A stretch of 64,000 nt of DNA. Source: a virus (lineage: Duplodnaviria; Caudoviricetes). Below, piece after piece: positions 1-64,000 of this stretch; positions within the stretch are counted from its first letter, which is position 1, and every line of letters starts with the position of its first letter. The notes below the pieces were generated by a model. That model saw only the letters and a program-made list of their open reading frames with translations. It made no database searches and was not told the DNA's origin. The DNA is taken from positions 15,990 to 79,989 of the IMG/VR virus record IMGVR_UViG_3300021958_000045; one strand, given 5' to 3'. Both the position numbers and the translations under genes were made by a program.

Positions 1-3000
1 AAGCTCATCCAGTCTCTTCCGTCTTTTTTTCCAGTACTGCTTTGAGACCAAGCTTTAGACATTTTATTATCTTCATAATTTTTGGTATACATAGATCGTA
101 GAGATTGACTCAACTCTTCCCATTGTCTACCGTCTTGTTTGCCTGTATCGCTTTTTGTCCAAGCTTCTGCAAGGTCTACGTCAGGACTATCAAATTTTGT
201 TTTACTTAAAGTTTTACTTAGACTATCAATATTTACGTTTAATTTATTTATTCCAGGTATTGGATTCTTTTCTGCTCTAGAAGACTGACCTCTATTTGGA
301 ACAAATCCTTGTGCAGCGTTTTGAATTTTTTTGTCATATGGATCTATACCAAATTCATCTTGAACATCTTCTGCATATTTTCTAGATACTGAAGAATTTT
401 TTGGAGGAGCTACAAAATCAACCCCTCCATGGCTAAATATTTTTTCTTGAGCATTTACAATTCTTTTTTCGTATCTTCCTGTTCCTGTTCTCAAATTAGC
501 TATACCCACTTGATCGGCGGTAACAGGTTTTTTGTAGCTCGCTAAAACTGATTGTTTCACCTCTGAATATGCTTGATGCAAATTAGCTTTTCCTGGAGAA
601 GAAGCCGCTGTTCTTGAGCTTGCAAAAGGTTTGGATTTTTTAGGCTGAAACCCTAAAGCAGAATTATTAACCTTTGCTTTGCTAGCTTTTGCTTGATTTT
701 GTTTTGCAAAATCTTCAAGCATTTTCTTTCTAGATAATTCTTCTGGACTCAATCTTCCATCTTTATTTAAGTCATAAGCTTCATCATATGAAATTTTACT
801 TTTTTGTTCTCTCACTTTATCAGCCTGTTTTTGCATGGTTCTAATATCTTGAGATGCATTAGCTGCGGCCTGCTGAACAAGATCCAAATCAAAAGTTTCT
901 TCTAAACCTTCCAGTTTATTTGTTTTTGCGATCACGTCAAACGGACCTGTACCCTCAAGGCGAGACATAGTTTTCCTAGATTCTTCTTGAATTATTGGAA
1001 CTCCATTGCTATCGGTTCTAACTAATTTATCTGCAACATCTATATTTAATCTTAAAGCAGCTTTTTTCTCTTCATCACTTAATTCAGAAATGACTGGTCT
1101 GCGAATAATGTTTTCAGATATAGATGCCATTTCTGGATTAGCTCTAAAACCTCTAGGATTAACAGAGTCAAAAAGAATATTGTGTTTTGCTTCTGGATGA
1201 TTGCTAATTATTTTTTTGAAATTGTTAAAATGAGCAATTCTTTTTCTTGCCAAAGATTCTAACTTTCTCTTTCGATCTTTTTCAGTTCTAATATATGAAC
1301 CATTTATTTTTGTTGCGCCTTGACCTTGAATATCTAAATCTTCAAGCTTTTTAATATTGCCGTCGGTTTCGTTCATGAATCTGTATTGCAATACTGCACT
1401 AGATCCTGCAGAAGATATAAATCTTGCTAATGGTTCGCTAGTACCAAGTCTATCCATCATTTGACCTGCAGCTCTAGAAATTCCAGAACTTCTTCTTTTT
1501 TCGCCTACGATTCTCCGAGCGACCATTTCTCTTTTTTTGTATTCTCTTAGTTCATCTCTTTCTCCTCGTGTAAGCGGAGTTCTGCTATCTATTTTTCTCT
1601 TAAGATAGTCAGGTACTCCTTCACCTTTTGCTGTTGCATATAAATCATTTTTATCTACGTTAGATATATAATTATTTAATTGGCTAACTATACTTGGTGG
1701 AACCTTTTGCTCAATCGCTTCTTTATATTTTCTTTTAAAACTTTCTCTACCACTTAAACTCATTCCTTGGTATATTGAGGTAAAGTCTTCTGGCCCTCCG
1801 CCTTTAAAACCATTTTGAGCGCTCTTTGATATAGCCATCATTAATTTCTCATTAGGATCTAATATATTAAATCTGCCAACGACTTCTGGCTGTAAAGCTT
1901 GTTGAGCTTTCAACCCTGCATCTCTTCTTTCTCTAGAAACTACGAAGCCACCACCTTGCTCTGAGGCAGATGAAGTATCTGTTAAATCTCCAGGAGCGCC
2001 CGTAGCATTTAAGACAAACTTTGCAGATTCATTACCAAATAATGATAAAGCTCCTTTAGTGAACTTTCCTCCAAATTTTTCAGACCAAATATTTTGTAAT
2101 CTATCAATTTTTTCTCCCGCTTTATAAACATACTTATTCCCAGGGTGAGTATCTACAAGTAGTTCGTTAATTTTTTCTGGCGTAATTGCGTTATCGCCTA
2201 TTCGTTTTGCATATTCTCCATCTTCAGTCATCCACCCTCTTTGCATCATAACTGCTCGCATTTCATCTCCCCTAGCTTGCAATAGTTTTTTAGCTGCATC
2301 CTGTTTATCGCTAACAGGAATGTCAACACCTTCTCCAGTTTTTAACATAATTTTTTCTCCTGCATAGCTATCATACCAATCTTGATAAGCTGGACCCAAT
2401 TTCCAATCAGTATTTTGAATATCTAAATAATTTTTTCTATTAAGAACATCGTTCATAGTTGAATCAGGATAAGCCATTTGCCTATGAAACAATTCTTCTT
2501 GAATAGCTTCTTTATAGCGTTGCAAAGCTAGAGCTTTTGTTTCTGCATCTGCACCAGTGGCAACCTTTTGGTCGTACGCTCCTTTGGCATTATCTACTTT
2601 ATTCCAGAGAAAACCTTTTCTTTCGTTGTAGTCTTTACTGTATTGCTGTATAAATTTCAACGGGTCTCTTACATCAGTAAAGCTTTCTCTGCTAATTTTC
2701 CTTTCTTTTGCATTAGATACCATTTTTTCGAGACCCTCTTTATGCTTTTCTTGTATGCTAGTTTCTCTTTCTCTCCATGACGCAGCAATTTCTTTTGATT
2801 TTCCAAAAGGATTTGTTAAATTTGTATTATCATCTCCTCCTCGACCAGTGATTCCAGCAACTTTCGCAGAGGCATTGCTTGATAAATTGCCCATTTCATT
2901 TGCCATTACAGACATGGCATTTTGATTTGAGTATTTGTTGATAAATTCTTTTTCCTCTGAGAGTCTTCTCGCAGTATCAACCTCTTTAAATTGAGCTCCA

Positions 3001-6000
3001 AATTGCCTATCAAGAGCTGCCTCATCATAACCTGTTATTTGATTGGTTATATCTTGAGGATCTTTTTCGGTTTCAAAAATTGTATCTGGTTCTCCTGCCC
3101 ATCCTCCTTGCCCCCCTGTTTTAATATTTATACCTAAATCTTTTGCCACTTTTTCAGCGGTAGAAGAATCCATTGCTTGTGCAACACTAGATATTCCTCT
3201 AAAATAACGATCACTATAATTCTGCCAATCATCCCCAATAGCAGCTGGAGCCCAAGGCTCACCAGCTTTTGAGTCCCCTTCGTTTATTAAACCTTGGTTA
3301 ATTAAAAAATTTGGCAAACTAAAAGCTCGGCCAGCAAGCATACCTTCTTTTGTGGACCCTTGATTAAATTCGTTATTTATAAAACTAACTTTATCTCTTC
3401 TTTCTCTATAAGCATTCATGGTTTCTTGCATTTCTCTGTAAGCTGGAAGATGCTCTTTTCCTTTCCATTTATCGGAACCCAATTCAGTTTCTAAATGTCT
3501 GTAATTTTTAATATCTTCTGGACTTAATTGTAAATCCATTTTTTGTTTAAACAAATCTCCATATCTATCCTGAGATCTTTGATCAAGTTTTTGTCCCTTG
3601 CTTATAATAGACCTATGTAAACCTACATTCTGTATTAATTTCATTGCTTCTGACTGAGCTTTTGAAAAGTCTTCTCTGGAAGCTTCTGGAATACTGTTTT
3701 TATCGAGCATTGCAAGCTCTTTCCATATTTCTACAGCCCTAACTCCGCCTTCTGTGCCTCCATAGAAATAAGAATTTAAACCTTCTTTCAAGGATTCTCC
3801 GTATGGAGACACTTGCTTGACATATTTATTTTTTAGAAAATCTCTTACCCTGTCTTGAACTATAGATTTATTTTTATCATTTCCACTGCCATCATTTTGG
3901 AATATTTCTGCTCGAGATAAACCGCCATCAGGCCCATCTCCTAATCCTGAACCATCAAACTTAGTAGTTAAAGCTCTAAATATTTCAGGAGTTAAAGTGC
4001 CTCTTCTTGTGCCAGCTATTTTTCTGGCCGATTCATTATAGCCAATACCTTCTTCTGGGTTAAATTTTGCAGGATCAAATCTATCGTCCAGTAAATTAAT
4101 TTCGTCAGGAGTAATAATTCCATCTTGATTTACATCAAATAACTTAAAGTCTTTTTTAATATTTTGTACAAGCGCATCTGCAGCTCTTTCGTCTGCACTT
4201 TGGATTATGTTTCCATCTTCGTCCAAAACATTTGCAAAATCTTTTTGAGCTCGTACAGTTCCATCTGCTTCATCTATAATTCCTCCTGCAAGCCTTGCTC
4301 CGCCAGATTTTAACAGATCTTCTTTAACAGGCTTTCTAAAGTTTTCAATTAATAATTTATTCCAATCTTCTGTTCTTGTTGAAACGTCTTTATCTCTCCA
4401 CCAGTTCATAGAATAACCAGCGGTCATTAATTGGTTATTTAACTTTTGCTTTGACTTTTGAATCTCTTCGTAAGGTATTGCCCCTAATAAATCATCATTT
4501 TTTGTATCTAAGCCCATACCTTTTCTGTAGGCACTTTCCATTGTGGCGGTATATGGCAACATTTCAGGCAATCCTTTAACAAGCTCCCAGTCTTGCATGG
4601 CTTGTTTTTTCTGGTCAAGCAAACCATTAAAACTTTCTCCCTGATTAGAACCTCTAGTCATTACAGAATCAAAAAGATCTCTAAAATAAGTTCCTCTATA
4701 GCTCTGATTACCTATTTTGCCCTCAAGAATAGCTTGTCCAGCAATAGAATCTTCCTCTCCTGTCCTTAAATAAAGCCCTTTTTTCTTAAGTAATTCAGAA
4801 TATGTTTCTTGATCTCTAATAATACTTGCATAACTAGACTTGGTGTCCCTAGAGCTATGCCATTCGTCAAGATCTTTTTGAAATTGTTTTGACGTTGATT
4901 TTTTTGTAGCAGATGATCGTCCGTCAGCGAATATGTTCATTGTCCTTCTCAGCTCAAATTCATCATCATCATTAAAAGTTTTTTGTTGAATAATCTGAGA
5001 GCCAGGACTAGCTTTTTCAAGTTTTTTCTTTTCCAATCTTAATCTTCTGTTTCTCGCGACCATCATCTGTATAGCTTCTTCTCTAAGCATCCATCTATCT
5101 TTTTGCTCTAATACGTTTTTACTAACGTCACCAGGTGCAGATTTTTTTGAGTCTTCGATATTACTTTTACCAGTATAAAGAGGATTCTTGCTAAAATGAT
5201 TGTATAAACTTCCAACCTTTCGATCTAAAGAAATTTCTTCATCTATACCTAATTGCTTACTTAATCTATTAATAGTTGATTCAAATTGAGTTTGAGAATT
5301 TTTTCTCAATTGCATACCTTGTGCAACTTTATCTGGAGCAGTTAAAAATGGTTTTAAATTTGCTCTTTTTAGTTTTGTTTCGCTTAAAGATTTAACTATT
5401 TCTCCTCTTTCCGCTGTAAGATGATCTCTTTCTTTTTGAGATATATTAGATGTAAGCTTTTTATCAATGACTGACATCTCCGCTTCTCTTTCGCTTACTC
5501 TTTTTCTTAATTTAATATCTTCTTCTCTCTTAGATTCTAAACCTCCTTGGAACCTAGATACATAACCATTAATATCTTCAGGATTCAAAGAACCAAGTTT
5601 AAGAATATTAGCTGAGCCTACCTCAGCACTTTCGAAGTCTTTATTAATTGCATCTACTTGAGTTCCATATCCCAAACCTTTTTGCATAGAATAACCAGCT
5701 TCTGTTATTTGTGTTTTGGATGCTTGAACCCCCATGTTTCGTTCTATCAAAGCTTTATTAAATTGTGCATGCATAACTTCATCTGCTTGAAGATCAGCAA
5801 GAGCTTCATAGTATTCTACATCTTGCCCTTGCATGTCCTTGCTTTGATACTGCGCCTCTTCTCCTCTTTTTAGCAGGGCAGACATAGCACTTAAATATAT
5901 TCTCTGTTCTTTAGGAATTTTTTCATCAAATTCTTCAAAAGTTTTAAATTTGGATTTATTATAATTCTCTTCGCCATATCCAGGTCTTCCATACTCTCTG

Positions 6001-9000
6001 CTAGGATCTGCATCAGATATTCCACGGGTATTCTTTACTCTTTCTGCTTGAGATTGCTCAAACGCCTTTCGAGTTGCTGGAGTCTGCTCGCCTGATGCAA
6101 AATTCTTTTGTGCTTTGTAGTACGATTGCATTGGTTCTTCATATCTACTCTTGGTCAAATCTTGCATATGTTTTTCATACAATCTTTCAAAACTCCTTTC
6201 ATTATTCACGTCACCCATTCCAGGAAAAGAAACAAGACCGTGTTTTTCATGCTTCATAATCGTTGATTTGGTTGCTTCGTCATACTGCACGTTCCAGCCA
6301 TCATCCTGTTTGCCTAGTATAAAATTATTTATTTTGGTTTCTTTGCTATTATCCCCGCCTTGGCTCGCAATACCCATTCCTTGCAAAATTTTATCAACTG
6401 CTTGTGCAGGTTTTTTCTCAATCCTGCCCGTTGTTCGAAAGTTTTGAAATTGCTCTTTTATTCTTGCTTGAACTTTAAGCATTGGAATTCTACGGTTGGT
6501 ATCTCTATGATCAACAGTATCAATACCTAAGACTTGAGCCATTTCATATGGATAAGTTAATTTACCATAATCTAAAGAGCCTCTGTCCATTTCTTTCATC
6601 CATTCGTCGTAGTCAGTTATCTTTTTCCCGTCTTTATAAAAAATTTGTGCCCGTCGATCTTTAATTTTTCCTAGGTTTGAATCAGGATCCCAACTGATTT
6701 TTTCTTTTAAAAATTCCTTTTCAGGCATTTTTCCAATTTCCATAGTTTCCTCTAAAGAACTTGCTCCCGCATAATCTGTACTGGAACGAAGCAAACCTTG
6801 TCTTGCATTAAAATCATGCACTCTTTCTAAGCCTTTTAAATAAGTTCTAGATTTTTGCTGTCTTAAATTAACAAGTTCTTCGGTATTGGGCTGGTAAACA
6901 TATTCCTCACCTTTCTCGTTAATTTTTGTTGACGTAAAATCTTTGGAATTTAATTTTTCTAAAATTTGTTTTTGAGTAAAACCTTCTTTCTCCATTTTAG
7001 TTTGCTCTTTTAAGTCGGTTACTAAATTTGGATCAAACAATGTTACAGTATCTGATAAAATTTTTGAAACAGCATCTGCAGTATAATTATGCTTTACTAA
7101 TTTTTCATTTGGTTTTTCGTTTTTTTGTAGAGTGCCTGCTTGATATAAATCTCTATTTGCTAAAATTCTTGTATCCATTTGTTCTGCGAGTCTATAAGCG
7201 CTTCGCATTATTTCGCCTTGCTCGATGGCTAATTGGTAATAACGATCTCTTTCTGCTTGGTCATAAAATGTATGAAAAGCTTCTTTGCTAGAATAGTCAA
7301 CCCCCAACCTTTTTCCTTTATTAACAAAACTGCCTAAATAATATTTATCTAATAACTGCCTTGCAGATTCAGCCTTGCTCTTTGCAAGATTTATAATTTC
7401 TTTCTGTCGTTCTAGGAGTTCTTCAGAACTCATTGCATATTTAGTATTATTAATTTCATCTGGATCAAAATTTAAATAATCTCCCAAACCTACTCGAGCA
7501 GTATAAGCCGCAGCTCCTAAAGGAGCGCCGACAGCAAATCCAAGCAAAGGATTCTTGCTTTCAAATGCTAATCCTGTACCAAACCCTAATGCATAATTGC
7601 CTCCAGCCCTTAAATGCCCCTCCATGCCAGAATAATCCATACGCGCTTTCTCTCCCCTTGCAACGAAAAATTCTGCCGCAGTCACTCCAGCAAACCTTCT
7701 GGCTGCAGTCTTCAACGCGGCACCTTTAGTCATTGCTGCTGCGGTGGATGTACCCATTCTAGCCCTTGTTCCAACAATAGCTGCGTCGGCTAAATTTGCA
7801 CTAAGTACACCCGCAACTTCTGATCCAGTAAATTGAGAAAGTCCTACAGATTCTGCGAGGTCATTTCCTTCACCAACTTTGCCTTGAGCAAATCCTTTGC
7901 CGTAAGATCTTAAAAAAGCTCTTTCTTCGGAATTATCTCCTAATCCTTTTGCTGAATATCCGCTCAAGTTATTTTCATGCGCATACTGCGTGGCAGCTTC
8001 TCTACTTTCAAAAAACATTGGTTGAGCTCTAGCATCTTCCAGGTTATCCTGGCTTGCCATAGTATATTCAGATAAACCAGGAATACCTTCTTCCCCGCCA
8101 GCTAAACCTTCTAAATTTCTTCTAGCGATTTTTGCAGCAATATTTTTTCTAGCTAGTTCAGTTGCATTTTTATCGCCTTCAACTTTACTCTCGGCCATTT
8201 GCTTCAAGCCAATTTTTGTCAAAGCTTTATCGTGCCAAGATGCTTCTTCTGGCGCATCAAGCAGGCCAGCTTGTTTCTTTTTGTTAAGTAAAGTTTTTTG
8301 TTGTTGTATTAAATCAGTGCCAGCCGTAGATAAATAATTCCCTGTACCTACAGATACATTATCTTTATTCCGAACTTGTTTTTCTAAAACAAAATGTTTT
8401 GGCTCACTTCCAATCATGTTTGCAGCAGAATCTAAAACACTCATTCCAGTTTCTGTTTGAAATGCAAGAATACCTGCAGCAGGAAGTAATGTACCAACAG
8501 TTGCACCCCTTAAAGGTCCACCTCCATAATTCATTGCACTATCAAATGCTTGACCAGCTCTTTGTAGATTTACTGCATTGGCTTGTCTGTTAATTTCTTT
8601 AGCTCTCAACAGACTTCCTTCTTTCGTCAAAGTATATCTTCCAGGGTTTCCATCTATGTCTCCAGGAAGAACCCCTCTCATAAATTTTTCTTGCTCCATT
8701 CTAATTTTTTCGCTAATTGACTCTTTTTTGAAATCGCCTAGTTCAGAAGTCGAAGTCTCGCTTATAGAGCGACTACTTAGCTCTGCTCTTTTTTGGATAT
8801 TACTGAAAGCCTCGCTTCTTTTCTTTTCAAATTCATCTACAGAATAAGTTTTAATACTTCCATCTGGCTCTTGATAATCAACAACTCTTGTTGATTCTCT
8901 TAAACCTTCTGCAACCTTGTCAAGATCTAGCGCTCGATAATCATTACCTTTTCTTGTGATAGTTTTTGAAAATTCTTCAGGAACATTAATGTGTTTACCG

Positions 9001-12000
9001 CTAGTTTCAGATTCAATCAAACGTCTTTGAAACACGTTGGAAGATGTAAGACTTTTTGGAGCAGAAATTTGTTTATCAAGTAAAGCTCCTTTTACTGCGG
9101 TAGTTCCTTGATTAACTTTTTTCATAACTTCTCCTGCTTTAAGAAATTTAATGTTTTCTCCCGCAGTTATTCTCTTCATCATATGATCCTTTGGATTTAA
9201 AGACCTTCTTAAAGCATGAGCTTCTTTAATATCTTTACTGCCAACATATGGAGATAGTTTCGGATCATACGTAATAATATCTTTTCCGTTTTGCTCGACC
9301 CTCATTCTTCCTGTTAATTGGTCTAAAACTTTATCCTCGTATTCAGTCCAACCAGATTGAGATCTGTTAAATTTTTCTGTTTGTTTAAAAGTTTGTGTCA
9401 AAGATTCGCTAGTATCAAAAGCAATTGGCTTACTACCTATATTCATTTCCATTGCTAGTTTTGCTTCGGCTTTACGACTTTGCTCAGCTCTATGATTTTC
9501 TTCTGCCATTTGTTTAGCAATTCCCTCTGGATGCTTTTTGGCTTGTTCGGCTCTCCATGCAGAAATTCGCTCTCTAACTGTCCCCCATTTTTCGGCAGTC
9601 CAGTCTTTTGCAGAGCCAGCAATAGGAACTATTGATGATACTCCATTCCAGATTCCTTTGCCTGCTTGCATTGTATTTTTCCATCCTTTTGTTTCTACTA
9701 AATAATCAATTAATCGTTTATGAGCTTTTCCTTTTTCAAGAAGTCTTTCTGATGTTGCTGCTTTTTCAGGATCTGCTAAATATTCTTCTTTTGATTTTTT
9801 CCAGTTATCGTCTACTTCTTCTACTTCCTCTATTGTTTGCTGGACAATATTATCATCTACGCTTGCAACTTCTCGAACTTTTGCTTCAGTTTCTGCACCC
9901 GTTTCTCTAACAGCTGCAGCTTGTTCGACTGGATCTGCTTTGGCTTCTTCTAACGCGTCAAGTTCTTCAATTGCCTCTTCCGAACGACGAGACCTAACAG
10001 GTGAATCTTCTCTTTTTGTTAATTTCACTCCAACTTCATTTGATGCAGTTCGAACACTTTGCTGATTAAAACTAGCCAGCTGATTATTTGCTCTTGTAAC
10101 ATTTTCTCTGTCAAAATTAGAAGATCTGCCTTGGCTGACTCTGAGATTGTCTATTTGTAATAACTCAGACATTCTTTGCAAATCTTCTTGTGTGGCTGCA
10201 TTACCTAGAGAAGTAAGCCTATCAAACTCAGCTTTTTCAACTAACCTGTCATTTATTAATTGTTGTTGTTTTTCAGCTATTATATTCCTAGATGTTTCTA
10301 TAGTATTTTCTGGGTCAAGAGATTGAGATAAAGTAGATAGTCTTTGATCGGGCGCTTTTTGATCTAAATCTCCATCTAAAGAATCCATTGTAGACTGAAG
10401 GCTTGCAAGCTCTTCGGCAGTCATCCTGGTTTTAGTTAAATCTATTCCATCTTCTCCTACGTCACTAGTAGAAAGCGGCTGCCTTCCAGCTTCTAATTCT
10501 TGAGCGGCAAGCTCTAAAGATGCAGGGTTTACAATTCCATTTCCCTTTGAAGCGGCCAAAGAAGATAATTTACCTTCGTTTTCAAGTATTCTTGAAGCGT
10601 TAACCTGAGATGCCAAATCAGCATTTTTAAGATTATTTAAAACGGCCTCAGGATCTTTTGGAATCATTGGTACTGTTTTACCTCTGATTGCTGTTTGAGA
10701 AAATAGTTCGCCTTTTTGAATCTTTTGAAATATTTTATCTATTCCACCTTTTTTTAAATTCTCTATAGCTTTTCCATCTAACTTATTTCCTGCAGGATCC
10801 ATTAAGTCCATAAAGCTAACTAGTCTTGCAACATTAATATCACTCTTATGAAGGTTTTGAGTTTTTGCTTGTCTTAAAAAGTCTTCTCCCATCCCCATAC
10901 CGACAAACCTATCCAAGTTTATCAAATTTTCTCTCATACGATCTCCTAATCCGAATCCTTTACCTTGAGAATCTAAACCAATAACTCTCAGTTCTCTATC
11001 AACTAAAGATTCTGCTAAATTTTTATCAAAACCTGCAGTATTTTCTGGATCTAAAAATAAAACTTTAGAAATTTCTTCTCTTAATTTTACAAAATCTCCA
11101 TCCAGATCAAATGCAGCTGGACCTAATTTTTTTGCCATTGCTTGGTTAGTGACATCAAGCTTAGAAACTCCTTCAGCTCCTCCTCCCGTAAATACGCTCA
11201 AACCTGCGTCTGCTATAAGTTCCTTGAATTGCCTATTAATAAACAAATCTTGTCTTTCCATAAGCTTTGGATCTAATGCATTCAAGTGTTCATTTTTATT
11301 ACGAGTCAAAATGCGTAAATCTTCTTCAATAATTCCTCGTTTATTAGAAGGAATATTTGGATTATCTATTAATTGTTGTAACCTTTGTTTTTCACTGAGG
11401 AATTTTTTATTCAAATCTGCTTCATTAAAGTTTGCTGGAAGCCTCAATCTTTTTTGTAATTCTAAAGGAGCTTTTTGCCTAATTTCTCTAAGGACAAGTT
11501 GTTTTTGAAGTTCGTTTGCTCTACGATTAATATTTGAATTTGTTTTAACTTTATCTAAAGCAGTTTCGGTAGGAGGCAAAGGAACACTTTTTCTGGAATC
11601 AATATTATCGAACATTCTTTGCAAATGAATAGGATCTCCAGGCATTGTTCTTGTTGCTCGATCTACAAATTCTGGATTATTAATTAATTCATCAATTTGA
11701 TTCTCTGCTTTTGCCGCGCTTGTTACTTTGCTAATTTCAAATTGTTTATCTGTTAATCTAGAAGCCCTTGATTTTACATCTGCATTTTCCAGTAGCAAAG
11801 TTTTATTTTCTTGTCCAGTCTCTATAGAGTTAACTAAATCAGGATTATTATTTGCCCACTGTTGTAAAACATTCATTTCTTCTACGCTTAAATCGCTTCC
11901 AGATTTTAATTTATTAGAAATTTTAGAAACTTGTGCTTGATTAAGAACATCAGCCTGACTTGCGGATACCGCAAGTTCTCCTGTATTTGCTGGAGCTAAT

Positions 12001-15000
12001 TGAAGCTGAGCTTGTGCAGTTTGAACTCCTGCAACTTTTTGAGCACCTACCGCTCTTCCATTTGCATCATATATTACAGGTTTGGTTTCTACCGTTGGAG
12101 GATGAATGATTCCCGTAGAGTCCATAGTTCCAATTAAAGTTCCATCTGAAGCAAGAATATCAAAATCTGACAAGACAGTGCTTGGGCTTTTCGAAGGTAC
12201 AATCCCAGCCTGCCTAAAACTAACGTTACCGTGCTCTGGGAAAAGTTGACTCTTAGCTCTCCTTATTCTTTCCAAAAGAGGGGGATCAATAGTTTCAGCT
12301 CTTAAACTAAATAATCCGTCTACTCCTTCGGGCGAGGTAGAGCCGCCTATCACTTGCCTAAGTATTGATTGTTTTTTACTTTCTTCTGGCGCGTCTTTAA
12401 TTGGTGAAACCGAACCAGAAATATTCATAGCTCTTTGTTCTATTAACTCTTCTGCCATTTCAACGACTGGAGACTTTTGGCTTCTATGAGAAACTACAGA
12501 AGTTGTCCAAGGATTCCTGGGCGTAGATGCTGGCCGTTGAAACAAAGATTCACTAGTGGCGCTTGTAGAAGTGGTTACAGATCTTTCATTAGAAAGCTTT
12601 TGTAATTTTGAAAAAGTTGTTTCTTCGCTAGCAATATTTTCGCCAGATGCAAGATCTTGCATTTGTTGCGTCCGCACTATGTTGTTTTGTCTTTCTACCT
12701 CTTCAATTTCAGACCCTTTGTAACGTCCTACAAATTTTAATGCAGTTTTCTTTATTTTGTCCCATGAAGATAATTCTCGTAATTCAGGGTTATTATATGT
12801 TAACACATCTTTAAATTCTGAACCTTCCCCAATCGCCATGCTTGTTCGAGTTCTACCTAAACCCTTATCAATTTCCGCTTCTTGAATTTTTCTTACTCGC
12901 TCAATTTCTTCTTGTCTCTGCTGAGCTTTTTGTTCTTCAAGAGTCCTACGAGCTTTTTGTTCAAGCTCTTTTTGTCTTTGCCGTTGTTTTTTCTGTCTAT
13001 TTTTTCTAATTCTATTTGCTTGGATAGCTCGTTGAATTTTTTCAGTTACTGAACGTTCCCTTTGAAGATAATTCTCTTTTTGTTTGTGAACTCTATCTGC
13101 ACCAGTGTCAACTTCTCCATCAACTTTTTCGGCTAATATAGACTTAACGTCTTCATTTGTCTCTAAGGGGTTTGTAGGAGTATCTCCACTGTAAGTTCGG
13201 ACTCCTTCATTTTCTATTTGACTAAGAATCTCTTCTTCTTTTACTGGGTTTATTCCCTGTTTTTGTTCCGTGCTTCTGCCTGTTAAAATTCTTAAGGTTT
13301 GTAATTGGCGCTTTAACCAAGTTCCAGCCTGTCTAACAAAACCTCCTTCTGCAGATTTCCCTATTTCTTTTGATGCTTGTTCGGTTGCATTTTCCGCAGC
13401 TCGTGCAGTAATAGCCTCTTGACTTCTAATATCGTCAGCTAGATCTTTAGGTATAATATGGCTCTCGAGCCCTTTCATATTTTGCTTTGCAGCTTCAGTT
13501 AAAGTTCCAACTTTTGGAGCGCTATCTCCCAATGTTTTTGTTGCCCTAACGTTTGGCCCTGCGTCTGATCTAGCTTTCGGACCACCTCTTTCTACTGCTC
13601 TTTGAGTTGCTTTAGCGGCTCTTTGTCTGCGCATTGTTTCTTCTGAATCTGCATCCTGATTTGCCACCGCTTGTCTTATAGCTCTATTTTCTTCTCCAGT
13701 AAAAAGTTCAAGTTCGTCTATATCTGGATTGGTAGAATCAATTTGAGAAATTATATACTTACCACTTTGGAAATCTCTTGGTTTTGCTTTTGTTGCTTCT
13801 TCTACTGGAACAACTTGCCCATCTTTATTTCCTCCCATATATTCAATTACCATAGGTCTAAAAATTTGAGGTTCACCGATTTCTGGATCCATAAACTTCG
13901 CTTGATCAAAATCAAAATTCTCAACTCCGATTTTAGAAAATATCTGTTGATTTTCTTCCTTACGCATTTCCTCTATAAACGCACGTTGAAGTTTACTTAA
14001 GCCTCCTTGAGAATTTCCTTGTAGCCCATGAACTTGTTTTAATAAAGCAGCTCCCGAACTATTCCAATTTGCTACTGCAGAAGGCTTAATTGATTCAGGT
14101 TCTAAATCCCAAATATCCATATCTTCTCCAAGAGCCCTTGCTGTATTAATTATTCTTCTAGCTCCTTTTTGAGGCGCCGCAAAGTTAGGAACGTAAGGAT
14201 TTCTTTCGAGGTAGCCTCGCATAAATTTAGTTTTATCGTCAACGTCTTCATCTAATGTTCCGTGAGATGCAAAGGCTCCTTCTTGTGGGCCGAGTTTATG
14301 AACGCCTCTAATTTTATTAATATAATTTGTTGGGGCTACGCCACCTTCATCAATTTTATTAGTAACAACAGGCCCATCATAAGAACTAAAATATTGAGAT
14401 TTTCCACCTGGAACTGTCAACTGTATATTGCTAATAGGATCCATTACCCCTTTGTTTTCTAGAGCGGTTATTTCTCTAGAGATTGATTCGCTTGCTCCTG
14501 GCCAATATTTAGCAACCCTCAAGGCGGCTCCGCCAGTAAATGTTTTGCCAGCGAGTTTTTGAGCCATTGTTTGTTTTGGGGCGTAAGTGGTTTCTCCCCA
14601 AACACTTTCTGAATATACTTCTTGCTCTTTTGTTTTTTGAGAATCTTTTCTTTTTGAAATAATGTTTTGATGTAAATTATTTCTTAATATTTTTTCGTTC
14701 TTGACTAAGTTTTCAGCTCTTTGTTCCGCGCTAGGACTAATAAATTCTTTTTGTTTTTGTATTCTTAATCCAGTTTTGTGAGTATTTTGAATTTTGGTTA
14801 AATAATTGCTTTCTGCTACAGAGCCATCATCAACTCTATTGGTAATTACGGAATCAATAATACTTTTAGGCCCGATCTCAGATAATTCTTGATCGGGGAC
14901 TGTGAATTGAATTTCATTAATTGGATTTTTAACGCCTCGATCTTTAAGAGTTTTTATTTCTTTTTGTATAGTTTCTTTTGCTTCTGGATAATAATTTGCA

Positions 15001-18000
15001 ACTCTTAAGGCTGCGCCTGCGTTATAAGTATCTCCGATGCTAGATTGAGCCCTTGCAGATTTCCAACTGCTTTTCTGGTTTGCGATGGAATAATTATTAG
15101 CAATCTGGTTTGCAGAAGCATTTTGGCTTGATCGCCTTACGGTTGATATAGCCTGAGTTTGAGATGAAGAATTATCGATCATTCCTGTCATACTAAACTC
15201 TGAATCTCTAGGAGATAAATCATGAACGTTTTCAATTTTATTGAGATAACTTCTAGGAGTAACATTACCTTCATCTACAGTATTAGTAACAACTGCCCCT
15301 TGGTATTGAAAATTTGCCAAAGAATTAGAAGATGCAGGAATAGTGAGTTGAACATTATTTAAGGCATTTGTTATACCCTTCTTTTCTAAAGCTTCAACCT
15401 CTCTATAAATAGAGTCTATTGCTCCTGGATAATAGTTGGCAACCTGCAAAGCTCTGCCTCCTGTAAAAGTTTTTCCAGCAAATTGCTCAAAACCTCTTGA
15501 TTCTTTTAATTTATCTTCATTTAAAGATTCTTTTAAACCCCTTATAGGACTTTTCTTTCGGTCTCTTGTTGAAGAATTTCTTGCAAAATTTGGTACGCCC
15601 CCTCGACTTGGAGCGGGCTGTGGAGGTTCTGTAGAATTAGCTCCTCCATGAATTGTAATGTTGCCACTAGTATTTATTTTTGTACTACCGCCAATATTCA
15701 CATTAGCTCCATCGATTGCAATATTTTGAATTTTTTGTCGAGCTTCGTCTTGTTGCTTAGAAGCTTTTGTTCTTTGTTCTACTTTTTCAGTATCTGCTAC
15801 TTTAATATTTCTAATAGCTTTAACTATTTCTTCTGCAGATATTCCTTGTTCTGGTTGCAAGGTTTTAGATAATGTTTGAATACCTTCATCAATGCTAGAA
15901 AGTAGTCTAATTTCTACCCCATTATCCCCTAATTGATCTGCAATACTTGTCAAGTCGTTGAATCCCATAGTTCTAGGATCAAGGCCTAATTCTTCTAAAT
16001 CGATATTTAAAGCCTCTGCAGTACTTTGAAGAGTTTTTCTGGTTAATTCTGATCGATCCGAGGGAGTAGATGCAAGCGCTCCTTGTTGAGCAGTTAATTG
16101 TTTAATCATATAGCTCACCATTTTTTGAGTGCCATCAGGTAAATCTTGTTCAACTAAAGCTTTTTTCATGCTATTTACTACGTCTCCCATATCAATATTA
16201 GCATCTGCTTTAGCGTCAAAACCTGTTTCTGTTTCGACTCCCAACATCATTAATATTCTATTGACATTACCAATTGCATTTTGCATATTGGCTTGTTGTC
16301 TCATATCATTCAACTCTGGACTTTTCCCAAACAAACCTTCCATCAACCCTACCATATCTTGCGTTGCTCTGGCCTGAACATCTAGATCTAATTGAGTTTC
16401 AGGCTCAAAGCTTTGACCAAAAGCGAACTGTTCCATAATTTCGCCTTCTCTTGCTGTAACATCCAACTGCGTACTTTCTAAATTTTTTCTAGCTTGAAGC
16501 AAGTCCTCTCTCGCAGCAATTTCATTACCTAATTTTAAAAGAGCTATTTGTTGATTTGCTTTTTCATTTAATTGTCGAACAGAATCAATTAATTCTTGTT
16601 CTTCTTGGGTTCTTTCATCAAAATCTATACGTTCTATCGCCGAAACTATATCATCAGCCATAAATCTTCCATCTCCTTGCTCTAGCTCGCTAGACTTTAA
16701 ATACATCTTATTTAAAACATCAGCCAACTTACCAGAAAAAACAGAGCCATCCTCTCCTTCAAAATCCTCCATTTTTGTGTCTTTCATTAATTGATTCACA
16801 AATTTAGAAACTTCAAATTCTGTTCCTGCAGCAGTTTCTGCATTTATTCTGGTAACCGAAAATTCTTCTTGGGCTGACCTAGCTTCATTTGGAGTCATAT
16901 AATTCATGCCAGTCATTATAGACAGCTCTGAATTAAATTGCTTTTCAGCAATATCAAATGCTTTTGTGATATTCGAATTTAATTCTGAAATACTTCTGCT
17001 GACAGCAGTAGAAAGATTAACAATTGTTGATTTTAAATTGCCCAAAGCACTAGAAGTCTTTCCAACTGCTTTGCCAGCTTCAATAGATTCTTTTCTCAAT
17101 TTTAATTGCTCTTTTATACCAACTGTAAAATCTACCATACCTTCATCAGGAATATTATCTACAATTTGGTCAAATAAAGTTCTGGTTTCTTCATCAAGAG
17201 TGCTAGAAAATTCTTTTATAGTTGACCTTATATCTTCTGCAGAAAACTCCTCAAAATTAATTTTGCTTAATTTTTTTGATAAGCTAGTAACCTGCTCTTC
17301 TGCAAGTTCTAGCCCCTGAACAGACTGCATGCCAATATTTCTAATTTCTCCTCGGGCTTCATCTTTTAGCTCTCCCTTTTCTCCTCCAAAAAAAGGAACA
17401 AAATCTGGCAACTGAGTTGGACCGAATCCAAACGGTAAAACTCCTTCCCTGTTTTCATTTGCGGCTTGAGCTTTGATAGTTAACTGTCCTAATTGATTAA
17501 CCTTAAGTGCTGAAGCGGAAAACTTCTCTAAAGCTGTTGACATTTTTTGAACGTCTCCATTTGCAGTAACTAACGCGCTTCTCAAATCATCGATTGCGCT
17601 ACTGCCAGAAGGAAAACTTTCTATTTGTTTCTGCAAAGATTTAATTGCCTTTGTGATATTTTCTGGGTCTCCACCTTCAATTGCAGAATTTAGCCTAGAT
17701 TGCGCGGAGACTACTTGCGTTGCACTTTCAATGGCTTTTCCATTTATTTGTATATTACGTTCAATTTGATCTCCTTGTACTTTCAAACTCTTTGAATACT
17801 GATCTAACACTCCGTTTAAAGCCCCGACTGACGCAGCAAGAGCAACCCACTTTTTCTTGTCTGTGATCATTGATGTAATCGCAGCGATTTGAAGAGCGTC
17901 GCCAGCAGCATCTGCTGCGTAACCTCCAGCAGTACCCGTTTGTCCTTCAATGCCCCCAAACATCATTTGGCCCATGAATATAGTATTCATCATGCCTCCC

Positions 18001-21000
18001 CCGCCACCAAACATACCTCCTCCAGTAGGAGTTGGAATTGCAGCGTCGGCAGCCTTGCTACCTCCTCTTTTAAACATTTTAGGTATAAATCTACCAATAA
18101 AATTTGGTACGCTAAAAGTAGAATGAGGAACGTATCCATTTGCAACTAAACCATGCTTTTGAGGATTAATCCCTTGAGATATTGAGCGCGAAATTCCTTG
18201 ACCCAAACCTCTTGGTTCGTCAATTGTATTATAAACTCCAACGCCTCCAGGATTACTTTCGTTTTTTAGTCTATTACTCTGTCCAATCCTAATCTTGTGC
18301 ATTGGTATTCCAGCTTGGCTCTCTCTTTTAATTGCTGCGCCTAAAGCATCATTTCCGCGCGAAGCTGAATTTACATTTAATGCGAAATTCGGAACGTACC
18401 CATTGGACAAGCGTTCTTTAGAAATTTCTTTTCCTTGAGAATATATAGATTCAATAATTTCAGTTTTGCTATCTTTTTCTTTATTGTCGTTTTTTAAATA
18501 TTTAAATTCTCTATCAGAAGGTTTTTGTTTTTCTGGAGTATAACCTTGAAAGTATTTTTGAATAACTTGTTTATTCTTTCTTTTCTCGATAGATTCTTTT
18601 CTTCTATTTAAAACATTTTCTTTTGTACTAGATTCATTTTCTTGAAAATTGTCTCTTAACCTATACAGAGTTGAGAAATTATCTTCGCGACCAAAAACTC
18701 TATTTTCTTGATTAGTTGAGTTAGAGCTAACTTTATTAGATTCTAAAGAAAATCCTTGAGAGAATACTTCCGAAGAAGCTTGTTGGTTATCCTTAGAGAC
18801 CATGCCTTGAGAGGAACTTTTGGAATCGGTAGACACATCCTTAGAGACCATGCCTTGAGAGGAGCTTTTGGAATCGGTAGACACATCCTTAGAGACCATG
18901 CCCTGAGAGAAGCTTTTGGAATCGGTAGACACATCCTTAGAGACCATGCCTTGAGAGAAGCTTTGAAAACCATTAATAAAGTCTGATTGTTTAGACTTAA
19001 TCGATTCTGCAAACGAGCTATTAGAGCTTGATTCTTTTTCTCCGTAACTAATATAGCTATTATTAATAGTAGACTCAATTTTCTTTTCTTTTGCTTGAGA
19101 AGAGTCTTGTCTTTTAATTACAGACTGAGTATCGGCAGATTTATTGTATGAGTTAACCGATTTAGAATCACTTGCATTATCAATTTTTTGAGAAATCAAA
19201 CCTTGAGACAAAGAAATAAATTCATCTTGCTTTGATAAATCTTTTTCTTGTTCTTGTACAATTTTTGATTCTACATTTTTATCTCTTGTTTGTAAGTTTA
19301 TTTTTTCGCTCTGCTTGCCTAACGCATAACTTTGTTGAGTTACATTTCGATCAACTAATTTTGGTATTTTTTCTTGAGATAAGTTTTTATTAATTATAAA
19401 GTTTGGAACTATACCAGAATAAAAATTTTGATTAGATTTATAATAATTTTCTAATTCTTCTCCTGACCTCATGTAGCCAGGAATTTTTTCATGAGCTTGC
19501 TGACCTTGAGCGGTTTGTTTTCCTTTAATTGCTGCGCCTCTTAAAGCATTTGCAGAAGGCATTGCTCGAAATCTATTCATAGTTGCTTGTTTATTGGTCG
19601 CCGCCTTTTGTTTGTCATACTTTTCGAAATCAGCCTTTTCTTTTGCAACCTGCCCAGATAGCAAACCTTGATAATCTAATTCTTTAAGTATTTTATCTGC
19701 CATGCTTGCTTTAATATCTCCAGACTGAGCATTAGCTTTAAAATCTCCTATAGAACCATGGCTAGAAGGCCAATTAAAAAACTTTCTCAACTGGTCTGTA
19801 GGACCTCTAACATCAAAGTCTCCTCCTCCTGCATTAACTGGAATATTACTAAAAGCAGCATTTGCTGCTGCCTCAAAAGCGTTGCCAGCCATAGCGGTCA
19901 ATGTACCTTCATTAAAATGTTTTTGTACAACTCTATCAATAATCGAAGAATCTTGCATTCTGATTTCTTGTTCGCCAAAAGCTCTAACAAAATTTTCAGA
20001 ATGAGCTTTAACTATAGTCTTAACATCTCTTTCTACAAGATCTCCAATTTTTGCTATCCTATCCGCCTCTTTTGGAATCTTGGGATTTATGCCTTTTGAA
20101 TTCCAGCCGACTAAAAATTGACTTTGGTACTTTTTTGCATAAGGGCCGCTACCTCTAACTGTAGACTGAGGAGCTCCTCCTCCTCTTTGAGGAAACAATA
20201 AAGAATAATCGTAAGTAGTAAATGGCCTCAAATCTATAACATTATCTGGGTCATCTTGATATGGTTTATTTTTTTGCCTACCCGCTTTGCCTGCTGCTGG
20301 CGCAAAATTAGGAATAATTCCATCATTAAAAATTTGCATAACCTCATGTTCGCGAGAGCTAATTTGTGATGTCTTGTTTTGATTCCATCCAATATCAGAC
20401 TGAGGAACAATAGACTGCATAGACCTACCATAAAAATCATATTCTTTTCTGCCATATTCCTTCTTATTAAATTGCATGAGGGCAGGATCATTTCTTCTTC
20501 CGCTAACATTTAAAAACAATCCTCCGACTTGCTCAGCCCATTTTTGTATTTGGCCAGAAGCCATAGCTTGTTTAAATTTTTCTACTTCAGGGTATATACC
20601 CTTCTTTGGATTAGCTCCTCGATTTAACAACTTAAGAATTTTCTTTTTATTAAATACATTTTTCTCTGAAACCTGAGTAGAAAGTATATTATCTTTTGCG
20701 GGTTTATTTAATCCCCCTCCAGCAAATTCTTTAGCTATTGTTTCTGAAGTACTGAATGATGTAGCCCCAGAAGGAGCGACATTGTCTAACTCTCCAATAT
20801 CCCTGCGCCCAGAAAGCGGCCCACTAACATGAGACTTCACAAAATTCTGAATAATATTAATTACATCTTGAGGGGTTTGCGCTCCTTTAAAGCTTGGCAT
20901 ATTTTTACCAATATTAGGTCTGTCTAGAGTTGGATTCTTTTGCCCTCTATACAAAGTTAAATTTGCATAATTTGGTACAGTTCCTGCGCTTACATTTTCC

Positions 21001-24000
21001 AACTGTCTAATTTCAAATGGGTCAACGTTATAACCATAACCTCTAGAAAGATCAGGAAAATCTACTTTTAATTTTTCTTGTATATATTTATTTAACGATC
21101 TAAATTCTCTTGAATTAAAAAACTGTCTAAAATCTTCTTTTTGCGCTTCTGTCTTTGCCCTAAATAATCCATCCGCCCGAGACTCAGATTTTAGCCTTGT
21201 GTTTATTACTCCTCCCCTAGCCCCCATTGACATTAAATTAAACTCAGACAATGCCCTACTTATTTCAGCAAATTCTTCGTTTGAGTAATCTTTAATTTTT
21301 GATTTGCGCAGTGTATTTGGAGAGTACTTTCTGAAAATTGAAAAGTTTGGAACTGCACCGTATGCTAACTGAGGCGGCGAAGGTTCTGCCATTGGCGTTA
21401 TTCCGCTAGCATATGACTTAATTAAAGTTTGAAACTCTCTTGCTCTTTCTTTTCCTACTTTGGTATGAGATGGAGGTAACACCATTCCGCCGCTAGGTTT
21501 AAAAGGTAAGCTAAATGCTTTTTGTACATCTGCTCCTGTCGAATAAAACTTTTCTTTATTATTAACAACTACTCGCTCTTTCTTTCCATTAATCTCTAGT
21601 TTTTTAACTTGAGTATCTTTATATCCAACGTTTTGACCATATAACTGAGAAGCTTGACCAGCTTCTTTCATTCGGTCAGATTCAATACTAAAGTTGGGAA
21701 TAAACCCAGTTGCTAAAGTTTCAGTTTCTTGCGAAGTAACATCTGAAATAGTTCCGCCTGCAAAACTCTTAGAGTCTGCAGAAGAACTGCTAGAACTGAC
21801 ACTTTTAGAAACCATACCTTCTGCAAAAGTCTTGGAACTCGTAGAAGACTCGTCAACAGAAGTAAAACTATTTACATCTTCAGACCTCGAAGAATCCTTA
21901 AAGTTTTCTTTATATAATTGAGTTTGATAATCAGAATCACGAACTCGGTCTTTTTGCCTTGTAAAATTTGGAACAATGCCATGGCTTGCTATTTTAACTG
22001 ATTGAGGGTCATTCTCATATTGTTTCCTGAGAGAAATTAATTCTTTTTCAGAGTAACCTTTTTTGATCAACATTTCAAGATCAGACTTTGGCCCCTTATT
22101 TTTAATATAATTTTCTAAAAATAATTTATCATGCCAGCTTCTAGATGTAATTGTTTTACTCTTAAATCCATGTTTTGCTAGCATGTTTTGAGCGGCAGAT
22201 CTCTCCCCATTAGTTGCACCTCTTTTTGCAAGCTCTCTAATTGCCTTAATGTTAACAAAGTTTGGGACTGTTTCTGGAGCAGTAACAGAGAAATTGGGTA
22301 AAACCAACTCTTCATTTGTATTGGTTCTTTTTTGTTGTTTGGCGAACATGTATTCATTAAACTCTTCTTCAAGAGAATTTAAATCTTGTGTTGATACAGT
22401 TTTTCCAGTTGGAGAAATAATTTTATCTTTTTGGACGGTGAATTTTTCCTGAAATAATCTTTGTATATCTTGATCTTCTTTTCTAATTGCCTCAGATTTA
22501 GCTTTATTAAATTCTGTACTCTTTAATTGCTCTTGCTTCTTGAAAATTTCAGATTCAATTTGTTTAACTTTATCTGGGTTTTTGCCTGGGTTCGATGGTC
22601 GACTTAATTGGAATTTTTCTTTTTGAAGTGTTGTAATTTCTTTTTGTATTTTGTCATACTCAGTTTTATTAAATTTTTGCGCAAATTCCTTTGATTCGTA
22701 TACTATGTCTCTTGAACCCTTACCTGTTGGGCCCATAAGTGGATTTGTAACCTTTGATAATTGAGATGTTAAACGATTTAAAATTTTAACGTCTTGAGGA
22801 ATATTACTACCAACTCCATATGCATTACCAACAGAGAGATTTAATTTAGTTACTTTATCAGAAATGCTTTTATAATTTTTATTATGTATATTGTCTTTAA
22901 TAAATTTATTAAATGCGGGCGAAGCGAAATTAGGTATATGCCCATCTGACATAATAGCTAGACCTTTCATCTCTGCAAACTCTTGATATAATTTACTTAT
23001 TTGTTCTTCTGAAATTGACTCTGAACCACGAGCTTTCTTTACAAATTTTAATATATCTTCAGCACTGTCTACGTTTTTTGTAGTAAATTTTTCTGCGGAT
23101 TTTGCGAGGGCTTTTTGGGTATCTGTAGAAGTAAAAATTGTTTTTGAAACATTATCAAAGCTATCAGGATTGTATAGTCTTTTTAGGTCCGCTCCAGTTT
23201 TACCCATTGGGAAGGACTGATAATCTTCTGCCTTAAGAGATTGCACGTCTTTTATATTTACCTGACTAGGAACCTCTTCCCTCTTATTCTTCCAAGAGGT
23301 TAGTCGATCATAATTTCTATTGCCCGAAGAATTTTGGGCGACCTGAGTAGACTTAACTACGGCACCCATGATTTCAGGATAACCTTTTTGTGCAGCAAAT
23401 TGGGCAAACTCTTGAAGCTTAACATCGGAATCAAAAGAAATCTTATCTTTAGTTAGTTTATTTTGAGGTTTATGCCCAGAGATGAAATGCATTTTAGGGT
23501 TCTTACCCCACTGCTTAAACTTTGCATCAGGAAACTGCATCTTTGCAAGTTCCAAATCTTTTTCCATAACATACTCTTTACCACTCTTGGTTTGTTTAAT
23601 ATTAAACATTGATGGAATTCTTGCAAAATTAGGAATTAATCCTTGAGAATAATTTTCTAACTGAGGAACTTCTCCAGAAGCTCTTCTCCTCAACATCTTA
23701 CCTCTTGGCGTAAATTTATTTATTCTTTTTAAAATATCTTCCCGATGCTTCTTAAAGTATTCAATTCCTTCTTTTTTTGTTTTAAATTCTCCGCTAATTT
23801 GAGCTTCTTCTAAATGCTTTAATACAGAACCCATTTGAGGCCCTGGCTCTACTAATTTTTCTTGTATTAAATCTCGACCTTGTACAATTGGCTTAGGTGG
23901 CTCTTTGTATATTCCGCTTTCTTTTGCAATTGAGCTCATTCTACTAATATTCTTTTCATCGACTTGAGTAAATTTTCTTGCAGTTACATCGTCAGATAAA

Positions 24001-27000
24001 TTTTTGCCCATGTCAGATTCAAGCAATATTTGAAACTTACTTAAGTCTCCTACATCCTTAGTTAACCTATTAATAGATTTCTGCGTCAAATTCTGAGGAA
24101 AATTTGAGTGAAACATATGTCTTTCAACAAAAGGCGTTAAGTCTTTAGATAATTTACTCGCTTCTCCTTGAGACATAATTCTACCCAAGAAACTTTTCAT
24201 TGGCGCGACTCCAGCCTTTTCGTGACCGTAAGAAGTTATCGAGCCATCTTTGTTTATTTGTGTGTTTGTAACTTTGCCAAAATCATGCGTTAAAGCAGAA
24301 AACATCAATTTGCTTCTTTCTTTTTCTGGAAGCATTTGCCAATTTTTATTATTGGCCATTGCATTAGTTACAAGTTTTGTGTGATTAAATACATCTCCTT
24401 CGGGGTGATGCTTGGGAGACTGGGGAACTCCCTGCAATTTATCAATTTCAGGAAAATGCTTTATCCATCCAGACTCTTTTAGAAATTGCAAACCTTTTTC
24501 TGGATTGGTAGATTTAGATGCCCATTTCATCCATTCTTCTCTAACTCTTTCTTTTGGAAGATCTTTAAATTGTCCAACCATTTCTCGAGAATAGTTGATC
24601 AATTCTTTATCTGCAGAAAGATTAAACCTTCCAGCCATCTGCATAGATCTTAATACCCTCAAAGGGTCTTCTTTAAATCTAGGAGACGTAGGCTTCATGA
24701 TGCCGTCTTGTAAATCCTGCCTCCCTCCCAAGGGGTCAATAAATTTCTTTGTGAGAGGGTCGTAAGAAATAGAATTGATTGTTAAATCTCTTCTTTGTGC
24801 AGCTTCTTTGCGCCCCATATTAGGATCTACTTCAACCTCAAAACCTCTATGTCCAGCACCTACTTTCTTTTCTCTTCTTGGCATCGAGAACTCAAAATCT
24901 TGCCCCCCGCTTTTAGCTTTGAATACTCCAAAGTCTTTGCCAACTAAGCCTTCTTTAGTTAAAGATGGAGACAATATTTTTTGCAATTTTTCTTGTTCTA
25001 AACCAAAAACCTCAACATCCCAATCTTTAGGAAATTTGCCCATTAAAAAGTCTCGAGGAGCTCCGCCTACAATCTGAGCACTACCTCCAGCAGCTTGAAT
25101 TTCTTTTGATACTTTTTCAAGATATCTGGGGACGGGCATAGTTTCTGCCGCAAAGTTAGGGACAAGGTCTCTTTGTGTATTTTCTGGTTGAGCAAAGTTG
25201 GGAACCAAACCTTCAGCATTTCCACTACCTCTTCCAGAATGCTGGCCACTAAATTGATAATGAGTTCCAGTTATATTTTCATTTCTAAGGTTACGAATAG
25301 CTTCTATATTTTCAATTGCGTCATCGATCAGATCGTACTTACCCCCTTGCTTTTTCCAAATTCTCTCTAATAGAATCGCTTTCTTTTCTGCAGGCTTTAA
25401 ATTCCTATAACCAGGAACCCTTCCTCCTTTTGCTTTAATTATTTTTCCAGAACCATCGCTAGCAATTTTAATATTATTAAACATATCTGCGGTGGTCATA
25501 ATCTTTTCAGGATTAATTCCCCATTTTTTTAATTTTTCTTCAATAAATGGCACAGACTGTTTTGCTCGAGCAGTTAAGACAGTGACCGCTTGACCCTGAA
25601 GTTCTTTTGCTAACGGGGTAGGTTTAGCCAATCCTGCAGATTCAGCTTGAAACAAATCTTTAGACTTTACATTCTTAGAATAAGTGCCTAGTGTTTCGTC
25701 AAAATCATAAAATTTTCTAAAGCCTGCGTTTCTTTTGAGGGCAAAGTTGGGAACGAGTCCTTCAGATAATTTTGATACAGTTCTCTCTAATGTGCCAGCA
25801 TCTTTTGTAAAATTAGGAACAGCTCCTTCTGAATATTTTTTTAGAGATTTGCCTGGAGCTTGTTTTTTCTGACTCTCTTGAAGCTTGACAATCTTTTGCC
25901 AAATTTGGTTTGCTTCGCCATTTAACTGGCTAATCTTTGGATCTATTTCAGCTCTGGGCCTCCCAGATTGAGACAGTTGCTTTGCTTGTCCTAGTTTGCC
26001 CTGCCACATCTTTAAAAGCCTTGATCGATCTGACTGCATATCAACAGGCTTAATAAAATTAGGCACTGCTTCTTGAGAATTTAAATAACTAGCGTAATTG
26101 GGAACAACTCCTTCTGAATATTTCTTAGCAGACTTGCTAGATATTTGTTTCTTTTGTTTCTCTTGGAGGCCGACAATCCTTTGCCAGATTTGATTTGCTT
26201 CGCCATTTAGTTGACTAATCTTGGGATCTATTTCGGCTCTAGGTTTTCCAGATTGAGACAGTTGCTTTGCTTGTTCCAGTTTACCTTGCCACATCTTTAA
26301 AAGCCTTGGTCGATCAGACTGCATGTCTACAGGTTTAATAAAATTAGGAACTACTCCCTCAGAATAAAAGCCTGCCTTTTCATCTCTATTAAAATTCTTA
26401 TCCCCCTTTTTTAATATTTTTGTATATGCATCCATGGCAAAATATTCGCCAGATGCAGTTCCACTTAAAATGGAATTTTTTGTATTAAACCCTAAATTTG
26501 CTTCTGACCAACTATTAAATGACTCTATACCATTTTCTTTAACCCATTTACTAACTTTAGTTTTTAAAGATTTAATATTTTTAAATTCGATTTCATCATT
26601 TCCAATCTGAAAAGTTCCCGAGGTTGACATTCCTGGCTTGATTCTTTGTTTTAATTGTGGGAATGCATTGATTATGGTTTCCCAAGGAGTTTTGCCTGAA
26701 GAAGCACGAATTTGGTCAAAGGTACTGTGAATCTCTTTATTTTTCCATCTTCTTTTTCCTGTAAAGCCTGCGATTTTATCAAAATTTCTATTAGCTCCCC
26801 CCTTCATAGAAGGATCGTTTACATCTGCTCCTTTAGCTCTTTCTGAATATAAAATGTCAGTCTTGTTTTCGTAATCGTACTCTCCCTTGCCATAAGTAAA
26901 TCTAGTTGTTGTTCCAGTTTTTTTATCAGTTACTTGTATAATGGGTAATTGACCATTCCATTCATTAGTAGTCTTCATACCGTCGAACCCTTTAATATCT

Positions 27001-29786
27001 TTTTGGGCTCTTGCAAGATTTTTCTCTCTAATTTTTTTAAGTAATTCTGGCTTGCCCCAAGTAGACACAAAATTTGGTATACTTTTAGCAGCATCTGGAA
27101 TTATTCCTTGTGCAGCCCTCTTTTTACCACCAGCAGCAATAGCTTTACCTCGTCCAGCTACTGTTCCAGCGGCAGCCTTCTTTTGCTTTTCAAAATCTTT
27201 ATATTGTTTTAATTTTTGATAACCTCCCCTAGAATCAATAATTTTTTTAATTCCACTGCCAATATTTTTCTTGCTTGATGAAACTTTAGCATCTACATTT
27301 TTGCCTTTTCTTGAATCTAAATTAAATGCAGTTGTTAAGTTTTTTTGAAATTCAGGACCAGGAAAATCCCATCCAGCGGTTCCAGGATCGTTTTTTACAA
27401 CTGAATTTTTAATATAATTTAAAGTTGCTTCAAATACCCTTCCTGTGAATTGAGGGCCTGCAGACTTATCCAAGTAATCGCTTAATGGGCCAGAACCTTT
27501 AACCTTTCCTCTTGGCATAATATCTCTAGCTACATCTCCTATGGCAGAAGTCATATGCTTATCAACAATACTATGGAAGCTTGAGCCTTGTGATTGAGCC
27601 AGTCTACCGATAGTGAAGTTTCGTGCTTCAAATTTTGTGCCTTTAAAAGCTGGAGGAACTGCGCCATCAAACACTGAAGATGCTGCTACAGTTTGATTTT
27701 TTCCTGTTTCTGATTTGCCCGCTTCTGCTGTTATAATACCCTGTCCAGCTGCATTTAATTTAATTACCTGATTGTTGGTTGCTTTAAAATTTGGTACATA
27801 ACCAGTAGAGTAAAAGCTTTTGGTTCCATAGTCAGCGGCAGAATAAAATTTTTCAATACCATTGTCATAATTGAATCTTTGCATCATATCTTGATTTAAT
27901 ATTGCAGATGCGCCTGAACCCATAAAGTTTTCAACAATTACTTCATCTGTATTTGCAACGATATCTTGCTTTTGAGTTTTTGTTTTTTGAAAGTTTTTAA
28001 TTAATACAGGGGAAGCAGATTTAGAAGCTCCCCCAACTCTACGATTTATGTCTCTTTGTTCTGCAGCAAAAGAAGGAATAAATTTTGAATCAGTATTTGC
28101 AGGAACATAACCTTTTGACATGCCAAGATCTTTGCGTCCCGCTGCAGCTCTAGGACCTCGGCCATAAGGAACTACAGTGCCTTGATTACTTACTGCAACG
28201 TTGGCTAACGTAGACGACGAAGCGATTTTTTTTAAGAGCGCATCTTGCGCTATTCGTTCGGTCGTTTGTTTTTTTAAGACGCTGAGTATTGCCTGCTCTT
28301 TTGCCACTTGGCTTGTAGAGTCGCTTAGAATTTTCTGTCGAACCCCCTCTTCGCTCATTAAAATTTGAAGAATTGCAGCTTGCAAACCCTCTTGACGTTT
28401 AGTTTCACTGTTGATTGAAAAGATTGACTTCAATGCGCTCGCACCTTGTTGAGCGACGAATGCAAATAATTTAATAAATGCCCCACCAATTAAAACCATG
28501 CCAGGACCACTGATGAAACTACCAATACCTTTTAATAAAGTCTTGCCAATATTAGTGCCACTATCTTCTCCTACTAAATTATTTATTCCGTCAGCCAGAG
28601 TCTTAACTGTTTCTAATACTTTTTCAATGCCAGGACCCAAAGTCATTTCTCCAAAATTGGCAGCCAACTCTTTTATAGATAATCCTGTTTGACTAAGTAG
28701 AGCAGACATAGTTTTATTCAACTCTTCATTTCTTTGGGTGGCTTCATTAGTACTATTGTTTGCAGTTTTAAGAGCTTGATCGTATATACTAAATTCGCTA
28801 TTTAAGTCTTTAATTAAAGCTTTAAGGTTATTAACCTGAAACACTCCAGCAATTAATTCATCAGTTGCGGCTTTTTGAGCATCGCTTAAAGTATCGTAAC
28901 CTTTTGCATAATCTTGAAGCACTGCCATGCCAGAACGAAATGCCCCAGTTGCATCTTGCGTTGCAACACCGATTTCTTCTAAAGCTTCTCTTACGCTAGA
29001 TCTCTGCAATCTTGTAAATATACTTTTAAATGAGTTTCCTATTACTGCTCCACCTCTAGCTGTTTGCTGTTGAACACTAGTAACAGCAGCAAGAAGTTCA
29101 TTAAATTGCACTTTTGCAGATTGTGCAGTTGCTCCAGCTCTTGCTAAACCATCTGCTAAATCTTTAGAAGATACTGCAAAGGCTGCATCAACATTAGCCA
29201 ATCTATTGACAATATCTGAAGAATTTATAGCTGCATCATTAAAACCATTTATGGCTGCCGTAAGAGCATTTACAGCCTCCACAGAATCCATGCCAGACAA
29301 TCTTGTTAACGTCATTGCATCAGCAATACGCTGAAGGGTTTCGTCAGCACTTAAACCTTGTCTAGCAAACTCTGTTGCGGCAGCGGCTATATCTTGAAAA
29401 GATGATGCAGTATCTCTTGCAACATCAAATAAAGCTCCTCCAAAATTTTGTAAAGCAGACTCAGACATATTCATAATAACATTAACGTCTTTTAATGCTT
29501 TTTGAACTTCTATGGCTGATTGAGCCATTGCTTTTAATGCATCAGAAACTCCATTAATAACGGAAACTGCAGCACCAAACGCAAATACACGAGCGACAGC
29601 AGCGTCCATGGATTTTTCAAATTCTCCCATTTGGCCAGTAATTCTACCAAGAGGCTGGACGAGTCCTTTTTCATTCAATTGCAATTTAATGGGCTGAATT
29701 TTCTTTTCGCCCATTTTGGCTTGATTAGCAATATCTTGATCAAGACCTACTGCTTTAACTCTTACTCTAATATTTTCTTGTGCCAT
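1..29786 (-). CDS. Giant tape measure protein / multi-enzyme polyprotein, at least 9,928 aa, 3' end outside the window
   Basis: ATG at 29786 (MAQENIRVRVKAVG...). The frame was spot-translated open at many points down to position 3 (...KKDGRDWMS). No minus-strand ORF of this frame is in the track, consistent with no stop before the edge. It lies directly downstream of the tail tube and chaperone genes. Confidence 0.9.
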   Translation of the reverse strand, partial: MAQENIRVRVKAVGLDQDIANQAKMGEKKIQPIKLQLNEKGLVQPLGRITGQMGEFEKSMDAAVARVFAFGAAVSVINGVSDALKAMAQSAIEVQKALKDVNVIMNMSESALQNFGGALFDVARDTASSFQDIAAAATEFARQGLSADETLQRIADAMTLTRLSGMDSVEAVNALTAAINGFNDAAINSSDIVNRLANVDAAFAVSSKDLADGLARAGATAQSAKVQFNELLAAVTSVQQQTARGGAVIGNSFKSIFTRLQRSSVREALEEIGVATQDATGAFRSGMAVLQDYAKGYDTLSDAQKAATDELIAGVFQVNNLKALIKDLNSEFSIYDQALKTANNSTNEATQRNEELNKTMSALLSQTGLSIKELAANFGEMTLGPGIEKVLETVKTLADGINNLVGEDSGTNIGKTLLKGIGSFISGPGMVLIGGAFIKLFAFVAQQGASALKSIFSINSETKRQEGLQAAILQILMSEEGVRQKILSDSTSQVAKEQAILSVLKKQTTERIAQDALLKKIASSSTLANVAVSNQGTVVPYGRGPRAAAGRKDLGMSKGYVPANTDSKFIPSFAAEQRDINRRVGGASKSASPVLIKNFQKTKTQKQDIVANTDEVIVENFMGSGASAILNQDMMQRFNYDNGIEKFYSAADYGTKSFYSTGYVPNFKATNNQVIKLNAAGQGIITAEAGKSETGKNQTVAASSVFDGAVPPAFKGTKFEARNFTIGRLAQSQGSSFHSIVDKHMTSAIGDVARDIMPRGKVKGSGPLSDYLDKSAGPQFTGRVFEATLNYIKNSVVKNDPGTAGWDFPGPEFQKNLTTAFNLDSRKGKNVDAKVSSSKKNIGSGIKKIIDSRGGYQKLKQYKDFEKQKKAAAGTVAGRGKAIAAGGKKRAAQGIIPDAAKSIPNFVSTWGKPELLKKIREKNLARAQKDIKGFDGMKTTNEWNGQLPIIQVTDKKTGTTTRFTYGKGEYDYENKTDILYSERAKGADVNDPSMKGGANRNFDKIAGFTGKRRWKNKEIHSTFDQIRASSGKTPWETIINAFPQLKQRIKPGMSTSGTFQIGNDEIEFKNIKSLKTKVSKWVKENGIESFNSWSEANLGFNTKNSILSGTASGEYFAMDAYTKILKKGDKNFNRDEKAGFYSEGVVPNFIKPVDMQSDRPRLLKMWQGKLEQAKQLSQSGKPRAEIDPKISQLNGEANQIWQRIVGLQEKQKKQISSKSAKKYSEGVVPNYASYLNSQEAVPNFIKPVDMQSDRSRLLKMWQGKLGQAKQLSQSGRPRAEIDPKISQLNGEANQIWQKIVKLQESQKKQAPGKSLKKYSEGAVPNFTKDAGTLERTVSKLSEGLVPNFALKRNAGFRKFYDFDETLGTYSKNVKSKDLFQAESAGLAKPTPLAKELQGQAVTVLTARAKQSVPFIEEKLKKWGINPEKIMTTADMFNNIKIASDGSGKIIKAKGGRVPGYRNLKPAEKKAILLERIWKKQGGKYDLIDDAIENIEAIRNLRNENITGTHYQFSGQHSGRGSGNAEGLVPNFAQPENTQRDLVPNFAAETMPVPRYLEKVSKEIQAAGGSAQIVGGAPRDFLMGKFPKDWDVEVFGLEQEKLQKILSPSLTKEGLVGKDFGVFKAKSGGQDFEFSMPRREKKVGAGHRGFEVEVDPNMGRKEAAQRRDLTINSISYDPLTKKFIDPLGGRQDLQDGIMKPTSPRFKEDPLRVLRSMQMAGRFNLSADKELINYSREMVGQFKDLPKERVREEWMKWASKSTNPEKGLQFLKESGWIKHFPEIDKLQGVPQSPKHHPEGDVFNHTKLVTNAMANNKNWQMLPEKERSKLMFSALTHDFGKVTNTQINKDGSITSYGHEKAGVAPMKSFLGRIMSQGEASKLSKDLTPFVERHMFHSNFPQNLTQKSINRLTKDVGDLSKFQILLESDMGKNLSDDVTARKFTQVDEKNISRMSSIAKESGIYKEPPKPIVQGRDLIQEKLVEPGPQMGSVLKHLEEAQISGEFKTKKEGIEYFKKHREDILKRINKFTPRGKMLRRRASGEVPQLENYSQGLIPNFARIPSMFNIKQTKSGKEYVMEKDLELAKMQFPDAKFKQWGKNPKMHFISGHKPQNKLTKDKISFDSDVKLQEFAQFAAQKGYPEIMGAVVKSTQVAQNSSGNRNYDRLTSWKNKREEVPSQVNIKDVQSLKAEDYQSFPMGKTGADLKRLYNPDSFDNVSKTIFTSTDTQKALAKSAEKFTTKNVDSAEDILKFVKKARGSESISEEQISKLYQEFAEMKGLAIMSDGHIPNFASPAFNKFIKDNIHNKNYKSISDKVTKLNLSVGNAYGVGSNIPQDVKILNRLTSQLSKVTNPLMGPTGKGSRDIVYESKEFAQKFNKTEYDKIQKEITTLQKEKFQLSRPSNPGKNPDKVKQIESEIFKKQEQLKSTEFNKAKSEAIRKEDQDIQRLFQEKFTVQKDKIISPTGKTVSTQDLNSLEEEFNEYMFAKQQKRTNTNEELVLPNFSVTAPETVPNFVNIKAIRELAKRGATNGERSAAQNMLAKHGFKSKTITSRSWHDKLFLENYIKNKGPKSDLEMLIKKGYSEKELISLRKQYENDPQSVKIASHGIVPNFTRQKDRVRDSDYQTQLYKENFKDSSRSEDVNSFTSVDESSTSSKTFAEGMVSKSVSSSSSSADSKSFAGGTISDVTSQETETLATGFIPNFSIESDRMKEAGQASQLYGQNVGYKDTQVKKLEINGKKERVVVNNKEKFYSTGADVQKAFSLPFKPSGGMVLPPSHTKVGKERAREFQTLIKSYASGITPMAEPSPPQLAYGAVPNFSIFRKYSPNTLRKSKIKDYSNEEFAEISRALSEFNLMSMGARGGVINTRLKSESRADGLFRAKTEAQKEDFRQFFNSREFRSLNKYIQEKLKVDFPDLSRGYGYNVDPFEIRQLENVSAGTVPNYANLTLYRGQKNPTLDRPNIGKNMPSFKGAQTPQDVINIIQNFVKSHVSGPLSGRRDIGELDNVAPSGATSFSTSETIAKEFAGGGLNKPAKDNILSTQVSEKNVFNKKKILKLLNRGANPKKGIYPEVEKFKQAMASGQIQKWAEQVGGLFLNVSGRRNDPALMQFNKKEYGRKEYDFYGRSMQSIVPQSDIGWNQNKTSQISSREHEVMQIFNDGIIPNFAPAAGKAGRQKNKPYQDDPDNVIDLRPFTTYDYSLLFPQRGGGAPQSTVRGSGPYAKKYQSQFLVGWNSKGINPKIPKEADRIAKIGDLVERDVKTIVKAHSENFVRAFGEQEIRMQDSSIIDRVVQKHFNEGTLTAMAGNAFEAAANAAFSNIPVNAGGGDFDVRGPTDQLRKFFNWPSSHGSIGDFKANAQSGDIKASMADKILKELDYQGLLSGQVAKEKADFEKYDKQKAATNKQATMNRFRAMPSANALRGAAIKGKQTAQGQQAHEKIPGYMRSGEELENYYKSNQNFYSGIVPNFIINKNLSQEKIPKLVDRNVTQQSYALGKQSEKINLQTRDKNVESKIVQEQEKDLSKQDEFISLSQGLISQKIDNASDSKSVNSYNKSADTQSVIKRQDSSQAKEKKIESTINNSYISYGEKESSSNSSFAESIKSKQSDFINGFQSFSQGMVSKDVSTDSKSFSQGMVSKDVSTDSKSSSQGMVSKDVSTDSKSSSQGMVSKDNQQASSEVFSQGFSLESNKVSSNSTNQENRVFGREDNFSTLYRLRDNFQENESSTKENVLNRRKESIEKRKNKQVIQKYFQGYTPEKQKPSDREFKYLKNDNKEKDSKTEIIESIYSQGKEISKERLSNGYVPNFALNVNSASRGNDALGAAIKRESQAGIPMHKIRIGQSNRLKNESNPGGVGVYNTIDEPRGLGQGISRSISQGINPQKHGLVANGYVPHSTFSVPNFIGRFIPKMFKRGGSKAADAAIPTPTGGGMFGGGGGMMNTIFMGQMMFGGIEGQTGTAGGYAADAAGDALQIAAITSMITDKKKWVALAASVGALNGVLDQYSKSLKVQGDQIERNIQINGKAIESATQVVSAQSRLNSAIEGGDPENITKAIKSLQKQIESFPSGSSAIDDLRSALVTANGDVQKMSTALEKFSASALKVNQLGQLTIKAQAANENREGVLPFGFGPTQLPDFVPFFGGEKGELKDEARGEIRNIGMQSVQGLELAEEQVTSLSKKLSKINFEEFSAEDIRSTIKEFSSTLDEETRTLFDQIVDNIPDEGMVDFTVGIKEQLKLRKESIEAGKAVGKTSSALGNLKSTIVNLSTAVSRSISELNSNITKAFDIAEKQFNSELSIMTGMNYMTPNEARSAQEEFSVTRINAETAAGTEFEVSKFVNQLMKDTKMEDFEGEDGSVFSGKLADVLNKMYLKSSELEQGDGRFMADDIVSAIERIDFDERTQEEQELIDSVRQLNEKANQQIALLKLGNEIAAREDLLQARKNLESTQLDVTAREGEIMEQFAFGQSFEPETQLDLDVQARATQDMVGLMEGLFGKSPELNDMRQQANMQNAIGNVNRILMMLGVETETGFDAKADANIDMGDVVNSMKKALVEQDLPDGTQKMVSYMIKQLTAQQGALASTPSDRSELTRKTLQSTAEALNIDLEELGLDPRTMGFNDLTSIADQLGDNGVEIRLLSSIDEGIQTLSKTLQPEQGISAEEIVKAIRNIKVADTEKVEQRTKASKQQDEARQKIQNIAIDGANVNIGGSTKINTSGNITIHGGANSTEPPQPAPSRGGVPNFARNSSTRDRKKSPIRGLKESLNEDKLKESRGFEQFAGKTFTGGRALQVANYYPGAIDSIYREVEALEKKGITNALNNVQLTIPASSNSLANFQYQGAVVTNTVDEGNVTPRSYLNKIENVHDLSPRDSEFSMTGMIDNSSSQTQAISTVRRSSQNASANQIANNYSIANQKSSWKSARAQSSIGDTYNAGAALRVANYYPEAKETIQKEIKTLKDRGVKNPINEIQFTVPDQELSEIGPKSIIDSVITNRVDDGSVAESNYLTKIQNTHKTGLRIQKQKEFISPSAEQRAENLVKNEKILRNNLHQNIISKRKDSQKTKEQEVYSESVWGETTYAPKQTMAQKLAGKTFTGGAALRVAKYWPGASESISREITALENKGVMDPISNIQLTVPGGKSQYFSSYDGPVVTNKIDEGGVAPTNYINKIRGVHKLGPQEGAFASHGTLDEDVDDKTKFMRGYLERNPYVPNFAAPQKGARRIINTARALGEDMDIWDLEPESIKPSAVANWNSSGAALLKQVHGLQGNSQGGLSKLQRAFIEEMRKEENQQIFSKIGVENFDFDQAKFMDPEIGEPQIFRPMVIEYMGGNKDGQVVPVEEATKAKPRDFQSGKYIISQIDSTNPDIDELELFTGEENRAIRQAVANQDADSEETMRRQRAAKATQRAVERGGPKARSDAGPNVRATKTLGDSAPKVGTLTEAAKQNMKGLESHIIPKDLADDIRSQEAITARAAENATEQASKEIGKSAEGGFVRQAGTWLKRQLQTLRILTGRSTEQKQGINPVKEEEILSQIENEGVRTYSGDTPTNPLETNEDVKSILAEKVDGEVDTGADRVHKQKENYLQRERSVTEKIQRAIQANRIRKNRQKKQRQRQKELEQKARRTLEEQKAQQRQEEIERVRKIQEAEIDKGLGRTRTSMAIGEGSEFKDVLTYNNPELRELSSWDKIKKTALKFVGRYKGSEIEEVERQNNIVRTQQMQDLASGENIASEETTFSKLQKLSNERSVTTSTSATSESLFQRPASTPRNPWTTSVVSHRSQKSPVVEMAEELIEQRAMNISGSVSPIKDAPEESKKQSILRQVIGGSTSPEGVDGLFSLRAETIDPPLLERIRRAKSQLFPEHGNVSFRQAGIVPSKSPSTVLSDFDILASDGTLIGTMDSTGIIHPPTVETKPVIYDANGRAVGAQKVAGVQTAQAQLQLAPANTGELAVSASQADVLNQAQVSKISNKLKSGSDLSVEEMNVLQQWANNNPDLVNSIETGQENKTLLLENADVKSRASRLTDKQFEISKVTSAAKAENQIDELINNPEFVDRATRTMPGDPIHLQRMFDNIDSRKSVPLPPTETALDKVKTNSNINRRANELQKQLVLREIRQKAPLELQKRLRLPANFNEADLNKKFLSEKQRLQQLIDNPNIPSNKRGIIEEDLRILTRNKNEHLNALDPKLMERQDLFINRQFKELIADAGLSVFTGGGAEGVSKLDVTNQAMAKKLGPAAFDLDGDFVKLREEISKVLFLDPENTAGFDKNLAESLVDRELRVIGLDSQGKGFGLGDRMRENLINLDRFVGMGMGEDFLRQAKTQNLHKSDINVARLVSFMDLMDPAGNKLDGKAIENLKKGGIDKIFQKIQKGELFSQTAIRGKTVPMIPKDPEAVLNNLKNADLASQVNASRILENEGKLSSLAASKGNGIVNPASLELAAQELEAGRQPLSTSDVGEDGIDLTKTRMTAEELASLQSTMDSLDGDLDQKAPDQRLSTLSQSLDPENTIETSRNIIAEKQQQLINDRLVEKAEFDRLTSLGNAATQEDLQRMSELLQIDNLRVSQGRSSNFDRENVTRANNQLASFNQQSVRTASNEVGVKLTKREDSPVRSRRSEEAIEELDALEEAKADPVEQAAAVRETGAETEAKVREVASVDDNIVQQTIEEVEEVDDNWKKSKEEYLADPEKAATSERLLEKGKAHKRLIDYLVETKGWKNTMQAGKGIWNGVSSIVPIAGSAKDWTAEKWGTVRERISAWRAEQAKKHPEGIAKQMAEENHRAEQSRKAEAKLAMEMNIGSKPIAFDTSESLTQTFKQTEKFNRSQSGWTEYEDKVLDQLTGRMRVEQNGKDIITYDPKLSPYVGSKDIKEAHALRRSLNPKDHMMKRITAGENIKFLKAGEVMKKVNQGTTAVKGALLDKQISAPKSLTSSNVFQRRLIESETSGKHINVPEEFSKTITRKGNDYRALDLDKVAEGLRESTRVVDYQEPDGSIKTYSVDEFEKKRSEAFSNIQKRAELSSRSISETSTSELGDFKKESISEKIRMEQEKFMRGVLPGDIDGNPGRYTLTKEGSLLRAKEINRQANAVNLQRAGQAFDSAMNYGGGPLRGATVGTLLPAAGILAFQTETGMSVLDSAANMIGSEPKHFVLEKQVRNKDNVSVGTGNYLSTAGTDLIQQQKTLLNKKKQAGLLDAPEEASWHDKALTKIGLKQMAESKVEGDKNATELARKNIAAKIARRNLEGLAGGEEGIPGLSEYTMASQDNLEDARAQPMFFESREAATQYAHENNLSGYSAKGLGDNSEERAFLRSYGKGFAQGKVGEGNDLAESVGLSQFTGSEVAGVLSANLADAAIVGTRARMGTSTAAAMTKGAALKTAARRFAGVTAAEFFVARGEKARMDYSGMEGHLRAGGNYALGFGTGLAFESKNPLLGFAVGAPLGAAAYTARVGLGDYLNFDPDEINNTKYAMSSEELLERQKEIINLAKSKAESARQLLDKYYLGSFVNKGKRLGVDYSSKEAFHTFYDQAERDRYYQLAIEQGEIMRSAYRLAEQMDTRILANRDLYQAGTLQKNEKPNEKLVKHNYTADAVSKILSDTVTLFDPNLVTDLKEQTKMEKEGFTQKQILEKLNSKDFTSTKINEKGEEYVYQPNTEELVNLRQQKSRTYLKGLERVHDFNARQGLLRSSTDYAGASSLEETMEIGKMPEKEFLKEKISWDPDSNLGKIKDRRAQIFYKDGKKITDYDEWMKEMDRGSLDYGKLTYPYEMAQVLGIDTVDHRDTNRRIPMLKVQARIKEQFQNFRTTGRIEKKPAQAVDKILQGMGIASQGGDNSKETKINNFILGKQDDGWNVQYDEATKSTIMKHEKHGLVSFPGMGDVNNERSFERLYEKHMQDLTKSRYEEPMQSYYKAQKNFASGEQTPATRKAFEQSQAERVKNTRGISDADPSREYGRPGYGEENYNKSKFKTFEEFDEKIPKEQRIYLSAMSALLKRGEEAQYQSKDMQGQDVEYYEALADLQADEVMHAQFNKALIERNMGVQASKTQITEAGYSMQKGLGYGTQVDAINKDFESAEVGSANILKLGSLNPEDINGYVSRFQGGLESKREEDIKLRKRVSEREAEMSVIDKKLTSNISQKERDHLTAERGEIVKSLSETKLKRANLKPFLTAPDKVAQGMQLRKNSQTQFESTINRLSKQLGIDEEISLDRKVGSLYNHFSKNPLYTGKSNIEDSKKSAPGDVSKNVLEQKDRWMLREEAIQMMVARNRRLRLEKKKLEKASPGSQIIQQKTFNDDDEFELRRTMNIFADGRSSATKKSTSKQFQKDLDEWHSSRDTKSSYASIIRDQETYSELLKKKGLYLRTGEEDSIAGQAILEGKIGNQSYRGTYFRDLFDSVMTRGSNQGESFNGLLDQKKQAMQDWELVKGLPEMLPYTATMESAYRKGMGLDTKNDDLLGAIPYEEIQKSKQKLNNQLMTAGYSMNWWRDKDVSTRTEDWNKLLIENFRKPVKEDLLKSGGARLAGGIIDEADGTVRAQKDFANVLDEDGNIIQSADERAADALVQNIKKDFKLFDVNQDGIITPDEINLLDDRFDPAKFNPEEGIGYNESARKIAGTRRGTLTPEIFRALTTKFDGSGLGDGPDGGLSRAEIFQNDGSGNDKNKSIVQDRVRDFLKNKYVKQVSPYGESLKEGLNSYFYGGTEGGVRAVEIWKELAMLDKNSIPEASREDFSKAQSEAMKLIQNVGLHRSIISKGQKLDQRSQDRYGDLFKQKMDLQLSPEDIKNYRHLETELGSDKWKGKEHLPAYREMQETMNAYRERRDKVSFINNEFNQGSTKEGMLAGRAFSLPNFLINQGLINEGDSKAGEPWAPAAIGDDWQNYSDRYFRGISSVAQAMDSSTAEKVAKDLGINIKTGGQGGWAGEPDTIFETEKDPQDITNQITGYDEAALDRQFGAQFKEVDTARRLSEEKEFINKYSNQNAMSVMANEMGNLSSNASAKVAGITGRGGDDNTNLTNPFGKSKEIAASWRERETSIQEKHKEGLEKMVSNAKERKISRESFTDVRDPLKFIQQYSKDYNERKGFLWNKVDNAKGAYDQKVATGADAETKALALQRYKEAIQEELFHRQMAYPDSTMNDVLNRKNYLDIQNTDWKLGPAYQDWYDSYAGEKIMLKTGEGVDIPVSDKQDAAKKLLQARGDEMRAVMMQRGWMTEDGEYAKRIGDNAITPEKINELLVDTHPGNKYVYKAGEKIDRLQNIWSEKFGGKFTKGALSLFGNESAKFVLNATGAPGDLTDTSSASEQGGGFVVSRERRDAGLKAQQALQPEVVGRFNILDPNEKLMMAISKSAQNGFKGGGPEDFTSIYQGMSLSGRESFKRKYKEAIEQKVPPSIVSQLNNYISNVDKNDLYATAKGEGVPDYLKRKIDSRTPLTRGERDELREYKKREMVARRIVGEKRRSSGISRAAGQMMDRLGTSEPLARFISSAGSSAVLQYRFMNETDGNIKKLEDLDIQGQGATKINGSYIRTEKDRKRKLESLARKRIAHFNNFKKIISNHPEAKHNILFDSVNPRGFRANPEMASISENIIRRPVISELSDEEKKAALRLNIDVADKLVRTDSNGVPIIQEESRKTMSRLEGTGPFDVIAKTNKLEGLEETFDLDLVQQAAANASQDIRTMQKQADKVREQKSKISYDEAYDLNKDGRLSPEELSRKKMLEDFAKQNQAKASKAKVNNSALGFQPKKSKPFASSRTAASSPGKANLHQAYSEVKQSVLASYKKPVTADQVGIANLRTGTGRYEKRIVNAQEKIFSHGGVDFVAPPKNSSVSRKYAEDVQDEFGIDPYDKKIQNAAQGFVPNRGQSSRAEKNPIPGINKLNVNIDSLSKTLSKTKFDSPDVDLAEAWTKSDTGKQDGRQWEELSQSLRSMYTKNYEDNKMSKAWSQSSTGKKDGRDWMS
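738..779 (-). other. EF-hand loop in the giant ORF
   Basis: AYDLNKDGRLSPEE, canonical D-x-N-x-D-G-x-x-x-x-x-E. Confidence 0.6.
3903..4148 (-). other. EF-hand pair in the giant ORF
   Basis: FKLFDVNQDGIITPDE (canonical 12-residue loop, 4101-4136) and a degenerate partner DGPDGGLSRAE (3906-3938). Confidence 0.6.
14290..15480 (-). repeat. Three diverged copies of a ~90-aa domain in the giant ORF
   Basis: GxALxVAxY[YW]PxA..I.[RK]E[IV]..L...G...I...Q[LF]T[IV]P...V[VI]TN.[IV]D[ED]G at ~15210-15475, ~14780-15040 and ~14290-14550. Confidence 0.85.
18789..18965. repeat. 48-bp tandem repeat, ~3.7 copies, encoding a 16-aa Ser-rich unit (xSQGMVSKDVSTDSKS)
   Basis: Unit atccttagagaccatgccttgagaggaacttttggaatcggtagacac starts at 18789, 18837, 18885 and 18933. 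Confidence 0.97.
19560..20303 (-). other. PD-(D/E)xK nuclease-like cassette 2 in the giant ORF
   Basis: AGNAFEAA...GDFDV...GDFKAN, same order and spacing as cassette 1. Confidence 0.5.
20322..20963 (-). other. ADP-ribosyltransferase (R-S-E clade) cassette in the giant ORF
   Basis: LTLYRGQ (R 20946-48), TSFSTSETIAKEFA (STS 20745-53), SREHEV (E-x-E 20343-51). Confidence 0.8.
21981..22256 (-). other. DUF2786-like helical hairpin cassette in the giant ORF
   Basis: IKAIRELAKRGATNGERSAAQNMLAKHG resembles the DUF2786 pattern. Confidence 0.35.
23733..25139 (-). other. cca: Class II tRNA nucleotidyltransferase (CCA-adding enzyme) with HD domain, in frame inside the giant ORF
   Basis: IVGGAPRDFLMGKFPKDWDV, RREKKVGAGHRGF, RRDLTINS, EDPLRVLR, ERVREEW; HD part PQSPKHHPEGDVFNHT...THDFGK...GHE...ERH...ESD; C-terminal GRDLI..PGPQMG. 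Confidence 0.93.
25263..25727 (-). other. HAD-superfamily phosphatase cassette in the giant ORF
   Basis: Motif I FYDFDETL, motif II VLTAR, candidate motif III K (EKKAILL), motif IV LIDDAIEN. Confidence 0.75.
25810..26350 (-). repeat. Direct duplication of a ~250 bp linker-bounded cassette (offset 285 bp)
   Basis: Two near-identical copies of PNFIKPVDMQSDRxRLLKMWQGKLxQAKQLSQSGxPRAEIDPKISQLNGEANQIWQ...KKYSEGxVPN. Confidence 0.95.
27100..27785 (-). other. PD-(D/E)xK nuclease-like cassette 1 in the giant ORF
   Basis: GRVFEA...WDFP...VDAKVS. Confidence 0.5.
28300..29786 (-). other. Tape measure core domain (TP901/PhageMin_Tail-like) of the giant ORF
   Basis: Ala/Gln/Leu-rich helical sequence with typical motifs: EFARQGLS, LTRLSGMD, LANVDAAFAVSSKDLADGLARAG, TARGGAVIGNSFKSIFTRL. 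Confidence 0.85.
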
Positions 29787-29792
29787 GTGAAC

Positions 29793-29805
29793 TATTAATT
29801 ACACT
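29793..29805 (-). promoter_or_regulatory. Candidate late promoter (GTGTA motif) of the giant ORF
   Basis: AGTGTAATTAATA, 6 nt before the ATG. Confidence 0.55.
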
Positions 29806-29821
29806 AAAGTCGAGAATTTAT

Positions 29822-30907
29822 CTAAGATTCATCTAAGAAATCCATGATTGATAACGTACCTTTTTTCTTTCCTTGTTTGTCTTTTGCCAAATTGAATATG
29901 TCCTTACCTTGTCTTTCAACTCCCATTTTTTGATAATCCTCTTTATCCGCACCGACCATTGAGAATGATTTTTCTGAATTATTTCCTTTTTCCATAAGCT
30001 TTCTTGCTTTTTCTCCTTTTTCTGCCCACTCAAGGAGTTTGTCAGGATCTCTATGAAAATGCTTTGGTGGGGAAGTATGTTTAATAATCGATCTTAAAAC
30101 TCTCGCATAGCTTAATAAATTAAGTTGATAAAAACTAAGTTCATGAACAGCTTTACCAAAAAATTCCACTGGAGATTCTTCAATTAAAGAGAAATACGAA
30201 GTAAAAAATGGAGAAACAGATAAGTCCTTAATGGCTTCGATATCTAATTCTGCCATTGAAGTATTATAACATTTAATAATTAGAGCAATATCTTCGTGAG
30301 AAAGATAATCTTGATCCTCTGAAGCAAATAAAGGAGAAGAACATAAATCATCTTCATATAAAGAATAAATCATAGTATAACTATTCATTTGAACATTTGC
30401 GTAGGCTTCGCAAGTAGTACCAATATGTTTTTGTCTTTTCGCTTCTTTTTCTTTTAATTTTTTTTCAACTTGATCTATACTTTTTTGAACAGTTGCGACT
30501 TGACGATCTAAAGTAAGTTTTAATTTTGTTTGCTCTAAATTTTTAATATACTCTTTTTGGGATGCAACCCATTTTTCATCTTCTTCTGTCCACAATCCAC
30601 TATCATACATTCTTTCTAAAGCTTCTTTTTTTGTGGGAATTCCCCCTGACTTAGCTTTATCAAAATACTCTTCATATTTTTCATCTAGATGAATTTGATC
30701 TTGCAAAGAAAAGTGCTTTGCATAACCTTTGATTATTTTTCTAGAAGAATTATACAATACACTACTCTTTGGAGGTTCAATTTCAACTATCGAAGAACCT
30801 TTAATTAAAGAATTTAAAACTTTCCTGAGCCTAATTTCTTTAAGCTCTTGAATTTCATCTATGCGTTTATCTTCTTGCTCTTTATCTTTTAAAGCAGTTT
30901 TTGCCAT
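29822..30907 (-). CDS. Putative tail assembly chaperone (pre-tape-measure gene)
   Basis: 361 aa, charged coiled-coil, immediately upstream of the tape measure gene; call is positional. Confidence 0.5.
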   Translation of the reverse strand: MAKTALKDKEQEDKRIDEIQELKEIRLRKVLNSLIKGSSIVEIEPPKSSVLYNSSRKIIKGYAKHFSLQDQIHLDEKYEEYFDKAKSGGIPTKKEALERMYDSGLWTEEDEKWVASQKEYIKNLEQTKLKLTLDRQVATVQKSIDQVEKKLKEKEAKRQKHIGTTCEAYANVQMNSYTMIYSLYEDDLCSSPLFASEDQDYLSHEDIALIIKCYNTSMAELDIEAIKDLSVSPFFTSYFSLIEESPVEFFGKAVHELSFYQLNLLSYARVLRSIIKHTSPPKHFHRDPDKLLEWAEKGEKARKLMEKGNNSEKSFSMVGADKEDYQKMGVERQGKDIFNLAKDKQGKKKGTLSIMDFLDES

Positions 30908-30923
30908 GCATTATGGCCCTAAA

Positions 30924-31790
30924 TTAAGAATCAATTTCTTCTAGCAAGCGATCAAAATCTTCTTGATTTGAAACTCCGCTCATATACCAAATGGTAGTAA
31001 GAGAACTAAGCTTATCAATTGATCGAAGGTAAACTTGATCGTTTTGTTCATCGAGCTCTAAATAAGACTGGTACTTATCATCATAAGTTTCTCCAGGAAA
31101 TAAAGGAATCGTTTCTGCATCATCTTGATCTCCATAAGAAACATGAGTTAGGTTTAGCAAATACCATGTGATGGTTTTATTTCTAGCTTTAATGTCTGCA
31201 GTATGATCAAACATACTAGCTTGAACTGCTTCAAAATCTGTAAGTTCTTTTCTGATAATACCAAGCTCCTCTACAGCAACTCTTAACCTTTCATTTTCGT
31301 CATTACTTCTTTCATCTTCAGTTTTAAGGCTAAATCTTTGCACTGCTTGTTGCTTTTCATAAAGCCTTACATATAATTGAGAATAGCGCTGTTTTTCTTC
31401 TTCGGTTAAAGATCCGCCGACATCAAGATGTTGTTTTGCTAACATAGCTCTTGTAAGCAATCCCATTTTAATGTATTTGTTGAGCCAAATACTATAAAAC
31501 ATATCTCCATCCTCTAATTGGGTTCGAGTAGGCTTTCGCAAGACAACCCTAACTGGCTGCTCCTCAACTACGTCGCGCATTTCGGTAGCAATTTTTTTCT
31601 CCTTAACCTTGCGCTTTTCGGTAACGAGAACTTTTTCCATTTTCCCCGTTTTTTTATTCTTTCTTCTTTTTTCTACTTCAACTTCTTTTTCAACCTCGAC
31701 TTCCTTCTCAACTTCAACTTCTTTTTGAGAATTTACATCAAGAGAAATTGAGAACGAATATAATTCTTTGTTAATTGCAGTGACAGCCAT
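30924..31790 (-). CDS. Putative tail assembly chaperone
   Basis: 288 aa between the tube paralogues and the tape measure gene; KEVEVE x3 repeat; call is positional. Confidence 0.5.
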   Translation of the reverse strand: MAVTAINKELYSFSISLDVNSQKEVEVEKEVEVEKEVEVEKRRKNKKTGKMEKVLVTEKRKVKEKKIATEMRDVVEEQPVRVVLRKPTRTQLEDGDMFYSIWLNKYIKMGLLTRAMLAKQHLDVGGSLTEEEKQRYSQLYVRLYEKQQAVQRFSLKTEDERSNDENERLRVAVEELGIIRKELTDFEAVQASMFDHTADIKARNKTITWYLLNLTHVSYGDQDDAETIPLFPGETYDDKYQSYLELDEQNDQVYLRSIDKLSSLTTIWYMSGVSNQEDFDRLLEEIDS

Positions 31791-31847
31791 GATAAATAGT
31801 TAAACTAGAATATTATATCTAGTTTATAAAAAAATTACAATTTTTTT

Positions 31848-32621
31848 TTAAGTGAAATCTGTCACCGTCATGGTTCCAGTCAAAACGCCTCCCTCACTTA
31901 CGGTAACGCCTTGCGAAGTAATATATCCATTTACTTGACGTTTCCAGTTTCCTCCACAAAGACCCCCTAATTGTAATACTAGAGATTGCATTTCAGAACA
32001 TCTAACTCCGCAGTCCCCAAGAGAACCGCTTAAATTGTCTCCCTCCATAGTTAATTCCTCTGTGCCGTCTGTACGATATTTAAAAATTGGACAAAAATCT
32101 CCGAGCCCATAAATACTATCAAAACCTTGAGACAAACTATAAGACGCTCGAAAAGAATCTAGCCCCACGCTTGTTCCATTTCCAGCTCCATGCAAAAGAT
32201 CTCCTCCAACCGCTCCTTTATCAGACACCTCCTGCCCACCTCCTTTTGGCGTACTATTTGGATCTAATGTTGGCGGAGCAAAAAACTGAAAACTGGCAGA
32301 AGATGTTACAATTTGGTTTGGCTCAACGTCTACAGATAAATCAGTGAGCAATCCATCCTGACCAGCACTACCACCAATTTGTATATTTTCTCCTTGAGAC
32401 TCGGGATTTAATAGTTCAAAATATTCAGGATCTAGGGCTGAACCAACAAATTCAAAGTTTGCATCTCCACCAGCTGGTCCAGATGGAACAATACCAATCG
32501 AGCCTCTATAACCTATACTACGAATTCCTTCGTACCCTTTCTGAGCATTCATGCTTGCGCTTGAAGCAAAGAAATCGTGCTCGCCAATCTTAACTAAAAC
32601 ATCTGAATAAAATATCGCCAT
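31848..32621 (-). CDS. Tail tube-like paralogue (likely start MAIFY at 32621; track gives 32645)
   Basis: FRASYSLSQGFDSIYGLGDFCP aligns by eye with tube IQSFTLDVPMSRTPLNRIGSVFP. Confidence 0.5.
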   Translation of the reverse strand: MAIFYSDVLVKIGEHDFFASSASMNAQKGYEGIRSIGYRGSIGIVPSGPAGGDANFEFVGSALDPEYFELLNPESQGENIQIGGSAGQDGLLTDLSVDVEPNQIVTSSASFQFFAPPTLDPNSTPKGGGQEVSDKGAVGGDLLHGAGNGTSVGLDSFRASYSLSQGFDSIYGLGDFCPIFKYRTDGTEELTMEGDNLSGSLGDCGVRCSEMQSLVLQLGGLCGGNWKRQVNGYITSQGVTVSEGGVLTGTMTVTDFT

Positions 32622-32623
32622 AC

Positions 32624-32636
32624 ATATTAATACACT
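32624..32636 (-). promoter_or_regulatory. Candidate late promoter (GTGTA motif)
   Basis: AGTGTATTAATATGT-ATG. Confidence 0.5.
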
Positions 32637-32641
32637 AAAAA

Positions 32642-33493
32642 TCAATAAGAAAGACCATTTAATATTTTTTCTAAATGATTTATATTTGTAATATAAGATT
32701 TATAAGAAAACGTTGCTTCAAGAAATTCATGTATCGAACCGCTTTGACTATAGTCCATAAGTTTTGCATCTTTCATAAAAAAACTTCGAATAGCATCCCC
32801 ACTTTCACAATCTTGAAAAATTAAAGATAAATCTTGTATTTCTGGCGCGCAAATAAAATCAAATAAATTTTTAGACTCATAATCGTCTACATGAAGAACG
32901 AATTGACAATCCACCTGTATTGGAAATTCAGTTCTAAAATCTATAGGCTCTAATGATCCTAATTTAAAAATAGGTTCTCTATCAACGTTAATTTGAAAAT
33001 TAAAAGATTGAATTCTATTTGTTGAGTGACCAGCAACATTCAACAATATACTTCTTGGAGAAGCAATCATAATAGATGAATCTCTTTCTGGGGTTTGGCT
33101 TAAAAATATATCTGTATCTCCTCCAGAATTACCATAACATAATAAAGAAAAATTTAAACTAGGAATACCTCCTATAGCACATTCGCAGCTATAATTTGTA
33201 ATTTGTGCTCGAGAAAAAATAAAATTTTTTCCATTTGTATATAGATTTTCTCCATAGATATCTGTACTTTTAAATAATTCAACCAATGGATCTGTCGAAG
33301 AAACCATGAATCTCTCTATATCACAAGTAGCAGTCATTGGTTGTTCTACCACGCCTCCCAAAAAACCTCCATCTCTGCCTACTGCATTTACATAAGTTTC
33401 TTCTGCGGACCATGCCACTTGGCAGCTTTGAACCCCTCTTATTCTTTCTTTATTTATATATAAATCTTGAGTATCATGCTTATGCCCTCTCAT
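32642..33493 (-). CDS. Tail tube-like paralogue (likely start MRGHK at 33493; track gives 33508)
   Basis: RIRGVQSCQV...INAVG-like and RIQSFNFQINVDREPIFKLGSLEP match both halves of the tube protein. Confidence 0.65.
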   Translation of the reverse strand: MRGHKHDTQDLYINKERIRGVQSCQVAWSAEETYVNAVGRDGGFLGGVVEQPMTATCDIERFMVSSTDPLVELFKSTDIYGENLYTNGKNFIFSRAQITNYSCECAIGGIPSLNFSLLCYGNSGGDTDIFLSQTPERDSSIMIASPRSILLNVAGHSTNRIQSFNFQINVDREPIFKLGSLEPIDFRTEFPIQVDCQFVLHVDDYESKNLFDFICAPEIQDLSLIFQDCESGDAIRSFFMKDAKLMDYSQSGSIHEFLEATFSYKSYITNINHLEKILNGLSY

Positions 33494-33497
33494 AAAC

Positions 33498-33509
33498 AAT
33501 ATATACACA
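33498..33509 (-). promoter_or_regulatory. Candidate late promoter (GTGTA motif)
   Basis: TGTGTATATATTGTTT-ATG, directly after the terminator U-tract. Confidence 0.5.
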
Positions 33510-33538
33510 AAAAAACCCCTGCCTTTCGGCAGGGGCTT
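33510..33538 (-). terminator. Rho-independent terminator after the tail tube gene
   Basis: AAGCCCCTGCC-GAAA-GGCAGGGG-TTTTTT on the minus strand. Confidence 0.9.
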
Positions 33539-33578
33539 ATGTTTGTTAGATTTTCTTAACTTAAATCAATTACACGAA

Positions 33579-34895
33579 TTAACCAAGGGATGAACCTGGA
33601 GCGTAAGTTGCAGGAGCGTCAGCGTCTTGACCGTATACAATTGGATCACTTCCGATTGCATAGTCAGCAGTGTCAGTCTTCCACATGTAGAGACCGTTAC
33701 CAGTACCGTTAGCACCACCTTGTTGTGTGCTGAATACCAAATCAACAGTCTTGTTATCTCCAATTGAAGAAGAGAAGTTTTGACTGTCTAAGGACAATCC
33801 TTTGACCAAGTATTCTTGAACGATTTCTGCATTGTCTCCAGAATCATCATCAGCAGAACATGGTTGGCGAAGAGTGATACGAACATTACGTTGCTCAGCG
33901 TCGTTACAAAGAAGATTTGCAAGAGCGCCATCAGCCAAGTCAGACATCAATGCGCTAACACTAAGAGTGATAGTCATTGGGGTGTCAAGCTCACGACCAT
34001 ATGGAAATACGCTTCCGATACGATTAAGAGGAGTACGTGACATTGGAACGTCCAAAGTAAAGCTTTGGATGTGACAAGCACTATTTGTTTCCATGAATGC
34101 ACCACCCATGGATACAGATTGACCGCTTATGTCAGAAGAATCTTTAGCACCTGCAAGACCAGCGTCATTGAAGTTGATGATGATATCGCCAGGACGTACA
34201 CAAGCTACATCATAATCACCAGCTTTTTGTCCAGCAAGTGAACCAGCAGGGAAATTTGGAAGATTACCAGCGCCTGTAACCAAGCTACCTGCACCATCAG
34301 TTTGAGGATATAATGTTGCACCAGTTCCAGAATTAAGGGCTGGGTTAGCAATGTTTGTACCAGAAGATTGGAATACAATATTGCTAGCTTCAACGCTTAC
34401 GGAACAAGTAGCGATATCTCCAACTGCAGCTTCAATGCTGTAGCTGGTAAGAGAACCGTTTCCGATTCCGATAACACCTTCTTGAGCACCATCTGCAAGC
34501 TCATTGTTGTCGTCACCATAAGAAGCTACACTGATATAATAATTTTTATCATCAGAAGCAGCAGTCATGAAGCCAGACAGAGCTTGCTTAAGTTGCTCGT
34601 GCCCAGTTGCGTCGTCAGTTGAACGATCTGTAGTAAATTGAAATCCAAGATTTTTTTCGTTATGTCCACCGTGAGCATAGTAGCTGAAGTCAAGATTGAC
34701 TGTGGGTGGCTCAATCACTTTTCTCTCGATTGCAGTCAATTGACCGAATTCATTGATATCGGTACGGTTAATTTCTACACCGTGAGATATGTCTTGTACA
34801 CGAAGAAGCTGATTGGCGGAGGAAAGATTATGATGTTGATCTTTTTCCGTTGCGAATAAAGCTTCTGATTGATAGATTACTCTGTTTCTAGCCAT
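33579..34895 (-). CDS. Major tail tube protein
   Basis: 438 aa, beta-rich (RVQDISHGVEINRTDINEFG; IQSFTLDVPMSRTPL; SSIGDNKTVDLVF), followed by a strong terminator, between neck and chaperone genes. Confidence 0.75.
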   Translation of the reverse strand: MARNRVIYQSEALFATEKDQHHNLSSANQLLRVQDISHGVEINRTDINEFGQLTAIERKVIEPPTVNLDFSYYAHGGHNEKNLGFQFTTDRSTDDATGHEQLKQALSGFMTAASDDKNYYISVASYGDDNNELADGAQEGVIGIGNGSLTSYSIEAAVGDIATCSVSVEASNIVFQSSGTNIANPALNSGTGATLYPQTDGAGSLVTGAGNLPNFPAGSLAGQKAGDYDVACVRPGDIIINFNDAGLAGAKDSSDISGQSVSMGGAFMETNSACHIQSFTLDVPMSRTPLNRIGSVFPYGRELDTPMTITLSVSALMSDLADGALANLLCNDAEQRNVRITLRQPCSADDDSGDNAEIVQEYLVKGLSLDSQNFSSSIGDNKTVDLVFSTQQGGANGTGNGLYMWKTDTADYAIGSDPIVYGQDADAPATYAPGSSLG

Positions 34896-34980
34896 AATTT
34901 TTAATTTTTGATTGTAAGATTAAGGGTTACTGTATATTACATAGTTAAAACCTAAATGAGAACTTTTTTTTAAAAAAAAA

Positions 34981-35892
34981 TTAATAAGTATCGCTTCTGG
35001 GTCTCCGAATACTAGAAATTTCAAAATCCATAAACCCAATCCTCAATCCTTGAGGTATTTGCGTACCTGATCTGTCAAATAACTTTGAAACTAAAACTCT
35101 TTCAATAAAAGCAGGAAAACGATTTTTGATCTTATTTTTTACAAAATCTGGATAGCTATAAGGAAACTCTTTAACTCTAAAAAATTCCCCAAACGGAAAG
35201 TCTTCAAATTCTACAAGTTCAAATTTAGTTTTTTGAGCGTCTCTAAAGAGTGACAATACAGCATCCAAGCTATAATTACTATCTGTAATTACTACTACCC
35301 TAATGACAGTTCGAGTATCATCTACTCCACCCATAGCCCATGGTTCATTTGATGAAGAGTTTAAACTTATAAAAGCTGCAGGCAAAGAATATTTTTTATC
35401 TCCTAATTCTGCCTGTTGTTGCAAATATGTAGGCTCTCCTGCAATATCACTCAATATAAAATCATTTTGAAGCAACAACTGCTCTTCGGTTTCATTTGTT
35501 ATATAAACATTAATTTCTTTTCTTTTGAAATGTCCACTAATAGTTTTTGTTGATAAATCTTGCCCTCCTTGAGAAACTGCTGGAGCCAGAATTCTGCCTT
35601 CATTATGATCAATAATTAAATTATAAGGGCTAGTAGCTTGTTCTTGAAAAACAGAATCAACATAAACTCCGCTTGGTTCAGATATGCCATTTGCAACGAA
35701 TTGTCGGTCAGCACAATAATAAGCGTCATAATTTACTGGTAGATCCAAACCTCCACCATCTTCGCCTCTAACAACCACATCAAAAGATTGCCCATCTGCA
35801 GGCTGAGTATAAGCTTGAGCTGTTCTAGTTAGTCTATCGTCAAACCACAGATAAAAACTTGATTGTAAAAGATGATCAAATTGCTCTTTCAT
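34981..35892 (-). CDS. Putative tail terminator/completion protein
   Basis: 303 aa with LPAAFIS...PWAMGG...IRVVV pattern, just upstream of the tube gene; mostly positional. Confidence 0.5.
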   Translation of the reverse strand: MKEQFDHLLQSSFYLWFDDRLTRTAQAYTQPADGQSFDVVVRGEDGGGLDLPVNYDAYYCADRQFVANGISEPSGVYVDSVFQEQATSPYNLIIDHNEGRILAPAVSQGGQDLSTKTISGHFKRKEINVYITNETEEQLLLQNDFILSDIAGEPTYLQQQAELGDKKYSLPAAFISLNSSSNEPWAMGGVDDTRTVIRVVVITDSNYSLDAVLSLFRDAQKTKFELVEFEDFPFGEFFRVKEFPYSYPDFVKNKIKNRFPAFIERVLVSKLFDRSGTQIPQGLRIGFMDFEISSIRRPRSDTY

Positions 35893-36473
35893 TTGGAAAT
35901 TGTTTTAGTTAAGTCTGCGATAAATGTGGATAATATTTTAGTCATGTAAGACTTTGCGCCGAACTGACCACTACGAATTACACTTTTTACTTGAATAGCC
36001 TTGCCAGATCTACTAGCAGAAGAATCCGTGACTAAATATTGCCCCAATCCAGGAATGCCCATTTCAATTTCTCTAGCCCAACTTCTACCAGGAGCCCAAG
36101 GCATAGGAGTCAATTCTTCAATTTCTTCTTTGGTAGGAATATCAATTTGAAAAGTTGCTTCAATATCGTTTTTTAAAGAACTAATAAATTGAACTTTAAT
36201 TCCTCTAGTTAATAATGCCCTTAAAGCATTTGTTGGTCGATCTCCAGACTCAAAACCGATAAAAGAAAATAAGTCTCCGCCCCCAGGTAAAGATGAACCT
36301 GAAGGTCCTCGATCAAGATCTCTTGTGACATCATGCGATTCAAAAGCAAGTACCATTTTTGTTTGAGCTTGTTTAATATCTTGTCTAATTTTTCGCTCCA
36401 TTTGTTTTCTAAAGCCCATCGAATACTGCTTAGAAATTTCTTTTTGCAAGCCCTTCATGTTAATCCAAGCCAT
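35889..36473 (-). CDS. Putative neck/tail completion protein
   Basis: 194 aa, position in the head-tail joining cluster. Confidence 0.45.
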   Translation of the reverse strand: MAWINMKGLQKEISKQYSMGFRKQMERKIRQDIKQAQTKMVLAFESHDVTRDLDRGPSGSSLPGGGDLFSFIGFESGDRPTNALRALLTRGIKVQFISSLKNDIEATFQIDIPTKEEIEELTPMPWAPGRSWAREIEMGIPGLGQYLVTDSSASRSGKAIQVKSVIRSGQFGAKSYMTKILSTFIADLTKTISK

Positions 36474-36475
36474 GA

Positions 36476-36928
36476 TTAATCCTTTCTTTTGAAATATAAA
36501 ACGTGATATTTTGTTACAAAAGGTCCTGTAAAACCAGAGTCACTAACTAGTTCATATAGCTTGCCATCAATTTCTACTTTTGAAGCTCTTTTAATTTGAG
36601 CGTAACCTGTTTCATCAATTTTTAATCTCACTGATCCATCAGGTAAAGTTAAGTTTGTTTGAGCGCTAGTTCCAGATAACCTAGAATCTTCAGTAGTGTT
36701 AACATATTCGATTCTTGCTTTTGCAGTAATTTCAGTGACTTTGCCTAATGTTTTTTGTTCGTTTTTTAATCTATTATATAAAGCATTATATGTACTGGTA
36801 GAAGTTGAAACAAACGTTTCTGTTTTTCTTTGAAAAATTTTTATTTCTTGGGCAAAAGTTTCATGAACGTCGTCTAGAGCTGCCTCAATTTGACTACGCA
36901 TGTTTGCATCTATTAAATTTTTCGCCAT
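36476..36928 (-). CDS. Putative head closure (stopper) protein
   Basis: 150 aa, beta-rich C-terminus (KVEIDGKLYELVSD...YHVLYFKR); position. Confidence 0.55.
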   Translation of the reverse strand: MAKNLIDANMRSQIEAALDDVHETFAQEIKIFQRKTETFVSTSTSTYNALYNRLKNEQKTLGKVTEITAKARIEYVNTTEDSRLSGTSAQTNLTLPDGSVRLKIDETGYAQIKRASKVEIDGKLYELVSDSGFTGPFVTKYHVLYFKRKD

Positions 36929-37506
36929 TAGGTTTGCCTTGGTTTTGCACCATGCATGTTATAGGCAATAATTAATTGCTCCATATGACTTTTTGCATCA
37001 TTCATAAGCTCTCTATATTCTTTTGCCATTGCATCTATATCTACAGTAGAAGAAGCTGAAGTAACTGTGGCTCCAGACGAAGTTGTATACAAAGGTTGCC
37101 TTTCTATTGTTGTATCCCCTTCAGATATTTTCGTCCAATCACTCATTCCCAAATATACTTGAGAAGTTGAGCTTTGATTGCTTCCAGTTGTCCCCGTGGG
37201 AATTGTGATTGTTTGGCCTAATAGAGTTTTTCTTGAAGATTTTTGATAGTAGTTGGCCATATGCATTTGCGTAAAAATAGCAGCTTCTTCATAGCCAAAC
37301 GTATAAGCTAAAGTTTCTGGAGCAGCAAAATAACCGCTAACTTCAGCAAATTCAGTATAAATTCTATTATTTAACTTACCTATATTTGCGCACAACCAAC
37401 CAGAAATTCTAGTTGTGCTTGATAGGGTTGAATCCCCATCAAATTCATTATCAAATATTTCTTGGGCTAACTCCCCAACTTTATAGGTTCCATCTATGTT
37501 GTACAT
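36928..37506 (-). CDS. Putative head-tail adaptor
   Basis: 192 aa, helical, two genes downstream of the capsid gene; positional. Confidence 0.45.
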   Translation of the reverse strand: MYNIDGTYKVGELAQEIFDNEFDGDSTLSSTTRISGWLCANIGKLNNRIYTEFAEVSGYFAAPETLAYTFGYEEAAIFTQMHMANYYQKSSRKTLLGQTITIPTGTTGSNQSSTSQVYLGMSDWTKISEGDTTIERQPLYTTSSGATVTSASSTVDIDAMAKEYRELMNDAKSHMEQLIIAYNMHGAKPRQT

Positions 37507-37518
37507 TATTTTTAAGCA

Positions 37519-37908
37519 TTACTTTTTTGACCAAATTTCATCAATCTCTTTTTGCAGCGCAGAATTAGGAGCTCGCGTAGAATTATTTATTGGGATTTGT
37601 TTAATGCTTTCTGCTCCTCCTCGCATATACTCACTAAACCCCTTTTCTATTTTTTTCTTTAAAACCGTCCTGTTTCCATTTGGAAAAATTCCTGCAGCTA
37701 CAGCCATTTCCCTCATATCTGAAAGATTCATAGATGATAAAGTTTCTTCTAGTTCTCTAGCGGAATTCACTTTATATGGGTTATTTTTCTTTATACCCAT
37801 AATTTCATTAATATCTTTTTGAAGTTGAACCTTTGCTTGTAACTCGTCTGTTACAGATTCGTCTTTTCCGTGAATTGTGTCAGTGATTTTTTTCTTTGAT
37901 TTAGCCAT
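37519..37908 (-). CDS. Hypothetical protein with possible Rho-N/SAP-like helical motif
   Basis: LSSMNLSDMREMAVAAGI...RTVLKKKI; SD-like GAAAGGG upstream. Confidence 0.45.
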   Translation of the reverse strand: MAKSKKKITDTIHGKDESVTDELQAKVQLQKDINEIMGIKKNNPYKVNSARELEETLSSMNLSDMREMAVAAGIFPNGNRTVLKKKIEKGFSEYMRGGAESIKQIPINNSTRAPNSALQKEIDEIWSKK

Positions 37909-37932
37909 AGTTACCCTTTCTTATATTATACA

Positions 37933-37944
37933 ATATCATACACA
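37933..37944 (-). promoter_or_regulatory. Candidate late promoter (GTGTA motif)
   Basis: TGTGTATGATAT, just after the capsid terminator. Confidence 0.45.
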
Positions 37945-37966
37945 AAAGTCTATTTCTTGTGAAAAA

Positions 37967-38000
37967 CAAAAGGGCCTGCGCACGAGGCACAGACCCTTTT
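37967..38000 (-). terminator. Rho-independent terminator after the major capsid gene
   Basis: AAAAGGGTCTGTGC-CTCG-TGCGCAGGCCCTTTTGTTTTT imperfect hairpin plus U-tract. Confidence 0.8.
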
Positions 38001-38022
38001 GAGGAGTGGGGGGAACAAAGAA

Positions 38023-39156
38023 TTAGATCTTGATACCGTAGAGTGCCCGATTGTCAAGAATAACTCGACCTTCTTCCAGGCTTCCATAATATCCGATCTT
38101 GCCTTGGCGTACGCTGTATTGATCGTCCACAGCCAACGAGAATTCAGAACCAGTGTCTGAATCAGTTGCAACAGCTCTCCAAAGAGAACTAACTGAAGAA
38201 TCAAGACCAATAACAATTTCTTCGGTTGAATCATTAAAGCTACTAACAGCACTTTTGCTGCCAGCGGCGGCAACCATTTTTCCGAATACTTCATTGAAGC
38301 GTTCGCCCTTACCAAGTTCAGAGAACTCTTGAAGACGAATTCCAAAGAATTCAGGAATACCAGCGTTACGCCAGAGACCTTCACGCATAGAGTCAGTAGC
38401 AGCGATTGTAGAATCAGCTACGCCATCTCCATTACCCTTTTCAACTTTAACACCAGCAGAGGTATTAACAGGATTGTAAGCGAGCGAGCGAAGGTTTTCG
38501 ACAACCTCAGGGGATACCAACAAGTCAGTGACTCCACGACGAGCGCTGCTGTCGGGAGTTCCGCCATACCAGGACTTATGAATTCTCTTGGAGAGAGTAA
38601 TAAGCTTATTGAAATCTTCCAACATGAGCTTGCCATGAGGAGATGCGTGGATGTGAGAGATATTATTGGTTTTAGCTTCCGAAAGAGCGCCGAGAAGAAG
38701 ATTAGCAGAAGTAGTTTCTTGCTTGATCATGATTTCTTGAGCGATACGGGTCATGCTTTTTCCGATAACGTCCATGCGGGACTTTGCAGCATAGCGTTTT
38801 TCGAAGCTGATAGCACTATCAAGACGATAAGTGGTGAACTTCATTTCGCTATGAGTGGGTTGTACCTGATTGGTTGGTAAACCACCAGCAAGAGATTGAC
38901 TCCAGGTGTAAATGTAATCTTCGTCAGTTACATCGTAGTAGAGGTCAAGAGGAAAGCTGGGGTTATCTTCAGAATTAAAGGTAAAACTTTGAAATTTGTT
39001 GGCAAGCGTAGGAGCTTGATTAACAACTTCTGCGAGTACGGGAGCGATGAACTTTGCCAAAGCGGCTTGTGCTTCATATGCAATATCACGATTGCTGGAA
39101 GCCATTGCTTTTACAAGTTCTACTTGCTCGTCAGTGCGTTTGAGTGTAATTTCCAT
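38023..39156 (-). CDS. Major capsid protein
   Basis: 377 aa after protease-scaffold and decoration genes, followed by a terminator; HK97-like C-terminal pattern (GYYGSLEEGRVILDNRAL). Confidence 0.8.
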   Translation of the reverse strand: MEITLKRTDEQVELVKAMASSNRDIAYEAQAALAKFIAPVLAEVVNQAPTLANKFQSFTFNSEDNPSFPLDLYYDVTDEDYIYTWSQSLAGGLPTNQVQPTHSEMKFTTYRLDSAISFEKRYAAKSRMDVIGKSMTRIAQEIMIKQETTSANLLLGALSEAKTNNISHIHASPHGKLMLEDFNKLITLSKRIHKSWYGGTPDSSARRGVTDLLVSPEVVENLRSLAYNPVNTSAGVKVEKGNGDGVADSTIAATDSMREGLWRNAGIPEFFGIRLQEFSELGKGERFNEVFGKMVAAAGSKSAVSSFNDSTEEIVIGLDSSVSSLWRAVATDSDTGSEFSLAVDDQYSVRQGKIGYYGSLEEGRVILDNRALYGIKI

Positions 39157-39177
39157 AATTATTTTTCTCCTATATTA

Positions 39178-39792
39178 TTAAAGGTCTAATTTAACTACTG
39201 CGTATGTACCCTCAAATTGGTCAGCATTTCCGTTCTGAGAGGTGCGAGTACCTACTCCAAGAATTGTGCCAATAGCGCCTGAAGAGCTTGTACCAGGAAC
39301 AAGTTTACCTGCATCACCTCCTGAACCTGCGGTGACATAAGTGTCGGACACTTGAGGGGCGGTACTAAATGCAGTCTCGGCCAAAGTAAAGATTCCTTTG
39401 GTAGCAACAGGAACAGCTTCTCCAGAAGTTACTGCATACAACTCAGCCTTCTTTTGAGGATAACGCAGAAGATTTTCATCGTTTTCGTCATGAGTAAGAG
39501 TCTGAGCAAGAGTAATTCCCAAAGGAACTCCGCCGTCACATTTTGTGATCTTAAGGGGAACGGATGGGTAGTAGTTACGAGCAACGTAAGGATAATTTCT
39601 CTCACCGAGCAATCCGCCGTCAGCGGCGTTAAGCTCGACAGGATCTTTATCCATGTCTTTCGCACTCACGGAAACGAGCAATCCAGCGTCTGCATTTGTA
39701 TCCGATGGTTTGGTGTTAACCGCATCCATCGAAAACAAATTAACAACGTCGTTCTCGTCGTACTGTCGGAATGGTAATATTCGAATAGCCAT
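39178..39792 (-). CDS. Putative capsid decoration/cement protein
   Basis: 204 aa, Gly/Val-rich, between the scaffold and capsid genes (PLGITL, VTSGEAVPVATKGIFTL). Confidence 0.65.
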   Translation of the reverse strand: MAIRILPFRQYDENDVVNLFSMDAVNTKPSDTNADAGLLVSVSAKDMDKDPVELNAADGGLLGERNYPYVARNYYPSVPLKITKCDGGVPLGITLAQTLTHDENDENLLRYPQKKAELYAVTSGEAVPVATKGIFTLAETAFSTAPQVSDTYVTAGSGGDAGKLVPGTSSSGAIGTILGVGTRTSQNGNADQFEGTYAVVKLDL

Positions 39793-39813
39793 GTTATTTC
39801 TTTGTTTTAAAAA

Positions 39814-41361
39814 TTAATATTTGATTGAAATGTTTTCTTTTTGAAATGCTTTTTCAAAACGATCTGTCAAAGATTCTTCTTCGAGAGATTCAGAATTGTT
39901 ATTAGGAATCGACTCTTCAGCTTCTTCCACATTTTCGAGAGCTGCATCAACAACTTCTGCTGGCTCTTCTTGTTTTTCTCCAGATACTCTGCGCTCAACT
40001 TCTTCAGCGATTTTAGCTTCAAGCTCTTCAGTCTTAGCTTTAATTGCTTCTTTATTTTTGTGAGCCCAAATGCGAGCGAATTTTTCTTTATAAGAAGAGA
40101 AAGCTTCTTCGGAAGATTCTAAACCTTTAACTTCTGAAGCAATAATCTCTAAATCTTCATCCGATAATTCGAATTCAGTAGAGAGCGATTCCATACGTAG
40201 GTTAAAAGCTTCTTGAGCGTCTCTGGCTTCATTATCGCTTTGTAGTTTTTGTAGATTTTCGTTAGCATTCTTGAACTCGACTTGAAGCGCATCATATTTT
40301 TCTGCCATCTCAGCCTGGGCCTTCTCGAGTTGCGCAGCTTTTGATTCAGCTTCTTCAACTTGAGATTTCCACTCCGAAGACTTTTCTATAATTACGTCAT
40401 TAACGAGTTTAGAAATGCTAGCCACGGCTTCTTCGGAGAAATCGTTTTCACGACGCTTCTCGTTAAGAAGTGCTTCTAAGCTATTGATTAGTTTTTCTGT
40501 TTCCATAGTATTATCTAAATGTGATTCCTTTGGTTGAATTACAGAAGTTTTTTCTGTATGTGAACTTTTTTCTTGAATTTTATTTAAAAACTGATTATTT
40601 GCCTGTGTAGATTCTTTACGATCTTCTTTTGATTCTGCCACCAAAACTCCTTTAACGTCCGCAGCAGGTTTCGTTGTAAATGCAACTCCAAGAGGATAAA
40701 CTTCTCCAGTTACAAGTCTACGAACAGAACGTCCATCTTCTAGTTTTCCACTTCCTCCAAAAGCAACTAAATGTTCTTTATATTGCTCCATCTCTTCACC
40801 GCTAACAATTTCATTATCTTCTAAATTTTCAGAACCTATAGCAATTGAGAATTCATTGAAACCAAGTTCCCAACTGGTAGATATAATAGTAGAATAATCT
40901 CCATGTTCGTCTGCCGAAGATTCTAGCAGGTCAGAAAATTGAGGGCTTGCGTTTTTATAAACTACTGCAGCGAGAGAAATATTAAAAGGTTCTTTTTTTG
41001 CTTTTACCTCTTCGTCTGAAAGTATATTACTATCCTCATAAGACGAGAATCCAGATGAAACAATGTGACCAACAACTTGATCTCTATTGTGTTCAATGTT
41101 TGTTGGTTTATGCACAAAATAATCTTTTATAGATAGGGCAATATCAGAATCTATACCATCTCCATTTTTATTAAATTTATTTACTACTGCTGCATTAAAA
41201 GCTACGCCAAGCAAATCAATATTTCTTTGCAGATTAATATCCTTTGGAATTAAAGCTTCTAAATTTCTAATTGAAGCTTCGGATATTTCTGTATTAGATA
41301 TTGGTGAGGCAGAGGCTTCTACTTCAAATTCAAACGACGTTGAGTACTTACAATTTTTCAT
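39814..41361 (-). CDS. Prohead protease-scaffold fusion
   Basis: N-terminal protease-like region (NIEH...TSWELGF...GVAFTTKPAA) plus a ~230 aa acidic coiled-coil C-terminus; between portal and capsid genes. Confidence 0.7.
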   Translation of the reverse strand: MKNCKYSTSFEFEVEASASPISNTEISEASIRNLEALIPKDINLQRNIDLLGVAFNAAVVNKFNKNGDGIDSDIALSIKDYFVHKPTNIEHNRDQVVGHIVSSGFSSYEDSNILSDEEVKAKKEPFNISLAAVVYKNASPQFSDLLESSADEHGDYSTIISTSWELGFNEFSIAIGSENLEDNEIVSGEEMEQYKEHLVAFGGSGKLEDGRSVRRLVTGEVYPLGVAFTTKPAADVKGVLVAESKEDRKESTQANNQFLNKIQEKSSHTEKTSVIQPKESHLDNTMETEKLINSLEALLNEKRRENDFSEEAVASISKLVNDVIIEKSSEWKSQVEEAESKAAQLEKAQAEMAEKYDALQVEFKNANENLQKLQSDNEARDAQEAFNLRMESLSTEFELSDEDLEIIASEVKGLESSEEAFSSYKEKFARIWAHKNKEAIKAKTEELEAKIAEEVERRVSGEKQEEPAEVVDAALENVEEAEESIPNNNSESLEEESLTDRFEKAFQKENISIKY

Positions 41362-41368
41362 TTACAAA

Positions 41369-41380
41369 AAGGTATACACA
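41369..41380 (-). promoter_or_regulatory. Candidate late promoter (GTGTA motif)
   Basis: TGTGTATACCTTTTTGTAA-ATG. Confidence 0.45.
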
Positions 41381-41384
41381 GGTT

Positions 41385-43463
41385 TTAGTCTTTTTTCTTG
41401 CTGTGGAACAGGATAGCAGATGGATACTCGCTCAATTCATGCTCGGAGGATATCTCTGAAATCTCCTGAATAATGCCTAATTCTGATATTTTACTGAAAT
41501 CTTGTATGCATGCCATTCCTATATTATTCCAATCTTGTTTATCTGAAGATAATACAATAGATTGAACAAGTTGATCAATAGATTCGCTTTGAACTTCTGT
41601 AAGCTTTCGTTTTTTCATTTTCTTTTTCATGCTTTTATTTAATTCAACCCTCAGATCTTCAATAGCATAAACAGTTTCTTGTATAGCTTTTTGGCTATAA
41701 CTTGCGGTTGCACCAGTAGGTCTTCCAACTTCTTTTGGGGTTTTGTTTTTAGGTTGAGCGTTGGGCTGTGCTGGTTGCCCAGGTTGCCCCACTTGTCCCT
41801 GTTTAATCATTTCATTTTTGTTTTTTGCGTCCTGTTTAATTTTTTCCTTCGACAATTTTTCATCAACCTTTCTTTGTTCTTCGGCTCCTGGAGCTTCTAT
41901 AGAAGGTACTCCTCCAACCAAAGGATTATACATACCTTGTTCTCTCTGTTTGACATATTCTTCTTGATTTTTTTCTAATTGTTCGATAGATGGATACACT
42001 CCTGTCTGTATAGTTCTTAATCCATCTTCTGGAGTTAATATTCCTAACTCAATTAATCGAGTAGCAATTCTTTGTAGTTGAACTTCATCTTTAATATCAA
42101 TATCTTCAAATTTTGCTTCAGGAAACTGTCTAAATCCCATATTTCGGCAGACCATCTTTATTTGAGGCTGCAAGAAATCTTGAATAAATGCGTTCCTAGC
42201 TTCCTTTAATCTTTCTAAAAATATTTGAGCCTTGACTTGAGTATTTGAGAATTTTTCCTGGCCAACAATAACATTCTGCAAAGCATCACGGATATCAGCA
42301 TTTACAATTTCATATTTTTCTGGCCCAAGAATTTTATTAATCTCAGGAATAACAAAATTTGCTTTAGTAGTATAGTCACTCACCAAAACCCTACCAACAC
42401 TTTCATTCATAAATAAAGACTGCATCGCATTTAAATTTGTTGGATTTATACCTCCTTTGTCTGGCTCAGCCCCCATAGTTATTAATAGAATCACATTCTC
42501 TACAGTTCTACTAATTGCTTGGTCAACTTTTTTTAATTCAATTTTCCAGTTTAAATCATCCAGTACAGGAAAACCAAAAGGAATAGCAAACGGCTCGTAA
42601 TCTTGTTTTTTGTAAAAGCTATAATTTAATTTTGTTGGATCAAGCTGTACATAAATACCATCTCTAGAAAATCTTTTTTCTTTGATTTCTTTTTTAGTTT
42701 TTTCGGGTAATGCGTCATAAAACTCTTTATCTTCTTGAGTTTTTGGATTTCTCAATCTATCTAATTCATATTCAGATAAAATCTTCTTATAGTCTCCTTC
42801 TTCAAATGCAGTCGTCTTCGTAACAACAATATCATAAGGGTTTAAAAGTATATATCTTGTAGGAACTTGACCCAAAGGCAAAGATGAAGCACCTGTAGAT
42901 TCTGCATAAATTGTAGAAATCTTTTTTAAATCTTCTTTATCAAATTTTCCATCAACCCTATATAGAAATACATTGCCAGATCTATAATACTCCCTAAAGT
43001 ATTGATCCTTTAAGTTCCAAACTTTAATTTTATTTAACCAACGATCTATAAACTGTCGGGCAGGTTCAGTACCTCCTTCTAGGTGAATGCTAGAGTTAGC
43101 AAACTCAGCCATAATATCTATCGCATTTCTAAAAATTGCAATATTTGCATATGCTTTTTGACACAGTTCAATAGCATCCTGTATAGATACTCCTCCTGAA
43201 CCAGCTTCAAAAGGCAGAATTCCTTCTCGAATATTTGAGTACTTACTTGCCTTAGTTTTCTTAAAAGTTGTATTACTTTTTCTTACTCCATCTTTTCCCG
43301 ATGCGGGTTGACTTCTAGAGAATGTCGAAGATTGAGAATAATAAGCTGAACCGCAAAGCTTTGGCTCAATAGGGTCTTGATTAGCAATCAATTCCGAAAG
43401 GTTATTGTTTGGTTGATCAAATTTTTTCCAGTAATCTGAACGTTTTGTATATTGTCTGGCCAT
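41385..43463 (-). CDS. Portal protein
   Basis: 692 aa directly downstream of the terminase large subunit; AIFRNAIDIMAEF, YYRSGNVF, FAIPFGFPVLDD. Confidence 0.8.
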   Translation of the reverse strand: MARQYTKRSDYWKKFDQPNNNLSELIANQDPIEPKLCGSAYYSQSSTFSRSQPASGKDGVRKSNTTFKKTKASKYSNIREGILPFEAGSGGVSIQDAIELCQKAYANIAIFRNAIDIMAEFANSSIHLEGGTEPARQFIDRWLNKIKVWNLKDQYFREYYRSGNVFLYRVDGKFDKEDLKKISTIYAESTGASSLPLGQVPTRYILLNPYDIVVTKTTAFEEGDYKKILSEYELDRLRNPKTQEDKEFYDALPEKTKKEIKEKRFSRDGIYVQLDPTKLNYSFYKKQDYEPFAIPFGFPVLDDLNWKIELKKVDQAISRTVENVILLITMGAEPDKGGINPTNLNAMQSLFMNESVGRVLVSDYTTKANFVIPEINKILGPEKYEIVNADIRDALQNVIVGQEKFSNTQVKAQIFLERLKEARNAFIQDFLQPQIKMVCRNMGFRQFPEAKFEDIDIKDEVQLQRIATRLIELGILTPEDGLRTIQTGVYPSIEQLEKNQEEYVKQREQGMYNPLVGGVPSIEAPGAEEQRKVDEKLSKEKIKQDAKNKNEMIKQGQVGQPGQPAQPNAQPKNKTPKEVGRPTGATASYSQKAIQETVYAIEDLRVELNKSMKKKMKKRKLTEVQSESIDQLVQSIVLSSDKQDWNNIGMACIQDFSKISELGIIQEISEISSEHELSEYPSAILFHSKKKD

Positions 43464-43466
43464 AGA

Positions 43467-43478
43467 TTATGATACACA
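43467..43478 (-). promoter_or_regulatory. Candidate late promoter (GTGTA motif)
   Basis: TGTGTATCATAATCT-ATG. Confidence 0.5.
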
Positions 43479-43516
43479 TAAAAGTATAAAAGTAAAGTTA
43501 AAGTTAACTTTTAACT

Positions 43517-45382
43517 TTAGCGTATAAACATTGGAGCAAAGGTATATATCGTATTATCTTTAGAATCTATAAAGTCATAATAAGTCTTTATCATCCAATT
43601 CCCCAAGACCAAAGCAGAGTAACTATCCTTTCTTGCCTTCTCTGGTCCCGTTTGCCTTTTTAAAGATGGGGGCAGGTCAAATGTTTGCGTTCCTTGCGGA
43701 GAAGTTGTGATTTGAATAAGGGAGCACTCTCCTCTTGTTGCATGAATCATAGCTTCTTGATGCTCAACAAAATCAATCATTTTTGCAGCAGAGGACTGAT
43801 TATCTTTATCAATTATGTTAGAGAATTTTAAATCATTAATAGGTATTTTCTTTTTTCTTTGTTCTTCATAAAAATCATCAATCGCAGGAGATGCAAAATA
43901 TATCCTTTTGTGGTCAAAGTTAGATTGCAACAATTCGTTTGCCCTACGAATCCATGCGCTTGTAGGCTTTCGCAAGATACATATTTTTTTGCTTTTTAAA
44001 TCATATTGAGATTTTGCGTCTAATAAAGCTTTTTGATATTCTTCTATATTGTCAAAATCTGCATCAAGCATTTTTATATTTAGATTACTATTTTTGAAAA
44101 TAGAGCTTTCGTTTGCTGCGCTCAAAAACTGAACCCCTCCATTATAGTCTCCAACGATTGCTACAATATTAAAATGGGTCAATAAGTAATGCATGTATAA
44201 TATATGTGATTTCATAGGGGCTCCAGCCAGAGCGTAACTATGCACAAGAGTGCCTAATTTTTTTTGATCGCTGAGCTTAAAAACTTGAATTGCGAAATTA
44301 TCACTGCTTTCGCTCTCTGCCCAACTAGGGTCAAAAGCCATTATATATTTTGCGCCAACTTCTCCAGAAACTTCTACGCTTGGAGACATACCTTCTGGCA
44401 ATACGCATTCAGCCATTTTGGAGGTTTTAAAGTATCCAGAGCTATCGTCTGTAAAGACTGCCCCAAACTCCCTATCAAATTGAGATTGACTCATAGAACT
44501 TTTAGCTTGGTTAATAAGGTTTTGATCGTATAACTGCAAAGGGGCGCAATCATAACTAAAGTGCATGATAACACGATTAGCTTCTGAAGGTTTTTTATTT
44601 CCAGTTTTAATTAATTCTTCAAACTGGCTATATACTTTATACATATATTCAAACTTGTAGCTCGCAGAAGACAGCATAATGAGCTTATTATTTGGCCAGA
44701 CATACCTATCCCCCTCTTTCATCTTGCCTTGCTTTATAAGCTCTGTTTCGAGCTTATAGAGGTCATCTCGCTGAGTTGGATTCTCAACAACACTCAAGAA
44801 AGGTATAATAACCTCATTATAAATTCTTTCAGGCATAAGCAAAAACTCATCAATAATAATTCTATGAAACCTAAATCCCCGAAGCTTTTCACCATCACCC
44901 AAAGGAAGAGCATGAATTTGACTTTCGCCAATGTGCATGCTCCATTGATCATTAGTTTTTGAGGTTTTAGTTATGCATTGGGCAAGCAAAGCTGCTTCAG
45001 GTTTATTTGCAATATCTTCTATTTTTTTAAAAATCATTTTAGACTGTCTAAAAGATTTTGAAATTATTCCAATTTGAACTCCTTGATTTAATATAGCATC
45101 TAAAAATGCAAAAACTCCCGTTGTCCAGGATTTAGACATTCCTCGACTCCATACTCCTAGAAAGTAATCTGTTTGGAACATAGACTTAATTCCCATGTGT
45201 TGAAATGGAAAAAGCTTTACTCCTGCAAGTAGATCTGCGGCAAACGTAATATTATTTCTTAAAAATTTGTACAACAATAGTTTTGCTTCTCTTTCCTCCA
45301 GATATCCCTTTTTATCAAGAATAAGATTATTAATATCCTTAAAAGAGTCTCTAGGTAATTGTTTGCCTGTGTCCCAAGTCAT
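43517..45382 (-). CDS. terL: Terminase large subunit
   Basis: PFQ, Walker A-like SRGMSKS, LRGFRFHRIIIDE (Walker B), LSSAS, nuclease AFDPSW and KDSYSAL. Confidence 0.92.
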   Translation of the reverse strand: MTWDTGKQLPRDSFKDINNLILDKKGYLEEREAKLLLYKFLRNNITFAADLLAGVKLFPFQHMGIKSMFQTDYFLGVWSRGMSKSWTTGVFAFLDAILNQGVQIGIISKSFRQSKMIFKKIEDIANKPEAALLAQCITKTSKTNDQWSMHIGESQIHALPLGDGEKLRGFRFHRIIIDEFLLMPERIYNEVIIPFLSVVENPTQRDDLYKLETELIKQGKMKEGDRYVWPNNKLIMLSSASYKFEYMYKVYSQFEELIKTGNKKPSEANRVIMHFSYDCAPLQLYDQNLINQAKSSMSQSQFDREFGAVFTDDSSGYFKTSKMAECVLPEGMSPSVEVSGEVGAKYIMAFDPSWAESESSDNFAIQVFKLSDQKKLGTLVHSYALAGAPMKSHILYMHYLLTHFNIVAIVGDYNGGVQFLSAANESSIFKNSNLNIKMLDADFDNIEEYQKALLDAKSQYDLKSKKICILRKPTSAWIRRANELLQSNFDHKRIYFASPAIDDFYEEQRKKKIPINDLKFSNIIDKDNQSSAAKMIDFVEHQEAMIHATRGECSLIQITTSPQGTQTFDLPPSLKRQTGPEKARKDSYSALVLGNWMIKTYYDFIDSKDNTIYTFAPMFIR

Positions 45383-46359
45383 TTTTTCTTTTCTCTAATC
45401 CTTTTATCTATATGAAATTGCATGTCGCAGTTCCACAATTTTTTACCATGAATTAATAATCTTGGAATTAAAAACTCAGAAGCTGCCCGACCACCTGAAA
45501 ATATAAATTGGCAATTTTTTGGATATTGATTAATAATTTCTCTTGTATTGTGCCAAATATAAGCTAAATTTGATTTGTGGGCAGAGAAGCTATTATTTTG
45601 CTTTATTGTATTAATGCTAGAATCAACTACAATATATAAAAAGCTATCAAATTCGATAGCCCTTTCAATTTCTTTTTTAAAGCGTTGGAACCCTACCGAC
45701 AATGTGGATTTGAAGTCTGCTTCGCTTTTACGGTCTACATAGGTATAAGAGTACTCCTTACCTCCTGTAGTATAATCTCCGAAATCTAATTTTAGAGTTC
45801 TTGATTTATGAAAGCTTAAGGGTTGCTGTTCTCTCGTATCAATTAATATTTCTACATTCTTGTATAGAGAGTTATTCTCAAAAAAATTATCTATAATATT
45901 TGCGCCGTACAAAGGAGAGATATTTTTCAGGTTTAATTTTTCTAATTTTTGACAGGCTTGACTATAACTACCAAATATTTTTTTATAAAACTCTATGGGC
46001 GGCAACTCGCATAATTGAAGCTCAATATGGCATGGTGCATGATTTAATTGTTTTTGTTTAATTCTGGAATATAATTTTTTCAAAACATATGCTTGGGCCT
46101 TAACATCGTCAGCAGACTGTAAACTTAGCCATTTTATTAGTCGATTACGAGAAAGAAAATCTCTCGCAAAGTAATCTTTTTTATTTTTAAACGGAAGGGC
46201 TTCGCCAGTTAATAAGTCTTTTTTTGGGTAATGTTGGGTATAATATTCCGCAACAGTTAAATTATGTTTTTTTAAATGAGCATGAAGACTTCTTTCTGAA
46301 GTAAAACTTTCTTCACATACTTTACATTTATTAGATGGCTTCATCTTGAGATATTCCAA
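45379..46359 (-). CDS. ERCC4-domain nuclease with N-terminal C2H2 zinc finger
   Basis: CKVC...HAHLKKH; IDTREQ...GDY...DRKS..DF. Confidence 0.8.
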   Translation of the reverse strand: MEYLKMKPSNKCKVCEESFTSERSLHAHLKKHNLTVAEYYTQHYPKKDLLTGEALPFKNKKDYFARDFLSRNRLIKWLSLQSADDVKAQAYVLKKLYSRIKQKQLNHAPCHIELQLCELPPIEFYKKIFGSYSQACQKLEKLNLKNISPLYGANIIDNFFENNSLYKNVEILIDTREQQPLSFHKSRTLKLDFGDYTTGGKEYSYTYVDRKSEADFKSTLSVGFQRFKKEIERAIEFDSFLYIVVDSSINTIKQNNSFSAHKSNLAYIWHNTREIINQYPKNCQFIFSGGRAASEFLIPRLLIHGKKLWNCDMQFHIDKRIREKKK

Positions 46360-47386
46360 GTACTCGAGCTTTCCATTCTGGCATGCCTTCCATTCTTTTT
46401 GCTTCGTCGAGAATAATTTCTTTTTGCATTTCTGCCATTTTAATCATGATATTTCTCTCTTCTTCCTCTTGGAATAATTTCACCAAAGAAAGCATGCTTG
46501 CAGTATTCTGTTGTTTGGATTGTAGCCTTTTTGAGCGGTCTCCCTGGAGCTTGGTGATAGCTCTATCTATTCTGGTAACACATTGATTATATTCTTCACT
46601 TTTTGTTTTTAAAATTTCAGTCAAGCGCATAGTTAAATCTGTTTCCTCTTCTGCAGCATTAAACATATCGTTAAGTTTTAGCTTCTGACCCTCAATTTGT
46701 TTTAAATTAATATAATCCATACATACATTTATATACATATTTATTTCGTCAGGAGTTAAGTCGGGCTTATCCCAGCAAGCTCTAGTAAATTCAGCCTCAA
46801 ACAATAACCTTTCTTCATTGCTTGTATAATTATTTATCTGAGAGGTAAACCTTGGAGAAGATAATAACTGTATTAAATTTTCTGCACACAATTTGTCTTG
46901 CCGAGTGAGCTTTTCATGATTTAAAGATTTTCCTGCAACTTTATTAATTTTTTTAATTCCTGATAGTATAGTGCAAGGAGGATTATACTTAATTCCCCGT
47001 GCAGAATCTTCCTCCGCAACTCCTTCTGGAACTTGGTCTCTAATAAATTCCGTAATTACTATAGTTTCTTTGCTTAATGGGGTAATATTTGAATCTGGAA
47101 AAATTATTTTTGTAATCTGAAATGCATTCATACCGTCTCTTGCATAACCTTCAATAAAACTTTTTTGATCTTCGGTAAGAATAACTTCCTTAGCGGGTAC
47201 AGCCTTAGTAGTGTCAAAGCTTTGTCCGATTTCTATAAGATACTCTCTTACCAATCTGCCCTCTATCGTTCTGCCATCTAAACTTTCATCCATAAAGACT
47301 GACCGAGTTATTTCTCCAAGGTCAGATATTTTATCTTTATTATTTCTGATAAATTCCTTTTGCTGATCTGTTAGTTCTTTTTTCAT
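46331..47386 (-). CDS. Hypothetical protein (terminase small subunit candidate by position)
   Basis: 351 aa with internal repeat (ELTDQQKEFI / ILTEDQKSFI) and C-terminal coiled coil. Confidence 0.5.
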   Translation of the reverse strand: MKKELTDQQKEFIRNNKDKISDLGEITRSVFMDESLDGRTIEGRLVREYLIEIGQSFDTTKAVPAKEVILTEDQKSFIEGYARDGMNAFQITKIIFPDSNITPLSKETIVITEFIRDQVPEGVAEEDSARGIKYNPPCTILSGIKKINKVAGKSLNHEKLTRQDKLCAENLIQLLSSPRFTSQINNYTSNEERLLFEAEFTRACWDKPDLTPDEINMYINVCMDYINLKQIEGQKLKLNDMFNAAEEETDLTMRLTEILKTKSEEYNQCVTRIDRAITKLQGDRSKRLQSKQQNTASMLSLVKLFQEEEERNIMIKMAEMQKEIILDEAKRMEGMPEWKARVLGISQDEAI

Positions 47387-48096
47387 TAACGTAAGAATAT
47401 ATCTTTTGTAGATATTACTTGTTTCGCTTTTTCCTTAAATTGTTTTTTTAAATTTTTAATCTGTTTGTAACCAGCCTTTCTTCCAGTTTCTGAGGTTTTG
47501 TAGCCCATCTTTTTTGCAACCTCTTCTTCAGATTTGTGTTCTATGAATAGCATTTTATATATCAGATACTGACGTTCGGGTAATATATTTTTCATTTCAA
47601 TATGAAGCCTTTTCTCTGGGCCTTTAATTTCTGTATGAATATCTTCAATCTCTCTGTAAGCAGCGTCGTCCGAATTAATTGACAAGGGTAATTTGATATC
47701 ATAAGCGCTTTTTTTGGTTTTTTCCCATTTTGCAAATAATGGACAGCTTGAATCTTGACCTCCAGATTGGGTAAAAGAGCAGGCGGCTCCATTTTCTCCA
47801 GATCCTGACAAATTAAACGGACAGCTCATACAAGGCCTAACAAAATTAGAATAGTTATTTCTTAAAATATTTTTTAATTGATTGGATATCGTTTTATTCA
47901 ACCAAGGCTTTAGAGGTTTGGTTTGGTCATATTTTTCCCATTTTACATAAATATGTGAAGATATTATTTGAATAACGTCATCAAAGTCCATCCACGACAC
48001 AGAAGTTAAAAACCATTTGTGTCGACGCTTAGAAATTTCCTCAATAATTTCTGGGTGACACTCTTCGTATGTTAGTTTCTTTTTTTTATTCGTCAA
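47386..48096 (-). CDS. Phage RNA polymerase sigma factor (sigma70/ECF-like) with a Cys4 insertion
   Basis: Region 2-like DFDDVIQ...YDQTKPLKPWLNKTISNQLKNILR; region 4-like LPERQYLIYKMLFIEHKSEEEVAKKMG. Confidence 0.8.
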   Translation of the reverse strand: MTNKKKKLTYEECHPEIIEEISKRRHKWFLTSVSWMDFDDVIQIISSHIYVKWEKYDQTKPLKPWLNKTISNQLKNILRNNYSNFVRPCMSCPFNLSGSGENGAACSFTQSGGQDSSCPLFAKWEKTKKSAYDIKLPLSINSDDAAYREIEDIHTEIKGPEKRLHIEMKNILPERQYLIYKMLFIEHKSEEEVAKKMGYKTSETGRKAGYKQIKNLKKQFKEKAKQVISTKDIFLR

Positions 48097-48448
48097 TATT
48101 TATCGTTCCCCTTACAGGCTTGCATTCTTCAACGCAGTCTTTTATTGCGTCGCCAGTTAAGCTTTTGCGCCTTTTCCTAGGGATTGATATTCCTAATTTT
48201 TCTTCTTTGACTACAGACCCTAAAGTCGTTTCAACGTAATCATTATTAATTATTTCATAATCCAATTTTTGCAAGTGAGAAAAAGATGTTTTAGGTTGTT
48301 GGGTTTGGTTTTTTTCTGTTTCTTCTTTTGGTTGAGGTACTGAGACTTGGACTCCAGCAAAAGATGTTCCGCAATTTGTACAAAAATTGGGTCTCGCCGA
48401 AGAGTATTCGTGTTTGGTTCCGCAGTGCTGACAAAAAGTAAAGGCCAT
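48086..48448 (-). CDS. Double zinc-ribbon protein
   Basis: FCQHCG...FCTNCG. Confidence 0.75.
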   Translation of the reverse strand: MAFTFCQHCGTKHEYSSARPNFCTNCGTSFAGVQVSVPQPKEETEKNQTQQPKTSFSHLQKLDYEIINNDYVETTLGSVVKEEKLGISIPRKRRKSLTGDAIKDCVEECKPVRGTINIDE

Positions 48449-48478
48449 TGTCTATAATAATTATTATTACAAATTTTT

Positions 48479-49123
48479 CTACCTTTTTATATTACAAATA
48501 TCATCTAACTTAAGATAGCCTGCGAGTTTTTTTGTCTGTGAGGCCGCGTCACTGATTTGGTCTTGCGTAAGTTTTTTTGTATTTTTTACGAAATCTATGC
48601 CTACAAAACCAATTACTCTATTATGAATATCTTGAATTGGAAAATTATACATACTTCTTACCCCTTTTTTGTTCAAAAGTTCTCTTAGTAGTGTTTTTTT
48701 ACATTGTGTAACGTCTTCTAATTCATAGGTCTTTCCTTCAACAAGTTCTTTAATATATTCATTGAAATTAGACACTCTGTATTCTCCAGGATTATGACAC
48801 TCACTTGTTATTCCTTCCGAAACTGTTTCATAAGTGCATGTAAATTTAGTTACGGGCAATCCAGAGGAGAAATAATTCCCATTACTAAATTCAAAAATAT
48901 ACGCCCTATCCGCATTAAAATTCAATCTCATTTTTTTAATGAAAGTATATATTTCTTCATTCGTTTGCGTTAAAACTTCCATTTGTTTTTGAGCTTTTTG
49001 TTCGGGACTTAAAGTTGGCTGTGCGGGTTTTGTTTGAAATTTATTCTTAAGCCAGAAACCAAGCAGGGTACTAATCAGAGTTATAACCGAAACGATTAAA
49101 CTTTCATATTGTAAAATATTCAT
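48479..49123 (-). CDS. Single-TM GAF-domain protein, T4 T-type holin candidate
   Basis: N-terminal TM (LIVSVITLISTLLGFWL) then GAF-like ADRAYIFEF...YNFPI...IGFVGIDF. Confidence 0.55.
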   Translation of the reverse strand: MNILQYESLIVSVITLISTLLGFWLKNKFQTKPAQPTLSPEQKAQKQMEVLTQTNEEIYTFIKKMRLNFNADRAYIFEFSNGNYFSSGLPVTKFTCTYETVSEGITSECHNPGEYRVSNFNEYIKELVEGKTYELEDVTQCKKTLLRELLNKKGVRSMYNFPIQDIHNRVIGFVGIDFVKNTKKLTQDQISDAASQTKKLAGYLKLDDICNIKR

Positions 49124-49404
49124 TTTTTAAACGAGCCACTAATTATGCACGACAACAATGTAATCGCACAGATAATAAGCGTGATAACGATAGGTTCCTT
49201 GTATGCATAGATTTTATTATTTAAAGGTTGTTCACATTTTTCAAATTCTTTTTGTGATATTTTTCCGTCTAAATTAATATCAAATTCTTGAAACTGGGCA
49301 TTCACGACTGAATCTTTTGGCTTTGGCGTAAAAGAATTCTTTTTTATTAATGCTGTAGAACAACCTATTAAAAATAAGCTAAATATTATAAATGTAATTT
49401 TCAT
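49120..49404 (-). CDS. Lipoprotein with EF-hand and C-terminal TM (u-spanin-like topology)
   Basis: Lipobox-like LIGC at residues 12-15, FDINLDGKISQKE, hydrophobic IVITLIICAITLLSCII. Confidence 0.5.
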   Translation of the reverse strand: MKITFIIFSLFLIGCSTALIKKNSFTPKPKDSVVNAQFQEFDINLDGKISQKEFEKCEQPLNNKIYAYKEPIVITLIICAITLLSCIISGSFKK

Positions 49405-49832
49405 CTTGCTCGGCTAGGTATCGCATAAAAACCAATAACCATAAAACATAAATCCATGAATGAAGTCAAAAGTAAACCTCCTGTTAGTTGAACTTTTTCC
49501 CAAGATTTATTTCCCCCAAATAAAAAAGAGAAAAAACCTCCGCTAGTGGGTTTATCAACAATAACATCATATTGTATGTTTGGATTCATTGCGTAATATA
49601 TCATTAAAAAACACATAGTAAATGTAATCGCTAAAAACAGCATCCTACGAGTTACCTTTACGAATGGGTCTGAAGCTTGTTTATTTTGATTGTCAATTAG
49701 GGCATTAAGCATTTGGCTATCTCTTGCAGCAAGAATCATCTGGTCTTGTCTTTTTTGCTCAATCCAGTAATTTAAAAGATTTGCGCCTACTTTAATGCCT
49801 GCTCCTATAATTGTATTCAAGATGGGTCCCAT
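49401..49832 (-). CDS. Membrane protein with 2-3 hydrophobic segments (holin-like candidate; likely start MGPIL at 49832)
   Basis: RRMLFLAITFTMCFLMIYYA and LLLTSFMDLCFMVIGFY. Confidence 0.55.
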   Translation of the reverse strand: MGPILNTIIGAGIKVGANLLNYWIEQKRQDQMILAARDSQMLNALIDNQNKQASDPFVKVTRRMLFLAITFTMCFLMIYYAMNPNIQYDVIVDKPTSGGFFSFLFGGNKSWEKVQLTGGLLLTSFMDLCFMVIGFYAIPSRAR

Positions 49833-49836
49833 ATAA

Positions 49837-49848
49837 AATATATACACA
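49837..49848 (-). promoter_or_regulatory. Candidate late promoter (GTGTA motif)
   Basis: TGTGTATATATTTTAT-ATG. Confidence 0.5.
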
Positions 49849-49883
49849 TTTAAATAGCTTTTTTACGGTCTTGCTATATTATA

Positions 49884-50108
49884 TTGATAATGAAGTTTAA
49901 AATTGACGGCGCACATATTAAAATTATGGAAATGCTCGCACAAAATATGAATTCTTACGAATCAGTAACTTGGCTGGGTACACCTAGAAAAGAATTGGAT
50001 AATAAAAGTCCTTACGAAATGATGAAGAGGACAAACGTGGCGAGAGTAAGTGCTCTTTTATATGATGACATTAAATTATTAAAAGCCAAAAAGAAAAAAA
50101 GGAGCTGA
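49884..50108 (+). CDS. Stand-alone Xre/MbcA/ParS antitoxin C-terminal-like domain protein
   Basis: SVTWLGTPRKELDNKSPYEMMK...VSALL matches the W-L-x-x-P-x-x-x-L-x-x-x-x-P signature. Confidence 0.7.
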   Translation: MIMKFKIDGAHIKIMEMLAQNMNSYESVTWLGTPRKELDNKSPYEMMKRTNVARVSALLYDDIKLLKAKKKKRS

Positions 50109-50131
50109 CAAACAGCTCCTTATGTTACTTT

Positions 50132-50314
50132 ATGAACTCAGAACCTATTCAAAATAAAATTATACTAAGTTGTGGAAGGGGCAGGTGTTGCCCCGAAATT
50201 ATTAAAAATAATAAACAAGAATATATTATTAAAGACGATTACAATGGAGAGGTAAAATTAAATAATAAACAAATTATTTTATTAGAAAAAGCAATTCAAA
50301 AACTAAAAGAATAA
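50132..50314 (+). CDS. Small Cys-motif hypothetical protein
   Basis: SCGRGRCCPEI; 60 aa ORF co-oriented with the upstream gene. Confidence 0.55.
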   Translation: MNSEPIQNKIILSCGRGRCCPEIIKNNKQEYIIKDDYNGEVKLNNKQIILLEKAIQKLKE

Positions 50315-50316
50315 AA

Positions 50317-51177
50317 TTATAATAACTCTATTTCTCCCTTTTCCACCCAATAATCAAAAACTAAAGCTTCTTCATCGTAATAAATTCTTTCATGAAGGGG
50401 AGCCTTTTTATCTTCAGTTAAAGAAGTACAAATATGCTTGTCTTCAAAATCACAACCAATTACAGAAACATTATAATTTAAAACTTCTTTAAAATAAAAG
50501 ATTGTTGACATACCCAACGATGGGTATGCAACTGTTTTGTCCGCGATTTCTATTGATATGTAGTTCGGAACCAATGTCCAGTCTTGTTTTGTATCATATA
50601 AATCATAACTTGATAAACTTTTCCATATTTTTTGATCATTTATATCTTCTATACCTAAACGCTCAATAATTAACATTTTAATTAATCTTGCAGAATCATA
50701 TAACGATCCATTTTTTTGTGAAAAGTAATATAGCCAAGCAAGCATGCTTTTATATTGATCTGATTGAAGCAATATAATTTTATTTTCTACATCCTCAAAT
50801 AGTCTACCTTTTGACCAATCTTGAGCTAAAGGGTCTGCGTCATATGTGACATGAGTTGTTTTTGAACCTAAGATTTCCTGATTGTTTTCATTGGGAATTA
50901 CGCAATCACTAAATCTACAAACACAATCAAAAGAATCAATTATAGATCCACTTTTTCTACCAAGCAATGAATGTCCGTTGCCTACTATACAAATATTCTT
51001 TTTTTCCGTAAATTTCTCATGATTTTCCTCTATCCACGATAGTTCATAACCAGCTTGCTTAAAATAAGCAAAATATTTTCCATATTTAAGTTTTGCTTGA
51101 GATAAAATCTCTCTTTGTTTTTCGTCTTCTTCAAACATGTTTTTAATCATACATGAATAAAATGCAAAAGTCAACAA
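50317..51177 (-). CDS. GT29 (sialyltransferase-like) glycosyltransferase
   Basis: ICIVGNGHSL...GSIIDSFDCVCRFS (sialylmotif L-like), YPSLGM (motif S-like); true start may be 30-40 nt downstream. Confidence 0.7.
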   Translation of the reverse strand: MLTFAFYSCMIKNMFEEDEKQREILSQAKLKYGKYFAYFKQAGYELSWIEENHEKFTEKKNICIVGNGHSLLGRKSGSIIDSFDCVCRFSDCVIPNENNQEILGSKTTHVTYDADPLAQDWSKGRLFEDVENKIILLQSDQYKSMLAWLYYFSQKNGSLYDSARLIKMLIIERLGIEDINDQKIWKSLSSYDLYDTKQDWTLVPNYISIEIADKTVAYPSLGMSTIFYFKEVLNYNVSVIGCDFEDKHICTSLTEDKKAPLHERIYYDEEALVFDYWVEKGEIELL

Positions 51178-51184
51178 CTATAAT

Positions 51185-51196
51185 TGTGTAATTCAT
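51185..51196 (+). promoter_or_regulatory. Candidate late promoter (GTGTA motif)
   Basis: TGTGTAATTCATATT-ATG (51200). Confidence 0.5.
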
Positions 51197-51199
51197 ATT

Positions 51200-51487
51200 A
51201 TGAGGATTTTATTAATTGTATTATTTTTTTGTAATTGCTCATTAAAACAACCTCAATTAAAACCAGAAGATACTAAATTTTCTGAAGAAGAAAAGAATTG
51301 GGAGCAGATTTACACCCTCGAGCTTGCTGCAGCCCTAAAAAACCAAGATGATTTAGCTTTTCACTTTTTCTGGCCTTACTATATGTGGGAAAGATATAAA
51401 AATAAATGCAAGAAATATAACGAGCGCCATAATGACTCATGCGTGTGCCAACAAAAAACTCCCTTTGAGCCAGTTAGTCGCAACTAA
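51200..51487 (+). CDS. Putative exported/lipoprotein, hypothetical
   Basis: MRILLIVLFFCNCS hydrophobic N-terminus with Cys. Confidence 0.55.
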   Translation: MRILLIVLFFCNCSLKQPQLKPEDTKFSEEEKNWEQIYTLELAAALKNQDDLAFHFFWPYYMWERYKNKCKKYNERHNDSCVCQQKTPFEPVSRN

Positions 51488-51520
51488 CTAGAATTTACCG
51501 CGATTTTACGCCATTTTTAG

Positions 51521-51537
51521 TTGGCATGGCTTATGCA
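51521..51537 (+). promoter_or_regulatory. Sigma54 (-24/-12)-type promoter upstream of hsp20
   Basis: TTGGCATGGCTTATGCA: GG-N10-GC, close to YTGGCACGRNNNTTGCW; ATG 12 nt downstream. Confidence 0.6.
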
Positions 51538-51548
51538 ATATATATTGT

Positions 51549-51929
51549 ATGAAGTATTCACTTATAAATTCTGGTTTTGACACCTCTTGGTTGTCAGATT
51601 TTTTTAATGTTAACGAATCTGCTCTTAATAATAGAGTCTGCAGTTTTAGTTCTGGTACAGATATTGAAGAACTAGATGATGGATATGTTATTAGGGTAGC
51701 GGTTCCTGGGATGTCTAAAGAGGATTTAAAAATATCTTTAGATGATGGTTTGGTTAAGGTTTCGGGAGAAAAGAAAATTAGTAAGGGTATGACCTCAAAA
51801 GTTAACCGCGAATTCTCTACGAAGATCAAAATTGACGCAAAAAACTCAAAAGCAACTGTAAACAACGGAATTCTCGAAATTCAATTAAAACAAGAGAAAG
51901 GCGCGCGAAATACCATAGAGATAACCTAA
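51549..51929 (+). CDS. hsp20: Small heat shock protein (Hsp20/alpha-crystallin)
   Basis: DIEELDDGYVIRVAVPGMSKEDLKISL...ATVNNGILEI. Confidence 0.93.
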   Translation: MKYSLINSGFDTSWLSDFFNVNESALNNRVCSFSSGTDIEELDDGYVIRVAVPGMSKEDLKISLDDGLVKVSGEKKISKGMTSKVNREFSTKIKIDAKNSKATVNNGILEIQLKQEKGARNTIEIT

Positions 51930-52079
51930 TGTATTCGAATAAGGCCCGATTATTTTTTTGGTCGAGCGTTTTTTCCAAATAACGGGATTCTGTTTCTATA
52001 CTGAAAACTACCACCCCCGCCCATTCCTCAGAGAATCGCTTTTGCGAAATTCCAAAAAATGGGGGGGGTTTTTTGTAGC

Positions 52080-52382
52080 CTAAAAACTTTCTTCAGGCTC
52101 AAACCTGACTGCGTACCAATCATGAGGGTTGACGACTTCATTGTTCATCAGGGGTTCTCCGCCTTTAATGTTACAATCTGCGTCAGCGATGTTTCTTAAT
52201 CGCTCTCTGGTTGTGGCTGTTGGCCAACCCGCCCAACTAGCTTGAATTAAACCGTCAGGAGTACGCTTAATAATCTTGTATCCATAAAGCCAAACATTGT
52301 TTCCGTCTGTCATCGTGTTGCTAACCTTTTTTGCTTTACCTGCAAGAAATGCTTCTTTAATCTGTTGTGAAATTTTAGTCAT
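52080..52382 (-). CDS. Hypothetical phage protein
   Basis: 100 aa ORF (SNT..GNNVWLYG...GWPTATTRERL). Confidence 0.7.
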   Translation of the reverse strand: MTKISQQIKEAFLAGKAKKVSNTMTDGNNVWLYGYKIIKRTPDGLIQASWAGWPTATTRERLRNIADADCNIKGGEPLMNNEVVNPHDWYAVRFEPEESF

Positions 52383-52383
52383 T

Positions 52384-52566
52384 TTAGTTGTTTTCTTCTA
52401 CATTGTTAACAATAGAAACTCTATCACCATTTTCTCTCAATTCTTGTTGAATATTCTTAGCAATCTTAAGAGCCTGAACTTCACACTTAGCATTATCAAT
52501 TAGCTTTCCGAATAATGAAATGTTGAGCCACTCGGAAAGGTTTGGGTTTACTTCAATTTTAATCAT
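52384..52566 (-). CDS. Hypothetical protein, paralogue of 52836..53027
   Basis: MIKIEVNPNLSEWLNI; own TTGACT-N17-TAGATT promoter. Confidence 0.7.
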   Translation of the reverse strand: MIKIEVNPNLSEWLNISLFGKLIDNAKCEVQALKIAKNIQQELRENGDRVSIVNNVEENN

Positions 52567-52630
52567 ATAAAGAATCTAATGCTTTTAACTGATAAAGTCA
52601 AGCCCATAGAGCATTTTTTCGCATTTTTTT

Positions 52631-52652
52631 TCGCCCCGCGATTTTCGTGCCA
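52631..52652 (-). repeat. Dispersed palindromic/sigma54-like element, copy 1
   Basis: TGGCACGAAAATCGCGGGGCGA on the minus strand. Confidence 0.85.
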
Positions 52653-52654
52653 GT

Positions 52655-52846
52655 TTAACTCTTTAACTCGAAAATGCCTTCTTCGATCTCTACCAGCCTG
52701 TCGGAATTCGCAAGTACACAATCAACCGATAAAATTCTATCATTCAGCTTGGGCTTATAATAAGGACTATCTTTCCTTAAAATAATAACTCTTCTATCTA
52801 TGGCAGTCAGTACAAATGGATTTTTTTCTTGAAGTTCAGCGAGCAT
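52655..52846 (-). CDS. Hypothetical protein
   Basis: 63 aa ORF overlapping the upstream gene end. Confidence 0.55.
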   Translation of the reverse strand: MLAELQEKNPFVLTAIDRRVIILRKDSPYYKPKLNDRILSVDCVLANSDRLVEIEEGIFELKS

Positions 52847-53027
52847 CTTCTACCACTATAACACGCTTTACGCCATTGTCAAAATAAAATTGTTGCTCGT
52901 TGTTTCGGGCGAGTTCGTTGGCTTTTCTTAAAGCCTCTGACCTTGTATGCACTTGCTCAACTAATTTGTTGAAAGCAAAAATGTTGAACCAATTACCGAA
53001 GTTAGGGTGTGTTTTTATCTTAATCAT
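52836..53027 (-). CDS. Hypothetical protein, paralogue of 52384..52566
   Basis: MIKIKTHPNFGNWFNI...EALRKA. Confidence 0.7.
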   Translation of the reverse strand: MIKIKTHPNFGNWFNIFAFNKLVEQVHTRSEALRKANELARNNEQQFYFDNGVKRVIVVEDAR

Positions 53028-53131
53028 GATGGGTTTATGAGGTTAGCAATGAAAGCACATCCAAATATAATGATTGTGCCAATAACAAACGGGACGAACG
53101 CAATAGTAAACATATCAAATAATTTTCGCAT
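53024..53131 (-). CDS. 35-aa membrane peptide (below the track cut-off)
   Basis: MRKLFDMFTIAFVPFVIGTIIIFGCAFIANLINPS; TTGACT...TAGATT promoter 6 nt before ATG; ATGA overlap with the next gene. Confidence 0.65.
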   Translation of the reverse strand: MRKLFDMFTIAFVPFVIGTIIIFGCAFIANLINPS

Positions 53132-53162
53132 AATAATAATCTATAAGGGTTTAAGAAAAAAG

Positions 53163-53348
53163 TCAAGCAGAAACTTTTAAGCTTTGCTCTCTTTTTCCTG
53201 TAAGTTCAAGCAATTTTGCCTCAATATCCATCTGAACAGAAGCTAAAGCATTTGCGGAGGCATGGTTGCCCGCACGAATTTCTTTAACCTTTTGTTCGTT
53301 TAACTTTTTAAGCATTTCTGTGAGGTTTTGTATCTTTGTTGTAATCAT
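53163..53348 (-). CDS. Hypothetical coiled-coil protein
   Basis: 61 aa with own TTGACT promoter. Confidence 0.6.
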   Translation of the reverse strand: MITTKIQNLTEMLKKLNEQKVKEIRAGNHASANALASVQMDIEAKLLELTGKREQSLKVSA

Positions 53349-53379
53349 AAGTTTTATAATATAGTTAAGTTAAAAAAAG

Positions 53380-54012
53380 TCAAGCCACAAGTGCAGTATA
53401 GTCAGAAAAATTCATGTACGCTTGCAAGTTTCTTTGTCTGCCTAATGCACGAAGTCCGATAACGCCTGTTCTGCTTCGGTTAACTTCACCCGTTTCTGTT
53501 TCAAATTCTTCTCTTGAGTAATCATCTCTTGATACGCCTTTAGGATCAATTCGGGCAATTACTTCTTTTGTGATGTTGCCCCAATATCCTTCATCGGGCG
53601 GAACAATCTCAATTGAAAAGTGTTCAAGAATCTTGTCGCCACCAACTTTAGAATAAAGTCCTGAGACTTGAACAAGACCTTCTTTTGTCCATGCGTCATG
53701 CTGAAGTCGGGCAGTACCTAAGCCAATAGGAGTTCCCATTTTTACCGATTTGATTGACCATGCGAGCTTGTATGCTTCGGGCAAAATTGGATTGCGTTGG
53801 GCAACTTCTTTAGGAATGTCGAAAGGTTGCCGATGATTTTTTGTGCCTCCTTGTTTTCTGTCCCGATAAGGTGTGCCATCCTCTTCGGTAAAACCTAGAG
53901 CAAGAGTAACAAAATCCTCAAAGCTATAGCCATGATGAGTTGAGCCATAGGTCGTGGCATTGTTTAATGAATTACTCAGCAAGTTTTGGTCTAATTTTTG
54001 TGCAAGATTCAT
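53380..54012 (-). CDS. Restriction endonuclease-like (PD-(D/E)xK) protein
   Basis: HGYSFEDF...PFDIP...WSIKS. Confidence 0.45.
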   Translation of the reverse strand: MNLAQKLDQNLLSNSLNNATTYGSTHHGYSFEDFVTLALGFTEEDGTPYRDRKQGGTKNHRQPFDIPKEVAQRNPILPEAYKLAWSIKSVKMGTPIGLGTARLQHDAWTKEGLVQVSGLYSKVGGDKILEHFSIEIVPPDEGYWGNITKEVIARIDPKGVSRDDYSREEFETETGEVNRSRTGVIGLRALGRQRNLQAYMNFSDYTALVA

Positions 54013-54043
54013 AATAGCAAGTATGTTGAGTTTAAATGTTTTG

Positions 54044-54109
54044 TCAACTATAAATAACTTCTCGACAAATCATCCCTAAAAATATTGTAAGCATAATAAT
54101 AATTTCCAT
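54044..54109 (-). CDS. 21-aa hydrophobic micropeptide
   Basis: MEIIIMLTIFLGMICREVIYS; TTGACA-N17-TAGTGT 6 nt before ATG; its TGA lies inside the next TTGACA. Confidence 0.45.
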   Translation of the reverse strand: MEIIIMLTIFLGMICREVIYS

Positions 54110-54164
54110 AACAACACACTAAAGGCAAACCTTTTAAATGTCAAGGTTTTTTTTAAAAAAAAAT

Positions 54165-54187
54165 TGGCATGAAATCGGCAGGCGATT
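54165..54187 (+). repeat. Dispersed palindromic/sigma54-like element, copy 2
   Basis: TGGCATGAAATCGGCAGGCGATT. Confidence 0.85.
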
Positions 54188-54269
54188 CAGTAGGATTGTG
54201 CAATAAAATAGTTGCAAGATAATTGAAAAAAAATTTGACTTTTGTTAATTTGTATGTCATATTGTATAT

Positions 54270-54518
54270 ATGATTAAGAATAAAACATTCACAGCAAATA
54301 TTCACGCTCACTCTATTGGTGGAGAAAAGATCCCTTTCTTTAATACCAATACAAATACAAAAATTGAAATGGAAAGTACAAATCATGTTTTGACTTTTCA
54401 AGCCAAAGATAAGCATGAGGTAAGAAGGCAAGTCGGCAAACGTGTTCGTGAGTTGCAATCTCACTTGACTTTCGGGGAAGATTACACCTTTTACATCAAT
54501 CAAATATGGGAAAAATAA
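54270..54518 (+). CDS. Hypothetical protein
   Basis: 82 aa; TTGACT-N17-CATATT 6 nt before ATG. Confidence 0.65.
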   Translation: MIKNKTFTANIHAHSIGGEKIPFFNTNTNTKIEMESTNHVLTFQAKDKHEVRRQVGKRVRELQSHLTFGEDYTFYINQIWEK

Positions 54519-54577
54519 TTGAAAATAAATTTGACTTCGGTTAATAAATAGATTACCTTGTATATATAGAAAGATAA

Positions 54578-55051
54578 ATGATTATGATAAAAGACTTGAA
54601 AACAGAATTCACTAACGACTTAAAATTTCACGATTGGTTTTACGACTACGCAGACGATCATTCAGTATGGACAAAAGGTCGCGAAGCAAGAAAAACTCTT
54701 GAAAATGTTGCTCACACTCTCGTTAAAACTAAACAAGCAACTGCACCAGAAGTTGCCACGCTTTGGAATTTTTATGCTCCTGAAAGATACAAAATCACCG
54801 AAGATGCTTTTGTTCCAAAAGAAACCAAAGCTAAGGTATTCAAAAATAAATTGACTCGCCCAACTATGGGACAAGTAGTCAAACTCAAAAGAGAGCTTGG
54901 AATTTCTAGCTCCGAAGCAAACTTTCGCCTTACCTATGGCGTTGAGCCTTCCGAGTTTGAAATCAAAACCGCCCAACAAAATCAAGGTAGATTCTTTTTT
55001 CACTACGCATCACATCCCGAATTGTGGGAATACAAAACCGAAATCAAATAA
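54578..55051 (+). CDS. Hypothetical phage protein
   Basis: 157 aa (HDWFYDYADDHSVWTKG); TTGACT upstream. Confidence 0.7.
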   Translation: MIMIKDLKTEFTNDLKFHDWFYDYADDHSVWTKGREARKTLENVAHTLVKTKQATAPEVATLWNFYAPERYKITEDAFVPKETKAKVFKNKLTRPTMGQVVKLKRELGISSSEANFRLTYGVEPSEFEIKTAQQNQGRFFFHYASHPELWEYKTEIK

Positions 55052-55054
55052 ATT

Positions 55055-55285
55055 ATGAAAAATTCAATAGAAGATACATTCAAAAGATATCCAACCTTGC
55101 AATGTGCTTTAGGGTTGTCCAAGGTTGAAGAGAATCTCAAATTTCTTGCTCAAGCTCATCTTGCTTTTGTCGAGGGTTCTGCCGTACTCGATGCCCTTCA
55201 TGCAGTACAACAAGCAAGAAAAGAATACAATAAGGTTTTGCAAGAACTTAATCTCTTAAGAGATGGCTTAGTCGAAGAGAGCTGA
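55055..55285 (+). CDS. Hypothetical protein
   Basis: 76 aa ORF coupled to the upstream gene. Confidence 0.6.
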   Translation: MKNSIEDTFKRYPTLQCALGLSKVEENLKFLAQAHLAFVEGSAVLDALHAVQQARKEYNKVLQELNLLRDGLVEES

Positions 55286-55286
55286 T

Positions 55287-55310
55287 TGGCACGAAATCGG
55301 CTGCCGATTT
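55287..55310 (+). repeat. Dispersed palindromic/sigma54-like element, copy 3
   Basis: TGGCACGAAATCGGCTGCCGATTT. Confidence 0.85.
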
Positions 55311-55373
55311 TTTTTGCAAAAAAAACGAATATGCTTGCTATTAGCTATTAAATACCTTACCTTATACTTAGAT

Positions 55374-55607
55374 ATGATTAGTAAATACTCACACTTCGAC
55401 CGCAACGATAACGCCCTTGCAAACGAGCAAGCTCGCCAAATGGCAGAGATCAACAGGGAGATCGCCCGCGCAAATCAAGCTATCGCAGAAGAGCGTTACC
55501 TTGAGGAGCAGGCTTTAATGCAAGAGGTACATCGCAACCATGAAGAGCCTATGCATGACCCCTACGCAGATTATGACTATGGCTACCACGACCAATTCGA
55601 GATGTAA
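55374..55607 (+). CDS. Hypothetical acidic protein (likely start MISKY at 55374)
   Basis: TATACT 5 nt before ATG. Confidence 0.6.
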   Translation: MISKYSHFDRNDNALANEQARQMAEINREIARANQAIAEERYLEEQALMQEVHRNHEEPMHDPYADYDYGYHDQFEM

Positions 55608-55616
55608 ATCTCGGAT

Positions 55617-55638
55617 TCGCCCCGCGATTTTCGTGCCA
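55617..55638 (-). repeat. Dispersed palindromic/sigma54-like element, copy 4
   Basis: 22-mer identical to 52631-52652. Confidence 0.85.
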
Positions 55639-55712
55639 AATAAAATAAAATAAAAATGCTAAAAAAAGACGATTTTGTTTGCAATTTGAGATAATTTTGT
55701 TTAGATTTAGGT

Positions 55713-55907
55713 ATGATTAAAGTTAAGAATGATAAAGTAAATGGGTTCATTGCAAAGGTGAACATTATAGACCGCAAAAGCGGTAAGGTTGTAGAAAGCA
55801 ATGTAATTATGAAATGCGAACATCACGCATCAATCGAAGACTTGAACGCTGACTTGCTAAAGTTTGGCTTGCCTCGCAAGTTTGAGCTTGTCGAGTGGGT
55901 TAGCTAA
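55713..55907 (+). CDS. Hypothetical protein
   Basis: 64 aa; TAGATT 5 nt before ATG. Confidence 0.6.
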   Translation: MIKVKNDKVNGFIAKVNIIDRKSGKVVESNVIMKCEHHASIEDLNADLLKFGLPRKFELVEWVS

Positions 55908-55958
55908 ATTAATTCACTTTTTTCTTGCGTAAAACTAAAAATAAGATTAGATTAAGAT

Positions 55959-56126
55959 ATGATTAACAAAAACGATGTTGTAATAGATTACCAAAAACGC
56001 ATCCTTCATGTAGAGGGAATTCAACAAGATGGAGCAGAAACTTTTGTTTTAGCTCGCATATATAACACAAACAAAAGGGTTGCAGTACCTATGTCATCTG
56101 TAAAAAAACATCCTCTTTGGGCTTGA
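55959..56126 (+). CDS. 55-aa hypothetical protein (below the track cut-off)
   Basis: MINKNDVVIDYQKR...HPLWA; TTGCGT-N17-TAGATT 5 nt before ATG; its TGA lies inside the next TTGACT. Confidence 0.6.
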   Translation: MINKNDVVIDYQKRILHVEGIQQDGAETFVLARIYNTNKRVAVPMSSVKKHPLWA

Positions 56127-56161
56127 CTTTAACACCTTTAACCATTAGATTGTATATAAAT

Positions 56162-56434
56162 ATGAATAACATTGACCTAATAAAACAAGCAGTAGATAAC
56201 GCAGAAAGTAACAAAGTTACCTCTAAATTCAAAAATCTTTTAGACGAACTGAAGGCAGAGCAATTAGCAGAAAAGCTAGTTGTAGAGCATGGCTTAATCG
56301 AAGCAAAGAAAGAAGACATTGAAGAAGAATTCGAGGCTTTACCTGTTGAAGACGAAGACGAAGACTTTGACGCTGACGAGAACCTTGTTGACATGAACGC
56401 AGTAAGTTCTTTTTGGCACGAACTAGAATCCTAA
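56162..56434 (+). CDS. Highly acidic small protein (start MNNID at 56162)
   Basis: About 27 of 90 residues are D/E; TTGACT-N17-TAGATT promoter at 56123-56151. Confidence 0.7.
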   Translation: MNNIDLIKQAVDNAESNKVTSKFKNLLDELKAEQLAEKLVVEHGLIEAKKEDIEEEFEALPVEDEDEDFDADENLVDMNAVSSFWHELES

Positions 56435-56447
56435 ACGAAAGGCATAT

Positions 56448-56606
56448 ATGTTTATACTACAATCAATTCCCTTAATGCAAAAAACAGGATGGACAAATGA
56501 GTCCATTCCTATGTATAAAAAGCAAGCAAATGCTTTGCTCAAGGTAAGGGTCGCTAATAACTCGGGCAAGCACCGCTTTAGGTACAGATTGATTCCTGCC
56601 AAGTAA
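56448..56606 (+). CDS. 52-aa basic hypothetical protein (below the track cut-off)
   Basis: MFILQSIPLMQKTGW...RYRLIPAK, SD-like GAAAGG upstream. Confidence 0.5.
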   Translation: MFILQSIPLMQKTGWTNESIPMYKKQANALLKVRVANNSGKHRFRYRLIPAK

Positions 56607-56607
56607 T

Positions 56608-56631
56608 TGGCACGGAATCGGCAGGCGATTT
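56608..56631 (+). repeat. Dispersed palindromic/sigma54-like element, copy 5
   Basis: TGGCACGGAATCGGCAGGCGATTT at a convergent gene junction. Confidence 0.85.
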
Positions 56632-56637
56632 AGACCC

Positions 56638-56871
56638 CTACTCTTCTTCGGGGTCTTCTAGGCTATCGGCTAACTCGTCCCAATTTACCTCGTCCAGATT
56701 TAGCATATCTGCAAGGACACGATCCGACATACTGTCAGAATTGGCTAGATCAGCCACCCTGTTTTCTAACTCGTCCTTGATCCAGTCAAGGTCAGCAGTT
56801 GTTGGGCTGTACCATACATTGATAAGCCATGTTGCACGATTAGTCCACCCGTTATATGTGTTGTTAGTCAT
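56638..56871 (-). CDS. Acidic hypothetical phage protein
   Basis: YNGWTNRATWLINVW N-terminus, D/E-rich C-terminus. Confidence 0.7.
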   Translation of the reverse strand: MTNNTYNGWTNRATWLINVWYSPTTADLDWIKDELENRVADLANSDSMSDRVLADMLNLDEVNWDELADSLEDPEEE

Positions 56872-56876
56872 TTTGA

Positions 56877-57062
56877 TTATATGATTTGTAGGTTAATAGC
56901 GATTTGGTCGATTGCGTCAGAAACTTGCTCTTTTTCTAACTCTGCATTGATTATGCGTTGCTGAGATATGATACTGCCCGCTTCAGCGGCCTCGGTCTCA
57001 GCATCAATAAGAAGCTGAAGGGCGTTGATTTTGTTGGTGAGGTTCTTTAGTGTTTCGTTCAT
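56877..57062 (-). CDS. Hypothetical coiled-coil protein
   Basis: 61 aa; TTGACA-N17-TAGTTT 6 nt before ATG. Confidence 0.6.
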   Translation of the reverse strand: MNETLKNLTNKINALQLLIDAETEAAEAGSIISQQRIINAELEKEQVSDAIDQIAINLQII

Positions 57063-57186
57063 ATATACAAACTAAGCTAAAAAAGAAATTATGTCAAATA
57101 AAATCGCATTTAAATCGAAAAAAATCGCTAGGCGATTGCCCAAGGCAATCAAAAAATTGACTATTTCTATTTGCTCTATTTAGCCC

Positions 57187-57390
57187 CTAGTATCCAAGCC
57201 ACTCCAGGACGGCTTGTGCTGAGTAACAATCTTTGTCGCCCATATCGTCAAAAAATTTACAAATATCTTCACTTGCTGTAATTCCGTGTGAAGCTAACTC
57301 TTGCAACGCCCTATCCTGTGAAATGTCCATTGCATAAGCTGAGTCATAATAAGTGTCGCCCGATTCGAATAATAAGTTGTAATCTGTCAT
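57187..57390 (-). CDS. Acidic hypothetical protein (likely start MTDYN at 57390)
   Basis: TTGACA-N17-CATATT 6 nt before ATG. Confidence 0.65.
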   Translation of the reverse strand: MTDYNLLFESGDTYYDSAYAMDISQDRALQELASHGITASEDICKFFDDMGDKDCYSAQAVLEWLGY

Positions 57391-57421
57391 AATACTAATA
57401 TGTATGAATAAATGTTTTTTG

Positions 57422-58150
57422 TCAAGAGTCGATACCTTCTTGAACAAATCCCGTTGCGTCCTTCTTTGCCATACCTTTCTCGATAAGTCCGACAACAACG
57501 CCCTTCTTGTCTAGGAAACGCAAATCGTTTTCGTCACCATTGACAACCTCGTATCCGTGCCATGTTTTGGGAAGTTGGTTACGAAACACGACCGCAACAT
57601 TCCCGCCCATTTCAAGCACCATTTCGCATAACTTGTCGTTAGTTTCCGAACGACTAAAAGTCAAATGATAGTTGCTTGGAAACTCTTTGCCTTTACCAAG
57701 AAAGTGTGCCATGCGTTTGAACGACTTTGTGTAATCATAAAATTGCGTATCCTTAAACTTGTCAAATAAAGAGACTGGACTTGTTTCGCCAAGAAATACA
57801 GATTCCCAAGCTATGTCGCTTGTAAGGTTAAGGCGGAATACGGCTTGCATACCTTTCTTGCTTGCGGTCTTAATCGAACTTGAAATTTCTTTCGATAATT
57901 TTGCGAGAAAGTCTAATTGCTTGTCAAAGAATAACTTTGTCTTGGCAATGCGAGAATCTTGCGTTCTTTGCATTTGCCCACGACCTGCTGTGTTAAGACA
58001 AGACATTGTGCAACCTTTTGACCGCCATTGGCAAACCTCAAATCCTGAAAGATTTGCGGGGGCAAAATGAATTCCCTTTGTTATGTATCCTAGTTTCTCT
58101 CCTTTTACAATTTTGGAGTTTCCTTGAGTAAGCAATGTTTTTGTAATCAT
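57422..58150 (-). CDS. GP88-family phage protein
   Basis: C..RSKGC...CLNTAGRG, RLNLTSDI, FYDYTK, NYHLTFSRSE, GGNVAVVF, GDENDLRFLD. Confidence 0.85.
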   Translation of the reverse strand: MITKTLLTQGNSKIVKGEKLGYITKGIHFAPANLSGFEVCQWRSKGCTMSCLNTAGRGQMQRTQDSRIAKTKLFFDKQLDFLAKLSKEISSSIKTASKKGMQAVFRLNLTSDIAWESVFLGETSPVSLFDKFKDTQFYDYTKSFKRMAHFLGKGKEFPSNYHLTFSRSETNDKLCEMVLEMGGNVAVVFRNQLPKTWHGYEVVNGDENDLRFLDKKGVVVGLIEKGMAKKDATGFVQEGIDS

Positions 58151-58177
58151 ATAAAGAATATAGTCTAGTTAAGTTGT

Positions 58178-58378
58178 TTATGCAAGCCTAAAAAGCAAAT
58201 CTTCGAAAAAATCTGGCTCTAATCCGAACTCGGACATAAAGTTGTCTTCCCATTCAGAGGGTCGACCGCCCGTTGCAAGGTCTTCGGACATTTCACGAAA
58301 AAATGTAGCCGTTTGGTGAATAGCCTCCTCTTTAGTCAATCCGTCTCTTTCAATTAGTATTTTTACAATTCTTTTCAT
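58178..58378 (-). CDS. Acidic hypothetical protein (likely start MKRIV at 58378)
   Basis: ILIERDGLTKEEA...EFGLEPDFFEDL; SD-like AAAGGA. Confidence 0.65.
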   Translation of the reverse strand: MKRIVKILIERDGLTKEEAIHQTATFFREMSEDLATGGRPSEWEDNFMSEFGLEPDFFEDLLFRLA

Positions 58379-58556
58379 AGCAATCCTTTCTTTAGTGTTA
58401 TGTATACAATATAGCAAAGGTAGCAAGCCAAGTCAACACCTTTTTTTATCAAATAATCTTTTTTGCTTTTTATATCATGCAAAATAAATGTTGATCTATA
58501 AAATAACCATTTATCAATCATCAAACCTATGATTCTGCATCTTTTATCATGCAGAT

Positions 58557-58580
58557 TGGCACGAAATCGGCAGGCGATTT
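58557..58580 (+). repeat. Dispersed palindromic/sigma54-like element, copy 6
   Basis: TGGCACGAAATCGGCAGGCGATTT. Confidence 0.85.
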
Positions 58581-58591
58581 TGTAAACAATT

Positions 58592-58620
58592 AAGCCCCAA
58601 GGGCTTACGCCCTTGGGACT
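58592..58620 (-). terminator. GC hairpin terminator
   Basis: CCCAAGGGC-GTAA-GCCCTTGGG on the minus strand after ORF 58649. Confidence 0.7.
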
Positions 58621-58648
58621 ATTTGACTACAACCCTATTTGCTTTGAC

Positions 58649-58891
58649 CTAAAGAGCTTTGGTTCTCCGAAAGGTATTTTTTCCGCTTTTAAGAGCGAGA
58701 ATAGATTTGCGATTTATCTTGCGATAATTGCGTCCTTTTGCCTCGTTAGTATCTACAAAAGTAACGCTTGAGGGCGAATGCCCTACTACCTTTGCAGAAT
58801 AGGCTTGACGAGTTTGCCCATTTTTGACAAGGACAGAAACGAATCGTCCTTGGAGGTTATTGATTACGGATGAGAGATTATGATGTTTCAT
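58649..58891 (-). CDS. Hypothetical protein, possibly SH3-like (likely start MKHHN at 58891)
   Basis: Short beta-rich basic protein; SD-like GAAAGGA. Confidence 0.6.
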   Translation of the reverse strand: MKHHNLSSVINNLQGRFVSVLVKNGQTRQAYSAKVVGHSPSSVTFVDTNEAKGRNYRKINRKSILALKSGKNTFRRTKAL

Positions 58892-58910
58892 ATTGATTTC
58901 CTTTCTAAGA

Positions 58911-59663
58911 TTAAGATTTTGTTGCAAGAGTTAAGCCGACTTCTCCATCAAGAACAGAGTGCAAGGCATCCGAACGCTTTGGAAGTTGCATGACCCCACC
59001 TCTAAGAATTGCGGTAAACCCATTGTACAATGAATTCATGTTGCGATCCTTAAATTCGGGATGTTCGGGGGTTTGCCATTGCTCAACAACATCGGCAATT
59101 TTTGCCTTGCTGATTGCTCCCGACTGATAAGCACGAATGATCAAATCATTTGCTTGAGAATCTGTAACCTCAAAATTCTTGTACGCTTCAATGCGTTCAT
59201 CTTGAGAGTGCCACATTCCTGTCAACTTGCCAATCGTGCGAGCGATAACCTGTGGAAGGTCAGTCATGATGTTTTTTGTATGTCTGCGAGCAAGCACAAT
59301 TTCATTGTGAAAAACGAGATTGTCACAAACAAATGGTGCATCACCTGCACACAAACCTGCAGGAAAGCATTTGTCGTGAGCATTACGCAAACCAAGAATA
59401 GTTCCCCTTTCGGTTTCTTCGCGATCCTTATGTGCGACTTGAAACAAGCCGAAGTAACGCTGACCATAACGAGCGAGATTGTGATTTTCTGCTACAACTT
59501 CGTAGCCATTGTCATTAAGATGTCCACGAACTCTGTCGATAAGATAGCTATGGCTAATTGGTCTCCATGATTCAGTTGCTTGCGGAGTTTCTACCGCACA
59601 AACTTCATCGAAGCCCACTTTAGTATGTTCGCCACCGCAGATGTTTAGGTTTAGTCTATTCAT
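58911..59663 (-). CDS. DUF932-family protein
   Basis: ETPQATESWRPISH, LGLRNAHDK, FVCDNLVF, RRHT. Confidence 0.85.
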   Translation of the reverse strand: MNRLNLNICGGEHTKVGFDEVCAVETPQATESWRPISHSYLIDRVRGHLNDNGYEVVAENHNLARYGQRYFGLFQVAHKDREETERGTILGLRNAHDKCFPAGLCAGDAPFVCDNLVFHNEIVLARRHTKNIMTDLPQVIARTIGKLTGMWHSQDERIEAYKNFEVTDSQANDLIIRAYQSGAISKAKIADVVEQWQTPEHPEFKDRNMNSLYNGFTAILRGGVMQLPKRSDALHSVLDGEVGLTLATKS

Positions 59664-59729
59664 AATTTTCCTTTCGTTTGATTAACTTATGTTTGTAATT
59701 ATCTTAAAATTTCGTGCAATTGTCAAGCC

Positions 59730-59960
59730 CTAATTTTTATAATACTCGTTTCCGTGTGCTCTTAACTTAGTATAAGCATCAGCTTGTTTTGCAATGATTT
59801 TGAGGGCAATGCCAACTTCAGCAAGAAGGTTGACTTGCTCAATAGTAAGGTCTTTTTCTACGGGCTTAATGGCTATTGCAAATACTGCGTCCATTGCCAT
59901 AGTGGTAATCTCAACTGCTGAGGGTTGGTTTTGTTCTTCGTAATTTGGATTTATGTTCAT
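59730..59960 (-). CDS. Hypothetical protein
   Basis: 76 aa, ATGA-coupled to the upstream peptide. Confidence 0.6.
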   Translation of the reverse strand: MNINPNYEEQNQPSAVEITTMAMDAVFAIAIKPVEKDLTIEQVNLLAEVGIALKIIAKQADAYTKLRAHGNEYYKN

Positions 59961-60067
59961 GCTAGTATCTCCTTGTGTTTTAGTTTTCGGTGCAATGTCT
60001 TAGCCTTAACTTTGTGTGGTCGAGACTTGGTAAATAAGATTGGTTTTCTGACTTTGATTTTCTTCAT
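59957..60067 (-). CDS. 36-aa basic peptide, ArfA-like
   Basis: MKKIKVRKPILFTKSRPHKVKAKTLHRKLKHKEILA; TTGCGT promoter upstream. Confidence 0.55.
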   Translation of the reverse strand: MKKIKVRKPILFTKSRPHKVKAKTLHRKLKHKEILA

Positions 60068-60157
60068 TCTATACTTATAATAATAGAGTTTTTTGAGTTA
60101 AACGCAAGCAAAAAAAGCTTAATTCGACATTTTTTTTCGTTTTTTTGGCTTTTAAAG

Positions 60158-60189
60158 TGGCACGAAATCGGCAGGCGATTTTCATGCCA
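60158..60189. repeat. Dispersed element, copy 7: complete two-armed palindrome
   Basis: TGGCACGAAATCG-GCAGG-CGATTTTCATGCCA. Confidence 0.9.
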
Positions 60190-60229
60190 ATCCTATATCT
60201 ATTTGATGAGGTCTATTTATGCAGACATA

Positions 60230-60260
60230 AAAAAACGGGGCCCGCTACGCAGACCCCGTT
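60230..60260 (-). terminator. Rho-independent terminator
   Basis: AACGGGG...CCCCGTTTTTT on the minus strand. Confidence 0.75.
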
Positions 60261-60282
60261 ATAACACCGCACTACCAACTTG

Positions 60283-60573
60283 CTAGACTACCGAACCGTC
60301 TACCTTAAAATTGCTGATCTTGTCAAGACGAAAAGCCTTAATGTAACCTGCAGGATCATTGTTTACCCTTGCAGACAAATAGGCTTTACCCTTGTGTTCA
60401 ACTATTGCTCTGTTGCTCATAGCACCCCACACACGCTCTCCTTGAGAGGATGCGTTAGCACCAATAACAACATTCCTAGTTGTTCCGTTATAGTCAAAGC
60501 TCGCAATAGCAGTTCCACGCCCAAGCAAGTTAGTGATAGTGTTTTTGAGTTTATTCATTTTCATTTTCTTCAT
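60283..60573 (-). CDS. WYL-like domain protein (likely start MKKMK at 60573)
   Basis: FDYNGTTRNV...IKAFRLDKISNF. Confidence 0.55.
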   Translation of the reverse strand: MKKMKMNKLKNTITNLLGRGTAIASFDYNGTTRNVVIGANASSQGERVWGAMSNRAIVEHKGKAYLSARVNNDPAGYIKAFRLDKISNFKVDGSVV

Positions 60574-60607
60574 TATGTTAACATTATCGCATATACGATG
60601 TATAAAG

Positions 60608-60856
60608 TCAAGCACTTTTTCTTTGTTCTTGAAAAAACCTTGATTCGTTGATTTCTTGTATCGCTTCATCAGCATCCTCCTTAGTTTCGAAGTGAACAGG
60701 AATTATATCTTCTTCTCCTGTAAATTCATTCTTAAATTCAAACCATAAATTCCACAAATCAGAACCTTCATCATATTCTGCTTTGTCACTAACAGGTGGC
60801 TTAATACCCAATTCATCATGGTCACATACGGCGTTAATGTAGTCTTGTCTTTTCAT
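60608..60856 (-). CDS. Acidic hypothetical protein
   Basis: 82 aa, D/E- and aromatic-rich. Confidence 0.65.
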   Translation of the reverse strand: MKRQDYINAVCDHDELGIKPPVSDKAEYDEGSDLWNLWFEFKNEFTGEEDIIPVHFETKEDADEAIQEINESRFFQEQRKSA

Positions 60857-60859
60857 ACC

Positions 60860-61003
60860 TTAATTATTGTACATTTGGTTAATCATGTCAACATCAATAT
60901 CATCATCATTTTCTTCTAAAGAAAAGGTTGTCTTGGTGATAACCATTCGTTCTCCAAGTTTAAGTTCAGATTGAATAAATTCTATTGCTTCTTCTAAGTT
61001 CAT
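60860..61003 (-). CDS. Small acidic hypothetical protein (likely start MNLEE at 61003)
   Basis: Start overlaps the upstream stop codon. Confidence 0.5.
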   Translation of the reverse strand: MNLEEAIEFIQSELKLGERMVITKTTFSLEENDDDIDVDMINQMYNN

Positions 61004-61254
61004 TATGCAACCCGAAATACTTCTTTCAACATATTGTATTCTTGAGAACATATAAAGCATTGCCTTACATAATCAATGTCATTATCCTCTACATACTTAA
61101 TTCTTTTTGCAACCTCAAAAGCAGACACTCGTTCACGAGGCATTCCACCCCATTGAATAACGATTCTAGTATGAGGAAAATGTTCTGCAAGTTCATCGCA
61201 TTGTAGAGAGTTTACGAAGCCCATTTGGGAAATTATATCTTTTAGTGTTTTCAT
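61003..61254 (-). CDS. Hypothetical protein (likely start MKTLK at 61254)
   Basis: ORF between coupled neighbours. Confidence 0.6.
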   Translation of the reverse strand: MKTLKDIISQMGFVNSLQCDELAEHFPHTRIVIQWGGMPRERVSAFEVAKRIKYVEDNDIDYVRQCFICSQEYNMLKEVFRVA

Positions 61255-61262
61255 AGTTTTTA

Positions 61263-61673
61263 TCAATACCAACAACTATAATAAATACGATAACCTTTGT
61301 CAAGCATCTTTCTTGCCTCTTCTATAAAATTAAGGTCATGTTGTTTGTACCAATACTCATTCTCAGGGAATGGTTCGTCATTCTCATCATGCCAAAAGTA
61401 TGAGTCAGTACCCCAAAAAAATCCACTTGCTTCGGGTAGCTCAAAGTTCTCAACGGCATCTTCTAAGTTAATCAAATCCGATTCTGTAAGTTGAAGTTCT
61501 ACGCAATTGAATTCTCCATCATCCTCTTTGGCATTAGGGCAACCCTTATCGTTCCAAAGCTGCTCCATCCATCCTTGCAAACGATTATGCTTTCGCCAAT
61601 CACAAATATGTTCGTCATCATCTCCATTGCGTTTGCGTGGAGGGCGAGCGTATGCGTGTTGATCTAAACCCAT
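61263..61673 (-). CDS. Conserved-looking acidic phage hypothetical protein
   Basis: MGLDQHAY...WRKHNRLQGWM...FNCVEL...GFFWG...YYSCWY. Confidence 0.75.
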   Translation of the reverse strand: MGLDQHAYARPPRKRNGDDDEHICDWRKHNRLQGWMEQLWNDKGCPNAKEDDGEFNCVELQLTESDLINLEDAVENFELPEASGFFWGTDSYFWHDENDEPFPENEYWYKQHDLNFIEEARKMLDKGYRIYYSCWY

Positions 61674-61900
61674 TATAAAGAAGCCCCTTCTCTAGAGTCT
61701 TCTAAGAGGCACTCATAGTGATAATCTTTCACATCGTCAATAGCGTCTGCAAGTGCTTCTTCAAATGATTGGATAGTAAAGCCTGGAATGCCCAACTCTT
61801 TGGCTCGTTCCAAATTGATTGGATCGTTTGGGTCTGAATAACGCAAGTTGCCCAAAAAACATTGTTTAGCTTGTGCGATTTGTTCTGCAATAGTTCTCAT
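61673..61900 (-). CDS. Hypothetical protein
   Basis: 75 aa; TTGACA...TAGATT 6 nt before ATG. Confidence 0.6.
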   Translation of the reverse strand: MRTIAEQIAQAKQCFLGNLRYSDPNDPINLERAKELGIPGFTIQSFEEALADAIDDVKDYHYECLLEDSREGASL

Positions 61901-61909
61901 AATAGTAAT

Positions 61910-62059
61910 CTAGTCTTGTTTGTTGCTTTTGTCAACATCTAATTTGAAAATATCTTCGCTTTTATCTTCTGCAAAGAATGTCTCATATGTCATGTGTAAA
62001 ATAAAACCAAAAACTGCAATAGCTGATGGTAAAAGAATAATGTGGTCGATGAGTGTCAT
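61910..62059 (-). CDS. 49-aa single-TM peptide (below the track cut-off)
   Basis: MTLIDHIILLPSAIAVFGFILHMTYETFFAEDK...; ATGA overlap with the upstream gene. Confidence 0.55.
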   Translation of the reverse strand: MTLIDHIILLPSAIAVFGFILHMTYETFFAEDKSEDIFKLDVDKSNKQD

Positions 62060-62457
62060 AATAGTGCTAATACTTGGTTTCCTTCTAGTTTAACTGCGAT
62101 AGAGTAATCTACCATTTGTTCTGTATCTTTGTCAACAAAATTTTTATATCTATATGGATTATATGTAACAGGACGAGCGGTAGGATGATTCTTTTCCCAA
62201 TCTAAATCAATCCATTTTTCTATGTAACCAAGTACTCCCGCATGAACATTCTTGCGATGTTCTGTCAATACTTTTTCTCTGCCGTTTTGATTAACCTTGA
62301 ATGTGCAACTATGCAATGTAAGATTGTTTGTGTGGGCCTTAACTAATCCATCTTGCCTAACGCTCCAACAATCTTTATGTAAGTTTTTGTAAACAAATAC
62401 AGGTCTTTTGAGGTTCAATTTGTATCTTGTTTGTAGTTTCTTAGCTATTGGTATCAT
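62056..62457 (-). CDS. Conserved-looking phage hypothetical protein
   Basis: VFVYKNLHKDCWSV...RKNVHA...VTYNPY. Confidence 0.75.
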   Translation of the reverse strand: MIPIAKKLQTRYKLNLKRPVFVYKNLHKDCWSVRQDGLVKAHTNNLTLHSCTFKVNQNGREKVLTEHRKNVHAGVLGYIEKWIDLDWEKNHPTARPVTYNPYRYKNFVDKDTEQMVDYSIAVKLEGNQVLALL

Positions 62458-62576
62458 ACATGTTAGTTTGACAGTTTTTTGTATAAAGTCAACCCTTTTT
62501 TTCTTTGTAAGTCATTTTTACAACTTATAATTAACAACTTGATTTCTCCATCATTGTGATACACAAATGAAAATAT

Positions 62577-62601
62577 TGGCAGGAAAATCGCCAGGCGATT
62601 T
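62577..62601 (+). repeat. Dispersed palindromic/sigma54-like element, copy 8
   Basis: TGGCAGGAAAATCGCCAGGCGATTT. Confidence 0.85.
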
Positions 62602-62613
62602 CATAAGCAGTTG

Positions 62614-62644
62614 GGCCTCAGGGGCTTACGCTTCCCCTGAGGCC
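62614..62644 (-). terminator. GC hairpin terminator
   Basis: GGCCTCAGGGG...CCCCTGAGGCC with the same GCGTAAGC loop sequence as the 58592 hairpin. Confidence 0.7.
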
Positions 62645-62672
62645 TATTACTACCATGCTATTTGAACTAAAC

Positions 62673-62849
62673 CTAATTCCTTTCTATAATTGCCATAAAA
62701 AAACCCTGAGCAGTTAAGAGCATTGTGGCCTCTGGCCAGAACTCATACATTTGCTTTACCGTAGCGCTTGCCGCCGCGCCAGACTGTTCGAATTTCGCTT
62801 CAAAATATTTTATTGCATCAAAATATGATTCTATTTGAGAGCGATTCAT
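62673..62849 (-). CDS. 58-aa hypothetical ORF (or structured RNA)
   Basis: MNRSQIESYFDAIKY...IIERN; locally GC-rich. Confidence 0.35.
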   Translation of the reverse strand: MNRSQIESYFDAIKYFEAKFEQSGAAASATVKQMYEFWPEATMLLTAQGFFMAIIERN

Positions 62850-62905
62850 TTTAGTCTAAGGTAAAAAAAGATTGATGCGACACATATAAATATCATAAAC
62901 TCCAC

Positions 62906-63151
62906 TTAGTAAACTTCAACAAAGATTGGAGTCATGTCTCCAAAATGTGCCCCTTCAGTATTGAACCAAAAATATTCAGTTGCTTCTTCGTAATCCATGC
63001 CGTCTCGTTTTACTAGGATTTCAATACATTTGTTGATGTCGTATGTTGCTCGTCCTTTTGAATCAATTCCAATAAGTGCTTCATCATATTCGTTATAGAT
63101 AATAGCTTCGTCATCTAAGCTACTTGTAATTCGTTCTTGTTTGGTTTCCAT
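62906..63151 (-). CDS. Conserved-looking phage hypothetical protein
   Basis: DEALIG...YDINKCIEILV.RDGMDYEEA.EYFWFN..GA..G..TPIFV. Confidence 0.75.
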   Translation of the reverse strand: METKQERITSSLDDEAIIYNEYDEALIGIDSKGRATYDINKCIEILVKRDGMDYEEATEYFWFNTEGAHFGDMTPIFVEVY

Positions 63152-63993
63152 GATGTAATTTTATGTTTGAGTTTTTGAGTAAATAAAGACAAATCGAATC
63201 GTTTCTGACCTTCAAGGACATATGACCAATAACGAGTGTCATTGTAGCCCTTCATGTCATCCCAATAATAATGTCTGACCATTGCGGGATCATAACCTCT
63301 TTTTCTGCACTCGTCAATCCAATAGTTCTCTCGGATACGATAAGTTTTTTTGTTCAAAGAACCATTTTCTTGTTCTTTACCAAGATAACGCAAGATATGT
63401 ACATCTAGACAACAGATATCTGCATTAGGATATGCCATCTCAATCACAAACGATGTTTTCGCAAGTCCAATACCATAGACATTATCGGTCAAGCGATCTC
63501 TGTAGTCTTGCCAAGTTTCATCTGTTTTCTTGTAAAATTGGCTAGAGTCTTCCATCCATTGATTGCGAAATCTCCACAACCTATCAGTTCTCATGTTGTA
63601 CAAACCTGCTCTGCATTCAACAAGTTTTTCTCTCAAGAGTTTTTTGTCGTTCATCCACTTGAGGTCTTTGAGTGCCTCGTAGCCTCGCACATTACTTTCC
63701 CATGTAGTATGTATACTCATAAAAGCGAATAACCATACTCTGATAAAGTCAGCTTCTGTTTTGGGGCGAAGTGAATCCCAATAGTTCTGATAAGATTTGA
63801 TTCTGTTTTCATCTATGGAATCAAGCCAATTAGTGAAATAACTTGTGTCGATCCCTAAAGGATAAACATCTTCCATAAAACCAAGGACGGATTGTTTAGC
63901 AACTTTCATAATAGTAATATATCTTTTGTGGTTTATCTTGTCAAGCGTTTCCGTAGGAATACTTCGTCCATACTTCCAAGTCAAAGTCTGCAA
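63115..63993 (-). CDS. HhH-GPD DNA glycosylase/lyase-like protein (start uncertain, possibly 63909)
   Basis: HhH motif VYGIGLAKTSF and catalytic Asp in CLDVHILR. Confidence 0.7.
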   Translation of the reverse strand: MQTLTWKYGRSIPTETLDKINHKRYITIMKVAKQSVLGFMEDVYPLGIDTSYFTNWLDSIDENRIKSYQNYWDSLRPKTEADFIRVWLFAFMSIHTTWESNVRGYEALKDLKWMNDKKLLREKLVECRAGLYNMRTDRLWRFRNQWMEDSSQFYKKTDETWQDYRDRLTDNVYGIGLAKTSFVIEMAYPNADICCLDVHILRYLGKEQENGSLNKKTYRIRENYWIDECRKRGYDPAMVRHYYWDDMKGYNDTRYWSYVLEGQKRFDLSLFTQKLKHKITSWKPNKNELQVA

Positions 63994-64000
63994 CGCTTTT

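Follow-up and report, generated by a model that had tools for sequence, protein, structure and literature searches.

A 10,562-residue tape measure protein with a motif-fenced, exchangeable cassette array from an uncultured marine or estuarine siphovirus

The giant gene and its surroundings

We analysed a 64,000-nt stretch, hereafter the window, of a 79,989-bp viral contig (IMG/VR record IMGVR_UViG_3300021958_000045), in which a single minus-strand frame of 9,928 aa runs from an ATG at position 29786 to position 3 without a stop. The features of this locus are listed below in window coordinates, with PNF denoting the motif [S]-x-G-x-[VI]-P-N-F.

1..29786, minus strand: giant ORF, aa 1-9928 within the window (ORF scan, continuity with other contigs)
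27786..29786, minus strand: TP901-type tape measure core, aa 1-667, up to the first PNF motif (PF10145, TIGR01760, tape measure PHROGs)
18384..27785, minus strand: cassette array, aa 668-3801, divided into some 15 segments that are 82-509 aa long (PNF bounds, clustering)
25743..26339, minus strand: tandemly duplicated 82-aa unit, aa 1150-1348 (self-BLAST, tandem repeat)
25152..25742, minus strand: HAD-like candidate cassette, aa 1349-1545 (alignment of four relatives)
23625..25151, minus strand: CCA-adding/tRNA 3'-end repair family enzyme with HD domain, aa 1546-2054 (Pfam, PHROG, PDB, NCBIfam)
20304..20966, minus strand: ADP-ribosyltransferase (ART)-like candidate cassette, aa 2941-3161 (alignment, language-model neighbours)
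18384..19397, minus strand: Ser-rich low-complexity cassette with a 16-aa repeat, aa 3464-3801 (tandem repeat)
18099..18383, minus strand: 95-aa module between two PNF motifs, aa 3802-3896 (alignments, family-wide occurrence)
15585..18098, minus strand: post-module segment, aa 3897-4734, a Gly/Met-rich hydrophobic stretch followed by a part common to 10 family proteins
14181..15584, minus strand: three repeats of ~155 aa each, aa 4735-5202, with a PNF motif on either side (aa 4731 and 5199)
1..14180, minus strand: long body, charged and rapidly evolving, aa 5203 to the C-terminus (composition, comparison with the relative G001)
294..584, minus strand: second, degenerate module copy, aa 9735-9831 (aligns with the module at the C-terminus of seven out of 13 giants)
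29822..31790, minus strand: two genes of 361 and 288 aa directly upstream of the tape measure gene, in the chaperone position (conserved alongside it)
32642..33508, minus strand: tail tube protein (PF18906, 5.5e-05; phrog_290, 9e-06)
43517..45382, minus strand: large terminase (phrog_2, 5.4e-22; tblastn to phage terminases)

Beyond the window edge the giant gene continues for another 1,902 nt to a stop at contig position 14087; the complete gene thus spans contig positions 14087-45775 on the minus strand, a 31.7-kb stretch free of N that encodes 10,562 aa and takes up ~40% of the contig, with the last 634 aa of the body falling outside the window. Logan contigs from four metagenome runs outside the probable source samples cover window positions 9800-29790 with no indels and three single-letter differences, and in run X3 eight pieces tile 14353-29790 with no differences at all; runs sharing a small fraction of sequence words (X9-X24) were kept out of this comparison and of the habitat assignment; the only joints seen in this comparison had sides of 20-22 nt, a kind usually flagged as spurious. 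Outside 9800-29790, the assembly of the gene is supported by collinearity with a relative only. Two IMG/VR relatives, G001 and G002, have complete, unbroken frames of 10,437 and 8,166 aa, and in a third, L012, the equivalent region is called as three genes (2,840, 1,361 and 2,475 aa). Natural gene splitting was rejected for the latter, as the downstream frame is open for 50-55 codons upstream at both junctions; at the first of these a normal protein, including the string SEGVVPNF, can be read upstream in the downstream frame, and the breaks look like frameshift artefacts of a Pilon-polished assembly.

The N-terminal core matches PF10145 (1.5e-28, 100.5 bits against a cut-off of 33.2) and TIGR01760 (127.7 bits against a cut-off of 28.8), has hydrophobic segments at aa 59-80 and 420-445, and is common to 58-67 of 76 related contigs, and twelve tape measure PHROGs match the giant protein (best 1e-52). 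The position of the large terminase fixes the order of the morphogenetic genes: terminase, tail tube, the two conserved upstream genes, the giant ORF and then ORFs of 557-1,075 aa. The giant gene hence sits between the tail tube and chaperone-position genes on one side and the distal tail genes on the other, as in a siphovirus morphogenetic module. The 361-aa and 288-aa upstream genes recur in 61 and 58 of the 76 related contigs, respectively; no family or structure match was found for their products, and a canonical G/GT-type overlap was discarded since their frames do not overlap. We conclude that the giant protein is a genuine tape measure protein, encoded by an uncultured marine or estuarine siphovirus, and that no larger one has been sampled from the big, likewise uncultured TP901-type family to which it belongs.

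Downstream of the array lies the 95-aa module, a hallmark of this family that is found in 10 of 13 further giants (see below) and in 77 IMG/VR contigs, and whose alignments (A2, A3) display an invariant R-E, N-P and N-T-x-D-E-P. It has no relative in Pfam or the PDB, shows no similarity to lambda gpH (hhalign probability 0.7%) and has no cultured relative in a set of 50,697 phage records; among genomes, the sole solid match is to a contig of 77 kb that was assigned to a Flavobacteriales MAG, matches from Gardnerella (40% over 54 aa) having been discounted. The degenerate copy near the C-terminus corresponds to a C-terminal module that is flanked by PNF motifs in those seven of the 13 giants that have it. 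The body is poor in PNF motifs and, apart from weak EF-hand-like loops, devoid of recognisable domains, with no matches in Pfam, PHROG, NCBIfam or the PDB and no similarity to the bodies of 76 related tape measure proteins. Against G001 it retains 35-64% identity at a dN/dS of ~0.15-0.5, a value that, like all dN/dS values given here, is rough, as dS against the closest relative is saturated. The sole DxDGD-like site of the protein, DLDGD at aa 6227, reads NMDGN in G001, and we rejected a hidden RNA polymerase.

Much of this layout had been described in an earlier note on the same DNA, made from the letters of the window alone. The single minus-strand frame running from 29786 off the window edge was confirmed and now extends to 10,562 aa; no in-frame stop interrupts it on the contig, and over positions 9800-29790 the independent contigs show no indel. 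The proposed tape measure core is borne out by the PF10145 and TIGR01760 matches, with curated model and gene position agreeing on the identity of the protein. Likewise, the cassette array of ~3,300 aa placed at 28.1-18.1 kb, equivalent to aa 560-3896, is indeed a PNF-delimited region, the triple repeat was recovered at aa 4767-5179, and the long charged region was upheld by composition (~30% K+R+D+E).

The PNF fences and the cassettes between them

Each segment of the array is bounded by the PNF motif, which occurs 24 times against 0.26 expected. As synonymous codons at the motif vary freely and it is absent from the phage's other genes, it appears to be selected at the peptide level, and its action as a DNA-level recombination signal is ruled out by the same codon variation. 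The ends of homology blocks between relatives lie within 12 aa of a PNF motif in 60% of cases as opposed to 12.6% at random (P = 4e-9). Clustering of the cassettes yielded 53 recurrent clusters and 106 singletons in shuffled order; for instance, the CCA cassette occupies different positions in the proteins P0004 and P0011. Comparison of these sequences shows gain, loss and reordering of cassettes, with the PNF fences as boundaries.

The core is shared by 13 further proteins of 5,468-7,702 aa, and 59 complete family ORFs of 1,701-4,099 aa have the module at around aa 890-950; an ordinary member has ~2,200 aa. Sequence sharing across the 76 related contigs is limited to the core and the module, PNF motifs bracket the module in ordinary members too, and the PNF count correlates with protein length (r = 0.88). 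These observations are best explained by an ancestral plan of ~2,200 aa comprising the N-terminal core, a short PNF-bounded spacer, the PNF-bracketed 95-aa module, hydrophobic segments and a variable body, from which the giants would have arisen by expansion of array and body. In the present protein, the spacer would have grown to ~3,100 aa with ~15 cassettes, and the body to ~6,700 aa.

The giant protein has no cysteine among its 10,562 residues, enzyme cassettes included. Cysteine content is at most 0.09% in 32 relatives and 7/183,933 in the wider family, compared to 1.24% in the contig's other ORFs. That ordinary, cargo-free members avoid cysteine as well shows, as judged from composition, that the cassettes obey a constraint of tape measure proteins; it does not imply delivery.

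Turning to individual cassettes, the one at aa 1546-2054 is firmly identified by profile matches as a member of the class II CCA-adding/poly(A) polymerase family, of either CCA- or A-adding specificity. It matches the PolyA_pol head domain PF01743 (4.4e-19, 69.5 bits against a cut-off of 23), tRNA_NucTran2_2 PF13735 (31.2 bits against a cut-off of 27), phrog_2244 (2.6e-66), and the CCA and poly(A) polymerases 3wfo and 6ibp in the PDB (~1e-19 to 1e-20); its match to NF008137 (2e-51, 175 bits) is below the equivalog cut-off of 451. It is 95-97% identical to its counterpart in G001, at a dN/dS of 0.02-0.06.

Two further assignments rest on conserved motifs only. In the putative HAD-like cassette, motifs I (DFDETL), II (ILTAR), III (KK) and IV (LIDDA) occur in order and are conserved in four relatives; the best HMM match is DUF2608 at E = 0.13, with nothing in NCBIfam. 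In the candidate ART-like cassette, an R (LYRGQ), S-x-S (SFSTS) and E-x-E follow one another, and R7, S70/S72/S74 and E206/E208 are invariant across 11 sequences of 52-94% identity. Its language-model neighbours at 0.84-0.86 are ART-PolyVal, Arr and PARP, which we take as a lead only. It has no Pfam match at E <= 1 and no PDB profile match, a search of the genome with PF18760 (ART-PolyVal) found nothing, and no ART family came up in the PHROG comparison; a profile search of 1.84 billion proteins reached TMP-like proteins only, and a metagenome scan yielded few new homologs. The AlphaFold model, at a mean pLDDT of 47, gives no usable fold.

The remainder of the array comprises some 12 unrecognised cassettes, and almost no known domains were found in the arrays of relatives. 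The copies of the duplicated 82-aa unit are 78% identical by self-BLAST and form a 285-nt x 1.9 tandem repeat. The Ser-rich cassette, in which a 48-nt x 3.7 tandem repeat (96% matches) spans 18789-18964, is the part of the array least conserved in G001. Two nuclease-like cassettes, at aa 668-906 and 3162-3463, resemble each other marginally (E = 0.024); a language-model search with the latter came back empty. The suggestion that the array holds enzyme effectors consequently stands for one enzyme, the CCA-adding or repair enzyme with its HD domain, and at the level of motifs for two others; it does not extend to most of the cassettes.

Ruler, polyprotein or cargo carrier

We propose that this protein is a tape measure whose cassette cargo is laid in the tail, ejected ahead of the DNA and refolded to act before phage gene expression, a reading that we consider somewhat more probable than its alternatives taken together. 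Three copies of folded domains of 200-500 aa do not fit a 4-nm lumen (PMC9022992), and an unfolded stored state must therefore be assumed: the whole cysteine-free chain would be stretched out and metastable within the ~4-nm tail tube. Upon infection it would be expelled tip-end first, its hydrophobic segments perhaps contributing to a conduit through the envelope, and the head-proximal N-terminal third would exit last, just before the DNA. Once in the host, the cassettes might refold and act ahead of any phage gene expression. The tails of tRNAs are a known target of immunity (PMC12851939), and the CCA-adding/HD enzyme could restore tRNA 3' ends cut by some defence systems, while the ART-like and HAD-like cassettes may modify host targets. 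A search of the contig for tRNA genes was negative.

The PNF peptide would serve here as a protein-level handling signal, possibly a hinge or a site at which the tube or the conserved upstream proteins dock, or alternatively a cleavage site that releases the cassettes. An elaboration of the latter, which we put forward as speculative and rather unlikely, is that PNF is a built-in release site, operated for example by Asn-dependent self-cleavage or by a conserved tail-module protein; the tape measure would then be an injected polyprotein of ~15 proteins stored unfolded in a tail of at least 1 micron and freed in the host ahead of the DNA, with the fences doubling as a plug-in standard for swapping pre-expression counter-defence cargo among marine phages.

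The length of a tape measure protein sets the length of the tail, at ~0.15 nm per residue. On the simplest alternative account, the 10,562 residues mainly set a tail of ~1.6 µm, the cassettes being recombined length filler whose enzymatic ancestry is incidental or of secondary benefit. The earlier note had put the longest characterised tape measure at about 5,000 aa, which is correct in view of the 5,002 aa of gp96 of phage P23-45, and had deemed a literal ruler of the present size implausible. The latter objection is weakened by gp96 itself, whose full length, RNA polymerase part counted, fits an 800-nm tail at 0.16 nm per residue; given that fit, the tail may by analogy be 1.0-1.6 µm long (body alone ~1 µm, whole chain ~1.6 µm). 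In the same vein, the post-module body is five-fold longer than the family baseline, and its fast evolution with many in-frame indels is ruler-like. Over its 150 indel events the net change is 41 aa, where random signs would give an s.d. of 87, so that a test for compensating indels, as expected of conserved length, is not significant (P = 0.36) and says little either way. Composition (helix formers, Pro+Gly) does not discriminate ruler from cargo, the polymerase part of gp96 resembling its ruler part. Against this account, no other parts are under purifying selection as strong as that on the core and the array (dN/dS 0.02-0.13), and filler would not be held so tightly; the CCA cassette is nearly unchanged in G001 with family HMM scores intact, and the residues that would be catalytic in the ART-like and HAD-like cassettes do not vary among relatives. 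We accordingly regard a pure ruler as unlikely.

Quite improbable, in our assessment, is a polyprotein cut at the PNF motifs in the producer cell, such that nothing but the core, module and body reaches the tail and the released cassettes work in the producer or end up in another part of the virion, such as the head. Tape measure proteins of model phages, such as lambda gpH and T5 pb2, are indeed proteolytically trimmed, and the PNF motif is short, selected as a peptide and positioned exactly at the cassette borders like a protease site, bracketing the module even in ordinary members. Yet no protease was recognised in the giant ORF or the neighbouring genes, enzymes of the cytoplasm need no cysteine-free sequence, a chain confined to that compartment having no obvious need for such avoidance, and co-translation with a structural protein of few copies would be an odd route to producer-cell enzymes. 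Moreover, in P23-45 the RNA polymerase part of gp96 does reach the virion (PMC10770324). Finally, a chimeric or collapsed assembly, or a decayed pseudogene open by chance, is close to refuted despite the metagenomic origin of the sequence and the three called genes of L012, in that contigs from independent runs agree without an indel over positions 9800-29790, the 8,166- and 10,437-aa frames of two relatives at 48-64% identity stay open across 171 in-frame indel events, purifying selection extends all along the ORF, and PNF motifs, lacking DNA-level conservation, cannot seed repeat-driven misassembly.

In light of the sequence evidence, cargo delivery by this giant tape measure protein is thus plausible. 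If the array is packaged, phage tails would, besides conducting DNA, deliver proteins from a modular cargo bay, the single case of P23-45 would become a general, evolvable strategy of the ocean, and a large reservoir of unrecognised early-acting phage proteins would open up, probably including counter-defence in the form of tRNA-end repair loaded in advance. At double the length of the largest tape measure studied, the protein also bears on the state of such chains within a 4-nm tube, on how folded enzymes emerge from it, and on the limit of virus tail length, with ~1 µm predicted from the body and ~1.6 µm from the whole chain, where the longest tail on record falls just short of 1 µm. For biochemistry that requires no phage culture, the PNF peptide and the 95-aa module offer short, testable handles.

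Comparison with known systems

Wall-degrading domains are embedded in TP901-family tape measure proteins such as those of mycobacteriophage TM4, T5 (pb2) and SPbeta-type phages, which share with the giant protein the core family (TIGR01760/PF10145) and the presence of small folded domains within the ruler. These are single, envelope-acting inserts in proteins of 1-2.3 kaa, whereas the giant protein has many motif-fenced inserts, among them a tRNA enzyme expected to act in the cytoplasm.

The polyvalent proteins of phages and conjugative elements (Iyer, Burroughs, Anand, de Souza and Aravind, 2017; PMC5512222) are giant chains of unrelated enzymatic and uncharacterised domains, encoded among virion genes, with a domain order that is mosaic between relatives and a proposed entry into the host along with the DNA, a plan that the giant protein, with one firm enzyme, two motif-level candidates and some 12 unrecognised cassettes, may share. 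They differ in that their anchors as given in that work are MuF, portal, relaxase and similar proteins, with no mention of a tape measure, and in that no regular PNF-like linker is described there; furthermore, the ART-PolyVal model has no match in the giant protein.

The one enzyme-carrying tape measure studied by experiment is gp96 of the Thermus phage P23-45 (also present in P74-26, G20c and TSP4), which is 5,002 aa long and has a virion RNA polymerase at its N-terminal end (Chaban et al. 2024; PMC10770324). The two proteins have no sequence similarity, and gp96 lacks the PNF motif; it carries one enzyme rather than ~15 exchangeable cassettes, namely a two-barrel RNA polymerase whose conserved DxDxD has no conserved counterpart in the giant protein, and belongs to a thermophilic phage, in contrast to the mesophilic marine lineage studied here, the protein of which is 2.1 times longer. 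Nevertheless, both are giant tape measure proteins encoded at the canonical position, with an enzyme in the N-terminal part, no cysteines and membrane-type hydrophobic segments. By analogy, these shared properties suggest that the giant protein, like gp96, is a protein of the tail lumen that carries catalytic cargo.

Extent and identity of the giant gene

The stop-free minus-strand frame that the earlier note had traced from ATG 29786 to the window edge is borne out (9,928 aa, down to position 3) and, followed beyond the window, which is bases 15990-79989 of a 79,989-bp viral contig, it ends at a stop at contig position 14087, giving a complete gene of 10,562 aa and 31.7 kb with no N, which takes up about 40% of the contig; CheckV puts the contig's completeness at 57%. 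The DNA is found in estuary and marine metagenomes from many studies dated 2018 to 2024. As a check on misassembly, Logan contigs of four runs other than the probable source were aligned to window 9800-29790, revealing zero indels and only three single-letter differences; in one matched run, X3, eight pieces cover 14353-29790 with zero differences. The joints listed in these contig matches have sides of 20-22 nt, a size flagged as typical of unrelated sequence. Support for the 3' third of the gene (window 1-9800 and beyond) comes from collinearity with the IMG/VR relative G001, which spans 171 in-frame indel events; complete unbroken frames are present both in G001 (10,437 aa, on an 82-kb contig) and in a second relative, G002 (8,166 aa). 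Furthermore, purifying selection prevails throughout the ORF, with dN/dS values, rough on account of saturated dS, of 0.02-0.13 over aa 1-3500, rising to about 0.15-0.5 past aa 4500, and the N-terminal core is common to 13 more proteins of 5,468-7,702 aa from other assemblies (37-75% identity). Against the indel-free contig matches, the unbroken frames of the relatives and the purifying selection, the proposal that the frame is an artefact is hardly credible, and misassembly as its source is close to excluded. On a 206-kb ENA contig (L012, positions 1482-21548) the equivalent tape measure protein (TMP) is called as three genes of 2,840, 1,361 and 2,475 aa; as both junctions look like frameshifts, short "cassette-only" database proteins may be pieces of giant TMPs.

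A TP901-type tape measure domain makes up the N-terminus (PF10145, 1.5e-28); the previously claimed TMP core is likewise confirmed by TIGR01760, at 127.7 bits versus a curated cut-off of 28.8, and by twelve TMP PHROGs, the best of them at 1e-52. The minus-strand order of large terminase, head genes, tail tube, three genes, the giant ORF and ORFs of 557-1,075 aa is a canonical siphovirus layout; cultured phages are distant relatives, their TerL and TMP core being about 25% identical. Adjoining the large terminase upstream, where the small terminase is expected, lies an ERCC4-type nuclease homolog (window 45379-46359, minus strand; phrog_3490, 8e-10). GC content rises to 0.43 in window 38000-40000, versus 0.33-0.39 elsewhere, across a 377-aa ORF at the position expected for the major capsid gene, for which we found no family match and whose relatives are confined to 4 of the 76 related contigs. 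Outside the window, three consecutive plus-strand genes may serve together in maturing a collagen-like fibre:

Genes at the contig start
within contig 1-2194, plus strand: collagen-repeat protein (PF01391, 3e-4)
within contig 1-2194, plus strand: cyclophilin-type prolyl isomerase (1.7e-35)
within contig 1-2194, plus strand: 2OG-Fe(II) oxygenase (4.6e-14)

The PNF motif and the cassette array

The peptide [Y/L]-S-x-G-x-[V/I]-P-N-F-[A/I/S] (PNF) occurs 24 times in the giant ORF, versus 0.26 expected, with nearly all copies between aa 664 and 5199; it does not characterise the other proteins of the phage. Its synonymous codons vary freely, indicating selection on the peptide and ruling out a DNA-level signal, and we suggest that it may be a hinge, docking site or cleavage site. 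The phage's prolyl isomerase is of note beside the motif's invariant proline. Over aa 668-3801, PNF motifs mark off about 15 cassettes, each 82-509 aa long, which are followed by further elements that include both the triple repeat and the charged region reported earlier:

Layout of the giant protein after the array
aa 3802-3896, minus strand: 95-aa module bracketed by two PNF motifs
downstream of the module, minus strand: Gly/Met-rich hydrophobic stretch, then a region common to ten relatives
aa 4767-5179, minus strand: triple repeat of about 155 aa
after the triple repeat to the C-terminus, minus strand: long charged region
aa 9735-9831, minus strand: second, degenerate module copy

Several copies of a W-x-x-S-x-T-G-K-x-D-G-R-x-W unit lie near the C-terminus (aa 9854-10178, partly outside the window), and two positions, around aa 8545 and 9670, show weak EF-hand-like loops. 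The last cassette contains a near-perfect tandem repeat (48 nt x 3.7, window 18789-18964) encoding a Ser-rich 16-aa unit; since it falls in the stretch least conserved relative to G001 and is also the only point at which the contigs of other runs are interrupted and show a difference (C>T at 18903), its copy number may vary.

Based on matches to PF01743 (4.4e-19), PF13735, phrog_2244 (2.6e-66) and CCA enzymes and poly(A) polymerases of solved structure (about 1e-19), the cassette at aa 1546-2054, 95-97% identical to that of G001, is certain to be an HD-domain class II nucleotidyltransferase of the CCA-adding/poly(A) polymerase family; its best NCBIfam model, "multifunctional CCA addition/repair protein" (2e-51), falls below equivalog cut-offs, so that its specificity may be either CCA- or A-adding. 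At aa 2941-3161 an R / S-x-S / E-x-E pattern is invariant in 11 sequences, and its language-model neighbours are ART families, with scores good for a lead only; HMM, PDB and fold tests for an ART were all negative or unusable. The segment aa 1349-1545 keeps HAD motifs I-IV in four relatives, with no HMM support as a HAD. The remaining cassettes and the relatives' arrays yielded almost no recognizable domains in HMM and language-model searches. Hence, of the effector cassettes claimed in the earlier note, the sequence evidence establishes one enzyme (aa 1546-2054) and suggests two more by motifs only, the rest being without recognized domains. The few recognizable array domains of the lineage include the CCA enzyme and DUF7178, the latter in the IMG/VR relatives L121 (1e-19) and L124 (5.5e-20), with LysM, DUF2441 and a CI-repressor-type domain in other members.

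Cutting 32 family proteins of >3,000 aa at their PNF motifs produced 450 segments, which form 53 recurrent clusters and 106 singletons varying in order and number between proteins. G002 is without the HAD-like and CCA cassettes, the family protein P0002 has the former and lacks the latter, and in two further members, P0004 and P0011, the CCA cassette lies at aa 4840 and aa 1296, respectively. Homology-block ends fall within 12 aa of a PNF motif in 60% of cases, versus 12.6% for random positions; when each distinct end is counted once, 27 of 64 do so (P = 4e-9). These comparisons show that the cassettes are exchangeable units.

The module-bearing family

All 77 IMG/VR contigs in which the module was found show it between PNF motifs, with hydrophobic Gly/Ala/Met-rich segments after it. 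A typical family protein, as judged from 59 complete ORFs, has 2,100-2,600 aa, with the module at about aa 890-950, then 1,200-1,700 aa, and about four PNF motifs, a count that grows with protein length (r = 0.88). Given this common plan, the giant is an ordinary family member with both its pre-module spacer and its post-module body expanded. Across 76 module contigs nothing of the giant is recognizable except the module, in 74, and the core, in 58-67, and no relatives of the body were detected beyond the closest phages; the two genes directly upstream of the TMP (361 and 288 aa) are kept in 61 and 58 of these contigs, and the downstream tail-tip genes are not conserved. We found no module in cultured phages (50,697 phage records), no relatives of it in Pfam or PDB and no similarity to lambda gpH. 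The sole genome-collection contig with a convincing copy (48% identity) is L130 (NZWA01000041.1), which is 77 kb long and sits in the bin of a marine Flavobacteriales MAG; phage and host may have been binned together here, which offers a weak lead to Flavobacteriales as a possible host of the family.

Probable cargo, predicted tail length and known systems

The giant protein has no cysteine in 10,562 residues, enzyme cassettes included, where the rate of 1.24% seen in the other long ORFs of the contig would predict about 130. Cysteine is likewise at most 0.09% in all 32 relatives examined, numbers 7 in 183,933 residues of 77 module-bearing ORFs, and is absent from the 5,002 aa of gp96, the TMP of Thermus phage P23-45, polymerase domain included. 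This fits a chain living outside the cytoplasm and passing a narrow channel, and is no proof of delivery because cargo-free family members show the same.

We consider it probable that the giant ORF is a TMP also carrying packaged, host-directed cargo in its N-terminal third. TMPs are oriented with the C-terminus at the tail tip; by this polarity the N-terminal part would be head-proximal, and the cargo would exit last, just ahead of the DNA. A pre-loaded CCA/HD enzyme would be a plausible answer to the cutting of tRNA 3' tails by defences such as Cas12a3, of which one example comes from a Bacteroidetes bacterium (PMC12851939). No tRNA genes were found on the phage's own contig.

That the ORF is essentially a pure ruler appears unlikely, and the case made earlier against a literal ruler is weaker than it looks: P23-45 uses 5,002 aa for an 800 nm tail, so the enzyme part of gp96 seems to count in length. 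At 0.15 nm per residue a tail of about 1.0 µm would follow from the body alone and one of about 1.6 µm from the entire chain; the TMP fills the lumen of the tail tube, a channel about 4 nm across. That the chain is a polyprotein trimmed ahead of assembly is decidedly improbable. A cargo-carrying TMP and a ruler each predict something unusual.

The polyvalent proteins of Iyer et al. follow the same logic as the giant TMP, and their paper does not mention tape measures. The closest known case is gp96, in which a virion RNA polymerase that transcribes pre-early genes takes up the N-terminal 1,100 aa, a fusion its authors termed "a previously unsuspected association", leaving packaging unexplained (PMC10770324); in both gp96 and the giant TMP the cargo lies in the N-terminal part.

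What the first reader, a model, noticed from the sequence alone, without database searches (positions are those of the whole stretch)
291..28118. About 24 copies of a G-x-[VI]-P-N-[FY] linker delimit every cassette
Seen: PNF/PNY at 27786, 27069, 26340, 26094, 26055, 25809, 25743, 25194, 25152, 23625, 22926, 22290, 22257, 21963, 21690, 21342, 20967, 20304, 19398, 18384, 18099, 15585, 14181 and 3306, plus GFVPN near 300. The usual context is [YF]-S-x-G-x-[VI]-P-N-F. Each recognisable enzyme starts just after one copy and ends just before the next. Inference: the motif is a protease cleavage site that frees individual effectors, a repeated structural or threading signal, or a recombination anchor for cassette exchange.
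Basis: partly seen in the sequence, partly recalled or inferred. Interest (0 to 1): 0.82.

Follow-up and report, generated by a model that had tools for sequence, protein, structure and literature searches.

The report
Junction peptide fencing tape-measure cargo cassettes
A 10,562-residue phage tail "ruler" protein carries a string of unrelated protein modules, including a complete tRNA-repair enzyme, each fenced by the same short peptide (G-x-V/I-P-N-F/Y); related phages swap modules at that peptide, but whether the protein is cut there is still untested.

Summary
All 24 [VIL]-P-N-[FY] sites lie in frame at the stated coordinates, in one minus-strand ORF of 10,562 aa (1.2 expected by chance). 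The ORF is a PF10145-type tape measure protein (TMP).

- **Family:** the motif, consensus A-[AS]-x-G-[FLY]-[IV]-P-N-[FY]-A, is shared by about 1,000 uncultured TMP clusters. Copy number tracks protein length (r=0.79).
- **Exclusive to the TMP:** all 358 stringent copies in 81 related loci are in TMP frames.
- **Peptide-level selection:** its codons vary synonymously.
- **Linker position:** in structure models the motif lies in low-confidence (likely disordered) linkers.
- **Module boundaries:** 37% of homology-block ends lie within 5 aa of a copy, against 3% for random positions.
- **Variable content:** cassette content and order differ between relatives.

"Every cassette" is overstated. The C-terminal 5,360 aa hold one canonical copy. 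Only one enzyme, a CCA-adding tRNA nucleotidyltransferase, is confirmed by HMMs.

My best reading (about 40%) is a proteolytic processing site cut after the aromatic residue. No protease was found and no cleavage data exist. A docking or handling signal is the main rival. A DNA-level recombination site and a frameshift site are rejected.

This scan has already noted the same motif in at least 22 other genomes. I found no published description.

The parts
3..29786 (-). Giant tape measure protein ORF (aa 1-9928 in the window; the full protein is 10,562 aa and ends 1,902 nt before the window start)
   Evidence: PF10145 at 98.9 bits against a 33.2-bit cut-off; five PHROG tape-measure families
28122..29786 (-). 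Conserved N-terminal TMP domain (aa 1-555) with two TM-like hydrophobic segments (aa 62-81 and 424-447)
28068..28082 (-). Decayed motif copy F-I-P-S-F opening cassette c1
   Evidence: PSF is the commonest tolerated variant family-wide
27807..28067 (-). c1-type small conserved cassette (aa 574-660)
   Evidence: c1 folds at pLDDT 72-83 in a relative's model
27786..27797 (-). Motif copy 1 (V-P-N-F, aa 664)
27069..27080 (-). Motif copy 2 (aa 903)
26340..26351 (-). Motif copy 3 (aa 1146)
26094..26105 (-). Motif copy 4 (V-P-N-Y, aa 1228); forms a tandem pair with copy 5, 13 aa apart
26055..26066 (-). Motif copy 5 (aa 1241)
25809..25820 (-). Motif copy 6 (aa 1323)
25743..25754 (-). Motif copy 7 (aa 1345)
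25215..25742 (-). HAD-phosphatase-like cassette (aa 1349-1524)
   Evidence: ESM Atlas features 0.91 to HAD_SAK_1 and T5 dNMPase clusters; no Pfam or PDB sequence hit; a lead, not proof
25194..25205 (-). Motif copy 8 (aa 1528); forms a tandem pair with copy 9, 14 aa apart
25152..25163 (-). Motif copy 9 (aa 1542)
23646..25151 (-). CCA-adding / tRNA nucleotidyltransferase cassette (aa 1546-2047)
   Evidence: PF01743 6e-19, PF13735; phrog_2244 6.6e-66 over aa 1572-1991
23625..23636 (-). Motif copy 10 (aa 2051)
22926..22937 (-). Motif copy 11 (aa 2284)
22290..22301 (-). Motif copy 12 (L-P-N-F, aa 2496); forms a tandem pair with copy 13, 11 aa apart
22257..22268 (-). Motif copy 13 (aa 2507)
21963..21974 (-). 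Motif copy 14 (aa 2605; reads V-P-S-F in relative L005)
21690..21701 (-). Motif copy 15 (aa 2696)
21342..21353 (-). Motif copy 16 (aa 2812)
20967..20978 (-). Motif copy 17 (V-P-N-Y, aa 2937)
20325..20966 (-). Cassette proposed as an ADP-ribosyltransferase (aa 2941-3154); identity unconfirmed
   Evidence: only a weak ESM Atlas lead to ART-PolyVal (0.86, rank 19); no PDB or Pfam hit; homologous cassette at other positions in P0002 and P0007
20304..20315 (-). Motif copy 18 (aa 3158)
19398..19409 (-). Motif copy 19 (aa 3460)
18384..18395 (-). Motif copy 20 (aa 3798)
18120..18383 (-). Universal c3 cassette (aa 3802-3889), ending in a decayed copy G-Y-V-P-H-S that is backed up 6 aa later by copy 21
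   Evidence: its profile finds 1,088 protein clusters
18099..18110 (-). Motif copy 21 (aa 3893)
15585..15596 (-). Motif copy 22 (aa 4731)
14181..14192 (-). Motif copy 23 (aa 5199); end of the cassette zone
3327..14180 (-). Motif-free region (aa 5203-8820): no recognised domain and no alternative junction peptide; possibly the ruler proper
3306..3317 (-). Motif copy 24 (L-P-N-F, aa 8824)
291..584 (-). c1-like cassette (aa 9735-9826) closed by the decayed copy G-F-V-P-N-R; in relatives the homologous cassette has canonical copies at both ends
29822..30907 (-). u1 (361 aa), directly upstream of the TMP in the tail-assembly-chaperone position; conserved in 76 of 81 loci
   Evidence: no known family
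30924..31790 (-). u2 (288 aa), second conserved gene in the chaperone position
   Evidence: no known family

Best explanation
The giant ORF is a tail tape measure protein that doubles as a cargo rack. It has a conserved N-terminal TMP domain and a long motif-poor C-terminal part. Between them lies a zone (aa ~570-5200) of unrelated, swappable protein modules. Each junction carries one copy of a roughly 10-residue peptide, A-[AS]-x-G-[FLY]-[IV]-P-N-[FY]-A, in a flexible linker. Shown: the peptide is selected at protein level, is exclusive to the TMP, marks module boundaries, and scales in number with cargo. Inferred: it is a proteolytic processing site, most likely cut between the aromatic residue and the following small residue. 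The cut would occur either inside the assembled tail, as for the single cuts in lambda gpH and T5 pb2, or after the TMP is ejected into the host. Modules such as the CCA-adding enzyme would then be freed to act ahead of the DNA. The protease is unidentified.
For: Enrichment: 24 copies against 1.2 expected. In 150 independent relatives, 917 copies against 44.6 expected, with copy number tracking length at r=0.79. Exclusivity: 358 of 358 stringent copies in 81 loci lie in TMP frames, and no true copy occurs elsewhere in this contig. Peptide-level selection: synonymous codons vary. All 21 aligned sites are retained between the window and L005, even flanking a cassette at 32% identity. A decayed copy is backed up by a fresh copy 6 aa later. 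Linker position: in the AlphaFold model of a relative's minimal core, all four copies fall in segments with pLDDT below 50, between folded units at pLDDT 70-83. Flanks are rich in G, P, S and K. Protease-site-like shape: information spans -6 to +3 and stops abruptly. The residue after the aromatic is A, S, V or I, and N-degron residues there are 6.9% against a 28.3% background (p=1.6e-62). About one copy per junction, with harmless tandem pairs. Functional logic (inference): a diffusible enzyme such as a tRNA nucleotidyltransferase could hardly work while tethered in a 10,562-aa chain. Precedent: T5 pb2 is cut after R1127, separating an enzymatic domain from the ruler, and lambda gpH is cut into gpH* and gpHC; the catalyst is unknown in both (PMC10038345, PMC12617516).
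Against: No cleavage product has ever been observed. The family has no cultured member, so no proteomics exist. No protease domain was found in the TMP, in precomputed Pfam for 13 giant relatives, in the conserved neighbours u1 and u2, in the downstream genes, or in the contig; the contig is estimated at only 57% complete. The small-residue preference after the aromatic could simply be part of a binding motif, since position -5 is equally restricted to A/S. Known TMP cuts are single, not 20 or more. A TMP must stay intact long enough to set tail length.
Confidence: 0.4

Rival explanations
1. Docking or handling signal. The peptide is a short linear motif that a phage protein binds at every junction. 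The binder could be the chaperone-position proteins u1/u2, the tail tube lumen, or neighbouring TMP chains. Binding would keep bulky cargo modules unfolded or in register so they can be enclosed in, and later threaded through, the narrow tail tube. No cut is needed.
For: The motif lies in low-confidence (likely disordered) linkers. Its aromatic-aliphatic-Pro-Asn-aromatic core could form a hydrophobic knob on a tight turn (inference). u1 and u2 are conserved in 76 of 81 loci, are much larger than classical tail chaperones, and have no catalytic signature. A 500-aa folded enzyme would not fit in a tube lumen (inference).
Against: Spacing is very irregular (11 to 3,625 aa), and half the protein has almost no copies, which is odd for a coating or register signal. 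u1 and u2 are retained in L045, whose TMP has no motif, so they are not tied to it. No binding test could be run.
Confidence: 0.3
2. Self-cleaving junction. The invariant Asn attacks its own peptide bond (Asn peptide-lyase chemistry, as in nodavirus and tetravirus coat maturation), cutting N|F once the tail is assembled or the TMP is ejected. No protease is involved.
For: Asn is nearly invariant: after G-[FYLMH]-[VI], the next three residues are PNF or PNY in 727 cases. No protease is found anywhere.
Against: P-S-F occurs 26 times at otherwise canonical sites, including one in this protein. The motif is modelled as disordered, whereas known Asn lyases need a folded catalytic environment. A cut before F/Y would leave an N-degron on every released module.
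Confidence: 0.1
3. Recombination module boundary only. The peptide is kept because its coding sequence gives microhomology for cassette exchange, or because it is a neutral, exchange-tolerant linker. It has no biochemical role in the virion.
For: Block ends coincide with the motif. Cassette order and content vary between relatives: the CCA cassette is at aa 1541 here, 4840 in P0003 and 1296 in P0010. Tandem 'empty slots' look like deletion scars.
Against: Codons vary synonymously at every position, so the DNA is not conserved beyond what the peptide needs. A neutral linker would not keep 7 to 9 positions across about 1,000 clusters that are under 50% identical, nor be retained at 21 of 21 sites between collinear relatives that have not exchanged cassettes.
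Confidence: 0.1
4. Translational signal. The CCA-AAT-TTT form of the motif contains an A-AAT-TTT slippery heptamer for programmed -1 frameshifting, or acts as a 2A-like skipping site.
For: Some copies do contain A-AAT-TTT.
Against: Only a minority do. Pro is CCA in 10 of 24 copies, Asn is AAT in 16 of 24, and many copies read CCC-AAC-TTT or similar non-slippery strings. The 31.7-kb frame stays open throughout.
Confidence: 0.02

Closest known systems
Polyvalent proteins of phages and conjugative elements (Iyer, Burroughs, Anand, de Souza, Aravind 2017; PMC5512222)
   Same: One virion-associated polypeptide strings together many unrelated enzyme-type domains that vary between relatives and are thought to enter the host with the DNA. 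Release by proteolysis is predicted there too. One cassette here has a weak feature-level lead to ART-PolyVal.
   Different: That paper never mentions tape measure proteins or a conserved linker (0 occurrences of either term). Its proteins have 2-15 domains and are proposed to be released by an embedded MPTase, which is not detectable here. Here the carrier is the TMP, and each junction bears a fixed peptide.
Cleaved tape measure proteins: lambda gpH (gpH* plus gpHC) and T5 pb2 (cut after R1127)
   Same: A TMP is cut after tail assembly. In T5 the cut separates an enzymatic (muralytic) domain from the ruler and both parts stay in the tail. The catalyst is unknown (PMC10038345, PMC12617516).
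   Different: These have one cut near the C-terminus, no repeated consensus peptide, proteins of 853 and about 1,200 aa, and no swappable cargo.
TP901-1 / SPbeta / Tsamsa / 949-type PF10145 tape measure proteins with embedded cell-wall hydrolase domains
   Same: They share the N-terminal PF10145 domain (about 27% identity), are long TMPs of siphoviruses, and in some cases have enzymatic domains inside the TMP.
   Different: None of the 50,697 GenBank phage records carries the c1-c2-c3 core. Their embedded domains act on the cell wall, not on cytoplasmic targets like tRNA.
Viral polyproteins with consensus protease sites (for example picornavirus 3C or potyvirus NIa sites)
   Same: A 7-9-residue consensus sits at each domain junction, weighted to the N-terminal side and ending in a small residue after the presumed scissile bond.
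   Different: No cognate protease has been identified and no cleavage shown. Such polyproteins belong to eukaryotic RNA viruses, not to a structural protein of a tailed phage.

Membership tests
PF10145-type phage tape measure protein | PhageMin_Tail domain above Pfam's gathering score | tested here: met
   98.9 bits against a 33.2 cut-off, aa 122-307; five PHROG tape-measure families with E from 2e-52 to 4e-18
PF10145-type phage tape measure protein | Position in the tail module, after tube and chaperone-position genes and before distal tail genes | tested here: inconclusive
   A weak Phage_tube_2 / minor-tail hit lies three genes upstream. The synteny of u1, u2 and the TMP is conserved in 76 of 81 loci. 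The downstream genes are unannotatable.
PF10145-type phage tape measure protein | Determines tail length and occupies the tube lumen | not testable with these tools
   No cultured member exists.
Polyvalent proteins (Iyer et al. 2017) | Several unrelated effector-type catalytic domains in one virion-associated polypeptide | tested here: inconclusive
   One enzyme is confirmed (CCA-adding). One has a good lead (HAD) and one a weak lead (ART-PolyVal). About 15 further cassettes have no assignable function.
Polyvalent proteins (Iyer et al. 2017) | Domain content varies combinatorially between relatives | tested here: met
Polyvalent proteins (Iyer et al. 2017) | Embedded peptidase (MPTase-PolyVal or similar) for self-processing | tested here: inconclusive
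   No PF18818 match in the contig and no peptidase Pfam family in 13 giant relatives. Divergent or unknown peptidases cannot be excluded.
Protease-processed polyprotein | Consensus site at domain junctions | tested here: met
Protease-processed polyprotein | Cognate protease encoded by the same genome | tested here: inconclusive
   None was found, but the contig is estimated at 57% complete.
Protease-processed polyprotein | Observed cleavage products | not testable with these tools
   This needs proteomics of virions or infected cells.
Asn peptide lyases (self-cleaving at Asn) | Strictly required Asn at the scissile bond within a folded catalytic environment | tested here: inconclusive
   Asn is present in 727 sites and Ser replaces it in 26. 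The motif is modelled as disordered.

The most novel reading that the evidence does not exclude
The junction peptide is a protease-independent, assembly- or ejection-triggered self-cleaving element. Alternatively it is a site for a still-unknown tail-resident protease. Either way, a phage tail would be a programmable multi-protein injection device whose cargo slots are defined by one portable 10-residue peptide.
Probability: 0.12. Interest if true: 0.9.

Novelty: new variant of a known kind. Interest (0 to 1): 0.74.

Why it matters
If the modules are released into the host, the tail tube of a large, globally distributed group of uncultured phages acts as a delivery device. The group comprises about 1,000 protein clusters at 50% identity. 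The tube would then carry a changeable set of ready-made enzymes, here including a tRNA CCA-repair enzyme that could undo tRNA-targeting defences, and these would arrive before the DNA. The fixed junction peptide would be the rule that makes this cargo rack evolvable. It would also give a portable handle for loading chosen proteins into phage tails. In addition, it offers a tractable consensus for the long-open question of how tape measure proteins such as lambda gpH and T5 pb2 are cut. At 10,562 aa this is the longest TMP seen here.

Tried and rejected
- **Complex prediction** of u1 + u2 with the motif-flanked c3 cassette was not run.
- **DNA-level site or slippery heptamer:** rejected by synonymous codon variation.
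- **Shared prohead-protease site:** rejected. The motif is absent from all other ORFs. The four chance [VIL]PN[FY] hits lack the G at -3, and one is the cyclophilin core.
- **Protease search:** Pfam and PHROGs on 16 neighbouring ORFs, profile searches of u1 and u2 against PDB sequences and of u2 against Pfam, and S78, MPTase-PolyVal and ClpP searches on the contig all found nothing.
- **Phyletic link between u1/u2 and the motif:** none. The motif-less L045 keeps both genes.
- **Structure:** c3 alone gave pLDDT 55 and the minimal core gave 54. The VIA-align wide search gave Z of 4.3 or less, which is uninformative. The c3 profile had no PDB sequence hit.
- **ART and HAD cassettes against PDB by sequence:** nothing significant.
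- **Alternative junction peptide** in the C-terminal half or in motif-less relatives: none.
- **Literature:** searches for the motif with 'tape measure', and for TMP effector arrays, returned no relevant paper.
Full report
**What is there**

The window holds one minus-strand ORF from 29786 to the window start. In the full contig it runs 10,562 aa, or 31.7 kb. That is 40% of the 79,989-bp record. The record is a linear IMG/VR contig that CheckV estimates at only 57% complete, so 40% is not a share of the whole genome.

The first 450 aa match PF10145 (98.9 bits against a 33.2 cut-off) and five PHROG tape-measure families. The only two TM-like hydrophobic segments of the protein lie there too. 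The protein is therefore a tape measure protein (TMP).

**The observation**

- Every one follows V, I or L, and 16 have G at -3.
- Composition predicts 1.2 sites, and 500 shuffles never exceeded 6.
- VPNF is the most over-represented 4-mer in an unbiased count.
- The 'GFVPN near 300' is a decayed copy (G-F-V-P-N-R). Two more decayed copies exist, F-I-P-S-F at aa 569 and G-Y-V-P-H-S at aa 3884. The latter is followed 6 aa later by a fresh canonical copy.

**The family**

Thirteen other giant TMPs (5,468-7,702 aa) share the N-domain. All but one carry 9-24 copies, against about 1 expected. IMG/VR holds more than 116 related contigs, with TMPs ranging from 1,687 aa upward.

A profile of one conserved cassette (c3) finds 1,088 clusters at 50% identity among 1.84 billion representatives. 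In 150 of these:
- There are 917 PN[FY] sites against 44.6 expected.
- Copy number tracks length (r=0.79).
- Median spacing is 128 aa.

The consensus is A-[AS]-x-G-[FLY]-[IV]-P-N-[FY]-A. Without conditioning on PNF, the three residues after G-[FYLMH]-[VI] are PNF 660 times, PNY 67, PSF 26, and anything else 8 times or fewer.

The minimal members share a fixed core: N-domain, motif, c1 (~80 aa), motif, c2 (~250 aa, with an E...PFD...D-A-K signature like PD-(D/E)XK nucleases), motif, c3 (~73 aa), motif, then at least 1,000 motif-free residues. The window's protein has c1 at aa 574-660 and c3 at aa 3802-3889, with about 20 extra segments between and after them. No GenBank phage has this core, and the nearest cultured TMPs are about 27% identical.

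**What the motif is not**

- It is not a DNA site or a slippery sequence, because all synonymous codons are used.
- It is not a general protease site of this phage. It occurs in no other ORF of the contig, and all 358 stringent copies in 81 loci, counted over six frames, are in TMP frames.
- It is not part of a fold. In AlphaFold models of c3 alone and of a whole minimal core, the small cassettes reach pLDDT 70-83, while all four motif copies lie in stretches below 50.

**What it does in evolution**

Homology blocks between relatives begin and end at the motif. 37% of 827 block ends lie within 5 aa of a copy, against 2.9% for random positions. Content and order differ:
- The CCA cassette is at aa 1541 here, 4840 in P0003 and 1296 in P0010.
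- P0001, 75% identical in the N-domain, lacks many of the window's cassettes.
- Tandem copies 11-22 aa apart look like empty slots.

The motif is also kept where no exchange has happened. Against the collinear relative L005 (80% identity over 4,040 aa), all 21 aligned sites are retained, with one N-to-S and one V-to-M change. This holds even beside a cassette that has drifted to 32% identity. So the peptide itself is under purifying selection at each junction.

**Cassette identities**

- HMMs confirm only the tRNA nucleotidyltransferase (aa 1572-2009; PF01743, PF13735, phrog_2244 at 6.6e-66). It fits between the copies at 1542 and 2051.
- The neighbouring cassette has feature-level support as a HAD phosphatase.
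- The proposed ADP-ribosyltransferase has only a weak lead.
- The rest are unassigned.
- The C-terminal 5,360 aa have one canonical copy, no alternative junction peptide and no recognised domain.

'Delimits every cassette' and 'each recognisable enzyme' are therefore overstated.

**Mechanism**

A function needed once per junction, in a flexible linker, exclusive to one protein, is most simply a cut site. Three points fit this:
- The motif's information lies on the N-terminal side and stops after a small residue.
- N-degron residues at that position are fourfold depleted (6.9% against 28.3%). This fits a new N-terminus, although a second motif position is also restricted to A/S.
- There are precedents. 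T5 pb2 is cut after R1127, separating an enzyme domain from the ruler, and lambda gpH is cut once. The catalyst is unknown in both.

Against it, no protease is detectable in the TMPs, the neighbours or the contig, and no product has been seen.

The main rival is a docking or handling signal for the conserved chaperone-position proteins u1 and u2, or for the tube. u1 and u2 also occur beside a motif-less TMP, so they are not tied to the motif. Asn-driven self-cleavage is weakened by the P-S-F variants and by the modelled disorder.

**Comparison and novelty**

The closest concept is the polyvalent protein of Iyer et al. 2017, but that paper mentions neither TMPs nor a linker peptide. I found no paper on the motif.

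Within this scan, the same motif has already been reported in at least 22 other genomes, with the same open question. This window adds four things:
- Exhaustive family statistics.
- The tolerated-substitution spectrum.
- The disorder and N-degron observations.

Noticed in passing
whole contig (G000): The record is a linear IMG/VR contig that CheckV estimates at 57% complete. Relatives of the TMP lie on contigs of 150-209 kb, so the true genome may be much larger than 80 kb.
   Followed up: partly
L048:9980-13016 and L002:9992-13094: In two relatives the TMP frame closes early: 32 aa after the fourth motif in L048, and after 1,034 aa in L002, where a second long frame overlaps and continues. 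These are either assembly frameshifts or natural splits of the TMP just behind the c1-c2-c3 core.
   Followed up: no
P0014 (483 aa): A short protein holds three tandem c3-like domains joined by degenerate junctions (D-I-P-N-L and V-I-P-H-F) instead of the canonical motif.
   Followed up: no
L034:11495-12763 (alignment A5): The central c2 cassette of the minimal core has invariant E, D and D-A-K residues arranged like a PD-(D/E)XK nuclease. Its fold could not be confirmed (pLDDT 40-50).
   Followed up: partly
window 18405-19397 (aa 3464-3794): This is a low-complexity S/Q/K/D-rich cassette with short internal repeats (S-Q-G-M-V-S-K, D-S-K-S). It evolves far faster (32% identity, many indels) than its neighbours (78-94%).
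   Followed up: partly
window 14250-15488 (aa 4767-5179), and aa 9854-10186 (window 3-227, continuing beyond the window start): There are three tandem ~155-aa repeats inside one motif-bounded segment, and a second set of repeats near the C-terminus.
   Followed up: no
window 4098-4160 and 729-779: There are two EF-hand-like calcium-binding loops in the motif-poor C-terminal half. One reaches Pfam's cut-off in the whole-protein scan (PF13202, 26.1 bits against a 25.9 cut-off); the other is just below it (PF00036, 24.7 against 25.4).
   Followed up: no
window 26094-26339 and 25809-26054: An 82-aa cassette is duplicated (87-95% identical in its first 60 residues). The two copies are separated by a tandem motif pair.
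   Followed up: partly
L001:666-1547 (contig bases before the window): A cyclophilin-type ORF here carries the chance match V-L-P-N-Y inside its conserved core. It sits next to a collagen-like G-P-P repeat ORF at the contig start.
   Followed up: no
L002 (contig JAYPYG010000004.1): The only relative in the GTDB genome collection is a 64-kb contig binned as Candidatus Neomarinimicrobiota. This is a possible host hint, or a mis-binned phage contig.
   Followed up: no

Follow-up and report, generated by a model that had tools for sequence, protein, structure and literature searches.

A predicted ADP-ribosyltransferase module within a giant phage tape measure protein

The question raised by this locus is whether the tape measure protein (TMP) of an uncultured marine phage carries an ADP-ribosyltransferase (ART) as a passenger and, if it does, what such an enzyme might do. 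The window, which is the whole 64,000-nucleotide stretch of DNA analysed here (positions 15,990 to 79,989 of IMG/VR record IMGVR_UViG_3300021958_000045), had been interpreted in a first-pass annotation as encoding an R-S-E ART embedded in a TMP.

The carrier protein

The putative ART lies within a single unbroken open reading frame (ORF) on the minus strand, which occupies window positions 3 to 29786 (residues 1 to 9928) and continues past the left edge of the window for another 634 codons, so that it totals 10,562 codons when followed through the virus record of 79,989 bases. The N-terminal region of TMP homology (28440 to 29657, minus strand; residues 44 to 449) contains a match to PF10145 at residues 122 to 307 (Pfam, E of 4.5e-28) and matches PHROG TMP families with E-values down to 2.4e-52, and tblastn recovers annotated TMPs. 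The terminase gene (TerL) is upstream. Downstream are five large same-strand ORFs that are unnamed by any library, and no Pfam family was found among the ten ORFs neighbouring the giant ORF. At homologous loci, the next gene after the TMP is a weak match to Phage_min_tail. Based on the N-terminal family matches and the position of TerL, we conclude that the giant ORF encodes a real phage TMP, as the first-pass annotation had proposed, and that it is set in a tail gene module.

The protein has just two hydrophobic segments (approximately residues 59 to 80 and 420 to 445), both in the N-terminal TMP region, and there is not a single cysteine among its 10,562 residues. The same chain carries a CCA-adding/HD enzyme and many further linker-bounded cassettes. 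Pfam detected no peptidase family in the giant ORF product, and HExxH and HxxEH motifs are absent throughout its 10,562 residues, a motif scan being a weak test.

Motifs and predicted fold of the cassette

Minus-strand translation of positions 20322 to 20963 gives 214 residues with no stop (TMP residues 2942 to 3155), while a plus-strand reading of the same interval is riddled with stops, which places the feature on the minus strand. All of the elements that follow are encoded on that strand. Motif I, LYRG, is at 20943 to 20954, and its Arg codon (20946 to 20948) is R16 of the structural model. A conserved His (20829 to 20831; H55) lies between motifs I and II. Motif II, SFSTS, is at 20745 to 20759 (S79 to S83), and REHEV, at 20340 to 20354, contains motif III, E-H-E (20343 to 20351; E215 and E217). 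The cassette is bounded by two linkers with the motif G-x-[VI]-P-N-[FY]: GTVPNYA upstream (20964 to 20984), which we read as flexible because model confidence is low there, and GIIPNFA downstream (20301 to 20321), where the pLDDT is <50. The translation thus confirms that LYRG, SFSTS and REHEV occur in the expected order within one 214-residue linker-bounded cassette.

A loose pattern, R..SxS..ExE, is present in 32 of 207 windows of 214 residues from the giant protein; since it is this frequent by chance, it says little on its own. A stricter ART-like pattern, [YFW]RG ... [FYW][ST]TS ... ExE[VIL], which was set after the sequence had been seen, matches the real protein at one place and also turns up in 2 of 500 shuffled versions. 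Conservation over 28 non-redundant homologues, described below, is a stronger argument than these counts.

AlphaFold2 gave a confident model of the cassette when supplied with a 28-sequence alignment (pLDDT of 82.5, pTM of 0.81); from the single sequence, the pLDDT was 35. A search of this model against 48,161 PDB representatives returned 43 chains at Z ≥2, of which ~39 are, judging from their titles, ART-superfamily folds. The best structural match is TreX (Z of 6.0 to 6.1, rmsd of 3.1, 101 residues aligned), and other matches are TccC3 (Z of 5.1), Scabin (4.9), pertussis toxin S1 (4.4) and LT-A (4.2), to which a second look added TreTu (5.9) and cholera toxin A1 (4.7). The highest value, 6.1, is graded as middling by the search tool itself. 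Foldseek comparison of the model with PDB and BFVD gave no match at E ≤1e-3, and its weak rows are enriched for ARTs. The pre-ejectosome protein of cyanophage A4, a weak VIA match (Z of 2.7), was dropped from consideration because the paper on it describes no ART. In the first-pass annotation, failure to predict an ART fold had been named as an outcome that would speak against an R-S-E ART. A split-beta-sheet ART fold was predicted, and the reading as an R-S-E ART is supported by a confident model whose structural neighbours are almost exclusively ARTs.

In the model, LYRG is at the end of the first strand (E11-18), SFSTS is on the second strand (E78-81) and is followed by a helix (H84-90), and E215 and E217 are at the start of the last core strand (E217-222). 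Judged from the ends of the alignment ranges rather than from residue-by-residue superposition, R16 falls on PARP1 H862, PARP2 H428, diphtheria toxin (DT) H21, cholera toxin (CT) R7 and pertussis toxin (PT) R9, and E217 falls on PARP1 E988, PARP2 E558 and DT E148. The three motifs are predicted to occupy the structural positions of the R-S-E clade. Motif II and ExE lie 134 residues apart in the cassette, compared with ~40 to 80 in known toxins. Only ~8 residues separate ExE from the downstream linker; the ARTs known to us have at least one further strand after ExE.

Homologues, conservation and shuffling of the module

The structure search suggested by the first-pass annotation returned ART folds, as described above, but the profile search suggested along with it did not. 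Pfam found no ART family at E ≤10 in the cassette, in the cassette with its flanks, or in any of the 28 homologues, and none of the curated ART profiles (PF18760, PF03496, PF01375, PF02917 and PF26816) matches any of the 28 members. PHROGs and NCBIfam gave nothing meaningful for the 28 homologues, and neither phmmer nor hmmsearch matched any PDB sequence at E ≤10. In a language-model search, which we treat as a lead only, the named neighbours are all ART-clan (ART-PolyVal, Arr and PARP; scores ≤0.85). Since no ART family profile matches, the cassette is a separate, new sequence family, absent so far from Pfam, PHROGs and NCBIfam. As a sequence orphan, this family would be a new ART lineage, with its target in marine bacteria.

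Homologues of the cassette were found as 16 representatives among 1.84 billion proteins, every one of them inside a large protein, and at 30 further loci from marine metagenomes and IMG/VR. All are embedded in large ORFs, on contigs from marine phages or metagenomes, and the homologues that appeared to be free-standing (121 to 513 residues) are gene fragments only. A tblastn search of 50,697 phage records with the cassette gave no match, and no relatives were found in GTDB genomes.

Across the 28 non-redundant homologues used for conservation counts, the putative active site is essentially invariant. R16 is kept in 27 of 27 sequences; H55, S79 and T82 are each kept in 28 of 28; and position 81 of motif II is S or T. 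Both E215 and E217 are kept in all 26 aligned rows; of the two sequences outside these rows, one is cut by a contig end and the other is misaligned and reads EQEI by eye. The middle residue of ExE varies freely. Comparison of the cassette with its closest homologues gives dN/dS values of 0.08 to 0.17, which shows that the cassette is under purifying selection.

Four full-length homologous proteins (3,383 to 4,959 residues) likewise start with PF10145, and the large cassette-bearing ORFs that can be seen whole are TMPs. The position of the ART module and the identity of its neighbours differ among the full-length homologous TMPs, which demonstrates that modules have been shuffled among related TMPs.

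Comparison with known systems, delivery and target

The best structural matches, TreX and TreTu, are, like Tre1, antibacterial ARTs delivered by T6SS Rhs proteins (PDB 8S2M and 8S2N). In these systems, a compact ART domain that forms the terminal cargo of a large delivery protein is injected into bacteria and is thought to pass unfolded and to refold in the target (PMC11606950, PMC9825190). The TreX and TreTu alignments to the cassette have rmsd values of 3.1 to 3.4 over about 101 of 128 to 130 residues. However, no similarity can be detected at the sequence level (the structurally aligned residues are 14% identical), and the segment from motif II to ExE is ~100 residues longer in the cassette. 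In addition, TreX and TreTu are C-terminal cargo of a T6SS, whereas the cassette is in the middle of a phage tail protein, where no immunity gene is expected.

The group that includes cholera toxin A1, LT-A, pertussis toxin S1 and PltA also matches the fold of the cassette (Z of 4.2 to 4.7) and shares with it an aromatic-Arg pair on strand 1, an STS motif that leads into a helix, and an ExE with a hydrophobic residue after it. The spacing of H55 between the Arg and STS resembles that of what we take to be the corresponding active-site His in these toxins (CT H44 and PT H35). In contrast, there is no profile-level similarity, and the toxins act on eukaryotic hosts while the cassette would act on bacterial ones. 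The cassette is also without the A2/B-subunit apparatus of these toxins and, because the chain contains no cysteine, without a disulfide.

Among phage proteins, T4 ModA and ModB (PF26816) are ARTs of the R-S-ExE type, directed at the host as infection begins. Their motif blocks are nearly the same as those of the cassette: LYRG, S-F-[ST]-T-x4-A-x2-F in register (the cassette's SFSTS aligning with S-F-T-T...A..F of ModB) and EQEVM. Nevertheless, hhalign comparisons of the cassette with ModA, with ModB and with an 8-sequence ModA/B alignment gave probabilities ≤4.4%, which are not significant; the pairwise E-value is 0.009, and only the motif II region aligns in register. The ModA/B profile is thin because ModB drew only 6 relatives in a word-indexed search. 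At the level of sequence, then, the likeness appears to be confined to the motifs. ModA and ModB also differ from the cassette in being free early proteins rather than part of a TMP.

ARTs that travel in the virion are known from other phages. T4 Alt is packaged in the virion and delivered with it, and among the modifying enzymes found on virion-delivered polyvalent proteins, ARTs are the most common (PMC9503650; for the latter, also PMC5512222). The polyvalent proteins (ART-PolyVal, PF18760; Iyer et al. 2017, PMC5512222) resemble the giant TMP in combining multiple effectors in one virion-associated polypeptide, and the presence of many unrelated effector domains per chain, which is a feature of polyvalent proteins, holds for the giant TMP as well. 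ART-PolyVal clusters are also the top named language-model neighbours of the cassette (score of 0.85; again, a lead only). The differences are in the vehicle. Alt rides in the head, while the carrier of the cassette rides in the tail lumen. Unlike the polyvalent proteins with a built-in metallopeptidase (MPTase), the giant TMP has a tape measure anchor, P-N-F module separators and no HExxH, and the words "tape measure" are absent from the polyvalent-protein papers (PMC5512222, PMC9503650). A parallel in terms of the vehicle is Sle1, a TMP-like CIS effector with swappable functional domains (PMC13277306); effectors of this type and the giant TMP alike use a tail-lumen protein as the vehicle and have exchangeable modules. 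We found no precedent in the literature searched for a TMP that carries an NAD+-dependent enzyme with a role in the cytoplasm. Peptidoglycan hydrolases embedded in phage TMPs are known. To our knowledge, the known passengers of phage TMPs work on the cell wall and not in the cytoplasm.

Given the predicted ART fold and its conserved active site, the phage probably brings a host-modifying enzyme into the cell on a tail protein that exits ahead of the DNA. More specifically, we think it fairly probable that the cassette can work as an NAD+-dependent mono-ADP-ribosyltransferase, one of the R-S-ExE clade, that is delivered to the host by the TMP and acts there on a host macromolecule. The cassette would be one of many swappable linker-bounded cargo modules along the giant TMP. 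The TMP would occupy the tail lumen and leave the virion before the DNA, so that the ART module would reach the host envelope and cytoplasm as infection starts. In keeping with such a route, as phage lambda injects, its TMP becomes labelled from the cytoplasmic face of the inner membrane (PMC13190303). The module may refold in the host, either within the chain or once cleaved at the P-N-F linkers, and would then spend cytoplasmic NAD+ to ADP-ribosylate its target. We infer the enzymatic activity, the cytoplasmic delivery, the release from the chain and the kind of target. Protein arginine would be the likeliest target because of the ExE motif, and RNA polymerase or defence proteins, which the first-pass annotation had put forward in an Alt-like role, would be candidate substrates.

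A broader proposal, which we advance tentatively and at somewhat less than even confidence, is that the giant TMP is an effector train, a tail-lumen polyprotein with P-N-F-bounded modules that phages exchange freely, the ART being among the most widely shared of them. The chain would be threaded into the host ahead of the DNA, unfolded and cysteine-free, and its modules would refold, or be severed at the P-N-F sites, and act at time zero. The complete lack of cysteine over 10,562 residues fits unfolded passage through an oxidising compartment. If this proposal is true, it describes a delivery route for cytoplasmic phage enzymes that is distinct from head-packaged internal proteins, and the ART becomes a handle on how far TMPs enter the cytoplasm.

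The locus presents a new carrier and a new sequence family for a known kind of virion-borne effector: the chemistry known from the head cargo of T4 Alt and the polyvalent-protein ARTs is predicted here on a TMP, a protein treated in the literature searched as a ruler and membrane conduit. Should the module prove active inside infected cells, it would follow that parts of a TMP reach the cytoplasm in a foldable state and that siphovirus-type tails can carry enzymatic payloads far above the assumed size. The catalytic Glu pair, E215/E217, provides a clean loss-of-function control.

An alternative that retains both the fold and the delivery is that the module does not act on protein arginine but modifies RNA, tRNA or DNA, attaches NAD-capped RNA, or simply breaks down NAD+ or NAD-derived defence signals. 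Some T6SS ARTs are directed at rRNA and tRNA (PMC11606950, PMC13617354), and other precedents are pierisin and Scabin, DarT, the tRNA-modifying Rhs ARTs and, for NAD-capped RNA, ModB. The CCA-adding/HD enzyme in the same chain suggests that RNA ends may be a cargo theme, and the structural matches include ART folds that act on DNA or RNA or degrade NAD, namely, besides Scabin, pierisin (Z of 3.3), Tpt1/KptA (2 to 3), MbcT (3.0) and RES (2.7). We nevertheless consider a non-arginine substrate unlikely. Among characterised toxins, an ExE that never varies is the signature of ARTs that modify protein arginines (PMC11606950), the best matches (TreX, TreTu, CT, LT and PT) modify proteins, and H-H-h/KptA-type motifs are absent from the cassette.

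It is considerably less likely that the ART acts late in the producing cell, on host, phage or virion proteins and perhaps on itself, and that its presence in the virion is incidental. The gene is in a late structural module and NAD+ is available at that stage, but this explanation does not account for the absence of a free gene, for the constant tethering between linkers in large ORFs, or for a cysteine-free chain of 10,562 residues. Host-directed delivery on the TMP, which we favour, must also be set against the possibility that a degenerate ART-like fold, with no catalysis, is a filler or structural unit of the ruler. Both the atypical motif spacing and the apparently short C-terminus of the fold are what such a degenerate domain might display. 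However, all catalytic positions are unchanged in sequences as distant as ~30% identity, although surface loops and the residue between the two Glu of ExE vary, dN/dS is ~0.1, and a spacer would not retain the R/H/S-T/ExE set, all of which makes this explanation highly improbable. To the idea that there is no ART at all, but only chance motifs and a misleading model, we give scarcely any credence: the loose pattern often arises by chance, the Z-scores are modest and the Foldseek E-values are non-significant, but in a search of 48,161 unrelated representatives ~39 of the 43 structural neighbours proved to be ART-superfamily folds, both ends of several independent alignments land on catalytic residues, and the language-model neighbours are independently ART-clan.

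Motifs of the cassette and their conservation

The 214-amino-acid cassette (window 20322-20963, minus strand; residues 2942-3155 of the tape measure protein [TMP]) has an open reading on the minus strand only. Translation of this strand bears out the first-pass annotation of a linker-bounded stretch with the ADP-ribosyltransferase (ART) motifs LYRG, SFSTS, and REHEV in that order. Their codons lie at 20943-20954, 20745-20759, and 20340-20354 (all on the minus strand); the flanking linkers, two of the 24 P-N-[FY] sites of the carrier protein, read GTVPNYA and GIIPNFA. The loose pattern R..SxS..ExE is uninformative because 15% of the 214-residue windows in the carrier protein match it. A stricter ART-like pattern, drawn up after the sequence had been seen, has a single match in the protein, and 2 of 500 shuffled sequences also match it. 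Real evidence beyond chance for the motif triad comes from comparison of homologous sequences.

When 1.84 billion representatives were searched exhaustively with phmmer, 16 relatives emerged, each within a large protein. A further 30 loci came from pattern scans of metagenomic and viral contigs; these are largely marine, judging from record names such as TARA and GOS. Searches of 185,579 prokaryote genomes and of 50,697 phage records returned no relatives, and no free-standing version was found in a 5.8-billion-protein collection. Conservation was read from an alignment of 28 nonredundant sequences with identity down to ~33%. R16 (numbering of the cassette model) is kept in 27 of 27 sequences, H55, S79, and T82 are each kept in 28 of 28, and E215 and E217 are kept in all sequences that cover and align these positions, while the middle residue of ExE takes ten different identities. 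Comparison with the four nearest homologues for which dS could be computed gives a dN/dS of 0.08 to 0.17.

Predicted fold and probable catalytic residues

Sequence-profile searches of Pfam, PHROGs, NCBIfam, and PDB sequences gave no match for any member of the cassette family. AlphaFold2 reached a pLDDT of 35 from the single sequence and a pLDDT of 82.5 (pTM, 0.81) with the 28-sequence alignment. Both P-N-F linkers (G-x-[VI]-P-N-[FY]) are modelled at low confidence, as expected if they are flexible connectors. In the predicted secondary structure, strand 1 ends with LYRG, SFSTS lies in strand 2 and continues into a helix, and ExE heads the last strand. Two more strands, at about residues 102-109 and 159-162, are conserved and have a helical insertion between them, and the model has a variable region that is absent from some homologues.

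An all-against-all structural search of 48,161 PDB representatives returned 43 chains at Z ≥ 2, about 39 of which, judging by their titles, have folds of the ADP-ribosyltransferase superfamily. Among these are TreX (Z, 6.0), TccC3 (5.1), Scabin (4.9), pertussis S1 (4.4), LT-A (4.2), and PltA, and a second structural look gave TreTu (5.9) and cholera toxin A1 (4.7); every individual Z is modest, and we place weight on the near-exclusive ART composition of the match list. Further matches are CARDS, pierisin, Arr, MbcT, RES toxins, PARPs, diphtheria toxin, iota-like toxin, ART2.2, HopU1, Vis, ExoS, Certhrax, Tpt1, and an anti-CRISPR entry, 6KYF, which is presumably the ART AcrIF11. Foldseek gave no significant E value for the cassette model. 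In a language-model search, which is an independent method, the named neighbours are all ART-clan families, with scores of ≤0.85 that have the standing of leads. The ART fold proposed earlier for the cassette is upheld by prediction, and at that level we conclude that the cassette represents a new sequence family of R-S-ExE ARTs.

Residue equivalences were read from the first and last aligned residues of the structural matches, not from superposed coordinates. The alignments start with model residues 6-7 at PARP1 852-853, 7 at PARP2 419, 8 at diphtheria toxin (DT) 13, 10 at cholera toxin (CT) 1, and 8 at pertussis toxin (PT) 1. Given an ungapped first strand, R16 would correspond to PARP1 H862, PARP2 H428, DT H21, CT R7, and PT R9, each of which is its family's first catalytic residue. 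At the other end, model residue 224 aligns with PARP1 995 and PARP2 565 and residue 222 aligns with DT 153, which places E217 at PARP1 E988, PARP2 E558, and DT E148. An accidental match at both termini of the alignment would be hard to come by in several unrelated entries, and we infer that the motif residues of the model are probably the catalytic ones. The spacing of the invariant H55 resembles that of the active-site histidine in cholera and pertussis toxins. Motif II and ExE are 134 residues apart, farther than in known toxins. Only ~8 residues separate ExE from the downstream linker; the P-N-F segment might supply a further strand, although the model, at a pLDDT of <50 there, does not show one.

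The tape measure carrier and its modules

The carrier open reading frame runs without a stop through window 3-29786 (minus strand) and continues beyond the window (G000:C1:14087-45775 in the full virus record). Its 10,562 codons occupy ~40% of the 79,989-base IMG/VR contig, for which CheckV estimates 57% completeness. The carrier is a TMP: PF10145 (E, 4.5e-28) and several PHROG families of tape measure proteins (best E, 2.4e-52) recognise residues 44-449, and tblastn pairs this region with genes annotated as tape measure in Bacillus, Gordonia, and other phages. The large terminase subunit gene lies upstream on the same strand, and five large ORFs lie downstream, none of which Pfam names; ten structural-module ORFs have no Pfam family. 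The phage has no close cultured relative and stands far from the cultured phages: its terminase is at best 28% identical to those of Bacillus and Clostridium phages. GC content is 36%. Strong hydrophobicity is confined to two segments, residues ~59-80 and ~420-445, in the N-terminal tape measure region (window 28440-29657, minus strand); the other ~10,000 residues are hydrophilic. Cysteine is absent from all 10,562 residues; homologous giant TMPs have 0 to 2 per 1,500 to 5,000 residues.

P-N-[FY] sites (24 loose, 16 with the full G-x-x-P-N-[FY]) span TMP residues 660-5200 (window ~14180-27800, minus strand), and G-x-[VI]-P-N-[FY] borders every cassette. When large homologues were compared with the carrier by BLAST, the N-terminal tape measure region was collinear across whole TMPs, and the breakpoints of cassettes common to other TMPs coincided with P-N-F motifs. 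The ART module sits at residue 1160 of 3,383, 1527 of 4,959, 2179 of 4,493, 1320 of 4,046, and, in the carrier, 2942 of 10,562, and its neighbours change between phages. The modules most widely shared among giant TMPs are the ART and a ~100-residue segment between two P-N-F motifs (residues 3796-3899; window 18090-18398, minus strand), which is the most widely shared cassette of all, is 38 to 45% identical in 9 of 10 homologues, and often directly follows the ART module. Besides many cassettes that have no assignment, the carrier also holds a complete CCA-adding/HD enzyme of the CCA-adding/poly(A) polymerase nucleotidyltransferase family (residues 1572-2009; window 23760-25073, minus strand; PF01743, 6e-19; PF13735; phrog_2244, 7e-66).

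Known systems, proposed delivery, and probable substrate

Among the sequences fetched for comparison, T4 ModA and ModB are the closest at the motif level. Like the cassette, they have LYRG, S-F-[ST]-T-x4-A-x2-F in exact register, and EQEVM; a profile comparison of the cassette with ModA/ModB was not significant (probability, 4.4%). Among the modifying enzymes of virion-delivered polyvalent proteins, ARTs are described as the most frequent, and they are also described as head-packaged cargo (PMC5512222, PMC9503650). In contrast to the carrier TMP, the published polyvalent proteins have a zinc-peptidase motif (PMC5512222). The phrase "tape measure" is absent from the text of both papers, and full-text literature searches for TMPs with ADP-ribosyltransferase, polyvalent, or enzymatic domains found no description of a TMP-ART fusion. 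A conceptual parallel to the modular TMP comes from actinobacterial contractile injection systems, whose TMP-like effectors have functional modules that can be swapped (PMC13277306). As far as prediction goes, the TMP is a new vehicle for an R-S-ExE ART.

Tape measure proteins fill the tail lumen and leave it before the DNA. During injection, the lambda TMP can be labelled at the inner membrane from the cytoplasmic side (PMC13190303). The NAD+ that an ART requires is found in the cytoplasm; for the module to function, this stretch of the chain would have to enter the cytoplasm and fold on arrival. The lack of cysteine would fit unfolded passage through the oxidising periplasm. Delivery of the predicted ART by the TMP and its release from the chain are both putative.

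As in TreX/Tre1, members of the cholera toxin family, and the T4 ARTs (PMC11606950, PMC9503650), the ExE motif suggests that the acceptor is arginine. The main rival to protein arginine is a nucleic acid substrate, which the RNA-repair neighbours in the same chain keep in play. RNA polymerase or defence proteins as the target, as first suggested, are guesses. The P-N-F motif is a candidate cleavage site, although no HExxH zinc-peptidase motif was found in the carrier protein; alternatively, it may be a handling or chaperone-binding signal.

The protein also contains internal repeats: three tandem ~150-residue units, 32 to 50% identical (residues 4767-5179; window 14250-15488, minus strand), and a ~70-residue duplicate, 78% identical (residues 1141-1200 and 1223-1295). 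In its C-terminal half are borderline EF-hand-like calcium-loop matches at or just under Pfam cutoffs (PF13202, 5e-6; PF00036, 1.4e-5; window 729-779 and 4098-4160, minus strand).
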